Shown piece by piece: positions 1-64,000 of a stretch of 64,000 nucleotides of DNA. The notes beneath the pieces were generated by a model. It did no database searches. It worked only from the letters and a program-made list of their open reading frames with translations, and was not told where the DNA came from. Source of the stretch: Lytechinus pictus (lineage: Eukaryota). The DNA lies in contig NC_087245.1 of the NCBI RefSeq assembly GCF_037042905.1, positions 496,001 through 560,000 on the forward strand, read 5' to 3'. Positions within the stretch are counted from its first letter, which is position 1. Every line of letters starts with the position of its first letter. The position numbers were made by a program, and so were the translations under genes.

Positions 1-518
1 TTATTCACCTCCCACCCCCCAAAAAAATAAGTTGATTTGAACAGACTATTAGAAGTTTATGTTACTTCAAAGTCCTGCTTATTTTTCACAATAGTTACAC
101 ACAAATACAGGGATATAACAATCCTCGTAATAAATCAAATGGCAATTCCAATTCTTCAATGAAAAGTCAAACAATATCGGGATAAGAAATGAAACACTCC
201 AGTCAATTTTTAATGGAAAAAAATTGCTGATTTTTTTTGGTCTAGTTTCTTATAATCTTTTTTGGGTTGGGCTGGGCTGGGAAGGTTTGTCCTTCTTATG
301 GTCATTAAATTTTGCTGTGTTTTTCTCCCCCCCCCCCCCCACTTTACATCTAACTTCACTGATTTTTCACAACCCTGAATATATCTTTGTAGATGAATTG
401 TACTAGTTATTTTAATCCTTCAAATTCATCTTACAAAATGAATGATATTGAAAATCCTCTTCACCCTACTTACTGTATTCCATCAATATCAAAACCACCA
501 CAATCACTACTTCTAGTA

Positions 519-519
519 A

Positions 520-590
<71 letters not shown>

Positions 591-617
591 GCTACTGCTA
601 CTGCTACTACTACTACT
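519..617. repeat. (ACT)n/(GCT)n microsatellite
   Basis: Direct reading. Confidence 0.95.
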
Positions 618-857
618 TCTAAAATTTCTACTAACTTAGTAATACTTTATCTCAATACTTCTGCAAGATTCCAATGATAAGATGGGCAATTTTTTTCAAC
701 AACAACAAATTTACTGCGTATAGGTGTATTTCCTACAGTATGTTTATTGTGTCATCCTCAACAGTTATCCTTTTTTTATAAGAAAACACAAGCAATGGAG
801 GAGAGTAACACCAGAGACACATTAAAACTAGAAGTTTTTTTCAGTCTAAATACTTAC

Positions 858-866
858 CTTGCATCT
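858..866 (-). CDS. NKAIN: candidate 9-nt NKAIN microexon (AGATGCAAG)
   Basis: The minus strand reads ctccacag|AGATGCAAG|gtaagta. It is frame-preserving and stop-free after the phase-2 end of exon 6. No transcript evidence is available. Confidence 0.55.
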
Positions 867-1206
867 CTGTGGAGATATATTGAGAAAGATCACATCAGCA
901 AGGCAGCAGATAGAGACATGCAGTCATCATGCATACATGTAGAAACACAGCAAATATATGTATAGATACAAAATAAGGATAGAGAAAGAGGGATGCCAAT
1001 GGGGAGAAAGAGATAAGAGAAAGGTAGAAAGGTAAAGACAAAGAGACAAGGAAGATTTGGGAGAGACAGAGGATTGAATACAAAAGAGGGAATAGTCAGG
1101 CCAAGAGGTAAAATAGAATGAAAGGATAATTCAGATGAAAATGTGGAGGAAAAGAAGAAGGTGAAGGGGGTCAAAAGAATAAAGTCAAGTAACCATGCAA
1201 TAATCC

Positions 1207-1300
1207 ATGCTAGCATTCCATAGTTGTAATGACATCAGTAAAATCTGATAATAATCTATGCTAGCATTCCATAGTTGTAATGACATCAGTAAAATTTGAT
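1207..1300. repeat. ~51-bp tandem duplication
   Basis: atgctagcattccatagttgtaatgacatcagtaaaat occurs twice. Confidence 0.85.
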
Positions 1301-2013
1301 GTTAATGCATAAACAAAAAGCACTACTAAAAGTTGAATATAAAAGGCCCTGAATGCTCCCCAAAAGGATTAATACAAAATATAATAAATTTACTATGCAA
1401 CTGAATAACATGAATACTGGGGAAAATGAACAGGAAGAAAAATAAAAAGAACTTCGAGGATTTAAAAAGAGTGGATGCGACTAATATCAAAGCTAAAACA
1501 AAGGTCAACTCTTTGCTTATTCATTAGAGATTGAATAAATTTCATTTCTATTTCTTGTGCTACTCTTGTTATTCACATGAAAAATCATTTTTTTTACACT
1601 AAAATCATAAAATTCTGCATCAGTACTAGGAAATAATTGATGCATTGATAATAGTAATAATAATAATAGTAATAATAATAATAATAAAAAGAAAAAAATT
1701 CCCCATATACTTCCAGAAAGAGGCTAAATAAATTTGTTTTCCTTGTTAGCACATTATTTACTTACACAAGCATACATATAAAGACCACAAAAAGCAACCA
1801 ATACAAATGTACATGTACATGTATGTACATGTACAGTGTCCATTATATAAAAGGAAACTGGTTTCACATTTAACACAAACACATTTATGAACACGCATGA
1901 GTAGTACATACATGTAGTTTTATCAAATGAAAATGAAAATTAGTGTAAGTTAGAATATGAAATATAAAGTTATTCAACATTAATCAAAATATGAAGCAGA
2001 AGTTAACACTTAA

Positions 2014-2949
2014 GGACGTTCCACAGTTATGTTTGTGCGCACTATGATCTGTGCATATTTAACACTCCGCGCGCTGACGTCACAATGGATGAACAGGTGA
2101 TTAATTAGCTGTGGGTATGAGCTGATTTTTCTCATCATCTGCATCCTAACTGCAGATCCGATGCGTTATTTTATGAAGCTAAAAGAATGGAATTATTCCA
2201 TGGACCATTAAAAAAAATATCTCTAAAATTTCAAAATACTTTACTCTGCAGTACTGCCAAGAATCACGAATATGATCCCCGAGTTTGAATAAATGGTAGA
2301 GTGGTTTTGATTTTTCTTCACATAGATACAAAGCATTTGGCGCATTTTTGGTGTTTTAAAAAGCACGTTTGCTCTAATAAAAATGCTGATAGTTTGAAAA
2401 CAAGCACATGAACCCCTATTTTTTAATGCTTGTACCTCTTAAGTATAGCTTCCTCTACAACTTTGCAAATTTTGGTGAAAATGACATGGATTTTTAATAA
2501 AGTGCAGCATTTATTGTACTTTTGTAGTCTGTTATTGAAATTTCACATTTTTGAGATTGAGTTTTTGTTATCTTTTACGCCATTTTTAAGAACTGACTGT
2601 GTTGTTAGACTTAAAGTTGCAAACAAATAGCACAATAATTAGATTCTCTATTCTAACGATACAATTATTAACTCTCTTGCGAAATTTGAAGACTTTTTCA
2701 TGTATTTTGACTGAGTAATAGAGGTTTAAACTCATTGTAGTATTCTTGCGAGGTCTAAAAATGCCAAATTCTTTTGAATGCGCAATTCTTAAGAACATCA
2801 ATTTGGGTGAACTTTGAAGCTCTATAGCAAAAAATCAAGCACATGGACCTATGTTAATACTTGCATATTTCGAATATTAAGGTTCTAAAGTATCTATGTG
2901 CAAAGTTTGGTGAAAATGACATGGATTTCACTTTAACTGTGGAACGTCC
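2014..2949. mobile_element. Kolobok-like MITE
   Basis: TTAA TSD and a 16-bp perfect TIR GGACGTTCCACAGTTA. Confidence 0.85.
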
Positions 2950-4039
2950 TTAAAGTAAGTTAGTACAGTGTACATGTATAATAATTGATGGATATAGAAT
3001 AATATGGGGGAATATGTTGTTAAATATATAATTCCTATTTGGACTCATGCACTAATTAGAGCTTTTAAATCTAAACCTATTTCATGATAAGTTCTATAAT
3101 TTGTCTAATAATCACTTTACTGTGATTATTACAATGTGACCTATACAAGAAAACTCAATTTTGCAGACAGTATTCTACACCCTACTGGTTTGCCCAATTC
3201 ATATCATACCTATAATTCTAGCTAACACTTCTTAGTCTACAAAAATATACACCTTTCTAATACATTGTATATAAACAACCAAAAAGGGGAGAGGGGATCA
3301 TACAATATTGTTGGTACAGTGGCAGATACAAGAGTTCATGTATGTGACATTGCTATAATGCATAAAAATGCATATTGATCAATATGTTTATTTGTCGATA
3401 GTTATCAATATCGGTAAGATATTTTAGCGATATATCGACAGAGAATTTTCTTAACGATAACAGCACCAGTTTCTTTATAAGCCATAGCGGTATTATGTAG
3501 ATCATCTGGCTGGCTACCTGGGGCTCTTTACAATTTACATATGACTGAAGAATGGTGACCATTTCTTGTACTATATGATATCCCATTGATGTACAGTAAC
3601 TGACTTGCTCTTAAAAACATGTTATATTAATAGTGCATAAGGTCACATGTAACTTTCAAATGAGCAGGTTTATTATAAAACAACCATTCTTGTACATAGT
3701 ATTATATAAAGGAAACCTTTAATAATTCATTAATGTACTTGAAATAAAGTACTTTCAGTATACTTTCAAAAACTCCTAAGAATTTTGGCTGATTACAAAA
3801 GAGAGACAAAAAGGGATAATATGCAAGAAACACATAAAAAAAAAAATAAAAAAAAAAAATGGGGCATGGGGCCATACATAAAACAAACAAAATATAACTG
3901 AAAAATGCAAACTAAACAAACCAAACAAAAAATTCAATGTATCTTTTGTCCGAGTGAACCCTCACAATTTTAAAACACAGAAATACAAAGAAAGACACAA
4001 CTCTGTTCACACTGACATTCTAAAACCCTTACTACTTAC

Positions 4040-4133
4040 ACATAGATTGGTTCCAATTGCATTGTTGCAGGTGGCTTTTGTGCATGTGAGTTGTAGGCAG
4101 TGTATGAAGAATCAAAACCACCGATAAAATCAA
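4040..4133 (-). CDS. NKAIN: NKAIN coding exon 6 (FDFIGGFDSSYTAYNSHAQKPPATMQLEPIY(V))
   Basis: Contains the FDFIGGFD and QLxPxY motifs of the NKAIN C-terminus. Acceptor ttttgtag. The GTAAGT donor overlaps an in-frame GTG-TAA (stop at 4036-4038 if unspliced). Confidence 0.93.
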
Positions 4134-5872
4134 CTACAAAACAAGAAAACAAAAAATGAAAAGAAAGGAACAAAAATAAAAATAGGCAAAGAAGAATGCT
4201 ATAAAATGTATAATAACAAATGATGAAAATCATAAAACATAATTTGAAGATAAAAGAAATAATAAAAATCATATTTATAATGGAGGATATATGAAAGTGA
4301 GAAAATGAAATGGTCCAGAAAGAAAAGTGATGATAAATTACAAACTATCTGAGTAATCTAGGGTCTGTGTGTAAAATGACTCACAATAAACTTACAAATT
4401 GATTTAAATTAAGAAAGTTACAAAGATGTACAGTATCAGAGAAGACAACAGACAATGCCCAAAGTACATGTATTCCATGTATAGAATAACATCTTTTTTT
4501 AATCTACACCCCCCCCCCTCATTCACAGCACATACATGTACATCTATGAACACATACATACATGTACAGTATCTATCCAAACACAGTTTTACTATCAAAA
4601 GCTTGTAATGTCAAATTGGAAATGTGAAAAATTAACATGGTTTTATTTTAGGAGCTCTTGGTTGCTACAATAATGTAATGCCTGTATCTACAGTATTGTA
4701 CATCTACTGTAGAATGCTAACATACATGTAGGGTGTGTTCAATGTTGATTTTCCAATTTAAACAACGCATGAATAAACACAAAATGCAATTACAAACACA
4801 GAACACAAAAACAATCAATGGTGCACCATTCACATTCAAATATTTAAAGGTGATGATATGTACATGTACGTTAATCATCTGTTCCCTCTCAAAAACTACA
4901 CATACTGTAACATCAGTGGAGCTTAGTGTGAAGTTTGATCCATCAAAAGAAAAGTCAACTCTAGCGCGAGCTTTTTGAAGTCATGTAAAAACTTCCACTG
5001 TGAGAGCACATTTTAAGAAGAGTGAAAAGAGAACAGGCAAAATTTTTTAACTTTGTGGTCAACATCGTAGGCAGCGCACGGTGCTAGTATACTGTAGTGT
5101 GACCGTGATGCTTCAAAAATGAAAACCTTATGGTAAGATCTGCACAAAAAAGTCTAAATTTCACAAAGAAATATGCAGGCGAATTTCTCTCCCATCTCCT
5201 GGACCCAATTAAACAGCATACCTGGTTGAGCCGAGTCGGCCAGCACTGAATAATCGCATGCATGCAAGCACTTTGTACTAGCACGCTCAACAGATGTCAA
5301 CTTTTTCCCATGAAGCATTGCAAATTTTGGCCTGTCCACTGCAACCGATAGATGGCGCACCGTATTGTGAATCCACCAAATTGAAGCTGATAGTCATGCA
5401 AAACGTACCCATTTAGGCATTTAAATTGTCCTCCAAATCGACATCTAAAAAAAACGTTACATTTTACTTAAACGACTGAGCATGGGGAACAATGAACACA
5501 CACTGTTCTTTTTATATCTGCATTCTGTAATTGCACTGTGTATCATGATTCATGTTGCTGTTTAAATTCAAAAATCGACATTGAACACACCCTGGTAAAC
5601 TACATATCCTACGTATCTACTACCAGCCCCAATGGAAGTCAGTCTTTAATGAACCTTAAGGATGGTTGAATATGGCGTGCATGTGCATTTAATTTATGAC
5701 GGTCTATTCATATCTTTCTCTACTCTTGAAGTGGTACATGAGCAACACAACTCATCATAACCCAAGTTGTCAAGTGGAAATTTTTTATTAGCACAGGCAG
5801 AGTTCCTCCATTCAGAATATGCGTAGTATGTCAGATAAGGCTCATGAGTTTAGCAATGTGTATTTGATAACA

Positions 5873-7417
5873 TTTCAACCAACGAACGTAGAGGGCAGCA
5901 ACACACTTCAGTGTTGCTTTTAGGAAGGTCCACTCCGCTCAGATTTTGTGACCACTTACATGTAAGCTCCGCCCCTCACTCAATGCACTTTTTTGGTAGA
6001 TTGTAGAGTTGATTTTTTCGGTTGTTCAATTTACTATATTTTATGGATACTGAAAACTCCACGAAATATTTTTTGAAAAAAGTAAGACAAAACGTAATCA
6101 TGATTCTTGTAGTTTGCACATAAATAAAGATACATAGTCTGATGACATTATATTACTGTTTTTCTGCTTAATTTTGCTGCCCATACCAAGCTACACCAAC
6201 ACCAGAGCCAATACCTTGATCTTCTGGCCTGGCCGCGCCGAAACTTCCCAGGACACATCGGTGCGCGTACTGCGCAAAGCCAGACATGGACCTGAACGAT
6301 ATGGACTTGATCTGTCATTGATGTGGCACTAACTGCCAGTTGCAATGATAAATGTTCAAGGTTAGAATCCTAATTTTCTCTTACAGTGTAGATCGGAGTC
6401 TGAAAATATAAAATAATTATGTGATATCCACAAATCCGACCCAACTTTTTTACAACCCATCAGGCAGATATCGAATACAGCCACCAGTCAAGTCCTAGTC
6501 CAAAGTTAGACCTAATTAACAGACCAAAATTATCTGGTCCAGTATCGAGCCATGTATGTTTTGATGGGCCTTGACTTGTGAACTATCAAGTGGCAAAGGT
6601 ATGTGTCACAGCTACTTTTTTCATTCTATAATTTCATCCAAATTTGTGTTAGCATGCACAAATACCAGCCAACCGTATCCTACCTCCGCACCTACCGGCC
6701 GGCTGGGGCGCCGGCGCGGTTGGTCAGCTATGACGCTGACACTCAAGCGATATGGCACTGCCGCTGGATTGTGTAGGCGCATTAATGTGGTGCAGCGAAA
6801 TTTAGATGAATGTTCAACCTCACGTATATTTGTTATCATATTGATATGCGAAAGACATAAAATTGTTATCACCACCACGTAATATTTCAGGAAAATACAG
6901 GAATGAATATTGAATATTTTTAAGCGTAAGATTTGCTGTAAAAATCTTTCAAGTACAAATGTTGAAAATGAGGAAATTAAAAAAAATCAATTCTACAATC
7001 TACTAAAAAAGTGCGCTGAGTGAGGGGCTGAGCTTAAAAGCGGTCACAAAATGAGCTTGACTAAATCGGAGTGAAATTAGCAGATTGGATCATTTGATGG
7101 CAGAATTCAATCCTGTTTACCGAAGAATTAAAAAAATATAAGTCAATAATCTAGTAATATTTTGAATTTCAAAATGTGGTACATGTACATTTGTTTTGAT
7201 ATTTTTGAATTTCTATTATTGGAATTTAGTCTTGTCATATTCTGTTAGTTTACCTCTTTTTTTTTTATTAATCTCTGAATGTATTGCGTCGGTTCATGGT
7301 TTCATTGGCATGCCTACCAAATTGTGTGCGCACTTTAATTGCATGCACGTATCAAGTGGACCTTCCTAATAGCAACACTGCCGTGTGTTGCTGCCCTCTA
7401 CGTTCGTTGATTTCAAC
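5873..7417. mobile_element. unclassified MITE with ~60-bp TIRs and an internal inverted pair
   Basis: caacgaacgtagagggcagcaacacac...ggaaggtccact is mirrored at 7355-7410. A second inverted pair lies at 5940-6020 / 6980-7055. Confidence 0.75.
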
Positions 7418-8551
7418 TATTCCATGAACATAAACATTATAAGGGTCCTGAATGAGAAAGATAAAATCAAATGAAAGTTTACCCAGGTATGTGTTTCATA
7501 AAGCTGTTGTTAGTTAGAAGCTACTTTAACATCAATGAAAATTTTGTTTATTTCCACAAGAAAGGATCACCAGTCATTCGTTAAGTCACTTGTAACTTAC
7601 AAACAGCTTTTATGAAACACCTTCAGGTGCTAAATTGGGAACGTAGCCGGTAGGATGTGAAAGCCAGTCACTGTAACTTGTCAAGCATTGTGAGCACCTC
7701 ACATAGCAACAGGCTGGAATACTCCTCATTGAGTGAAGGATGTACATATGTTGTGTCCCGGAATGACTGATTAAATCTGGTAACCGGAGTAATGATAATC
7801 TATAAAGCGATCATTCCTAATGACCCAATATCAACTTTCTTCTGTGCTTTTAGTTTGAGGCATTAACAAACAGGTCATCATAAGCAGTAGTGCTTGGAAT
7901 ATTGTAGACCCCCAAACTCCTCAGAATAATTTGTTGGTACCGGGTAAATTATTTCTTTTGATTTATTGGCAGACTAATCACAAGTATATTATGTAAGGAA
8001 TTTAAGAAAAAGGAAGGAGATAAAGAAAGGTTACCGGTATCTTTACCTGCACACAATACGAGTTGGCCTCCAATAATGTCAAACTTTATACTATGGTATA
8101 CCATCCTCCTAAACCTATAGTTAAATGCTGCACTATAATGTCCTTGGTTTATCACTGTACAGTGATCTATTAATATAATTATAATAACTCACATGGATTA
8201 GGGTTGATTAATAAAGTAGACAAGAACAAATAAGCATGGCATATTACCCAGTCATGTAAACAATTTGTAGGCTTGCAATCTACCGAAAAATTGGGATCTA
8301 TCATCTTTGCTTATAATCAAGTTCATTAAATTTGTAACCCCCTGAGTTGCCCTAATTTTAATGAGGGCAACTCAAGGGGGTTACAAATTTGCCGCAAATT
8401 TCGAAGGAATAATCTTATACATGTAGCCCCCGAACTTCCTTAAATATTAAACCCTTAAAGATCTTCTAGAGACTTTTCATGATAGAAACTCTATAGTATA
8501 ATACATGTATTGACCTGTCCTAGTTCATAACAGATACACCATCTTAAGAAT

Positions 8552-8790
8552 AGATGTACAAACACATACAGGTACGCTCTCTGAAGTAATCAATAGAGGA
8601 TTCCCCATACGAGATGTACGAACACATACAGGTACGCTCTCTGAAGTAATCAATAGAGGATTCCCCATACGAGATGTATGAACACATACAGGTACGCTCT
8701 CTGAAGTAATCAATAGAGGATTCCCCATACGAGATGTACAAACACATACAGGTACGCTCTCTGAAGTAATCAATAGAGGATTCCCCATAC
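8552..8790. repeat. 60-bp tandem repeat x4
   Basis: Near-identical units agatgtacaaacacatacaggtacgctctctgaagtaatcaatagaggattccccatacg. Confidence 0.95.
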
Positions 8791-9090
8791 CATGAGTTTA
8801 TTCAGGAGAATATTTGGCCCTAAAAAAGACCACCAAAACTCAATATTTCAACAGTCTTGTTGTCATCAGGAGAATGAACTACAGAGTATATCTGGCCATT
8901 TTCATTGGAAAAGAACAGCTCCTGCCTCTATTATTCTACAACGAAAGCTAATATCTATGAGAAGAAAAGGAGCAAACAGGCACCCGCATTACATGAATTA
9001 ATGCATAACGGTATCACACGCAAAGTTCATGCAGCTTATAAAAGCTATGCATAGCCAAAAGTGAATATAACAAATTAACAATATACTTAC

Positions 9091-9151
9091 AGCTGTCTTC
9101 TTCTTCGTTGAATTTTTTTAACATAACCATTGCCCAAATGATACCCAGGAC
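9091..9151 (-). CDS. NKAIN: NKAIN coding exon 5 (VLGIIWAMVMLKKFNEEEDS+T)
   Basis: Contains the EEEDS motif. Acceptor tgtag, donor GTAAGT, 61 bp, phase 0/1. It joins exon 6 to give EEEDSFDFIGGFD. Confidence 0.93.
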
Positions 9152-10215
9152 CTACATGTAGATAAACAAGGCAGATGAGAAGTGAGGACAAGAAAAGAGA
9201 AAGAAGAGAAAATACATGTTATGTACATGTAAGTTGTCATGGAAACTGGCTCAGGTACAGTCCAGGTGAAGGAGAATACTGTCATAAAAATGTCAAAATT
9301 GAAACAGAATGTGAGAACGACCTATAGGCCTATTGTAGATGGGTCTACAAAGAAATAGATGCTATGCGCCATGTACATGTATATCTGGAATATTAGGAGG
9401 AAACTTTAATGAGATTATGAATGATGGACAATAAATTACAATACCAATACTGGACAAGGAAACATCAGCTTTAATTTTATCAACTTTGTTACAATTTAAA
9501 CAATGAGTTTCATATCTGACAATGACTGAAATCCATGTTGCATATAAAGGCAGGAAATTTTGCTGTAAGGAAACTATGCTATCAAAATTCCATGGAAGTT
9601 TTGAAACCGGGATTTTGATTGGTTATTCAGCAATGTTGTCATAGTAATAATACAATCAATGACAGGGATATGATAATTTGTATAAAATGTTTCTCAGGAA
9701 GAGGGGTTTATTACAGCTTCTTATTCATTAGATACATTATTTTGTATTTTTCGTTTGATGATTCCATTTATATTTATCTTAGTCCATAATCCAAAGATTT
9801 ATCTGAATGTTTGTTATTATGAAAATGAAATTAGGTTTGCTATTTGGTAGGTACATGTATGACAGTCTGAAAATGAGGTTTGTATAGCTTTGTACTTTAA
9901 TACCCTATTTCATTTTGGGACTATCAAACTTTCAGAATAACACTCTTTTCATTTTAAGACAATCAGATCTTTGGAACAGAAAACCTTATTTTAGGGTTGG
10001 ATTAAAACCTTCCGAAAAACATACCATATTTTCTTTTCAGACCAATGGACATTCAGAATAATGACTGAAATGTCCAAATAAACAAAAACTTGGTCAAATC
10101 ATCCTAGTATGATTCTATTACCATACAGTTCATACAAATGTGTAATGGACTTTGGAATTGTGGGGGGGGGGAGCTGAGGGAACACATCGCCATTACACTG
10201 TACATTAATACTTAC

Positions 10216-10416
10216 ACATAAAAAGCATTGAAGAGCAGCATGAATAACCTCTACATATCTGTAGTCTAAGAGGCAACCAGTAACACCTATCCTCTCTGAT
10301 GTACTCATACCATTAGGCAATGTGGTGATGTTATATGTCACTGAACAATTAAAACCTTGCTCAATCCACCAACTTTCACTGCTGCTAGTGTTAAATGTAA
10401 GAATATAATGATGTTG
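10216..10416 (-). CDS. NKAIN: NKAIN coding exon 4 (QHHYILTFNT...SWWIEQGFNC...VTGCLLDYRYVEVIHAALQCFLC)
   Basis: Contains the LTFN, SWW and GCLLDYxYxE motifs. Acceptor T-tract plus gcag, donor GTAAGT, 201 bp. Confidence 0.95.
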
Positions 10417-11084
10417 CTGCAAAAAAAAATAAAAGACAGAGAGAAAAAAAATCACTGATAGTCTAAAATCAATTCCTGTTTTAAATTTAATTGCCTGCCT
10501 TGAATAATTGTAATGAAGAGCTACATACATGTACGTACGGTACTACACATACATGAAATACAGAATACTGAATTACAGACAACTTTAATAATTCATTACT
10601 TCTTTAAGAGCCCGGTTTCATGGACTACAAGTACAGTATTATTGACAAAACATGTACATGTTTGAACTTTGATCTACATGTATAGGCTTTTATTACTCTT
10701 TAAAAACAGTTACACATCAACTACAATATAATTTTTTTAAACTGAGATTCACACACAAAAACACAGTACCTGTACATCTCTTACTTACATGTATGTCATA
10801 AAAAACATTCTGAGATTCAGGAATCAGAATTGATATTTCCACGGTATGAGCACTCTGGAAAATGACAAGCCATGTGAACTTGTCAAGTTCCAATCATACA
10901 AAGTACAGTGTGACTTATCCGCACTTTCAAAATCTTATACAGATTTATGCCCAGTTTCTTGAACACCGTCATTTATCATTGATGTTTGCATTGATATTAG
11001 AATGAGTCGAGTGTTGTTTTGAGAGATGGTTTTCGTATTTCTTCCTGTACCATCATATGCATGTATAGAGAGTATGTACATGTA

Positions 11085-11270
11085 TGTTATGAACTTTTTT
11101 AGATGCTTTATGATAACTTGGCAAGCATCCCTGCAAATGTTATATGAGGTATTCCAAGCAGCTGACATTAATGGATTTGACAGCTAGAAAGCTTGTCTGG
11201 ATACCAGGCTTGCTATGATGAGGAATATATCCAATTCCTCTTTCACGATATTTCTGTCTGGTTTTTATAA
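11085..11270 (-). pseudogene. possible Harbinger-type transposase remnant
   Basis: VKEELDIFL...NTSYNICRDACQVIIKHLKKFI with an internal stop. It weakly resembles the HTH region of PIF/Harbinger nucleases. Confidence 0.3.
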
Positions 11271-11606
11271 TGTCAATGTGCATGAAAATTCAAATTTATG
11301 TTGGACATTCCTTCATTGTAGCTCTCAATCTCATACATGTACAGGTATCCTCCCTGTTCTTTCATTTCCAAATTTCATCTACCCAATTTCATAGAGGAAT
11401 CTCGCTCGGCCTTCCACGCTCAACATACATGTCCACATCTGTTTTTAAGATAGTGTATAAATCTACTGTACGTCTGGCAGGGAATGGCAATAAAGGCCAT
11501 CCTGTACTAAAACCAGCTCAGAATGCCCTGAACATTATTACACTTGCCCTGTCTATAATTTTAATAAACCAACTCTGTCCCATCATGGAAATCCAGGGTT
11601 ACTTAA

Positions 11607-12349
11607 CCCTATAGCACCAACAGATTCCTATGCATAATGGCAATTACTCACTGGAGGAAACGATAAAACTGGTAATAAGTAGGCATTGTTCCAAACAAAT
11701 TGAAATAGTTTTTTATAAATTTACTTTTGTTCATTACAAGTTATATTTATTTTGTAGCATAGGACTTGTTGAATAGAATGGTACATGGCAAAGTTCAATC
11801 AGATGTACGAATATTGACCTTTGACAATCGTTTGCAGAGCGAGAAGAAAAAAAACAAAAGTTCGGGTTTCAGCCGCCCCAGTCCCACGCCTTCAAAAAAA
11901 TGTAAAGTATCACTGACAGAATACTAAAGTTTTCGCCAAATCTTGGATCAAATATGTCAAAAAATTAATTCCAACTCACATCTAGATGTCACTCTGTGTG
12001 ATATCCAACGTTTTGATGAACATATAGCAACGCCCGAGCTTCTTCGGCGAAGTAAGTGGTTTTCCGAGACATGGACGCAGCCATCTTTGCTGAGATCGAC
12101 TGCGCAACAGTCTGGAACTTGCTACACACCGATGCATGTCAATCGGTTTTTCTCTATTATACTCAATAGGAGCATACACTTTTCTATGCAGATCTATGTA
12201 GCAGCCAACCTATGCGGTATGCACACGCAATATTACCACGGTAAATCATAGACAAGAGATACTATAGCGCAAAGAAAACGTACGGGCGGTTAAAGGCGGT
12301 TCAGTGTGAAATAGGAAGGGCGGTCTCGGGCGGTTCAGGTGCTAAAGGG
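11607..12349. mobile_element. piggyBac-like MITE
   Basis: TTAA TSD, TIR CCCTATAGCACC / GGTGCTAAAGGG. Confidence 0.8.
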
Positions 12350-12739
12350 TTAAAATGTAGGCCTATATCTGTGATTTTCATTAATTTTCTGTTTTCTCCC
12401 TGTGCAAGTATGTAGCCTAGACTATCAGTATAGAATATGACATTACTGTGTAAAATAATATTATTATTGAACAACAGTACATGTACATGTATGAAGAGCA
12501 ACTTTAATGTGGTATATTTTTTGTACGTATAAATCTTTGGGGATGCATATACATACATGTACATGTTGTCTACATCATAGTAAATACTACAACATGACTG
12601 CAGAGAAACTATACTGATAGGAATAGCTTTGAGATTGTATACATGTAAAGCCTACATTTGTAGATTGTTATTGAAGAATAAGTCAGGGAAAATGCGGGCA
12701 ATTTTCTCTTGATTTTGAAATATTTCCAAAAGCAGTAAA

Positions 12740-13118
12740 GGGCGATTCCATGCTAGAAAAATCAGCCATTTTCACAACATTTTTCAACCTGCTGTCCAAA
12801 AGAACTTTAATTTGCTTTGTGGTAATATTAAAGTACTACTGGGTAAACATGCAAAAAACTGACAGCCAATATGTTGTCCATACATGTAGGTGAATTAGAG
12901 CTAAAAATGTTGAGTGTTGTACGGGACATTTCTGCGTCCCGTACGACACACAACATTATTACTATAATTACCCATAATCAATTTTTTTTGTGTTGGTTAT
13001 TAGTTTTTCACATAACTACCCACTATACAATGTAGCTTTATCATTGACAAAAAAGGATATTTTATTGCTCAAGCATTCGGCTGTCAAAATGTCCCGTACA
13101 ACACCTATGGAATCACCC
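12740..13118. mobile_element. GGG...CCC MITE (Sola2-like)
   Basis: TIR GGGCGATTCCAT / ATGGAATCACCC, flanks TAAA/TATA, internal gtcccgtac repeats. Confidence 0.65.
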
Positions 13119-13140
13119 TATAAAGCCTGATGCTGTGTAC

Positions 13141-14025
13141 GTCTCTGGCAGTCTCGCCTGCATTACGCAATTCGATATAGCAGCAGTGCTGCCTTTGAAA
13201 ACAGCTAATGAACAATTATCCACAGAAGAAAACAATAAAATATTATGTCCATTGACCCCAAATGACCTTTGATCATGATCATGTGACCTAAGACATGTGC
13301 AAATCAATCATTAATACTTGATTACCTTTATGTCGATGATTCATGAGCTGGATAAATAAACTTTCTAAGAAAGAAAAAACTTTATGATGCCAATTCAACA
13401 CGTACATGTACTCCCAACACAACCAGAGTTCTTTGACCTTTATGCGCACAGGGTATTCAAGGATACATTGCTGCTCTTATGTCCAAGTTTCATAAAACTA
13501 GATCCATAAACTTAAAAGTTACATACTGTATGTAAGTTGACAATTCCACAAATACCCCCAACATTACCAAAGATTGTTGACTCTATAGTCTAAATGACCT
13601 TTGCTTTGACCTTAGTCATGTGACCTGAAACTCGCACATGATATTCAGGGATACATGGTAGCACTTATGTCTGGACAAGTTTCATGAACTACATGTAGAT
13701 CCATAAACTTCTAAAGTTATGATGACAATTCCTCAAATAACCCCAACATGGCCAAAGTTTGTTGAACGTAAGTGACCTTTGACCTTAATCATATGACCTG
13801 AAACTCAGGCAGGATCTTCAGTGATACCCTTATGTCCAAGTTTCATTAACTACATGTAGGACTACCTGTACATGTACTGTACATGTAGGTCCATATGATT
13901 TATATTAAAGATATAACATTTCAAAAACTTAACCTTGATTAAGAATTCAATGTTGACAACAACGCCGCCACCATCAGAAAAGCAACGCCAATAATCTCGC
14001 TCTGCTACATGTATGCAGGCAAGAC
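13141..14025 (-). mobile_element. Helentron-like non-autonomous element (HINE/DINE-1 architecture), degraded copy
   Basis: GTCTCGCCTGCA subterminal repeats, terminal hairpin, GCC microsatellite, internal ~160-bp tandem units. Confidence 0.75.
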
Positions 14026-15170
14026 AAAAAACTAACATCGTCAATCAACACATCCTCCTACCCACCCAGTAAAGACATCCCTATGGAATGTACTGTACAG
14101 TAGCAGCCTGCTCGCAGGTAAACCTATACCATCTATCAAATGACCTACCCTGCTTCATATGACCTTTCTGTGCTGAAATTTCAGAAAGAGTACCAAGGAG
14201 GTCTGAAATGCATACATGTTCATGAACAAATAATGTAGGCCTACACTGTAATATTGGAAACACAATAGTCTGCAAGCATAGGCTCACTATAATCCAGGCT
14301 ATAATAGTAAAGATGTATTTGTCAGATAAAATCATGCAGTATTCTGCATCTTTTTCTCCTCACTGCTATACTGTATACTCTGCATAAATTTCATTGCTAA
14401 TTTTATTATCAGTACATGTATGTGGGCCTACAATCATGTACACACTGTAGGCCCACATACATGGTTAACTGACAAGAGCTATTGATATCAAATCATGTCA
14501 AGTCCAACCCAATAAACAGTTGATTTGAATAAATAGAAGAAAAAAAAAGAGATTAAAAAAAAACAAGCATACATGTACATGTAGCACCGAAAATTTCATC
14601 AAAATCACATGTAAATCAAGAAGGTATGACATTTTTTTACTGTACATGTATGCACTAATAACAAAGTGATATAAAAATAACAGAATCGATAATCCCACTA
14701 ATCACTATTTCTTTTACATGTATTGCCTACAAGGATTGCAGATCTGACAAGGAGACTCTCTATTCAATCACATGTAAACCAACAGTTGCACATGTTCAGG
14801 GACGAATCAAACATTATTATGAGGAAATTTTATATCTCATATAATAAAACTTCAAAAGAACTACATGCACTTTAGTGGGTGACGTCACTGGTTCCCTTAT
14901 TTGCATTAAGGGGCATACCAACTAGGATGCGTACTTCACCAGGTTTTTTTTATGAAGCAAAACTAATTAAAACTTTCTTAATTTGTATCAGATTTAATGA
15001 AATTTTAATTTTCATATAGTTACTCTCTTTTTTTAATTAACTATTTGTGTGGGCCCGTGGGGGACACCATCTACATGTAGATCTACAGATGTAATTATTG
15101 TTAATACTGTAGAAACAATCATGTAAATGTATCTATTAAAGTAAAGCAAGTCAGACAGGCCTAAAGACAA

Positions 15171-15945
15171 ACAAGTGGAGCGCCTCTGGCAGTCTCACAG
15201 GTCTGCTTCACGCGAGCGGCGATTCAATATAGCAGCAGTGCTGACTTTGAAAACTACTATAAAATAATTATTCACAAAAACCACCATTCATATAATGATA
15301 CAATACATGTACTACATGTACGTTCATTGACAATAAATGACATTTGACCTTGATCATGCAACCTAAGACTTGTCATTGATACTTGATTAATACCCCTATA
15401 CATGTATATCCACATTTTATAAACTAATCTATAAACTTTGAAAGTTATGACAGCAAAGTTATGATGGTACTGTAATTCAACAAATACCCCCAACTTGGCC
15501 AAAGTTCGTTGAACTTAATAAATGACCATTGATCTTGATCATGTGACCTGAAACTCGCACAGAATGTGTAGTGATACTTGATTGTCCAAGTTTCATGAAT
15601 CAGATCCATAAACTTTTAAAGTTATGATGGTAATTCAACAAATACCCCCAATTTGGTCAAAGTTATGACATTTCAAAAACTTAACCTTAGGTTAAGATTT
15701 TGATGTTAATTCCCCCAACATGGTAAGTTCATTGACCCTAAATGACCTTGGTCATGTGACTCAAAACTCAGGCAGGATGTTCAGTAATACTTGATTAACC
15801 TTATGGACAAGTTTCATGAACTAGGTCCTTTTTAAGTTATGCTGTCATTTCAAAAACTTAACCTTTGGTTAAGATTTGGTGTTGACGCCGCCGCCGCCGT
15901 TAGAAAAGAGGCACCTATAGTCTCACTCTGCTTCGCAGGTGAGAC
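15171..15945 (-). mobile_element. Helentron-like non-autonomous element
   Basis: acaagtggagcgcctctggcagtctc...gtctcactctgcttcgcaggtgagac ends in A/T runs, with (GCC)n and ~160-bp units. Confidence 0.8.
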
Positions 15946-16142
15946 AAAAAGGGTCCAACGGTGCATGTATGTATAATTATGGTAAAAAATTAAAATATTA
16001 ACATTTTAACAATAAAAGTAATAATTAATAATAATAATAACAATAATAATGATAACAATGATAATAATAATAATAATGATAATAATAATAATTTCACTGA
16101 ATACAGAATAAACCAAAGAAATATTGGATAGTGATTTCTTAC

Positions 16143-16226
16143 CTCAAGTGAAAGAATTCCTGCTTCTAAATACAAACATATGACAAAGATATTCCAGCCA
16201 AGCCACAGCAATTGCCATAATGAATA
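16143..16226 (-). CDS. NKAIN: NKAIN coding exon 3 (YSLWQLLWLGWNIFVICLYLEAGILSLE)
   Basis: Contains the WxxWNxFxICxYLExG motif. Acceptor ttttcacag, donor GTAAGA, 84 bp. Confidence 0.95.
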
Positions 16227-17170
16227 CTGTGAAAAAAGAGAAGATCAAAAATATGATTTCCCTATGTCTACACCCATGGGATGCAAGCTTTACAAAGTAT
16301 GTTATATACATGTACAACAGTAAATATGGCAGGTTAATGGGATTACATTGTACACATTGTACAAATGTCATACTATATCTGAGTCTTCTACAACTGCATA
16401 TATGTACTATGTACTGTTAATATGTAGTATGTATTTAACTTCCTGTTATCCTTTCAGTCATTCACCTTCACTTGTTTACAAACTCCCCCAATGTCATCTA
16501 AGAATCCCAAAACCCCCAATAGCATTTAACTCCTAAACCTTGACCATAAAAGACCAACCCTCAGTGACGTCAGCTATAAACTTCAAGGAAGAAGTATGAC
16601 TCACACTTCCAGCCCCAGTCACTTGCACAGAGCATCACCACACCCCTTATACCAGAGAAAGTTTGATAGACAGTTACCTGTAGACCAATCAGATCAAGTT
16701 TAGATCACTCCCACCTTAAATTGTTACACCCCCAAAACTAATGATATACATAAGACTTCTTGATTATTAGAGGATAGAATACAGAAGAATACTTGACCCA
16801 CACTTAATCAGATAGACTGACTGACTTCAAGACTTAGACGTCCATCGAATATTAATTTAACTTCACAATCTCAATCTTATTCTTCAAATTTATTATATTA
16901 ATCGTCTCCTGTTTTACCTAAATCTTTGTTGATATCTTCATGTACTTCGAATTGTAAACTTAGTTTTAACTGATGATTAAATACCCAGTGATTTGAACTG
17001 TATAACTTTCTCCAAAGTTTCTTCATTACGCTTCCCTTCTTATAATTACCGATCCCAACACGACAGTACATTAGACATGAATAAAGCCTAACTGTATAGT
17101 ACATATACAATGTATGTACATGTCCATTCAGTATACATAAATAAGTAAAATAACGCACTTTCCAATATTC

Positions 17171-18542
17171 CCTGGGGGGGGGGGGCACTTCCATTGACGA
17201 GTGGATACCATGCGCGACCATGGGCTCTCGAAAAGCACCCTCAACAAGTATTTTCCATATTCTGAAAATGCACCCCTTAACAAGTATTGGCGTGTGAAAC
17301 CCTACCCTTAACAAGCATTGGAAACAAAACGATACCCTTGGCAGGTATTCCTTGAATTGAACCCCTAAACAAGTACAGCAATATTTTTGTTATGTCACGG
17401 ACATCAGTTGTTGGTTTTACCTTATTACCTACATCATTGGGTTCAGGACGGCCCCACCTCACGCAAATCGGACTCTAAACACGTAGTGTTGACTGCCGGG
17501 GCAAAAAGTAGGGCAGTTCCACGGTTACGGAGTGACATTCAGAAAAAAGTTTTTAGCATTCAAACAAAGATATCACACATATTTAAATAGTTATTTGCAA
17601 AGAAATGGTACCTGACAGTAGTTGCTGAAACCCACTTTTCAAAATAATAACATTTGTTATTTTGATCCACTGAATTAATGAGATATGAATATTCATAAAC
17701 ATGGTTACGGAGCGACGTAAAATGGACATGCATATTTGAGGAGAAAACATATTGCTCAAACTCTGTGAACTTTAAATGGCTATCACAATGTTGAGTTATT
17801 GATTGGATTCTATGTTGTTCTAGCTTTAATATGCTGCATTGCATTAAAAAATTGGTGTATTTGTTTCATTAATTACAACTTTAAACATAAACCCATACCC
17901 GGTTACGGAGTGACGGTTACGGAGTGACATCTGAAATATTCACACACAGGCAACGTAAAATGAACTTATATTCTAAAATTTTCTTTTGATACGATGTAAA
18001 ATGATGACATTCAGATTATCCAAAAGAAAATTTTACAAAACAAGCAATAATTTTCTGTTAAATTGAAATTAAGTAAAAAACAATATATATGTAGTCCCAT
18101 GTATAGAATTTTTTGTATGGTTTGGATTCTCCTATAAGATGCGTAAGTAAAAAAAATTGTGGCTAATTATGTTCCCCTTTTGTATTATGAACTCCCATAT
18201 AAGTTTTGATAGAAAAAATTTATCCAGATTTGAAATAGAGCCAATATAAATTTTTGGAAAATGTCCACTTTTGCTTGGAATTGCCCAGTACAGTATCCTT
18301 TATAAAATATTTTAGTCTTTTTTTATACCCTCGCAAATTTGACCCTAAACACATAGCTTTCCTAGCCAAATACACATGTAGATACCCTTTTTTTCATTAT
18401 TTTAGTGTTTTTGACACCCTCATTACGTTACGTATGTAACGTAATGAGAAAGACATCCTTTTTACATGTTTTTTTTATCGCGCATGGTATCCACTCGTCA
18501 ATGTAAGTGCCCTAGCCCCCCACCCCCCCCCCCCCCCCCCGG
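17171..18542. mobile_element. poly-G/C-TIR MITE, copy A
   Basis: TIR (G)n-cacttccattgacgagtggataccatgcg, 8-bp TSD CAATATTC. Confidence 0.85.
17511..18286. mobile_element. GGG...CCC MITE (Sola2-like) nested in a poly-G-TIR MITE
   Basis: TIR GGGCA(G/A)TTCCA, 4-bp TSD AGTA, repeated ggttacggagtgac. Confidence 0.75.
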
Positions 18543-19816
18543 CAATATTCACACACTGGAAAAGATATTATTTTGTAAAGTACATGTCATTAAAAATTAT
18601 ATAATTCTGTCTTCAAGTGTACTGCAGTTACTATGGAACTGTTTTCATCAACAGCCTATTCATCTATAGTGTACATGTACTATATATATAATAAAGCTGA
18701 ATCACTCTGTGAGTGTGAAAGCTGAAGTACATAGTTTGTGCTATCCTGATGACAGATCCAACCATGCATGTCATTCCAATTCATCTAATGAGTTGGTATG
18801 ACTGTATCGGTCATGTTAATACCCCCCCCCCCCCAAAAAAATGTGCATAGACCATAGATTACAAATTACTTTGGTTTTTCTCCCCATCTACATGTACACA
18901 TAGGCTACATGTAAAGTTCATTTTCAAATCTGATGTAAAGCTGGGCCCATATCAAGACTGCCGTACATGTAGTCATGTCCGACAGAATTCTATAGAAACA
19001 ACTGTTGTCATTATTGTTCCAGAGATAGAGGGCTATTCTATTTTGCATGTACAGAATAAGATATTTAAAAAAAACCTGTAATGATAATTGGGACCCTGCT
19101 TACAAGCACTGTGCTTATCAAGGGTATCCCTCCATTTTTAAACAATATGTATTTGTATTTCATGTCAGATTTTTATGTACACTTATTTTTAAGGATGGTA
19201 AATAAATTGTATTGAATTGAAATTGAATTAAATTGAATTGATATACTGTATTATAGTGTTCTAATCGTCTCCTCTAATTTGTCTAAGGCAGCAAAAACTG
19301 ACCATGTCAGTAATAATCAATAGAAATGGAGTCCCCTGACTAAGTTTGAAGTCATATTCCATCAAAAGTTTCAGAAGTGAAAGGAAAATGATGCCCAAAA
19401 TCTAATAGGCTACAGTACCACATACATGTATATCATGTAATATCACTGATAAATGCAGGATAATCAAAATGAATCCAATAATACTGGGCAAACATATTTT
19501 CTGTCTGACATGAAAATTGGCATGTCAGACAGAAGATATGTTAGCCCAATTTTTTTCTACTATGACATCATCATTCATGATAAGACTACATACTGTATGG
19601 TGCTACATGTTTGTGCCTATCTGTGTTGGTGATTTTCAGTGTGATCATTAAGTTCATGATTCCACAGCATACATGTAGTAATGTAGGTTCATAAATGCAC
19701 ATGAATCAGATCATGATCAATGATGATGATTGAATTAACTTTGATTTCAAAAACTTTCTCATGAAACCATTATTTGCTACAACAAAATGCATGTAGCTTT
19801 AAAATTTAATACTTAC

Positions 19817-19954
19817 TACAATCATAAATTTTGGTCTGTATTGATAAGAGCCAAATAGGCCAAAAAGGACGAAGATGATATTGAGGAATCCTCCCAGCAT
19901 AGGAACCCACATAAAACCAAGGAAGTCAAAGACAAGTCGCTCTGTTGTAGCAAT
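19817..19954 (-). CDS. NKAIN: NKAIN coding exon 2 (IATTERLVFDFLGFMWVPMLGGFLNIIFVLFGLFGSYQYRPKFMIV)
   Basis: Contains the ERxxFDFLGxxW and QYR motifs of NKAIN. Acceptor catacag, donor GTAAGT, 138 bp, phase 0/0. Confidence 0.95.
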
Positions 19955-20566
19955 CTGTATGAAGAGAAGTCAAATTAGATTGTAAACAAGATACATGTAC
20001 ATGTACGGCAGTGCAGTATCTGCACATACATGTATGTTAATACTGTATGTATGTAGATCTAAATAATTTCACAAACAAAATTTACACATTTCCTGCAGGT
20101 TGAAGTGAATTTTAAGTTGCTTGCACATGAGTTGAATATACAATGTACAGTACTGTATTTTTGCCAGTACAATGTATAGGCTACATCTGTAGCATGGAGC
20201 TACATGTATAAAATACAGTGTGTTTTATACATGATGAGAGCCTACATACGTACAAAGATTTGAAACTGTATTAAAAAAATGATTGAAACCTGACCCTATG
20301 AGTAGCATATACATGTAGGGGTTGCATACAAAAGAATTGGTCATTGAGGTGAGTCAGATGTGAAAGAATTCAATGAATTAAACCTTTCGCTATCCTCAGT
20401 TCCTTTGTGGGTCCAACCATTGGCCTTTTGTTAAACTGATCTTCCACACAAAAGCTACCTTTACAATAGCAGGTGAGGAATAACAACTTTAAATGTAAGA
20501 TTCACACGCTCTTCTTGAGAAAAGTTATTCCAAAATGGTGAAAAGGGGAAGTCCACCTTAAAATAT

Positions 20567-21012
20567 GGACACCGTTCTCACTACCTTCCTAAAACTAGTT
20601 TAGTGGAAACTAGTTTAACGTGTAGTGAGAACAGTCGAAGTGATCTTCCAAACCGGTTCAGAAAACCACCTCGCGATGTAGTTTTCAAAATCGCTTTGCC
20701 TCGTTAAACTGGTTTTAGTGTAAGTGAGGACACAACCGTTCATTGGGAAGCGATCTTCGCACATTTTGAGCACGCTACTCCACACGATAGGTGTAGAATG
20801 CCTACGCTGCGGTATCGAATTTCGCGCGAAATGTGTCACCCCACTGAGAGCGTTTCCATAGCAACAAGATCGCTTTACACTGTACGCGAAGTGATTTTGA
20901 AAACCACTTTCGTGTGATCAAGTGGGAACACTAGCAAAGCGATCTTCCAAACTGGTTTCCTAAATCGGTTTCCAGTAAACTAATTTTAGAAAGCGTAATG
21001 AGAAGTTCGGCC
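20567..21012. mobile_element. Harbinger-like MITE
   Basis: Imperfect TIRs ttctcacta...ctaaaactagttta / taaactaattttag...taatgagaa. Confidence 0.6.
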
Positions 21013-22091
21013 TCTAAGTTTGTTTGAATTAGGAGTGAGTCTTGAAAGTTTTAAACACATTTAAATGTTCAGCAGAGAAATTGTTTACCATTTTAAAGTG
21101 TACATGTACATGTAAAACCATTTGAGGGGAAAAGGGCAAGGCCATGTAGTAAAATCACTTTTAAAGCCAGTCTGACAACTTTTGCATGCCTGAAATCTGA
21201 ACAAGCCACTTCACCCAAGAGTATTGATAACAGAGTTGGCGATTTTGTTTAAAAAATATTAGAAAAACTGATTAATTTGATTTTAAATCAGATTGTTTTT
21301 ATTTAAATTTGATTTTTTTTTCAAACAATATTTTCTAAAACTAACTGGAAACACCAAAAATAACACCCTTACACTGAAATCATTTTCAAAATCATACATT
21401 TCACAAGTATAATTATTATTAACTTCTATTCTATTTCATAATTAAATCCAGTCAAAATAAACCTTATATCAAAATAAAAAAGTATAAATTCATGATGAAT
21501 ATGCTGTTTCTGCATCCTATCATGTAGGGTATACATGTAGCTCCTACTGACTGGTTTGGTCTCCAAGTTGAGGAACTGCTTCATAGGTACAGCTAATACT
21601 GCAAAGTTACCTAGTGTTCCTATTCAAACATGAAATGATGATCAGTTTCTTTGGAAGAATTCCATGACTCAGAGACTAACATTCTCGAAAGAGAAACATT
21701 CTTTAATAATTTTCAAGCCAAGGACTGAAAATCATGTGTTTAATAAAGAAAACTACATTTATTTTGCTTTGTTTAAACCTCCTTTGGTATTTGAGCCATG
21801 GTTGGAGCTTTTTTATTGTTTAAAGCATGATTTGCAAAGCTGTGACTTATTGGGGAAAAGTTGCAAACTTGTTTACCGGGCATTTGAATTATTTCTTTTT
21901 GTACAATAAACATGGAGTTGTACATTGTACATGTTTCGATGGAAGTGATTTAAATCAATGATTCTTTTTTTTAATTATAAAGAAAGCGGAGTACATGTAG
22001 GGGGCTAGTGTAAACCATTAATGAAGGATTTATTCATGTTTTGATGATATTAAGTTAATAAAATCTTTCGATTTATAGTAAAAAAAAAAAG

Positions 22092-23459
22092 AAGTGGAGC
22101 GCCTCTGGCAGTCTCACCTGCATCGTGCGATTCAATATAGAAGCAGTGCTGACTTTAAAAACTAATATTAAATAATTATTTTAAAAAAACACCATTCATA
22201 TAATGATACAATACATGTACTACATGTACGTTCATTGACAATAAATGACATTTGACCTTGATCATGCGACCTAAGTCTTGTCTGTGATACTCGATTACCC
22301 CTATATCCACATTTTATAAACTAGATCTACATGTATAAACTTTGAAAGTAATGACAGTAATCTAATAATTACCTCCAAAGTGGCCAAATTTCAATGACCT
22401 TAAATGACCTTTGACTTTGGTCATGTGACCTGAAACTCGCATGAGATGTTCAGTGATACTTGATTACTCTTCTGTCCAAGTTTTATGAACTACATCCATA
22501 CACTTTCAGAGTTATGATGGTTATTCAACGAATACCCCCAACATGGCGAAAGTCCATTGACCTTGGTCATGTGACCTGACTCTCGCACAGGATGTTCAGT
22601 GATACTTGATTACTCTTATGTCTAAGTTTCATGAATCAGATCCATAAACTTTCAAAGTTATGATGGTAATTCTACAAATACCCCCAACTACATGTAGGCC
22701 AAAGTTCGTTGACCTTAAATGACCTTGATCATGTGACCTGAAACTCGCACAGGCTGTTCAGTGATACTTGATTACTCTTATATCTAAATTTTATGAACTA
22801 GACCAATAAACATTCAAACTTATGATGGTAATTCAACAAATACCCCCAACTTTGCCAAAGTTCATTGACCTTACATGACCTTTGACCTTGATCATGTGAC
22901 CTAAAACTCGCACAGGATGTTCAGTGATACTTGATTACTCTTATGTCCAAGTTTCATGAATAAGATCCATAAACTTTCAAAGTTATGATGGTAATTCAAC
23001 AGATACCCCCAACTTGGCCAAAGTTTAATATTTGACCCTAAATGACCTTTGACCTTGGTCATGTAACTTGAAACTCAGGCAGGATGTTCAGTAATACTTG
23101 ATTAACCTTGTGTCCAAGTTTCATGAACTAGGTCCATATATTTTTTAAGCTATGATGACATTTCAAAAACTTAACCTTAGGTTTAAGATTTGATGTTTAT
23201 TCCCCCAACATGGTCTAAGTTCATTGACCCTAAATGACCTATGACCTTGGTCATGTGACCTGAAACTCACGTAGGATCTTCAGTAATACTTGATTAACCT
23301 TATAGCCAAGTTTTATGAACTACATGTACGTGTAGGTCCATATACTTTCTAAGTTATGCTGTCATTTTAAAGACTTAACCTTTGATTAAGATTTGGTGTT
23401 GACGCCGCCGCCGTCAGAAAAGCGGCGCCTTTAGTCTCACTCTGCTTCGCAAGTGAGAC
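22092..23459 (-). mobile_element. Helentron-like non-autonomous element, longest tandem array
   Basis: Same ends, with roughly 7 copies of the ~160-bp unit. Confidence 0.82.
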
Positions 23460-23469
23460 AAAAATGAAA

Positions 23470-24170
23470 GATGAATAAGACGTAATTATAAACAAAGAAA
23501 TACATAAGAAAATTAATTAAGAAGATGAAAGAATGAAACAAAGAAATACATGAGAAATTATAGAAAAAGAAAATGGAAGAAGGAGAAAAGAAATAAAAAA
23601 GATTCCGTACAAAAAAAGATAAGAGTTTAACATCAGAATACACAGAACTGACAGAAGAAAAATTAAAAAAAAGATCAAAACAAAGAAATACATAAGATTT
23701 GAAAGAAAAGAGAATGAAAAGAATTAAAACACATAGAAATACAAGAAAACAGAAGGATAGAACAAAATACATACAAGAACTGATAGAAGATGAAAGAATT
23801 AAAACAAGAAAATACCTAAGAATTGATAGAAGAAAAGATGATGATAAAAATAAAACAGGGAAATACATATAAAGAATTGATAGAAGAAAAGATGAAAGAA
23901 AAATTAAAACAAAAAAATACACAATAATTGATATAACAACAGATGAAAGAAGAGTTACATGTAAACATAGAAATATCTAAAGACTTGATAGAGAAGAAAA
24001 GATGCAAGAAAATTAAAACATAGAAATACATAAGAATTTATAGAAGAAAATATGAAATAAAAATTAAAACAAAGAAATACACAGAACCAACAGGAGAAAA
24101 AAATAAAAACAAAGAAATACATAAGATTTAATAGAAAAGAGAGTGAAAGAAGAACTATAACATATTACAG
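23470..24170. repeat. purine-rich degenerate minisatellite (~40-bp unit)
   Basis: Recurrent aattaaaacaagaaatacataagaattgatagaagaaaa. It resumes near 30820-31010. Confidence 0.8.
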
Positions 24171-24862
24171 AAATACACATGTGGGCATTTTCACCACAGC
24201 TGGACACAGAGGCAAAAAAATCAAGTTGATATTCATGTCAAATGCTTTATGTTTTTTAATAAAACAAGACCTGAAGTTTCTGAGACAAAAATTTTCCCAC
24301 TCTGGCAGACATTTTTCATTTCAAAATGGCTGCCAAAGTATGGATACAAATTAGTGTTGAAAATAGTATATTGATACATATTTTGTTTTGACAGATTTTT
24401 AAAGAACAGGTTTGATCATGTTGTTTTCGCCTGTGATTTAGCTTGTTATTATAACACTTTTTAAAATCCCACAGAAAGAAACACCAGTAATTCATTCATC
24501 TGATAAAAAAACATTGATGAAGTACATGTATGTGATATGGTATGTAATGTCAGTTACTGAAAACATGAACTTTTTTTTCTCATTTCCTGGAAAAGAGGAT
24601 ATATTATATGAAACTTGGTAGATTTCCTCTCTAGGTAGCACCACCCCCCCCCCCCCCTTCTACACCAAAATTAAAGATTACCAATTAACAATGAAGCCAT
24701 AGGGTACCATTAAATATATGTACATGTAATGTCAGTTACCAAATGGAAAATGTAATGTCAGTTACCGAGATGTAATGTCAGTTACCATGATAAAATGTTG
24801 GTTACCAATATTGAAATGCAAATATGTGGTCAATTTTATGGTGAAGAAATATTGTATACTTG

Positions 24863-26325
24863 TTATTAAAGTTGAATTAAGAAGACGATTCCAAATATTG
24901 AGATATTTACATTAATAGCAACCTTACAACCCCCCAAACACTAATAGGTGATTCGACCCCCATTTTCTTTTTTCAAAATAGTGAATTTGAACGATTTATC
25001 CCTACCCATTTCCCTGAGTTCGCTCCTGCAATGCCTACCGAGACGGGTGTTCTTTGAGCGTGACGTCACCGGGGGGTATTCGGTCCCGGTGTAGTAATCA
25101 AGGCAGTGCCGTTTTGTGTACTATGCACGTACTCCTTCATATGGAATAACTGCAGTTGAAGTTGTATCTGCGAGCCATAGAACTTGCAAAGAGGAAATGA
25201 TTAAAATATTTGTGGCCGTACTATTATTACAAATATGTGAATTCCCTCAGAATGATACCATAGACCCTAAAGGAATAATTTCAAGGTGAATAATATGAAA
25301 TTTGATCGAGATCTTCTCACCAGTCGATAACGTAGCAGACGTGTTATTATGACATATTTATCCGCGTGTGACGCGGCTCTTGCAAAAAAACACAGTTGGT
25401 TGCGGAATTGCTTTGTGCCGACCGGCCGCCCGCTCCGGCGCAGCTAGCTGTCGAGCTACCGTACCGTTCTTGTTGTCTTCAACCATAGAGATGTATACTA
25501 ATTACTATATATCTTACTGTCTTCATCTCACTTCCGAATTGCGTTTGTATGTGTGACGGTGACCCCTAGCGTAATTAAATATAGAAAACAACTCAGAAGG
25601 CCGAGAAAGAATACTACGTTTGGTTCAAGATTGTTCTGTGGAATGAGCTATGAGTGGAAATGATCCAGAGGATATAAAAGTGGAGTCAAAGACAAAAGAA
25701 AAGAAGAAAAAACGCCAGGGGATCGCTGCACGGCCATGAACTAAGTCGACATACCAGACCATAACAGTACACTCAATGCCTGGGTGTTGTGTGTACTAGT
25801 ATTATGCGTTCAGCGCGCGCTGAGCTAGCCGCCGGAATTACTTTCCAGCTACTCACTTGATTGAACATCGTGATAAAATAAATGAGAAATAGTGAAAATA
25901 TCATTCAATAACTCACTGTTTGCTATCTTACATCATGATTGAAGAGTTCATGGTTGTTATTCATACTGTTTTTTATACAGGGAAAGTAAAGATTTGTACA
26001 TATCAGTCCTATTTATTTGATTTGAGTTGCTTTGAAAAAAAATTGTAAAATATCTTTCTCTCTCTGCATAGCATTTCTGTATGACATTCAGGCACCTCTT
26101 ATACTAAATTCCCCCCGGTGACGTCACACTCCGAGTGACTTTTCTGTACACTCGTCTCTCGGGCTCTGACAGGTGGCTAATTTCATAGACTTTCAAAGCA
26201 AAATATCGAGAAGGCAGAGGATTATTGTGACATGCTATGTGTTTGAACAACTTATATATACTATATATTGTATGTAGAACCTATATTTATGGAAACTCAC
26301 CCCCTTCTTAATTCAACTTTAATAA
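24863..26325. mobile_element. unclassified element with 22-bp inverted ends and a CpG-rich core
   Basis: TTATTAAAGTTGAATTAAGAAG is mirrored at 26304-26325, with an inner inverted GTGACGTCACCGGGGGG pair. No TSD is visible. Confidence 0.6.
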
Positions 26326-27499
26326 AGTCTTTCACTTTAAAAGTCACACCAGAAGGAGCTTGCTGTTAACTTTTAAAAGGTATACAGTAGTTCACAAGGA
26401 ATACTATATGAAATTATGAAGGAAGTTGCATTCCCATCGTGCAAAAAAAAATTACTATGAAATTGTTTTGTACATGCACTTACCAATTACCTAATTGTTT
26501 GTATTTCGGGGGGGGGGGGTAGGGGGTACTTTTCCCAACCTATTGCCTAAATCTGCAACATTTTTTAAGCTTAACATTGTGATGAAGGAGATTTCCAGGG
26601 TCCCTTTTTTAGTTTCTAGGATTCTTTTGAGCATTGCCTCGCTAAAAGTAAATTCCTGGTTTTTATACACGGTCTGTTAGTAGTGCGGATGTGTGATACA
26701 ATTTTGTTTTTGGTTTACAAGTATAGATGAAAAGTGAAATTTGACAGTTCTGATCAATGTTGCATGGATCTACTAAAACTGTTTTTTTTTTCTTATTTAC
26801 AAATAGTTCAGTTTCAGTTTGGAAGCTGGAGTTTATTTTTTGTTGACAGCTTAAAAAAGAAATTAGCAAAGAAAATGATTAAACAAATTATGAAGAGAAT
26901 TGAAATCCGACAGATATGAACAAGCATTGCTTGCACTGAGCAGAATAGAAATCAATAAAACTACATGGCTGCATGAGATTCGGGGGAGGGGTACGTGTAG
27001 CCTAGGTAGACCCTTATTCATTTTGCCTTTTTTGAGGGGAGGTTGGAGAAGGAAAAGGTTTAAAAAGTCAATATAAAACTGATGAATATATTATGGGTGT
27101 ATAGTCAGAAAAATCCATGTGTACAGTCAATGCAATATTAAATTACTATAGGAAAACATGAAGCTGCTATGACGCCACCCCCCCCCCCCCCCCCCGAGTA
27201 AGTAAAACATACATTTCTTATCTTTTGATAATTAAAAATGTGAAGTATTATGGAACTTTTATGATTTTAAAAAGCCTTACATATACATGTAAGTACCAAG
27301 AAAAATTATGCCTTTGAAAATCATATAGCACTGGTAAATGTTAATGTGTATTGTCAGTTACCGACAAGTAATGATAAAAATGTTCAAATCAAAGAAAGGA
27401 AGTAAGAAAAAGAAAAAGTTTTTTCATTGAAATGTTCCTAGAAACTCGGGTATACTTCCACATCAAGCTCACTTTCATGTGAAGCCCTGCACAGAAGAT

Positions 27500-28139
27500 C
27501 CCGGAGGGGCCACTTCCATTGACCAGTGGAAACCATGCGCGACCACGGGGTCTTGAAAAGCACCCTAAACACGTATTTTCCATATTCTGAAACTATACCC
27601 TTAACAAGTATTGGCATGTGAAACTATACCCTTAACAAGTATTGGAAACAAATACTATTGGCAAGTATTCCCAGAATTGAGCCCCTAAACAAGTACAGCG
27701 ATGTATTTTCCATATTCTGAAACGAAATGATACTCTTGGCAAGTATTCCCTGAAATGAACCCCTAAACAAGTACAGCGATGTTTTATTGTTGTCACGGGT
27801 CCGTCGGTCGTCGGTTTTACCTTTACACACCATTATTATGGTTTAGTACGGCCCCACCATCCACACCACGCGCAAATCGGACTCTAAACACGTAGCGTTG
27901 GGGCAAAAAGGACATCCTTTATAAAACATTTTGATATTGTTTCATCATCCCCACATATTTGACCCTAAACACGTATATTTTTCCGAGCGAAATAGATACC
28001 CTTTTTTCAATATTTTTGTGTTTTTGACACCCTTATCATGTTACGTACGTAACATGCCCTATCTTAAAAAAGACATCCTTTTTACGTGTTTTTTTGGTCG
28101 CGCATGGTATCCACTCGTCAATGTAAGTGGCCCCCCGGG
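27500..28139. mobile_element. poly-G/C-TIR MITE, copy B
   Basis: Same TIR, 8-bp TSD CAGAAGAT. Confidence 0.85.
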
Positions 28140-29031
28140 CAGAAGATACAATGCAATGATTCCACACATTTGACTTCCATGTGTTATAAATCTCTATGGC
28201 AAATTAAGTGTAATGTCAGTTACCGTAATGTCAGTTACCGTAATGTCAGTTACCAGCATGGTTGTGGAAAAACTATCATAGCCCCCAAAAGACAACAAGT
28301 GGAACGCCTCTGGCAGTCTCGCCTGCATTACGCGATTTAATATAGCAGCAGTGCTAACTTTGAAAACTACAATAAAATAATCATTCACAAAAACACCATT
28401 CATATAATGACATAATACCACGTTCATTGACCATAAATGACATTTGAACGGTGACTTAAGACTTGTCAACTACACCCATGTCCACATTTCATTCACTCTA
28501 TCCATAAACTTTCAAAGTTATGATGGCAATTCAACAAATACCCCCAACACGGCCAAAGTTCATTGACCTTAAATGACCATTGACCATGGTCATGTGACCT
28601 GAAACTCGCACAGGATATTCAGTGGTACTTGATTAACCTAATGTCCAAGTTTCATGAACTAGATCCATAAATTTTCAAAGTTATGATGGTAATTCAACAA
28701 ATACCCCCAACTTGGCCAAAGTTCATTGACCCTAAATGACCTTTGACATTGATCATGTGACCTGAAACTCAGGCAGGATGTTCACTCATACTTGATTAAC
28801 CTTATGTCCAAGTTTCATGAACTAGATCCATAAATTTTCAAAGTTATGATAGTAATTCAACAAATACCCCCAACTTGACCAAAGTTCATTGACCCTAAAT
28901 GACCTTTGACCTTGGTCACGTGACTTGAAACTCGAGCAGGATGTTCACTAATACTTGATTGACCTTATGCCCAAGTTTCATGAACTAGGTCCATATACTT
29001 TCTAAGTTATGATGTCATTTCAAAAACTTAA

Positions 29032-29621
29032 AGGAGAATGAAACCCTTGAAACCAGCTGAATCCATATCAAAGAGAAAAATCAAAGAAACATATTGTTGA
29101 AAGTTTGAGGAAGATTAAATGAATAATAAGAAAGTTATGAGCATTTGAATATTGAGATCACTAGTGCCATGTAGATCCTCCCATCGGCAATGTGACCAAG
29201 ATCCGTGATATCACACACGTACAACTCCCTCATTACTTTAGTACTTATTTCACTTATATTCTCACTTTTATAGAGTCTATCACAAGGTGAGGTGTTCTCT
29301 GTATGAGATGACAAGTACAGAGGTTTCACAACATTATATCATTGATGAATCGTTTGTCATATGATTAGAATGAGCAAAAAGAGATGTTTTGGGGTATATT
29401 TTCAGTGTCTAAATGGGAGAGTTGTACGTGTGTGACATCACAGATCTTGGTCGCATTGCCAATGGGAGGATCTCCATAGCATTAGTGATCTCGACATTCA
29501 AATGCTCATAACTCTTTTATTGGCAATTGCTAGTCCTATTTTACTCAAAGTTTTGTTGATCTTATTCTTTGATTTTTCTGCTTTCACAAAAGCTAACTTG
29601 CTCCAAGAGTTTCATTCTCCT
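29032..29621. mobile_element. Kolobok-like MITE
   Basis: TTAA TSD, TIR AGGAGAATGAAAC, long imperfect internal inverted repeats. Confidence 0.85.
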
Positions 29622-29782
29622 TTAACCTCCGGTTAAGATTTTGAAAATAATTCTCCCAACATGGTCTCAGTTCATTGACCCTAAATGACCTTTGACCTTG
29701 GTCATGTGACCTGAAACTCAGGTAGGATGTTCAGTAATACTTGATTATCCTTATGGCCAAGTTTCATGAACTAGGTCCATAT

Positions 29783-30324
29783 AATCGCTGATGTGGTTTA
29801 CGGTACACCATGTGAAGTGTTGTAGAAACAGTGGATAGGAGAAGTGAAGAAATGGATAGGCGAGAAAGTGGAGATTTGAGAGTGGAGTATTCTTTCTTGA
29901 AAGTAGTCCTGAAAAGGACTGTAAACCAGGAAAGATTGATGAGTTAAGAACAGCTTGAGTAGTAGAGCTAGTGAGGAGATGCTGGCTTGAGTCGGCGAGT
30001 AGAGATGATGAGTAGTAGAGTCTCTCTACTACTCATCATCTCTACTCGCCGACTCAAGCCTCATCATCTCTACTCGCCGACTCAAGCCAGCATCTCCTCA
30101 CTAGCTCTACTACTCAAGCTGTTCTTAACTCATCAATCTTTCCTGGTTTACAGTCCTTTTCAGGACTACTTTCAAGAAAGAATACTCCACTCTCAAATCT
30201 CCACTTTCTCGCCTATCCATTTCTTCACTTCTCCTATCCACTGTTTCTACAACACTTCACATGGTGTACCGTAAACCACATCAGCGATTGTACATACCAC
30301 CATGCAAACCTTCAAACAACATCT
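29783..30324. mobile_element. Penelope-like inverted-repeat insertion
   Basis: 238-bp inverted arms, 3-nt loop, 35-nt unpaired tail. TSD TAGGTCCATAT at 29772-29782 and 30325-30335. Confidence 0.7.
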
Positions 30325-32980
30325 TAGGTCCATATACTTTTTAAGTTATGATGTCATTTCAAAAACTTAACCTTAGGTTAAGATTTGATGTTGACGCCGC
30401 CGCCGCCGCCGTCGGAAAAGCGGAGCCTATAGTCTCGCTCTGCTATGCAGGCGAGACAAAAACGAATTGTTTAATATTTTGACACATCTTTACCTAGTAA
30501 CGGAGGTATATTTACATATTCAAATTATTACTCTATCTACTCAGGGACATGAGACATTTCAATTTTAATGAACACCCTGAAATTGCATGTCCTTTTGCGT
30601 AATGTCAGTTACCGACACATTTTTGCTTGCTGATGCGTAAAAAAATGTGGTTACATAGGAAAACTAGTTAGTATCAGAGTATACAGCAAGGTTCACTTTA
30701 TTAACTCTATCAAAAGCAAACTCCCATCATTTGTTGTTTTAGAGATACATGTACACACGATGAAAGGTGTGAAAACATTGTGCCGTGTAATGTCAGTTAC
30801 TGTGAAAATGCCCATGTACATTGTAAGAAATCATAAAGAAGAAAACGGAAGGAGAGAGCAAAATATAATGTACATTAAGAGAAGAATTAAAAGGAGATGA
30901 AATTATCAAAAGGAGATACATAAAAATTCATAGAAAAAAAGAAGATAAATATAAAACCAGAAAAATACATAGACCTGAATATTGGAAAAGATAAAGAAAA
31001 AAATTTAAGGTATGTTTCAGAATTGATTGAGCATGTTTTCCCCTCACTGGAATAGGTACATGTACGATCACAGCACATCTCACGATTACCGCAGACATTT
31101 GTTCTTATCTTAACGGCCTCGCATATGTACCTCGTCTTTTGATAAGAAATTTCATGCCATGTTCGCTCCAAACGATTGTCTAGTGCAACGCCAGAGAGAC
31201 AGACCTAAACAGGGTATTACATGTAGATGATTTAATTACTGTGATTTTTTTTAATAAAATGCAGTAAAGGGAGACATTATTACATGTAGATAAATTCAAT
31301 TATAATATTAACAATAATCTTGTTCTTGTCCGAAAATACACACAAAAAACATTTCACTTAATTCATATCACATTAAATTTAGATTAGGGCAAACTCAAGA
31401 AAAGGTCACCATAGAGGACAAAGTTTCAATTCTATTTAAGAAAGTTATCTTTGGTGGAATAACAGAGCTAAACTGTTGAATTTTAAAATTATAATTATTA
31501 ATTGTATTATAATAATTATTTATAATCAGGTTTTAAATTTTATTATTTCTTGAAAAATAATTTTTCTATAAATTGATCTTCAAAACGGCATTTTATAACA
31601 TCGCTTATCGAAGCTACGTAATACTTGTAACTAAGCGGTTCAAGGGTCAAGCCTATTATATTGCGTTGTTTACGAATGGATTGAGGGATCTACACAAGAT
31701 CAGTCTGGTAAAAAAACCTCTCACTTTTCATATTTATACTAATAGTTTTTTTGCACCTTCATACGCATTAGGGCTTTTTACTTTTAGGCGTATGAAGGTG
31801 TAGAGTCCATAGTCTATAGATAAATAAAATGCAACAAATTTATGTGATTTGTAGGTTTAAAGATGAATTTCCTATCCATCCGTGTTTTGATGTCTCGCTT
31901 AGCCTGTATGGGGGAGGGTTTCAAGGCTTCATGATGAATAAGTATATATGTCAAAATATAAAAAAAAAACATTATCACAAAGTCCTCAAGGACAAGGCTA
32001 ACTAAGTCACTCATTCAATGAACAAGGTTATGATATAACCTTGTTCTCAATTACATATCCATGTGTTGCAAAATAAGGGTAGCAATGTTCGGCTTATTTT
32101 CTATTTTTCTTTGGGACAAATGCTTGATTTTTTTACACTGTCTGTTTCCATTACAGCTATTCATCTTATAACCTGGCTCTTAAGTAAATTTGATTCTTTA
32201 AATTATTTTTTCTTAATTAAAAATAGAGATTGAAAAATGAAAATTTTCTTACCATATTACTTTCCACCAATATAGGGCGTACACAAAAATATGCCCAAAA
32301 TTTAAGTTTTTGAGCGCTCTGGTGAATACAAAAATTATTCCCTGGTTACTAATGACAAATAAATTGCAACTGTATGGAAATAAGTAATTTTGGTCACAAA
32401 AGTGACATTTTAATCATTTTTTAAAGTGTGTGCTGTGTACAGCATTGGCATACCATAGTCCTACCTGTAGATTCCCCACAGGCAGGATGGTTGCAGTGAA
32501 CAAGTGAACTAGGTCTAGCCTTGAGGACTCCATGATGAAGGTTTCAAAAATTGGTTAATAAAAAGGTTAAAAATTGAAGGTTTCTTACCAGACCGATCTC
32601 GTGTAGATCCCTCGATCCGTTTTTCAACAAAGCAAATACAATAGGTCTGACCCTTGAACCGCTTCGTTATGATGTACCTTAGCGATTAGCGATGTTACAA
32701 ATGCCGTTTTGAAGAACAATTTATAGATAAAAATTATTATTTAACAAATACTAAAATTTAATATGTGATAAATATTAATTATTTATAATCACGTATTAAA
32801 TTTTAGTATTTGTTAAATATAATTTTTATCTATAAATTGTTCTTCAAAACAGCATTTTGTAACATCGCTAATGGAAGCTTGGAAGGTACATGTACGTCAT
32901 AACGAAGCGTTTCATGGGTCAGACCTATTGTATTTGCTTTGTTGACAAACGGATCGAGGGATCTACATGTAGCTACATGA

Positions 32981-34765
32981 ATCTTCTTGAATCTTGAAGA
33001 AGTACTCTCCCAAAAGCGTACACGCTGTCCTGGAGAGGGTTGTGCTGTGTCAGGTGCTGCCAGTGCTTCATGTGATGTGGTGATCCTGTGGTGGTATTCT
33101 TGGTGCACTATATACAGTGTGCTAGGTGCAGTGTGCGGGTGGTGCGTGTGTGTCCCTCTTACAGCATCTTAAGGGGAGGGGGAGGCAACATTTGCTGAAT
33201 GATAGGCAATGTTGCTCCCCGGAAGCCAGCTATAGAGGTCGAAGTTACAGCAGCGTTTGGGAGAGTATTCCAAATACGGATGGTTCTTGGGAACATACTG
33301 TACATGTAGCAGTTCACTCTACAAAAAGGCTGGGTGTACTTGAGCTGATGTCCAGTGTGTTGTGAACGTTGTGGACGAGAACTGCTGCTTAACTTAATCT
33401 GAAGTGGCATGTTGATGTAAACATAATTGTGATGAATTTTGTAGAACATCTCACATTGGCTAAGAAGGCGTCTGTGTTGGAGAGTATCCCAGTGAAGAGT
33501 TGACAACATCGATGTTACACTGGATTCTCTGCTATAGTCATGAAGGACAAACCGAGCACCCTGACGTTGAATGTTCTCAATAATGTTTACATCTTTCTGT
33601 ATGTGAGGATTCCATGCACATGAAGCATACTCAAGTTGAGGTCTGACAAGTTGCTTGTACGCAATGTCTCTCACTTTCAGGTTACATTTACCCAATGCTC
33701 GATGTATGATTCCAAGAGTACGAGCAGCTTTGGAGGATATCTTCTGTGCATGGGAGTTCCAACTCAGGTTGTCTGTGATGGTCACACCGAGGTATTTACA
33801 GGAGGTTGCCGTTGGAACAGGTTGGTCACTGATGGTAAAGTTGCAAGCCAAGGGTTGTCGTTTCAATGAGATACACATGTGGGCACACTTCTTGACATTG
33901 AAGGACATATCCCACAGTTTTGCCCAATCTGATAATGTTGAAAGATCTCGCTGGAGAATTACGTGGTCAGCTCTTGTCTTGACCTTGCGATACAGCACAC
34001 AGTCATCAGCAAAGAGTCTGATTGGTGATGAGATGCATTCACAGATGTCATTGATGTACAGCGGGAATAACACAGGCCCGAGTACTGAGCCTTGCGGCAC
34101 GCCTGAGAGTACACTGGCTCGTGGTGAGGATGTTCCATCAACATGAACTGACTGAGATCTGCCTGATAGAAAAGCTTTGATCCATCCATGCATTTGACCA
34201 GTAATGCCATAATACTCCAATTTGTAGAGCAGCTTCCTGTGTGATACCTTATCAAAGGCCTTACTAAAGTCGAGAAAGAAGGCGTCTGTCTGACATTGCT
34301 GGTCGATGTTGTATGCCCAGTCATTGATGGCCTCAACAAGTTGCGTTTCGCATGACAGTCCCTTCCTAAATCCATGTTGGTTTGGGTTGATGATGTTATT
34401 CTTTTCCAAGTATTTTGACATGTGGCTCAATACAATGTGCTCTAGGATCTTGCAGCAGATGCATGTGAGTGACACCGGTCTATAATTGGCTGGGTTACTC
34501 TTGTCGCCAGACTTGTAGATGCTGGCCACTTGAGCTCTTAGCCAATCACTTGGAAGAATTCCCTCATCATAGGATTGTTGGAAGAGATGAGTAAGGACTG
34601 GGCTAATCTCATCTGCATAGTCTCTTCACATTCTAGCAGGTATTTCATCTGGACCACTGGCTTTGTTGGTGTTAAGTTCTTTCAGTTGTTTATTCACTCC
34701 TCGTAAGCTGATGAAGAGATCTTCAATTGGTGTGTACGGTGAGGGACCCTTGTCTGGAATGAGAT
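32981..34765 (-). mobile_element. 5'-truncated CR1-group LINE
   Basis: Carries the RT ORF, an upstream KASGPDEIP segment separated by a TGA near 34627, and a short 3' UTR. Inserted into a foldback MITE arm. Confidence 0.9.
33159..34529 (-). CDS. non-LTR reverse transcriptase (partial ORF2, CR1 group)
   Basis: Motifs NYRPVSLT, QHGFRKG, DFSKAFDKV, GVPQGSVLGP, FADD, KYLGV, FPRTIRIWN. No endonuclease domain is present. Confidence 0.9.
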   Translation of the reverse strand: MASIYKSGDKSNPANYRPVSLTCICCKILEHIVLSHMSKYLEKNNIINPNQHGFRKGLSCETQLVEAINDWAYNIDQQCQTDAFFLDFSKAFDKVSHRKLLYKLEYYGITGQMHGWIKAFLSGRSQSVHVDGTSSPRASVLSGVPQGSVLGPVLFPLYINDICECISSPIRLFADDCVLYRKVKTRADHVILQRDLSTLSDWAKLWDMSFNVKKCAHMCISLKRQPLACNFTISDQPVPTATSCKYLGVTITDNLSWNSHAQKISSKAARTLGIIHRALGKCNLKVRDIAYKQLVRPQLEYASCAWNPHIQKDVNIIENIQRQGARFVLHDYSRESSVTSMLSTLHWDTLQHRRLLSQCEMFYKIHHNYVYINMPLQIKLSSSSRPQRSQHTGHQLKYTQPFCRVNCYMYSMFPRTIRIWNTLPNAAVTSTSIAGFRGATLPIIQQMLPPPPLKML

Positions 34766-35201
34766 TGGTCTGGTAAGAAATCTTCAATTCTTAACCTTTT
34801 TATTAACCAATTTTTGAAACCTTCATACTTCATACGCATTAGGCGTATGAAGGTGTAAAAAAACAAAAAATAAAGAAAATCACAAATATTTTACATGATT
34901 TTTATCTTAAAAGATGGATTTCCTAGGGAAATCCATCTTTGTTTTGATGAGTCTCTTATACATATATGGCAGGCGGTTCAAGGCTCCATGATGAAGAAGT
35001 ACCGGTATATGTCAAAATATCACCATGGAGTCCTCAAGGAAAAACTAGGTCCATATTAAGACCAACTGCAGCTGAACATGCAGTGCAGTGACAGGCGAGT
35101 GCCTGCTAGCGCATCGCTACGAGTTCGAGTACGGGGCAGGTGCGGCACCATGACGCACTGAGTTACGCTTACCTTACGCCGCGCAGTTGCTTCATACTTA
35201 C

Positions 35202-35255
35202 CAACTGTAAAATGCATAATGTTATCATTGTGCACTGCCTTGTACAACAACCCAT
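35202..35255 (-). CDS. NKAIN: NKAIN coding exon 1 (MGCCTRQCTMITLCILQL)
   Basis: Hand translation resembles the NKAIN N-terminus (MGxCxxxCTLxxLCxLQL). It is followed by a GTAAGT donor in phase 0. An in-frame upstream ATG at 35261 would add MK. Confidence 0.9.
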
Positions 35256-35480
35256 TTTCATGACATACTTCTCCTCTTGTTCTTAAAAAAACACTCTCAT
35301 TAACTTAAGGAAAGAATGTATAAATCCATGTAAATCTCCAGTTAACGTCTCACAAGAGTCAAGACTCGTTCCGTTTTACAAGGCTCATTCCGTCTAACAT
35401 CGCGCTAATGGTGGACATGTCGACCTCATCACACAATTTTTAAGTATAACTTCCGCTTTTGACGTAGTTCCTTGTCTTTT
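35256..35480 (-). promoter_or_regulatory. probable NKAIN 5' UTR / proximal promoter
   Basis: Lies immediately upstream of exon 1 and retains CpG. Has an ETS-like GCGGAAGT (minus strand, ~35449-35456) next to TGACG. The TSS cannot be determined. Confidence 0.4.
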
Positions 35481-35859
35481 TCTTACAATTTTTTTCCAAA
35501 AAATCTGAACAAATTTTATATGATTACAAGGTGTGAAATTTATACGAGTTTGGCCGTACACTCTAAGCTATATGCAGGATTTCCGGTATTAGAAAAAAAT
35601 GTAGGCCTACTTGGAGTGATATCCCTTATTCTGGGCTGTATTCACATCGCGGATGAATTTCTAACATAGTTAATGTGCTTTGTTGTAAAACCAGCTGAGT
35701 AGTGTTATTGTTTACAATATTGTGTTAATACTGTCGTAGATCATTGACACTCATTTAATAATATATATTTCTAGTAGACATCAGTCTTTTAAGACGAATT
35801 AGGGGAAAGTGGGGGTAAAACGGACCCTAATTGGGTAAGACGAACCCTAGTCTGCACGC

Positions 35860-38800
35860 CAGTGGCGTAAAGCTACGGGGGGGGGGGGGCAAGGGGGGCA
35901 CGTGCCCCCCCCCCCCCAATCGGCTGCCCCCCTCCCCCTTAAAAAAAAACGGGAAAAGGAGAAAAGAGGGAGAATTATTGTTCATTTATTATATTATGTT
36001 ATATTACATAAGAAACATTTTTTTCATAACGTTATGAAACATATATGCTCAGAGCCTATGTCTCCATTGTTCCTGGTGGTGCTCGATTGCCCGTTTAACG
36101 ATATATATATAGGTTTTCCAGGTCAAATGTCCGCAGATTGGAACCAATCGTCCTTATAGGTATTTCAAATGTCCGTGTACATGAACAAATGTCCGCATAA
36201 GAATATGGATGTCCGATTAGGGATTTCAAATGTCCACGTAGGTTCAAAGTGTCCATATAGCTATATCAAATATCCGATTAGGGAAACCAAAAGTCACATA
36301 GGGAACTAAATGTCCAATTAGAGAGTGTAATATCCCACTTGGGAAAACAAATGTCGTATAGGGATCTCAATTGTCCACGGTTTGAAATAATGATTACTCG
36401 AACATGATAACTTCATTTTTCATCTTTCATCTTTTTCATTTTCTGTCACTCGGCTTTCCCTTTCCCTTCCTGCTCGATCTATCCATTTGTCAGGCAAGGG
36501 ATCCCCCCCCCCCCCGCCGCCTCATTTCACAAATTTGCCGACCTCCTAGATATTTATCCTTATTTTTATCTATTGATTTATTCATTTTTTGTCAATCCTT
36601 TTTTTCGGGAGGGGGGCGGGGTCTTGGCCCTGTATGTTTCTATTCGTCTTCTTTATTTATTTTTGTACACATTCATATATTTCTTCCCTTTTCATTCTAC
36701 CCCGCCCCTGTTTTGGAGCCGTTTAGTGGAGATGGAGCGCCTTTTTGTATCAGGCTCTTTTCTCTTCCTTCCATTCAGCTCCACCTTTTCAACTTTTCCT
36801 TCTCTACTAATTTGTTATAGGCAAACAAACGAATGTCATATAGTGATTTCAATAGTCTCTATGGGTGTAAAATGCTATGTTTCTTACATATTATGTTGTT
36901 TATTTACCAAATTATTATATTCCTTCCACTACATATCGAACGTCACACAACATGATCTACGGACAAACTACGGATATTATTTACAATATTTTTTTTTACT
37001 CAAACCCAGAATATATATATATATCTTAACATGGCATTTAAATTCATATGAAAAACTCATTATTTGTTAAAATGTTTGTTCCTTACAGTTATGAAACTTA
37101 TTTAAGTCATAAAAATAATTATTGTTTAATTCTTCTTAAATATCAGTTTATTACAAATAATGAGTTTTTCATATGAATTATGAAATTAAATGCCATGTTT
37201 ATATATTTCATATTTCATTCTTTCAGTTTTTGAGAGGCGAGTCCCTTGGAACCTACAAACTTGAGGGTGTTGTGATGAATTAATGGTCATTAATTATCAA
37301 TTTAAATTTCATGAATTATCAAATTAAAATTCCATGCATGAGTGAGCGTGAATTGCAATCTTTAGTGCAGCATTTTAACTTTACAATGTGGGTCTTGGCA
37401 GTGTGTTCATTGGAGGCAGGAGAATAGGGGTAAGATAGAACTTCAGTGGGTGAAGAAAGCTGATGGGAAAGGGGTCAATTTGATAATAAATTCTGAAAAT
37501 TAGGTCATCAACGTTTTCATTTGTAATGAAAAATTGAAAGTACATGTTAATTCATAACGGTTACATTTTATACACTCATTTGCATTTCCTGAGGCATAAC
37601 GTGCAATGCTGTCAGAAATCCACTTAATTATATTTTAATTCAGATAAACGTCTAAGACGATATAATTTTCAATGCTGGGATTGATTTTAATTACTTTAAG
37701 TCAATTTAATTTAGACGGGGTGGGTAGGGTGTATCTAGCTGGATAAGATGTAATCATTTTGATAGGCTCTTTCAGGCAGGGTAAACATATTTCGAATTCT
37801 TGTACTTAAAAATACATCATTATGCAACTAACCTTGATTTATTAAAAGTACTTCTTATTTCTTTTTTAATTCAAACAATAGTAATGTAATTTTTATTAAC
37901 AATTATTCATTTTTTCATATCTTTTGATAATTTGTAATTACCTTGTTTTGGACCCTATATGGAAGACTAGCAGAGTGATGCCTATATTGTCAATGTTCGA
38001 TGAGAACAAATATTTAAACATAACAATAAATTTCAACGCATTTTACTTTAAATAAATATGTTATTAATGTTACACTCTCGGTATGAAGCATGTTTGTTTC
38101 TGTTAAGCTTTCAATAAATGTTCAAGTATTTTTTACACTTTTTATTTCAATAAAACAAATTAATTGGTTTTACCCTATTGTTTAAATAATATTTACTACT
38201 GAACAGAATTTTGATACTTAATGTGTACATTCGTCATACATTATAAGAAAATTTCAGGTTATTTTCAGCATCATTACCAAATGGACATTTGAATTACCTA
38301 AACGACATTTGATTTACCTATGTACGACTTGATGCCTTAATTCATGCATGATTATGTAACAATTGCTATTGAACGGATATTTGAATTCCCTATTGACATC
38401 TTGATTAGCAAGATGGACATTTGATTTACCTATTTAAAATAAATTCTATTGTGCGGACATTTGACTTCTCTAAAGACATTTTATTCATCTATTGGGATAC
38501 AATTCTGGCTAATGGGACATTTGAATTCCCTATTGACATTTGAATTACCTAATCGGACACTTGCTCTGACACGGCGGATATTTGACCTGGAAAACCTATA
38601 TAATCCTGTTGTACTAAACCTCCCGTCTTCAAGTCAATATACACCAGATATATCTCCTCGGACTTCGAGTTATTATTGTTTTATGTAGTGATATATGCTC
38701 TATTTTAAGGTCTTAATATAAAACATTTCCTGCCCGTGCTTGTAAACGTTCGCATTAGTAGATTGGTGAGATATGTCTACTTTTCATGAATTCCTAAAAT

Positions 38801-39455
38801 CAGTCTTAATGTCCCCTTTTCTGATCTGAATATAAAATGTTCAGCTCGCGCTTCGCGCTCGCATAAGTAAAATACGTATATGGTCTTCATGAATTCCTAA
38901 AGGAAAGCCTTAAATAGCCCTCTTCAGGTGTGAATTTCCTAATTTTTAGCTCGCGCTTCGCGCTCGCAATATTTGATTAGAAAGATGCATATATGTTAAT
39001 CATTATTACAATGAATGCAAGTGCTTAATGTGTTCAGGTGTAATTTTAACAAAATCAGCAAGCGCATGGCACCCGCATTAGGTGACTATATAATGAGATA
39101 TGCATACTCTTAATGAATTCCTAAAATATAGTCCTTAAAATGTCCGTTTGGGGTCAATATATACAAAAATTTCAGCTCGCGCTTCGCGCTCGCATTGTTT
39201 GTTTAGCGAAACAGGTACGTATCATGATTACAAAAAACTGCTTATAATTTCAATTTTTTGGTCTGAATATAAAACATTTTCAGCTCGCGCTCGCATTATT
39301 TGATCAGTGAGATACATATCCGTTTAATGGCACCGTCCTTAAAATGTCTCTATTCGGTCAGTATACCTGGCAACTGAGCGCGTTTCGCACGTTCACTAAG
39401 TGACTCAAAATTATTGCTGGTGCCCCCCCATGCCGTGACCCACGATACGCCACTG
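35860..39455. mobile_element. hAT-like non-autonomous element just upstream of NKAIN
   Basis: TIR CAGTGGCGTA, 8-bp TSD CTGCACGC/CTGCAGGC, ~120-bp subterminal repeats containing cagctcgcgcttcgcgctcgca. Confidence 0.8.
36110..38598. mobile_element. Academ-like non-autonomous element nested in the hAT-like element
   Basis: TAG...CTA termini, TIR TAGGTTTTCCAGGTCAAAT, TATA TSD, periodic aaatgtcc subterminal motifs. Confidence 0.75.
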
Positions 39456-41170
39456 CTGCAGGCACAGACCCTGATTGAAACATTGATCAACAAGTGTGTC
39501 TCCACGCAAAGACTAGCACATACAAAACTTGCTGTTTCAATTCTGAGCGAGAGCTAGGGCCTTCAGTACACAAGGCATGAGTAGGCTGCACATTCAGACC
39601 ACAGAGATCAATGATTCAGACCCGTAACTCAAGTGAAGGGTTTGCCCAGCAGACAAAATCCATCCCGTATCTCCGTGAATCGCCTGCACTGTGCCTATAA
39701 ATGACATTATATTGCGTAATTCGTCTTTAAAAAATATGGACCTGACAAATTTTCATTCTCAGGAGAGAACATAATGTCGTTTGTACAGTGGTGAACACAA
39801 AATGCCTGATGTAGTTTTAGGGTTTATAGACCTTAAGGGGTTATTTTGTGAAGAATTTGCCATTTCCATTTTTGTTATTTTTAGTGGGTGATCTTGTTTA
39901 AAAGCATGAATGTCCGGATGAATGTATAGAGTGGTGTATGAATTGGCATATGTTTCGGTATGGTTCACTGGCGCGTGTTGTGTCCCCCGGGGGGGGGGGG
40001 GGCCACTTCCATTGACGAGTGGATACCATGCGCGACCATGGGGTCTCGAAAAGCACCCTAAACACGTATTTTCTATATTCTGAAAATGCACCCCTTAACA
40101 AGTATTGGCGTGTGAAACCTCACCCTTAACAAGTATTATACCCTTTTTACACAGGATTTTCTTAGCCCCGGACTATCGCTAACCCCGTACTATCCTTAAC
40201 CCCGTACTATTTTTTTTCCTTTTTACACATGCCAAATTGTTATTGCTAATAGTAGGCGGCAAGTAGTAAAAATTCCAAAAATTTTCTGTAGAATCTGATT
40301 TTTTGTGCTTATCCCCCTATTTTTAGGGTGCTGATTACGAATCTGCTTGTTGCCAAATTTATAAATGCCGTCTTCGACCGTTGCCATGGCAACGGATTAA
40401 TTTCTCAAAAATTGTATGTATTCCCCTGTAAATGGTAGATAAACATGATATAAATTAGCCAATAGATTGATTTCAGGGTTCCAATTAAATACAAATGAAA
40501 TTAAAAAATATTTAAGATTATCAAATTGGTTCCAATTGGCCCGTTGCCATGGTAACGGCTTATTTTTTCCTCCAGAAAAGTAAAAATTTTGATTTAAAGT
40601 TGTAGAATCTGTTTTTTGTTTCATTTTCCCTGCCTGTAGGGTGTTAAACATAGGAGTGGTTTTTGCTTAATGTATAAATACACTCTCATTCCATTGCCAT
40701 GGCAACCAAATAATACCTAATTTGGTGAAAAAAAAAGAAATAACATGGTAAAAAAAGACAATGGCGAGAAATACAATAAAAGCGACCTACATGTACATGT
40801 AATCTACATGCGTTGGGTTTTTCCCACTCATTTAGAATAAAAACTACATAAGTGTTATGCATGAGTTTATTGGAATGATGGGAATTGATGTTGCCTTGAT
40901 AATGCTTGAATTTAAAGATAGATATCAATATTGCAAATGGCCCGTTGCCATGGTAACATCTTATTTTTCTCAGAAAAGAACAAATTTTGATAAAAACATA
41001 TAGAGTCACATTTTTTTCGTTCATTTCCGCTAAGTTTAGGTTGCTAAAAATAAATATGCTTGTTTGGTAAATATGTAAGTACCATCTCAGACCATGGCCA
41101 TGGCAACCAAATACCAACTTATTTGGTAAAAAACATGTTGAAAAAGGTAATGGTGGGATGTACAGTAATA

Positions 41171-41954
41171 ACAAGTGGAATGCCTCTGGCCGTCTCACCT
41201 GCATCACGCGATTCAATATAGCAGCAGTGCTGATTTTGAAAACTACTATAACTCGCACAAGATGTTCAGTGATACTTGGTTACTCGTATTTTCACGTTTT
41301 ATGAACTAGACCAATACACTTATAGAGATATGATGGCAATTCAACAAATACCCCCAACGTGGCCAAAGTTCTTTGACCTTACATGACATTTGACCTTGAT
41401 CATGTGACCTGAAACTTGCACAGGATGTTCAGTAATACTTGATTACTATTAGGTCCAAGTTTCATGAATCAGATCCATAAACTTTCAAAGTTATGATGGT
41501 AATTCAACAGATACCCCCAATTCGGCCAAAGTTCATTGACCCTAAATGACCTTTGACCTTGGTCATGTGACGTGAAACTCATGCAGGATGATCAGTGATA
41601 CTTGATTAACCTTATGTATAAGTTTCATGAACTAGGTCCATATATTTTCTAAGTTATGATGACATTTCAAAAACTTAACCTTAGGTTAAGATTTTGATGT
41701 TGATTCCCCCAACATGGTCTAAGTTCATTGACCCTAAATGACCTTTGACCTTGGTCATGTGACATGAAACTCAAGCAGGATGTTCAGTAATACTTGATTA
41801 ACCTTATGGCCAAGTTTCATGAACTAGGTCCATATACTTTCTAAGTTAGGCTGTCATTTCAAAAACTTAACCTCAGGTTAAGATTTGGTGTTGACGCCGC
41901 CGCCGCCGTCGGAAAAGCGGCGCCTATAGTCTCACTCTGCTATGCAGGTGAGAC
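41171..41954 (-). mobile_element. Helentron-like non-autonomous element
   Basis: Same ends and ~160-bp units. Inserted in the left arm of the large foldback element. Confidence 0.82.
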
Positions 41955-42578
41955 AAAAAACGAACTAATCTACATGACCAAAACCAAAAACAAAACCAAA
42001 ATTACGTAATTATTATGCATGAATTCATTACCATGATAATGGGCACGCTTGAGTTTATTAATAAATATCAATGTTGCAAATTGCCTGTTGTCATGGTAAC
42101 GGCTCATTTTACACCAGAAAAGTTTTAATAAAAATATGTAGAGTCTGATTTTTCTTTCATTTCCGCCAAAGTATACACGTAGGTTGCTAAACATTGATAT
42201 TCTGGTTGCTGCTGCTTTGGTAGTGGTTAAATAATTTAATATTATATGATAAATATCAATGTTGCAAATGGCCTGATGCCGTGGTAAACATCACTCCTCG
42301 CAAAGTTCCCTTCTGCAGACTTTCAACCTGAAGAAAGTAAACTGAGCAGTTTGCCATAGATCTGGATACATATCTTCAGAACCTCCCTGCACTCCCTACT
42401 CATTACGACACATTTTTAGAGCTGCTGAAGAAATCATCAAGGAAGAATATTCCACAAGAATGCCGTACAAGCTATACTCAGGGCCGGCAGAAACACCATG
42501 CAGATTCGGATCCTTGGGAAAGACTCTACAAAGTCCCAATCTAGGTCCCATGTTACCGTCGGCCAAGTGGTCAACCAG

Positions 42579-42743
42579 CGCCAAGGGTTAATAAAGTAAG
42601 ACTTAAGTAAATAAACTAGACAACTTTGAGGTTACGTGTGAATGTCTTTAATGACCATGGCCAAGAGACCAACACAAGGTGGCGCGCTTACACTAAGCGC
42701 ATTTAACATCGAATCATTATAACACTAAAACAACATACTGGCG
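42579..42743 (-). repeat. 3' LTR (165 bp)
   Basis: Identical to 46801-46965. Termini CGCCA...TGGCG, with ATTAAA on the minus strand. Confidence 0.92.
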
Positions 42744-44186
42744 TGACTGCCTTTTACCTTTCTCTTTTCACAATATAACAACTGTATAAGAACATCATGA
42801 TGATTCGTAGTACAATCACTACTAAGTAAAAGGGTTAGACCAGCACTGGTATAAAACTAATAAATCCGCATGTAGGCAACGATATAAACTGACATAGCAC
42901 AATATAGGTCACAATTTGAATAACTAATAAATCCGCATGTAGGCAACGATAAACTGACATAGCACAATATATAGGTCACAATTTGAATAACATCAAATGG
43001 CATCACCACTTCCCATCTCTATCATCTACAAGTACAAAAAAACAATGATGAGCTAAAAAAAAACCCCACCTCTATCCAAGCAGGGAACTCTGTAGCAAAA
43101 TAGTCTGCCCAATTTAATCCAAAACACATAGGGTAAAAATAAAGCCATAAACACGGTCCAAGGCAATACACTAGCTGTTTACACATGTAGCCTAAAATAA
43201 AAAACCTATCGAACCAAGAGGGTGGAAACAAATTGCATGCATGTAAATACACCAGTTCAAACAATGAAATAACAATCTGAAGTGGCCTCAGCTAATCATC
43301 CTTCAAAACAAACGAAACCCACAAGTTGTCACTCCAATCGACTACATACGTGCCTGTATCCTAAAAGATAGAAATGTTAAGACAGCATATTGTTACCATT
43401 AACAACACACCAATTCCAAAGTTTAGCCACATACAATCTTAGATAACGGAATCAAGAAGTAAAAAAAATACCTGTAAATACCAGTAAAAAGTAACTGGAA
43501 CATAAAAAATAGTAGCATGGGGCATACATGTTACAAAAAACACACACATAAATATGCAGTGTCAAAAAGGGCACCTAAATCATCACAAATATCAATAAGA
43601 AATCAACTGACACTAACATATAGCAAAAGTCATTCACCCACTCATCACTGTAGGCACAAAGTGTTAGTGATCAACAGTAAAACACCCCAAAACCATCCTA
43701 GTAGTCAAAACAATACAACTACAAACAATTCAAAATCACCCATTCATAAAACATCAAAATCATAAACAAAAATCAAACACCATGGCACTATCGTAAGCAC
43801 TCAACATTACATATCAGACTGTATAAAAAAAAATCATTTAATACAAAAATATATGCAAAGGAACATAATAAAATATCCTGACATAAAATTACACGTCACA
43901 AATTATACATGGCACCCCAACCTTCCTGATTGAACAAAAATATACCTACACATAAACATAACTAATGTCATACAGAATCAATGGTGTTAATAATCAAATA
44001 TCAGTTAACATAGGAAATCGAATAAGTCCTGCATTGCATTCCTAAAAGTCCGCTAACAATCACATGGTAGAATTGGCAGTCCAATCACGGTAAAAACATA
44101 ATTTTCACATCTGAATAGTCACTGTCCAACACATAGATGCCTCTGTTGCTATAATCCTTGGGAAAGCTAGCCGAGCAGAAATGGAA

Positions 44187-46625
44187 TTAAGTGAAAAATG
44201 TCTGCGTACCACTGATAGGCAGGTGATGGTGGCTTAATTCGCGAAGCTCTTCCACTGAGAGAGGCAGACCAGCAGGACCATGCCCTGGGTTAGCATGGGG
44301 CCGGTCTGGCGGACGAGAGCAACGACAACCTCCAGAGACCAGGGCAGATAGACCAGCAGGACCATGCCCTGGACTAGCATGGGGCTGGTCTGGCGGACGA
44401 GCATGACATCCTTCAGGGACAGACAGATCAGGAGGACCATGCCCTTGACTAGCATGGGGCCGATCCGGCGGACGAGCATGACATCCTTCAGGAGTGGACA
44501 GTTCAGCAGGGCCAAGCTCTAGGTTAGCACGAGGCTGATCTGGAGGGCGAGTATGGCACGCAACATCAATCCAGATGGAATGAACATGGGTATTAGCGAT
44601 TGAGATGCTAGCCGAGTATGGACATTCAGTTGGAGGAGACGCGTGCAGGGTGAACGACCGAGAGTTCTGCGAGATCAACCCATCAACGACACATGGTACC
44701 CGGGCTGGATGGATATCTTGCACAGTAGGGCTACTGCTGCTGACATTAGCCGGGCAAGGAGGCATAGCGGTTACTGCGGTGCTTGCTCTGGGGCAGTTAC
44801 TCGCGTCGAAGGGCAATACCGAATCGGCCGATGGTGTAACGGTAACGGACATGCTATTGACACTTCCGGGAGTGTCAAACCTCTGATCAAGAAGCAGCAC
44901 GGTACCTCCACGGTCAACGACACGGTTGCTACCAATGCAGCGATCCAGTAGCATATCAGGCGACATGTTAGGCAATACCGTCACGTCAGGCAAAGTTGTC
45001 ACATCGGGCAAAGTCAAGGTAGGCATAACTGTCACATCAGACAAAGTCATGATAGGGGAAACTGTCAAATCAGACAATGTCAAGGTAGGCGAAACTGTCA
45101 CATCCGGCAAAGTCAAGTTAGACAAAAATGTCACATCAGACGAAGAGTGAGAAACATAGTTCCGACTAAGATCCAAATCAAGGGAATCTGTGAAACTGTA
45201 GATCACGTTGGATTGGCAACAATCCCAAAGTAACAAAGACTGGAAATCATCGGCAGACAGTGGAGAACAACTCAATCCACTCGGAGTAGGAGAGGCAACA
45301 TTGCCATGCCAACAATCAATGCAATGAAGTGAAGAGGTTCTTAAATCACTCAAACATGAAACTGGAGAACACGAACTGCTTTCATGAGTGTCTTTAACTG
45401 TACACTCTCGGAACAATGAGGGCACACTGGCATTGGTATCCAGACCAATTACATTACTAACATTAGACCCTACATTATCTTTCCTTGTTTCTTTTACGTC
45501 TCTCATGTGACCAATAATCACATCATCTACATTAGCTTTATTTACCACACCAACATTAGCATCATGTCTATTTTCCTCATTCCATTGTTTCACATCACAC
45601 TGGTCACTTTCATAAACCCGACAATCACTAGTTGCATACTCAACCTCTTTATTCCATCCTTTCATGTCAGCACTGTTTGTTATATACACCTCACCATCAC
45701 TAGTCGTGTATCCATAATCTGCATTACATTGTTTCACATCAACTATGTTAGAGTCATGACCTCCACCATCACTACTCTCATAACCATCATCTACATTGCA
45801 TGGTTTCATTTCACCTTTGTTAGTTTCATGCACCTCACCATCACTAGTCTCATCTCTTCGGTCTTCATTCCGAGATTTACAACTATTACTTTTAGATTCA
45901 TTCATCTCCCTATCACTTGTCTCGTATCCAACATCTTCTTTGTGTATGTTAGTGTTTACTGGTGTGACCGTGGTCCCTAATGTAACATGATTATTAATTC
46001 CATGACTATCATTCATTTTACTCTCATTCTTCACACGTTCCCGATCAATGAGAGTGTGCGTTGTAATTGAATGTATGCCAGCGAGATCAACATCACAAAA
46101 ACATGGCGGAGCTGCTTGAGATGACGAAGCATAGCAAAAAGTAGCACTGTCTCCAAACATGATCAACTGCTTGGAGGGGCGAACCGAAATATCGTTCTGC
46201 TCCATAAATGGAGCCCCAGCGACAATTCTGCGAGAACCACGCAAGTAGTCATCATGGACTACCACACCATCAAACCAAAGTTCACAACCATCATAGAATA
46301 ATGTGAACTGAGTCACACCCACAATGTGGGTCTGATCGACGAGACGAACAATCGACACATCATCAACAAAGTAATCACCAAAACCAAAATCATCAACAAA
46401 AATCTGGACACCAATATCATCTGCTACAGATTCAGTGATTAAATTGAGCTGTGATCCGCTCTTCAATTCAACATTAATCCGCGAATTATCAATTGTGCGG
46501 GCACAAAAACAAGGTTTATTTAATATCTGCCTGCTAGCAGAAAACTGGCACAACCCTGATGGTTGCGACGACCTGCTAGCCGCATCGTGAACGGCTGCCG
46601 CGGCGGTCAACGCGGCCCTGGCCAT
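44187..46625 (-). CDS. 812-aa ORF: degenerate retropepsin-like domain plus repeat arrays
   Basis: Uninterrupted ORF starting at ATG. VELKSGSQLNLI and IVAGAPFMEQNDISVRP resemble the two Gypsy aspartic-protease motifs, with Lys in place of the catalytic Asp. Has 24-aa, 11-aa and 25-aa repeats. Confidence 0.75.
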   Translation of the reverse strand: MARAALTAAAAVHDAASRSSQPSGLCQFSASRQILNKPCFCARTIDNSRINVELKSGSQLNLITESVADDIGVQIFVDDFGFGDYFVDDVSIVRLVDQTHIVGVTQFTLFYDGCELWFDGVVVHDDYLRGSRRIVAGAPFMEQNDISVRPSKQLIMFGDSATFCYASSSQAAPPCFCDVDLAGIHSITTHTLIDRERVKNESKMNDSHGINNHVTLGTTVTPVNTNIHKEDVGYETSDREMNESKSNSCKSRNEDRRDETSDGEVHETNKGEMKPCNVDDGYESSDGGGHDSNIVDVKQCNADYGYTTSDGEVYITNSADMKGWNKEVEYATSDCRVYESDQCDVKQWNEENRHDANVGVVNKANVDDVIIGHMRDVKETRKDNVGSNVSNVIGLDTNASVPSLFRECTVKDTHESSSCSPVSCLSDLRTSSLHCIDCWHGNVASPTPSGLSCSPLSADDFQSLLLWDCCQSNVIYSFTDSLDLDLSRNYVSHSSSDVTFLSNLTLPDVTVSPTLTLSDLTVSPIMTLSDVTVMPTLTLPDVTTLPDVTVLPNMSPDMLLDRCIGSNRVVDRGGTVLLLDQRFDTPGSVNSMSVTVTPSADSVLPFDASNCPRASTAVTAMPPCPANVSSSSPTVQDIHPARVPCVVDGLISQNSRSFTLHASPPTECPYSASISIANTHVHSIWIDVACHTRPPDQPRANLELGPAELSTPEGCHARPPDRPHASQGHGPPDLSVPEGCHARPPDQPHASPGHGPAGLSALVSGGCRCSRPPDRPHANPGHGPAGLPLSVEELRELSHHHLPISGTQTFFT

Positions 46626-46800
46626 GGTACGGTATATGTGGGACTACACAAATTTATCTTCCGACTTCGGGAAGTAACCCAACCTCTCGTCTACCACCGA
46701 TAATATAAAACACGGCGTGCCTAGCCCCAATTTACAGGGTGAAATTAACTTAGGATGGCTTATTTATTTTCGATGGGTGGATAGAATCCAGCTGCCACCA

Positions 46801-46965
46801 CGCCAAGGGTTAATAAAGTAAGACTTAAGTAAATAAACTAGACAACTTTGAGGTTACGTGTGAATGTCTTTAATGACCATGGCCAAGAGACCAACACAAG
46901 GTGGCGCGCTTACACTAAGCGCATTTAACATCGAATCATTATAACACTAAAACAACATACTGGCG
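46801..46965 (-). repeat. 5' LTR (165 bp)
   Basis: Identical to 42579-42743 and abuts the PBS. Confidence 0.92.
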
Positions 46966-49539
46966 CAGCTTCTAGTGAACAGCCAAGGTAACCCTAATAA
47001 TCACCCGCGAAGATCCAACCTAAAAGTGTGCAGACAGCCTGCCAAGAGTCATCTGAGTTCACAAGACCTTTTAGCATGAACGACTTGTGCAATGCTATCA
47101 AAGCAATGAAGATCAGCAAGGCAGCTGGATTGGATGATGTCCTCGATCTGTGAGCAGATGAAACATCTTGGACCTGTTGCACTCCAACGGCTGCTTGACA
47201 TGCTAAACTACTGTCTGAGTGAAAGCACAATGCCAAACTTATGGAGGAAATCAAGGGTAGTTGCCTTACTCAAGCCAGGCAAAAAACCAGCCAATACAAA
47301 GAGCTACCGGCCCATATCTCTGTCACACATACAAGATCTTTGAAAGGCTCCTACTCAACCACATTGCTCCCTTGGTGAATGAGCTCCTCATTCCAGAACA
47401 GGCAGGATTTAGGCCAGGAAAGTCCTGTACTAGTCAACTGCTGAATCTGGCACAGTACATTGAAGATGGTGGCTTCGAGAAGGGGTTGATAACTGGAGCA
47501 GCCTTTGTTGACCTCATTGCAGCTTATGACACAATCATCGAATACTCACAAGGTCTTTGAGATGACAAAGGAAGGCTTAAGCTAACACAGATGATTCAGA
47601 GCATGCTCTCAAATCAGCAGTTTTTGTGCATCTCAATGGTTTCAGTAGCAGATGGCTGACACACAAAAGGTCTCCCACAAGGAAGAATCATCGTCCCACT
47701 CTTTAGCATCTACACAAATGACCAACCAATCCACCAAATAATGAGAGCTACCTGTACGCTGATGACATTTGCATTGCTTCACAGAAACAGTCCTCTGAAG
47801 AGATGAAAAAGCACTCAGCAATGCTCTGGTAGGCCTGACTCATTACTACGCTGCAAATCATCCCTGGGCAAATCCAGAAAAAACCCAACTCAGTGCTTTT
47901 CACCTTAAAAACAGAGATGCAGACCAGTAACTAAGGTTCAGATGGTATAGAAAATGGTTCCCTAACCTACAAAGACCATGTTCCCAAGACAAAGGCTAAA
48001 GTTGGAGCAAGGAACATCATCAAATGGGAACAGATGCCAAAACCATCCGTGCGACAGCTCTTGCTCTATGCTACTGGACTGCTGAGTATGCAGTCCCCAT
48101 CCGTTTTGGGTCATCACATGCTGCGCAGATTGATACAGCCCTGAATGCTGCTTGCAGAGCAATTACTGGCTGCGACAAAACAAGAGCAGATGATCTCTAC
48201 CTACTGTGTGGTATTGTCCATTCACACATTAGAAGATAGTTGCCAGCAAAGGTGGAAAAAACAAGCAAGAAGATCACCCTCTTCATCCACCCTTTAACTA
48301 TGAACCTGCCAAAAAGAGATTCAAAACAAGATGGAGATTCCTTCACTTGACTGAATCCCTTAATGGCTCTGCTCACAATCAAAGGGTCACCCACTGGTCC
48401 AACCATCTACAGTCTGTGACGCACAAGCTCTCCTTTTGACCTAGCGAATCACTTCCTAGGTTCAAGTGAGGAATGTGGAGTGTAAAGATCTTTTTTTGAC
48501 CATTTGTGCTCTCAATACATTTTATAAAAAAATAGCCAGTATGCCAATATTTCTAAGGGTTTGTGAAATTAGGGAGAATTCAGCTAGAGACCATTTTGAG
48601 AATATTTTGGGCCATGTGGCCTAGTAATCTGACAGAAATATTGATTAAGGGGTAAAGTTTTCAAGAGATTGACATGTGACATCTATTTGCTGAATTGAAG
48701 TACCCCAACTTCAAACTCCAAGGTGGCTGCCAATTTAAGGGTCACAAATGTCTCTATTTTAAAGCTAAACGTTAATGGAATAAAATAAATTTGCCAATCA
48801 CATTCATGTATAATGTGTTTCTGGACAATTAATTGTATGAAGAAAAATTGACCATGAAATTTGTATTAAAGCTTTGAAATGGCTGCCGAAAACCATTTTA
48901 AAAAGAAATTGTGGGTGGATTTTGCTATAAAGCTGATAAAAATATTATAAAGAATGAGTTTTATAGGGAAAAGGAAATCAAAATCTTAAGTCTATTTGAT
49001 GAGTTGAAGTGATCTTGACCTCCTGAACAGAGATTGACTATGGTATAATTAAAATATCCAGAGTGGCTGCTGGTGGCCAGTTTGAAAAAAAAGGAATTTG
49101 GGTTGATTTGTGCTATAAATGAGGTTTTTAAAATAGCAACATGGGTATTTTTGAGGTTAGGAAATTAAAATCTTAAGTCCACACAGTCGACTGACCTAAA
49201 CTTGACCGCCTAATCAGAGATTACCGCCATAAAAAAATCAAACTGACAGCTGCCTGTCATTTTGAAAAATGACAACTTTAGGGGGTGATTCCATTTTGAT
49301 AGAGAGTTGTTCAAAATATTTATTTGGGGGTTTTAGAGTCAAGAAATCAAAATTTGAACTACCTTTGACATACTGACCTTGCCTTTAAAACGAAACGCGG
49401 TTGGTAGCCATTAAGAAAAAAAAGGGTCATGGGTTGCAATATGGCGTTCCTCAGGGTTTTGTACTGGGATCTTTAATTTTTACTTCGTATTTATAACCAC
49501 TTGGGGACACTTTGAACTGGTGTTCAGCCGCCTAGATAA

Positions 49540-49920
49540 TAGTCACTACAACACATTCAGAATCGAGCAGTCGGTACCATTTCAACGGCCAGAAAGTATG
49601 ATCATGTGTTTCCTTTGTTCAAAGAGATTCACTTGCTACTGGTCAAAAACAGAATTATAGAAAAAATTGCTTTGTTTACTTGTCCATTGATAACCTGACA
49701 CCACAATACATTTCATGTTGGGTTTTTGTTTACAGACCCTTTTCTATCCCCCAACTTAGGTCAACAGTGCATAAGTTTCACTGGTCCCAATATTCAAAAT
49801 CCGTTCATGTCCTTCTGTACAATTGTTTTTTTAAGCTTACAAACCTATGAATTTTATTTGTAACACCCACTTTGTATTGAAAGCACTTGAAAAGTAGAAT
49901 TATTCATTTTTATAATAATA
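49540..49920 (+). pseudogene. degraded L2-like LINE 3' fragment
   Basis: IQNRA...RKYDHVxPLFKEIHxLxVKxRI-like remnant. Confidence 0.55.
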
Positions 49921-49929
49921 AATAAAATA

Positions 49930-50160
49930 ATATAGGATTTGTATAGTGCTCCTATATTACCCCGGCTAAGCTAGACTACCGCATCCGGTGCTCACAGCTT
50001 TTTAAGGACTTACATCCTGCAGGTACCCATTTACCTCACCTGGCTTGAGTGCAGCACAATATGGATACATTTCTTACTGAAGGAAAACACACCCTGGCTG
50101 GGAATCGAACCAATATCCCTCAGATTGAAAGAAAGTCTTAACCACAAGACCACGACGCCC
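49930..50160 (-). mobile_element. tRNA-derived SINE
   Basis: Reverse complement of the same core, with a B box (ggttcgattcc). Confidence 0.75.
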
Positions 50161-51226
50161 CCCCCCCACAATATTGGAAAGTGCTTTGAGCATGTTTACA
50201 TGAAGAAGTGCTATAAATGTTAAAATGTATGTATTCATTTTAATCGAAAGCTGTTCAAGATAATTTAACTCCTAAGTTTATTTGGCAAATTGACATAATC
50301 ATGGCCTCCTATTAGATATAACTGACCTTTTGAGGAAACAAAAGTAAAATTTTTCCATTTTTAATGTAGACTCAATGTGGGACTTTCATGAAAAACCCAT
50401 TCATTTAATAATAGAATCCTAAGGGTTTTTTTAACCTCAAAAGACCCTTGACCTTCACCTAGTGACATGATATCTAATTATCTTGAAAATTAATAAACCT
50501 AAGTAAAGTTTTTGATGTTGATACCACAGTACAGTCAAAGTTCATTGACCATAACTTTAACCTGAAACTCATGCACAATGATGTGATAGTTGAATACCTT
50601 TATGTCCAACTTTCTTGAAATAGATTTATATACGCACTCTCAAAGGTTTGTTTTTTCAGAAACTTTATGAGATTCAATGATGATAATACAACATGGCCAA
50701 ATTTTGGTGATTGTAAAATACCTCTGACCTTGATCATATGGCATGAAACTTGTGCAATATGATTAATTATATTTAATGGTTACCCAATGTTTAGTTGAAA
50801 TATCATAATATAGATCCATATATTTCCAAAATTATGAAAATATTTATAAGTTTACTTTTTCAAAATGGACACCACCTGCCAATTTGGTTATGGCAATAAT
50901 CTCAGATTAGGAGGTCAAGACCACATCGCCTCCTGACAGATTTAAAATTTTCATTCATCAAATGTATGCTCCCCCCTTATTATTATATTTAACACTTTTA
51001 AGCACAAATCACCCAAAATCACTATACTCAAAATGACTATCTGCGGTCATTTTGGAGTAACAATACTGGATTTCATGCAGAATAAGTACCATTTTTCTTC
51101 AAAAATTGTCCAGCATAAAAATGAGTGTAATTGGATAATTTATTTGAGTACATGTTATGTGGATTGGATTTAATTCTAAATTGAAAATAGCCCGAGAGAG
51201 TATTTTTACATTAACAAGCATATGTA

Positions 51227-51865
51227 CAGTTGAGGACAGAAGTTTACATACACACAGGAATTTTTTTTTAATTGCCAAACATCGTTAAACTTACTGTATC
51301 TAATAAAATATTTTTTGCTATCATGACAAATTTGATATCTAACAAATGAGTATGTCATGCCCCTTCATCACATTGCTTTGTCATCTGGAGCTGAAAAATA
51401 TTTAGGTGTCATTTTTCCAAAAAAAATCTTCATATTGTAGACGATTTAAAAATAAAAACTTGACAAAAACATTTCATATTTGTGCTAGTTACTTGTCAAC
51501 ACAAACATTTCAGATCACACTTTTTGTTCAGTGGTGACATATCATGATAGAAAAAGTAATATAAATCATAGATTTGACATTTATATATTTCTATGAAACG
51601 ACGTTTGAAAATATAATAACAAACAATAGAATAAATTTTATACGAATATTACTATTTATCTTTAAAAAAAAATTTCACCTGAAATTAACTTTAATCCCAT
51701 CGGCATCCTTATCATGTGAAAGAGCTTAATATGCTCTTTCATTTGACACCAAATTCGTCATGGTAGTATTTATATTTCTGAAGATATAGTAAATTTTAGG
51801 ATGTTTGGCAAACAAACAAATTTCACTGAATTACATGGGTGTATGTAAACTTTCGGCCTCAACTG
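51227..51865. mobile_element. Tc1-like MITE
   Basis: TA TSD. TIR CAGTTGAGGxCxGAAGTTTACATACAC is close to the Sleeping Beauty-type terminal motif. Confidence 0.85.
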
Positions 51866-54353
51866 TATGTTGAGCGCCCTAAAATTAGGGGAAATGAAAG
51901 GAAAATTTGAAGTTTTTTTCAACTTTGTAATTTTCTGAGAAAAATAAGATGTTACCATGGCAATGGGAGGTTTGCAACATTCATATTTATATTTATATTA
52001 AATGCAAGTGTTACCAAGGCAACAGCAATTCTTCTCTTTCTAATGAACTCATGCAGACCACTTACTGTATTTTTTGTTCAATATTTAATGGTTCAAACCT
52101 TACGCATGTAGATTGTGATTTTCATGGTATTTTCCACCATTATCTCCCCCATGTTATTTGGTTGCCATGGCAATGGCCTAAGATTGTATTTATACATTTA
52201 GCAACAAGCACATATAGATCTAGCATCATATAATTAGGGGAAATGAAAGAAAATTCCGATTCTACAATATATTTTATCAAATGTATACTTTTCTGAGAAA
52301 AAATAAGCTGTTACCATGGCAACGGCCAATTTGCAATATTGATATTTATCTTTAAATTCAAGCATTGTCAAGGCAACATCAATTCCTATCATTCCAATAA
52401 ACTCATGCATAACACCTATGTAGTTTTTTTAGTAAATGAGTGGGAAAAACCCAACGCATGTAGATTACATGTACATGTAGGTCGCTTTTATTGTATTTCT
52501 CGCCCTTGTCTTTTTTTACCATGTTATTTCTATTTTTACCAACTTGGGTATTATCTGGTTGCCATGGCAATGGAATGAGAGTGTATTTATACATTTAGCA
52601 AAAACACTCCTATGTTTAACACCCTAAACGCAGGGAAAATGAAACAAAAACAGATTCTACAACTTTAAATCTAAATTTTTACTTTTCTGGAGGAAAAATG
52701 AGCCGTTACCATGACAACGGGCCAATTGAAACCATTTTGATAATCTTGAATATTTTGAATTTTATTTGTATTTAATTGGAACCTTGAATTCAATCTATTG
52801 GCTAATTTATATCATGTTTATCTACAATTTACAGGGAAATACAAGCTATTTTTGATAAATTAATCCGTTGCCATGGCAACGGTCGAAGACGGCATTTATA
52901 AATTTGGCAACAAGCAGATTCATGTTCAGCACCCTCAAAATAGGGGGATAAGCACAAAAAATCAGATTCTACAGAAAATTTTTGGTAACCTTAAATATTA
53001 TGACGAGGAGCTGTGTACTATAACCCCGGATAAGGAATGCTTGCTTTTCACACACGAAACTCGCTAACCCCGGACTAGTGGTTTTTGTCGATCATTCGTA
53101 GTACAAGTACTTCACTCGTACCTTTTTACACACGCTACAATTTCCTTAACCCCGTACTATAGGTGGGGCCAAATTGCCATTTAGCCCCACCTATAGTACG
53201 GGGTTAAGCTTAGCCCACTTTCGTTTTACACTAGCGATTTTAACCCCGTACTATCGCTCTTAGCACCGCAATTGCTGGGATAACCCTGCTTTTTTGCAGG
53301 GCCAAATAATCCCGTACTAAAGGTGGGGTTAGCCCACTTTGCAAAAATGCTGTGTAAAAAGAAAGTGGGCTAAGCTTAACCCCGTACTATAGGTGGGGCT
53401 AAATGGCAATTTAGCCCCACCTATAGTACGGGGTTAAGGAAATTTTAGCGTGTGTAAAAAGGGTATTAGAAACAAAACGATACTCTTGGCAAGAATTCCC
53501 AGAATTGGACCCCTATTAAACAAGTAATTGTTATGTCACGGACGTTGGTCGTCGGTTTTACCTTTACCTACATTATTGGGTTTAGTAGTACGGCCCACCT
53601 CCCACACCTCGCGCAAATCGTACTCTAAACACGTAGTGTTGACTGTTGGGGCAAAAAGTACATCCTTTATAAAACATTTGAATAGTCCTAATTTCTTATA
53701 CCCTCGCAAATCTGACCCTAAACACGTAGCTTTCCTAGCGAAATAGATACCCTTTTTTCATTATTTTAGTGTTTTTGACACCCTTATTACGTTACGTACG
53801 TAACGTGCCCTATCTTGAAAAAGACATCATTTTTACGTGTTTTTTGGTCGCGCATGGTATCCACTCGTTAATGTAAGTGCACCCCCCCCCCCCGGGGTTA
53901 TGATAAATCGTCGCTAAACCTCGGTTTTTTTTCTTTTTCGTGGGACGCACTGTATAGGCTTACTGTTTTATTCATTACTTACCATAAGCAGTCAAAATGA
54001 AAACCATCACAGTATGATAAATATCATAAATCTTCATTCTGTAATTTCGACCCTTGGTAGTGACAGATGTCTATATATGGAAAGATTATTCTACTCCCCA
54101 CGTAAGACTTCGGTCATGGAGCTAAAATGATTCATGTTTTTGAGATCACTGATAAAATTTAATATGTTGCAAAGGTGCATGATAAAAATGGAGGAAACAT
54201 ATTTTGCCCATACACGCCCCTGATGGAGTACATACTTCTAGAAGACATCAAAAACTGTATCTCTTGAATCCTTCAAAAATCTTCTTCTTTTTTTTCTTCT
54301 TCTAATAATAAAAATGATAATTATGATGATGATGATGATTATTAAATTATGTA

Positions 54354-54630
54354 GGCGCATCGTGGTCTATTATGTTCTGGCTCTCGCCTTTCAAACAGAG
54401 GGTCGTGGGTTCGAATCCTAGCCATGGCGTTTTCCTTCAGCAAAAAAATTATCCACACTGTGCTGCACTCCACCCAGGTGAGGTGAATGGGTACATGGCA
54501 GGATTAATTCCTTGAATGCACGAGCGCTGAAAGGCAGCCCGAGCTAATTAGGCCAGAGTAATAATAATGATAAGTACAATGCGCCTCGGAAGAGATTGTT
54601 TCTAGATAGATGGCGCTATACAAATGCCTA

Positions 54631-54663
<33 letters not shown>

Positions 54664-54690
54664 CTATAATTATTATTATTATTTATTTAT
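54354..54690 (+). mobile_element. tRNA-derived SINE
   Basis: B box GGTTCGAATCC, core cactgtgctgcactccacccaggtgagg, (TAT)n tail. Confidence 0.85.
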
Positions 54691-56674
54691 TTATTCATTT
54701 ATTTATTCAGGTATATCAAAGACCAAAATTAACTCTAACGGAAACAAAGCTAAGCATGTTTTTTCACCTCTTTGTTGACCAATCATATAAAGCATATAAA
54801 CAAAGACAATAAACATAAAAACTTATTGCTTTTCTTAACGCACACGATACAGGGTGACAATAACACACAATATAGATTTACACATAAACATGCAAAAATA
54901 AACAAACATAAGCAGAGACATTTTAAATAACAGAGACATGAATGAAGCCCGCACCTTGGTAAGAAAACTATTGGGAGTATGTATATTGAATGCTCACTAT
55001 AAAATTTGAGAAATGAAATTGATTGATCATAATACAAGCCGAATAGATTCCGTATGTATTCTTCTTGCTATCTATCTTTATATTAGTATCTCTTTCAATA
55101 TTTCATATTCTTATGACTTGCTATCTCTCTGCATTTCATATTCTCTTTATTTCCATTCCTCTATGCTATTTCAATCTTCTCCTTGTGCTCACATGTATTC
55201 TTATCGAGAGATAATCTCTCCAACAAGTACCCCTATTAATCCATTAAAGTCATCCCCAACAAGTTCCCATTTTGTTTACAAATAGTCCCCCTTTTTTCAT
55301 AAATTTTATCTTTACTATATAGGCCTTAAAACTCCCCAATTTCTGGTAAACCTTTGTTCAAAGTGTCCTTTTTGTTCCCCTACACTAATTGCCCACACTA
55401 TGAACAAAATACTTTCAGACATTAATATTGGTTACTGGTACCCATGAAGGTTCACCTAGAACATGGTGCTCCATGCCTAACCTATTAATGAGTCTTAAAT
55501 AGAGAAATTAATTGAAACATCGCAGTCCTCCTTAAACTTGACCGATGAAAAGTGTAGTTTTATTTAAGTCAAGGCCAATTGAGGAAGCAATGGGAACTTC
55601 TACTAAACACAAGTAAAATGAGTAGAACATTATCTCAGTAGAAAATGAGACAATTCCATCAATATCTGTTCATGCTACTGTAGAAGCGTACTGTATGTTT
55701 GCAGATATCCCTGTCCAATTAGAATTGAGTTTAGTGAATATGTAATTAGGTATAAAATATGACCCCAAGCTGATTTTGGAAACCCCCATCTGGACCTCTC
55801 CCTTGGCGACCCCCCCCCCTTTACCACCCCCTCTTGGACCAATCTGGCCATCCACCCTGCACCTTCGCCCATCATCATTATAACCATCAAATATTCTATA
55901 TACTTTAACTAACTACTAAAAATATTTTGAACGAAGAAGTTCGTCAGGCCGACAGAATATTATTTTGTGCTAATTGAAATGGAACGCAAAATAGAAAAGT
56001 TAAATTTCAGGTATTTCAGACAGTTGGCAAGTATTAGAAACAAAACGATACTCTTGGCAAGAATTCCCTGAATTGAACCCCTAAACAAGGAATTATTATG
56101 TCACGGACGTTGGTTGTCGGTTTTACCTTTACCTACATTATTGGGTTTAGTATTACGGCCCACCTCCCACACCTCGCGCAAATCGTACTCTAAACACGTA
56201 GTGTTGACTGTTGGGGCAAAAAGTACATCCTTTATAAAATATTTTAGTCCTAATTTTTTATACCCTCGCAAATCTGACCCTAAACACGTAGATTTCCTAG
56301 CGAAATAGATACCCTTTTTTCATTATTTTTGACACCCTTATTACGTTACGTACGTAACGTGCCCTATCTTGAAAAAGACATCCTTTTTACGTGTTTTTTT
56401 GGTCGCGCATGGTATCCACTCGTCAATGTAAGTGGCCCCCCCCCCCGGGTTGTGTCCAGAAGGTCATTGAGGGGTACAAGGACTTTGGTCTCTGGGGCAA
56501 AACGGACCCATGGTACGTTTTGCCCCAATGGAATTAGAAATACTTCCGACAAAGGCTCATTCATGTTTGCAGATTTCAGCACAAAATGTGTCAAAACAAT
56601 TAAATTTATATCGCATTCATAGGTAAGATAATAGTGATTATAAGATTCTCGCAAAAATAATATCTTTTCTCGCA

Positions 56675-57080
56675 CTCTATTGATTTTGAAAAGGCGTTCG
56701 ATACAGTAACTGTTGAGTGGTCTTTTATATACAAAACTTTAAGAAGGTTCGGTTTCAGTGAAGAGTTTGTTCGTTGGGTTCAACTTCTTTGTTGATATTG
56801 AAGGTTGTATACTCCTCAAATATTTTTGAAATACACCGCGGAGTAAGACAAGATTGTCCGCTCTCGCCGAGTATCTCTTTATATTAGTTGTTGAAATTTA
56901 AGGTTGTTTAGTTCGAGAAAATTAAGAAATCCGTGGTTTAAAAATATATGATTATAAAACTGAAATAAAAATAAGTCAATACGCAGACGACACAACCAGA
57001 TACCATGAACCCAACAAAACTTAAGAAAATGCGTATCTGTATTAAATACTTTTAAAGAAATGTGTGGATTGAAAGCCAAC
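56675..57080 (+). pseudogene. degraded L1/Tx1-type RT fragment
   Basis: SIDFEKAFDTV, RRFGFSEEFVRWV, RGVRQxCPLSP and KISQYADDTT in shifting frames. Confidence 0.75.
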
Positions 57081-57170
57081 AGTATAATTATGTTGAAAAG
57101 TGTAATGTTATTCAACTTGGGAATTTATTTTAGGTTCAACTTTCCTAGGATCCAGTGTCGAGGACCCAGG

Positions 57171-57383
57171 TAATAATAATAATAATAATATAGGGTATTT
57201 ATATTGCGCACATATCCACCTTGTTAGGTGCTCAAGGCGCTCCTATATTACCCGGCTAAGCTAGGTGTTCAGAGCGCACACAGCTTTTTAAGGAATTACT
57301 TCCTACCGGTACCCATTTACCTCACCTGGGTTGAGTGCAGCACACTGTGGATCAGTTTCTTGCTGAAGGAAATTACGCCATGG
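57171..57383 (-). mobile_element. 5'-truncated SINE
   Basis: Same core and (TAT)n tail on the minus strand. Confidence 0.7.
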
Positions 57384-60110
57384 TACCATTGTTCTCACAC
57401 TTCATTGGGTCAGATGCAAAAAAAGTAGCAATGGGCTTTTGCTTGATTCTAGATGATTACTATGAGCGAGCAAATAATGCTTTTGCTAGTAAGCTCAAGC
57501 AATTGCTTACTGTCTTCATTGTCATCTGCCTGACGATTAAGCTGTTGCTAAAATAATAATAAGAACTATGCGTAAAGTTTTTGTTTCCGCGTTTAAGCAT
57601 TTGCTATGAGTTCTTTTTTTTTCAAGCTCCGTCAGAGCATGCAGCTTACTTGCTTTGATCAGTGACCTCTCCAAATAGAACTTAGTCTGAATATTAACTG
57701 GACACTTAAAGGGGAGCACCCTGATGATAAGTTGGTTTTGATAAATTCAGAAAAAATAGGAAATGGTGAGGTTTTGATGAAAATCCATCAAAGAATAAAA
57801 GTCATGATTTATTTTATCGGGGGAGGGGCGATGATAAACACGAATGGCCCTGCAGGTCAACAGTCTGTACTCTAGATGAGAAAAAATAATAAATTACATT
57901 CAGGTGTGATAAAAAAAGATACGGGCATGCTCCAGTGAACATCTTTTGTACTATTCAACGTTTGGCTAATGTATAGGCTATACTGGGAAATATTGTCACA
58001 TCTGTAGTTTCTTTTGAATATGGGAGTTGGTTCACATGATTCATGTACAATGTGTAGAGCAGACAGGGAATTTTAGTTGACATGAATATTAAGGACTTGA
58101 TCAACGTGAATGTATCTTGCTCTATATAGCTGCAACATTGGAAGAAAAATCGACAGGACTATGATATTTTGGGGTTCGAGATATTTTGATATCGGCTCCC
58201 AGGCATCATCCAACCAACATAAATATGAAAAACCGGTCATCAAAGCAAGTTGATTTCAAGGTGAGATTAAGTCAGTATTTTCTATTCACAGGGGGTAGCT
58301 CTAGTTGGGTAATTCTGACAACGAAGACTCCAAAGACTCCAAATAGATATTATGATCAAGAGTGTCAAAGTATTATACGCAATATGTCTGATATGGTTGA
58401 TTTTGTCTCCGCCATATAATTATAGTTTTATCCCCTGAGTTCTTTCTCATTCTGCCAATTTGGTAAATATTGATTTCTATTGATTTTGTAATTTAGTATA
58501 GCTTACTTTAAAAGCGTATTATCCTAGGCCCTTCAAAACAAAATATTAGACCAACATGATATTCCTTATTATGTAAATTGTAGATTTTTTTAATTCATAT
58601 CTTTAAATTAGTTTTTTGATGTTCAATGTATCAGCTTCGTAATCACAATAATGAGCTATTTAATGTAATATTCAATTTCTCTCCCCCCCCCCCCTCTCTC
58701 TAATTTTCGTCCTTCTGATATCACCAATTTCCCTCAATCTATTCCCCTTCCCTTTCTCCATGTTCTCTCTTCGTTTACTAAGATTATTTTTTCTTTATCA
58801 ACTTATATGTTTGCCATATTCATCATTATTGTATGAAATACATTAACATCATTCTTATTATCATTATAGCTCGTAAGTAATTGGCAAGCGATAGAACTTT
58901 GACTGTGTCGGCTTCAAAAAAATGGAATGATTGCCACATTCAATTATACAGTCTCCATCACTAGCAATTGATTGATTGAAGGATTTATTTAAAATATCAA
59001 TTCTCGCAGTCCAAAGACTGAATTGCAATGGTTACAATGTATGTACAAGATAAAATAAATAATACAATTAAACCGATTCGAGAAATAAATAGTAAATGAA
59101 ATAGTTACATGCATGCACAATTGAAAGTAGTACTTTTTGGAACAATTATTACTGAGAAATAACAGTTTATTCACCGGGAATAACAATGCAATCTAGGAAT
59201 TATGATATTACTAGACAGTTATTAAAATTGAATATTGTTATACAAGAATGCTTGTATTTTTAAATTGGTTGTTTGTAGATTGATATTGCACAGGTTTAAA
59301 ACAAAATTGAATGATCTGGGTTAATATATGGTAAAAATAAAATCAAACTAAAGTCATACAATGTCTACTCAAATTGTGATGAAATTGATATCATTCATGA
59401 TTAAACGTAATTAATTATAAATCGTACTAATTGAGTGATTAAGCAAAATATGCAATTGGGAATATATTAAGTAAAATATTTTAATTGAATATTACAACAT
59501 TTAATAAAGAATGCTCCTGTATTGAAATTGGTAGATAAATATTGATATTGCACATGATCAAAATACAAAGAAACATAAAATGAATATAAATAAATACCTT
59601 ATTCACAATTGTGTGAAATTCAATGAATAGTAAAACGACGACATTATTAAAATTCTGAGTACTAAGAAGATCCAATAACACGGAGATAACTGATCTGTCC
59701 ATTCGATTCACATAAAATGCAAAAAGAAAGAACGACATGGGCCTAGTAAGTAAAATGTTGATTTAGAGTCTTAACCAAGCAATTTTCAGAAAAGCATTTT
59801 AAACCATCTTTATTTCGTAATTTGCATATAGTTCTAAGATTATCTCCATTCAACTAATATTGATTGTAAGCGCGCTATGGGCCTAGTGAGAAGAGCGCAG
59901 TATTAATCATCATCATCATCATCATCGTTGTCATAACATTTCTATCCTCAATAATTACTATTTTAAAAAAAATGGAGGTTATGTCAAACGTTAGGTGGAA
60001 TTCTTTTTTCCCCCTAACTCTGGATGGCTATAAAGCTCATAATGCTTTACCGATCGAGACGCTATGCACGAGACATGAACAGAGCCTTTTTTATGTTATT
60101 ATTTTCACAG

Positions 60111-60279
60111 GACTATACAGTTGCTGCATTCTTTACCATCGTAACGTGTGTTAGCGTCTTTGCTAACAAACCTGACAATCCATGCATCTCGAACACGACG
60201 AACCATAATTGCTCGTGTACGACAAGCCCGCCCTTACTTCCATCACGTCTATCATTTCAGTGTATGAAGTGCTGTCCAG
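60111..60279 (+). CDS. probable exon: signal-peptide-like hydrophobic stretch plus Cys-rich segment of an FN3 protein
   Basis: Acceptor ttttcacag and donor CAG|GTAATT. Translates as DYTVAAFFTIVTCVSVFANKPDNPC...CMKCCP and ends in phase 1, matching the next exon. It could instead start at an in-frame ATG (60075). Confidence 0.6.
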
Positions 60280-61973
60280 GTAATTGTCTTACTGTGAGAA
60301 TGAATACATTTTTCACTCATGGACTCGATTTCATATCATCTGTTAATGAAAAAAAACCTACTAAAAGCTGAATTACTTTCAAAGTGATGGATGGACTACA
60401 ATGGCGTAATTGGCAAAAAAATGAAATTAGTGACAGGTTTCAGCATAGTATACAGATTTCATTTCATAATTTATCTTTACCATTTATTTTCGTTGTTCTT
60501 ATTTTCTTTCTGTTCAAAGTCCCACATCTGTAACGCCACAAAAGTTAATCCCCTTTCTAGGATTTTTTGAGGGGGGGGGGGGCAACTTGCAGCCAAACGA
60601 TGTCTATCCTGTTATCAATGCTTGTCTACACATTTAAAATGTTGGGCAACATAATACTGTCCACTGTGTTGGGTAATGTATGTTGGTAAAAAAATATATA
60701 TTATGGGCAATTATTATCCAATTGAGCAAATTTATTACCCAATTATTAGATTTTATAACCAAATTTGGACAGATTTTAACCATTAGTTGTGTGGAGAGTA
60801 TGTTGCCCAAGGTTGGTTAAAAGTTGGGCATTTTTGCCCATCTAATTTAGTGTATAAGTTCAGTATTATTACCTCTCCCAATTTTACAGTTTTCTTTATA
60901 ACATCGATTTTCTTTCTTGAGGATCTAATTAAAGGTGCTATATATTGTTTTTTGTCTTGCCTTTATAATTACCCATATTATAATTGTCATTTTATTTGTC
61001 TTCGTGCAATACTTTCACCAGTGTTTCCAGTGCATCGGTTGGTTGGGGCCTTGGGGGAGAGGAACTAGTCTTAATTTGTATTATATTCTATGTAATTTTG
61101 TGTGATAATATTTGTATTTTTAAATTTATTTTTTGAAGAGCCGAATAAATAGATAAATAAATGAATAAATAGATAAATAGATAAAGTAATAAATAAATAA
61201 ATAAATACTATGGAGCGAGCAAACACCCCGTACCATTCCATCACCAAATATACGTCAAAATATGACACACTTTATTGGACATCGATTGCCTTATGAATGC
61301 ACTATCCACAATCGTGTTGTATTTACTGTAGAACATTCTGGACCGACAAATTCAAATACCCGAGATAAACTTTGTATTAATACTTTTCAATGGTCTAGCA
61401 TATCGGTGTCCAAAGTGTACCGTAGACATGGTAGATAACAGCTTGACTGATCGTCAAAAATGTGATTAGCAGAACGACTTGCACTCAGTTCAATGGCATA
61501 AAGACTTTAAGTCAAAACATTTGTGCGAAACATGTACGAGGGCATTTCCTAAATAGTCGCAAGCGAGCTAAAAATCTGACTTTAACAAAATGAAAATCTA
61601 GTTTTCTGACAGATTATAACACACTATATATACAGATTTTGTTTTCTTCAAATTTTACCATTTCCCTTTTTTCTTCTTTTTTTCTTCTCACGGGTGGGGG
61701 GGATGCACCCCGTTCTTTCATCTATACAACACTAAGCCAATTAAAACATCTTCATTTCATGCAGTGTTTTGGACATGCATGCATTCACTATTTTCCCTGA
61801 TTGAGATATGACATTAGCGGATCTCGATTTTTATTTGAACTCAACTCGGTGACTGTCTTCCAAATGACTCCTTTCCTCAGTAATGGTGGTAGTGGCGGTC
61901 AGGTGGTAGACGATGAAACGTCTTCTATCCAGTATTGGGACATGGTATAAGCTAGAGTCTGCTAGACATAACT

Positions 61974-62251
61974 GCCCTTTCACACGGTACCAAATTCGTA
62001 ATGAGTGAAAATAATTATAATGACGAATTTTTAGCAAACCAAACTAGAATCACTAACGCTAATCCCTAATCACAATCACGAATTCAATTCTACTCCGGAT
62101 GTGAATTCCAGTTAAGTTTCACTCAAATTACGGTACGAATTTTACGTCTGACAGGTTTGACCTCCAAAACATGGGGGCGCGGAGCTATAACGTGACCTAA
62201 CGTGACCTTTCAAGCACTTCCGTAGAGTCAAGATTCCCGTGTGAAAAGGCC
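61974..62251. mobile_element. Harbinger-like MITE
   Basis: TIR gccctttcacacgg / ccgtgtgaaaaggc. Confidence 0.65.
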
Positions 62252-62445
62252 CTTATAATATCACTCGAGACCATGATTGAACTTTGCCCCATTGGAGCTA
62301 GAGATCCACACTTGTCGAGAGATCCAGCGTTTGCAGGGTAGCCTCCTCAGTCGGTGACGTACACTGTATACTCACAGAGGGACATGTAAACACACACAGG
62401 GCCTTTTCACACGTGAATCTGATCATTGTAATGATGATTGCTATT

Positions 62446-62706
62446 CATTAGCGTACCTAAAGGGGGCAGGGGGCAGTCTGCCCCCCCCCCTGACGAGTCG
62501 CAACACATGCAAGGGACGTATCCCTGCCCCCTTGACGAGTCAAAACTGTTCCCTGACGAGCCACAAGTGGCCCCTCCTTTTTTCTGGTGCGAAATGTCCT
62601 TTACTTGAGGTTGAATACCTTTTTTTTTTTTTTTTTTTTTGCTTGTCAAATTTTTTGGCGGAAGAATTTGCCCCCCCCCCTTTGGAAAATCCTAGGTACA
62701 CCACTG
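62446..62706. mobile_element. hAT-like MITE
   Basis: 8-bp TSD TTGCTATT, imperfect TIR cattagcgtacct / aggtacaccactg. Confidence 0.75.
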
Positions 62707-62817
62707 TTGCTATTGTAATCGTGACTGTTGCGTTCGTGATTCTAATCATGTTCTAGTTTGGTTTCACAAGTGCTAAATATTCGCCATTAGCCTTATTTTT
62801 CACTGGAATCATCATGT

Positions 62818-63101
62818 GGAGCGTCGTGGCCCAGTGGATTAGTCTCCGGACTTTGAAACAGAGGGTCGTGGTTCAAACCCCAGCCATGGCGTAATTTCCT
62901 TCAGCAAGGAATTCATCCAGTGTGCTGCACTCGACCCAGGTGAGGTAAATGGGTACCGGCAGGAAGTAATTCCTCAAAAAGCAGTGTGCACCGAATAGGT
63001 AGCCTAGCTTAGCCGGGTAATAATAGCAGGGCCCGCTGGGAGAACAGTTTTCGGAACTGAAGTGGCTACCCTGGGTAAATATACCTATATTATATTATTA
63101 T
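62818..63101 (+). mobile_element. tRNA-derived SINE
   Basis: A box TGGCCCAGTGG, B box GGTTCAAACCC, same core, (TAT)n tail. Confidence 0.85.
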
Positions 63102-63272
63102 TCAAATTACGATTTTTTTTTTAACCGTGTGAAAGGGCGGAAAGAAAAAAAAAAAAAGGACAATAACTACAAGGATAAAAAAGAATAAAGTTTGCCGATC
63201 TGTGCCCCCCCCCCCCTCTTCCAGTTCTCTTTGATTTCTTCTTTTAAAATATATCGATATTCTGTTAAATAG

Positions 63273-63527
63273 TGAAGAACTTGTCCGAGTTTGGAGTCAC
63301 CACCCATTCAGTTTCAGCTAGCTGGTTACCGCCATCCTGTGGGATGTACTCTTTTTATCATGTGACCTGTTCAAATGGATCAGATGTTATAACCCAGGAG
63401 ACCCTTGATGTTCTGGAGACAATGTTTAATTGTACCAATCTATTGCCTGGAATGTGTGTCAAAATAACAGTCACAACATTGTGTGGTTGTAGTGAGAGTG
63501 AATCAAGATCGATCACCAATTGTACAG
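63273..63527 (+). CDS. fibronectin type III domain exon (receptor PTP / cell-surface protein-like)
   Basis: 255-bp phase 1-1 exon (aaatag| ... ACAG|gt). VKNLSEFGVTTHSVSASWLPP...YHVTC...TNLLPG...ITVTT...SES shows the FN3 pattern. Confidence 0.8.
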
Positions 63528-63807
63528 GTTGGTTGTTCATCAATCGTAATTCATTCATTATAATACGTAAATCAGTTTCTTTAAAAATAATGAACCATGT
63601 TTATGTTGTTTATTTCTGTTTCACTGTATCGATCAAGTTTATATGCAATCTCATTTTAAAATGTTAGATTTTTATCTTGTCGAGGAACGTGGACGGATAT
63701 ACAGAGAAGATCATGCAATGCTGACATATCTTATTAAGATTCGTGCCGAAACATAATTGACTCAATTACGACTTCCCATCTCCTTTTGTTTTAATACCAT
63801 ATGCAGC

Positions 63808-63940
63808 TCCTCCTACTACTCCTTCTCCTCCTACTACTCCTACTCCTCCTACTACTCCTTCTCCTCCTACTACTCCTTCTCCTCCTACTACTCCTACTCC
63901 TCCTACTACTCCTTCTCCTCCTACTACTCCTCCTCCTCCT
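63808..63940. repeat. (CTC/CTA/CTT)n compound microsatellite
   Basis: Direct reading, with 18-nt higher-order periodicity. Confidence 0.95.
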
Positions 63941-64000
63941 CAACCCTGCAAGTATTTTTGTAAGATGTGTCCAACCATCCAGTGGATGCTAGTCTCTTTA

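Follow-up and report, generated by a model that had tools for sequence, protein, structure and literature searches.

Sharp-edged blocks of a TA-inserted octamer, probably Tc1-type excision scars, in the sea urchin Lytechinus pictus

The octamer TACATGTA is concentrated in the first ~33 kb of a 64-kb window (the whole stretch of L. pictus DNA analysed here), and its copies are +6 insertions at TA dinucleotides, not substitutions. Its sequence suggests that it is probably the excision scar of a Tc1-family cut-and-paste transposon or of a non-autonomous MITE derivative. The unit in which these scars occur is rather likely a sharp-edged chromosomal block of ~25-40 kb and not the gene body as such.

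The window contains 80 exact copies of TACATGTA where ~2 are expected (mean 2.16 and maximum 6 in 100 dinucleotide-preserving shuffles, none of which reached 80). Within 934-33308 there are 76 of these, which bears out the excess reported for this part of the window in the initial annotation. The remaining four are two stacked pairs (40788/40794 and 52466/52472) located in two inverted copies of one repeat; these pairs, the sole window sites outside the block, were inherited with the repeat. Homopolymers and simple repeats aside, no octamer of 1-33.5 kb is more over-represented than TACATGTA (76 vs. 3.3 under a second-order Markov model), and in the same unbiased k-mer test it is not among the top over-represented octamers of 33.5-64 kb. 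Taken together, the 24 one-mismatch variants occur 58 times in 1-33.5 kb and 23 times beyond it; the excess belongs to the whole octamer. Density in the block is 2.3 per kb, 15-fold over that of 146.6 kb of sampled DNA outside it (76 kb upstream, the window from 33.4 kb on and 40 kb downstream). The flanks of the window (80 kb upstream and 40 kb downstream) have 0-3 copies per 4 kb, and the genome total is 224,046 copies in 811.7 Mb (0.28 per kb). Five pairs in the block are stacked at a spacing of 6, as against 0.94 expected for random TA sites. Genome-wide, pairs 200-230 bases apart also exceed an even spread (5,953 vs. 1,917 expected), but because a control word clusters equally (937 vs. 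~280) this excess adds little.

Paralogous repeats show that the octamer arises by insertion at TA, as had been proposed, and the paralog examples first put forward hold. GAACTAGATCC at 28656 is the empty paralog of GAACTACATGTAGATCC at 13686 in the same window, and CTGCTATGCAGG at 41937 and 30440 represents the empty paralogs of CTGCTACATGTATGCAGG at 14002. Paralog alignments showing TA and a 6-base gap number 27 at site 13690, 6 at 14006 and 17 at C1:3842223. In the GAAC-TA-GATCC repeat family, many copies have one particular TA empty and many others have it scarred; two copies continue from this TA directly into a CAGTGCGTC... element end, one of them immediately after a scar. Elsewhere in the genome, copies of the repeat at 13690 have a scar or an element at the corresponding TA. 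The empty, filled and scarred states that the initial annotation hoped to see at single loci are found here among paralogous repeat copies, not as alleles of one locus. TACATGTA is little decayed (76 exact copies vs. ~30-35 excess one-mismatch forms), from which a mean scar age near 5% divergence is estimated. The last scar of the block (33301-33308) lies within the LINE-like reverse-transcriptase ORF and keeps its reading frame.

Related footprint words were also said to be common. Across the three sampled blocks TAC(A/T)GTA is enriched (54 vs. 23 expected from cold DNA) and TACATA/TATGTA barely so (126 vs. 105). TACA(A/T)TGTA (25 vs. 2.7), TACACATGTA/TACATGTGTA (12 vs. 2.2) and TACAGTGTA/TACACTGTA (9 vs. 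2.7) exceed the same expectation. The minor words are consistent with variant joining of CA(G/C)...(C/G)TG ends.

Table 1. Features of the 64-kb window, numbered from its first base
Feature	Position	Strand	Basis or remark
Dense block: 76 exact copies of TACATGTA, each interpreted as a 6-bp TA scar	934..33308	.	counts and flank comparison
NKAIN (Na,K-ATPase-interacting protein) gene	4039..35255	-	tblastn with P0001; Pfam NKAIN on ORF 10099-10542
NKAIN coding exons	35255-35187, 19954-19808, 16226-16131, 10422-10213, ~9175-9044, 4131-4039	-	
Scar in copy of old ~160-bp repeat	13690..13697	.	empty paralog at 28656-28666
Scar	14006..14013	.	empty paralogs at 41937 and 30440
Scar, left arm of long inverted repeat	5957..5964	.	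right arm (~7036) has plain TA at matching place; arms by eye
Cluster: TACATGTA, then TACATGTA-CTG-TACATGTA (stacked +6, +5, +6 scars)	13851..13887	.	
Stacked scars, TACATGTACATGTA and a third 10 bases on	1810..1833	.	
Further stacked pairs	12478, 14570, 19992, 21101	.	
Reverse-transcriptase ORF (LINE-like), NKAIN intron 1	33159..34625	-	
Stacked pair in repeat	40788..40801	.	inverted copy carries pair at 52466-52479
Resident end of Tc1-like MITE, TA-CAGTGCGTCCCAC...	53925..53958	-	in scar-free part of window

Three blocks were mapped in all (25, 32 and 39 kb), each box-shaped. Gene maps at the blocks were made by tblastn with relatives, the query for the window being P0001, a 219-aa sea-urchin NKAIN; Pfam scans of ORFs for neighbouring genes yielded just LINE domains and three single exons. 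The initial annotation described the insertions as restricted to a gene body, and insertion and excision aimed at transcribed or methylated gene bodies would make the transcription unit the unit of the pattern. The window block roughly agrees, starting ~3 kb past the last NKAIN coding exon and reaching within 2 kb of exon 1. The other two of the three mapped blocks have edges within introns and do not match transcription-unit ends. The second (C1:3839.9-3864.6 kb) lies within one intron of a TGF-beta-receptor-like gene; intron 1 of this gene is spared, and intron 2 has 0 sites in its last 3 kb. The third (C1:2034.1-2073.0 kb) spans the introns at the 5' side of a TRAK1-like gene and a further 10 kb past its most 5' mappable exon. 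It ends 1.3 kb short of the next exon, and there are 0 sites in the adjoining 4 kb, which contain three exons of that gene. As for methylation, median CpG observed/expected is indeed lower in blocks than in cold DNA (0.47 vs. 0.67; p about 1e-4), but 29 cold 2-kb bins with a ratio <0.55 have just 0.29 sites per kb; low CpG observed/expected accompanies the blocks and does not define them. Targeting of gene bodies is unlikely on this evidence, and the match to NKAIN is probably happenstance.

Place, not sequence family, decides whether scars are present. Among repeats that have paralogs across the block boundary (1,105 alignments of 79.6% median identity), there are 25 sites in 17,454 bp inside blocks vs. 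0 in 24,515 bp outside. Within blocks, older DNA has more scars: density goes from 0.35 per kb at a best-paralog identity of 92-97% through 0.57 (85-92%) and 1.61 (75-85%) to 2.19 in unique DNA. When the six block edges were compared for common sequence, none was found except one common repeat.

The Tc1/mariner make-up proposed for the octamer (TA, CA, TG, TA) fits Tc1-type ends that are abundant in the genome. An intact 1.9-kb element has an open 342-aa frame with the domains HTH_Tnp_Tc3_2 and DDE_3 (Pfam matches of 8.5e-19 and 9e-20), and the 34 residues counted between the second D and the E of its protein are read as DD34E. Its inverted ends have the form TA-CACTAC...GTAGTG-TA (549 end matches), with TA on the flank of 11/11 ends, and ~275 near-identical copies (99.4-99.7% mutual identity) are found in the genome. 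By its predicted domains, DD34E, TA duplication and terminal inverted repeats, this element can be placed in the Tc1 family. A ~2-kb non-coding relative has 1,028 exact end matches, ends of the form TA-CACAAC... (giving CA and TG) are also present, and MITE ends of the form TA-CAGTGCGT number 8,240, as against 458 for a control word. The inner scar bases CA and TG are the terminal bases of elements resident in the genome.

Resident copies are not concentrated in the blocks: there are 7 resident MITE ends in 177.7 kb of cold DNA vs. 0 in 96.5 kb of blocks, and the flanks of 10 intact Tc1 copies have 0.44 TACATGTA per kb. One copy of the ~2-kb family does interrupt a stacked scar at its middle within a dense block, and TACATGTA lies <=30 bases from 24/1,028 ends (~2-3x the uniform expectation) and from 193 of ~12,400 ends (1.8x), the latter denominator being an estimate from the end-match listing. 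The target-flank preference of the residents differs from that of the scars. The base next to TA is T in 9/11 ends of the intact family, and A precedes TA in most of 100 CAGTGCGT ends (by eye, among the matches listed), whereas the bases next to scar TA are T 0.30, C 0.31, G 0.27 and A 0.12 (344 half-sites). Because of this mismatch, the families found may not be the main source of the scars. A TA-flanked element with CATG ends was also sought, since self-complementary 4-base overhangs would explain the uniform product; the search gave trivial matches to scars and one element in a stacked scar. Several TA-CA...TG-TA candidates proved to be internal segments of longer inverted repeats.

The mechanism proposed for the scars would run as follows. 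An element inserts at TA and duplicates it. On exit, the transposase would cut two bases inside each end, leaving CA and TG behind, and end-joining would seal TA-CA-TG-TA, a net gain of six bases at the old TA. The events would take place in the germ line, with scars accumulating over roughly the last 10% of sequence divergence. Within blocks, elements may have been cut out and re-inserted repeatedly, if germ-line chromatin there permits excision and re-insertion is short-range, and those landing outside a block would remain where they are, which would account for the many scars and few residents of the blocks. A difficulty is that blocks have ~10x as many scars per kb as residents and scars together amount to outside, which calls for a bias in insertion as well. 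It is possible, although we hold this only tentatively, that the 25-40-kb blocks are arenas of repeated germ-line Tc1-like excision and re-insertion and represent a regional insertion mutator of an undescribed kind. Under that reading, ~3% of block TA sites have gained six bases, a per-TA rate on the order of the point-substitution rate per base. Successive scars would likewise be concentrated near a donor site by local hopping of DNA transposons, whose known ranges are far wider than 30 kb and give no box-like edge, in contrast to the box-edged urchin blocks of ~30 kb. Hopping of a single element was rejected as the sole cause of the blocks because of their box shape and the ~76 consecutive local hops required.

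An element-free process directed at TA could also write CATGTA, for example through a domesticated transposase or another TA-cutting nuclease with fixed fill-in. The product is strikingly uniform (196 exact TACATGTA vs. a few dozen variants in three blocks), scar flanks are unlike those of resident elements and the blocks are without residents, all of which would suit such a process. The variants, however, hold longer pieces of element ends (e.g. TACAGTGTA, or TACAG-TA stacked on TACATGTA), and element-filled copies of a scarred TA exist. We know of no repair route that adds a fixed CATG, and this explanation appears rather improbable. Mosaic ancestry, in which the blocks are tracts introgressed from a lineage with genome-wide hyperactive elements and recombination break points form the edges, would account for box-shaped blocks of similar size with edges unrelated to gene structure. 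The donor would require ~2 million scars genome-wide, no other sign of foreign ancestry was found and young repeats are present inside the blocks, which makes this origin decidedly improbable. Selection for a functional motif (the binding site of a dimeric factor or an intronic RNA signal) is suggested by the perfect palindrome and the few decayed copies of TACATGTA, but the octamer arises by insertion at arbitrary TA sites within old repeat copies, is stacked head to tail, is accompanied by +5, +7 and +8 relatives and fills unrelated loci, and this reading is close to refuted.

Least credible is an origin of the octamer in CpG decay, hexamer slippage or assembly artefact, which is refuted for the bulk of sites: TACACGTA or TACGTGTA could turn into TACATGTA and stacked copies resemble a (CATGTA)n microsatellite, but the paralogs have a 6-base gap and no substitution, the two CpG-bearing forms number 0 and 2 in 1-33.5 kb, stacked sites are just 5/76, and contigs of another public run (possibly of the same animal) are identical over 7382-8581 and 14027-14563, so that the word at the three TACATGTA sites covered is not an assembly error. 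Substitution, which the initial annotation had named as one finding that would overturn its proposal, is not what the paralogs show.

Read as a Tc1-type excision scar, TACATGTA can be compared with known footprints. Minos leaves a six-base footprint whose scar holds four bases of one end. The urchin scar is similar in its net +6 between two TA; it differs in that each end would supply two of its four bases, or a CATG end all four (no such element was found). A passage of PMC6943129 states that Tc1/mariner excision leaves the first or last 2-4 element bases between TA copies, and gives TACAGTA/TACTGTA as the canonical footprints of Sleeping Beauty and other Tc1/mariner elements. Measured against that passage, the urchin scars share the TA duplication around end-joined terminal bases and the enrichment of the +5 words given above, but their main product is +6 with CA and TG both kept, and they come from a wild genome, where they are fixed and reach 2-3 per kb in blocks, and not from reporter sites. 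For somatic excision of Tc1 in Caenorhabditis elegans, an excerpt of PMC12632400 reports +4 scars, TACATA or TATGTA, in 73-78% of excisions. The urchin element resembles Tc1 in its DD34E-type transposase (our own reading), TA target and CA...TG ends, and differs in that +6 is dominant and the +4 words show almost no enrichment.

Excision scars are so far known from reporter sites and single loci, and a full-text search of open-access papers found no description of such octamer scars. In L. pictus they would constitute a major sequence-specific source of insertions, given the number of genome copies and their density in blocks. If this is true, the departure of cut-and-paste elements has a far greater effect on non-coding DNA than their continued presence, and past activity is badly underestimated when residents are counted. 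The sharp blocks would record some property of germ-line chromosomes that is readable from sequence alone. Should the blocks prove to be arenas of repeated excision and re-insertion, scar density would amount to an inherited fossil record that maps a chromatin or replication domain of the germ line.

The palindromic octamer TACATGTA, which can be read as TA-CA-TG-TA, is present 80 times in the window, versus 2.16 expected and a maximum of 6 over 100 shuffles. In an unbiased k-mer comparison it stands out together with its one-base extensions, and the excess is confined to the full octamer (in the window k-mer counts, CATGTA/TACATG elsewhere are at the expected level). Seventy-six copies fall in one dense stretch, here called a block; the remaining four are two stacked pairs in two inverted copies of one repeat. 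The 24 one-mismatch variants sum to 58, versus 23 in the window's second half. The flanks of the window (80 kb upstream and 40 kb downstream) contain 0-3 octamers per 4 kb. The genome total is 224,046 (0.28 per kb, counted on 811.7 Mb in 368 contigs), and the window block, at 2.3 per kb, has about eight times the genome mean. Three of the sites are reproduced without difference by contigs from another public run.

The initial annotation interpreted the octamer as CATGTA added at TA, and its paralog examples are exact on re-reading. Aligning 274 kb of sampled DNA with itself gave 27 paralog alignments with TA and a 6-base gap at site 13690, 6 at site 14006, and 17 at C1:3842223, which lies in another block of the same assembly. 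When each position is assigned to its best alignment, block copies show clean TA(CATGTA) insertions, and likewise TA(CTGTA), TA(CACATGTA) and +7 insertions. CpG-bearing precursors of the octamer are almost absent. According to PMC6943129, Tc1/mariner excision leaves the first or last 2-4 element bases between the TA copies. TA-CA-TG-TA corresponds to a duplicated TA enclosing two terminal bases from either end of a Tc1-type element, and the octamers are read here as probable excision scars. The chemistry established for Tc1/mariner elements suggests that the element ends would be cut with a two-base stagger and that end-joining would then retain both overhangs.

Word counts in the three mapped blocks (96.5 kb) were compared with expectations from cold DNA, the sampled DNA outside blocks (177.7 kb). 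TACATGTA is found 196 times (15 expected), TAC(A/T)GTA 54 times (23 expected), TACA(A/T)TGTA 25 times (2.7 expected), TACACATGTA/TACATGTGTA 12 times (2.2 expected) and TACAGTGTA/TACACTGTA 9 times (2.7 expected). The minor enriched words are consistent with joining variants of Tc1-type ends. C. elegans Tc1 leaves +4 scars in 73-78% of somatic events, as stated in PMC12632400, but +4 words are scarcely enriched here (126 versus 105). A 4-base CATG overhang would account for such a uniform product, but no element with CATG ends was found among the TA-flanked candidates searched.

Empty, filled and scarred states of one TA are found at paralogous copies of a 160-bp repeat. Most sampled copies have an empty TA in GTTTCATGAAC-TA-GATCC. 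The sequence GTTTCATGAACTACA occurs in 481 copies across the genome; among the 100 listed, about one quarter by eye go on as TACATGTA, and about one third, also by eye, as the +8 form TACATGTGTA with identical flanks. The latter probably form a sub-family descended from a single scarred copy. This scar was seemingly copied when the sub-family spread, so that some scars would be passed on with repeats and would not each stand for a separate event. Other continuations among the 100 are TACATTGTA, TACAATGTA, stacked forms and forms with CAGTG or CAG pieces, and two pass directly into an element end. At C2:69862036 (TA followed by CAGTGCGTCAAAAAAAAA) an element end is seated at the repeat TA, and at C1:9408330 (TACATGTA followed by CAGTGCGTCCCAGAA) an element lies in the scar's second TA. 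At C1:2066029-2068441, inside a block, a copy of a family of about 2 kb is at the centre of a stacked scar. The series anticipated by the initial annotation was thus seen among paralogous repeat copies rather than among alleles of one locus. Resident Tc1-like ends often close (TA)n runs that start with TACATGTA; it looks as if neighbouring TA sites in TA microsatellites are used repeatedly.

Suitable elements are resident in the genome. Searching for DDE_3 yielded 729 candidates, of which 150 were scored matches; nearly all of these share one score and have a reading frame open over about 364 codons. The intact Tc1 family (element length 1.9 kb, copies 99.4-99.7% identical) has the ends TA/CACTACTCAAAAAAAG...GTAGTG/TA, with 549 end matches (about 275 copies). 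Its protein has the domains HTH_Tnp_Tc3_2 and DDE_3, with DD34E spacing as counted by hand on the protein sequence. The family is very young, and the transposase frame is open (342 aa). Many copies are paired head to head at a distance of about 1.65 kb. The pairs lie in units of about 2.9 kb that have these ends on both sides, as though the inverted-dimer form could itself move. The non-coding family of about 2 kb has related ends (1,028 exact matches), and MITE ends of the form TA/CAGTGCGT (8,240, versus 458 for a control word) belong to several families of 0.8-1.8 kb. Runs of at least 8 C (or G) are at about 60-80 times expectation in both window halves (58 and 61 versus about 1), some of them just inside transposon ends (GTAAGTCCCCCCCC). 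The scar-free half of the window includes an 818-codon open frame without a Pfam match, in GC-richer DNA (0.45); the frame probably belongs to a mobile element.

These families do not fit the scars in every respect. The base adjoining the scar TA is T in 0.30, C in 0.31, G in 0.27 and A in 0.12 of 344 half-sites (stacked scars excluded), followed by R at +2 and T at +3. In the intact Tc1 family T adjoins TA at 9 of 11 ends, and by eye A precedes TA in most listed CAGTGCGT ends. Because of this mismatch, the families found here may not be the main source of the scars. The flanks of 10 intact Tc1 copies have 6 sites in 13.7 kb. In the 2-kb family, 24 of 1,028 ends have the octamer at most 30 bases upstream (about 9 expected if evenly spread); in 13 of these it abuts the end directly or is separated from it by a (TA)n run. 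Of an estimated 12,400 or so CAGTGCGT ends, 193 have it within 30 bases (about 106 expected). Ends seated in the scar's own TA number 55, versus about 40 expected. Resident copies are not concentrated in blocks; all seven CAGTG... MITE ends in sampled DNA are in cold DNA.

Place and age of the DNA, not sequence family, decide whether scars are present. Where repeat DNA has a paralog across a block edge, the 17,454 bp lying in blocks carry 25 sites and the 24,515 bp beyond them none; the old family of about 160 bp alone has 6 sites over 4.8 kb in blocks and none over 4.1 kb elsewhere. Within blocks, site density falls in younger DNA, from 2.19 per kb in unique DNA to 1.61, 0.57 and 0.35 per kb where the best paralog is 75-85%, 85-92% and 92-97% identical, respectively (the class of at least 97% represents local duplications, in which existing scars were duplicated too). 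The proportion of exact to one-mismatch copies gives an estimated mean scar age of about 5% divergence and, given a steady rate, an onset at about 10%.

Blocks, associated genes and other features. Bare positions are those of the window; C1 is the contig that contains the window (C1:496001-560000), and L026 and L035 are stretches cut from the assembly.
Feature	Position	Strand	Remarks
NKAIN block	934-33308		76 sites
NKAIN (Na,K-ATPase-interacting protein) gene	coding exons 4039 to 35255	minus	
TGF-beta-receptor-type-1-like block	C1:3839.9-3864.6 kb		60 sites; within intron 2
TGF-beta-receptor-type-1-like gene	C1 exons 3833.7, 3840.07-3840.41, 3867.7-3868.0 kb		
Kunitz/BPTI domain exon	L035:2495-2842 (C1:3862495-3862842)	plus	E 5e-18; in the same intron 2, inside the dense block
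TRAK1-like block	C1:2034.07-2072.99 kb		two 5' introns and 10 kb past the most 5' mapped exon
Intact Tc1 copy (example from L024-L033)	L026:449-2348		
Inverted repeat	29780-30292		perfect, 233 bases, 47-base spacer; second perfect 37-base palindrome at centre
818-codon open frame	44187-46643	minus	

The blocks may be stretches that permit many rounds of excision and nearby re-insertion, and elements landing outside them might become immobile. This would account for the many scars, the few residents and the box-like edges. Scars per kb in blocks are about tenfold the residents and scars outside, so both excision and insertion would have to be biased. Tracts of foreign ancestry are a candidate alternative explanation of the block pattern, and pure local hopping is an unlikely one. 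Targeting to gene bodies, one of the options raised in the initial annotation, agrees with the NKAIN block, which coincides with its gene, but is contradicted by the other two, whose edges miss the ends of the transcription units. The NKAIN exon shares 89% identity with a Strongylocentrotus protein, which marks the genome as that of a sea urchin. In the TGF-beta-receptor-like gene, only 3 sites fall in the 6.3 kb of intron 1 and none in the final 3 kb of intron 2; the TRAK1-like block stops 1.3 kb short of the next exon, and the next 4 kb, with three exons, have zero sites. Block edges are sharp, yet they are not ends of transcription units, and no common sequence element was found at the six edges. 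Median CpG observed/expected is 0.47 in blocks versus 0.67 in cold DNA, but CpG-poor cold bins remain cold. The Kunitz/BPTI exon may represent a gene nested in the intron, or it may have been captured. The perfect inverted repeat sits in a block stretch (24.8-30.7 kb) that holds one scar only.

No published description of this pattern was found in the open-access full-text literature. Of the 2,840 TA sites in the window block, 76 (about 3%) carry a scar, so the rate per TA site is similar in magnitude to that of substitution per base.
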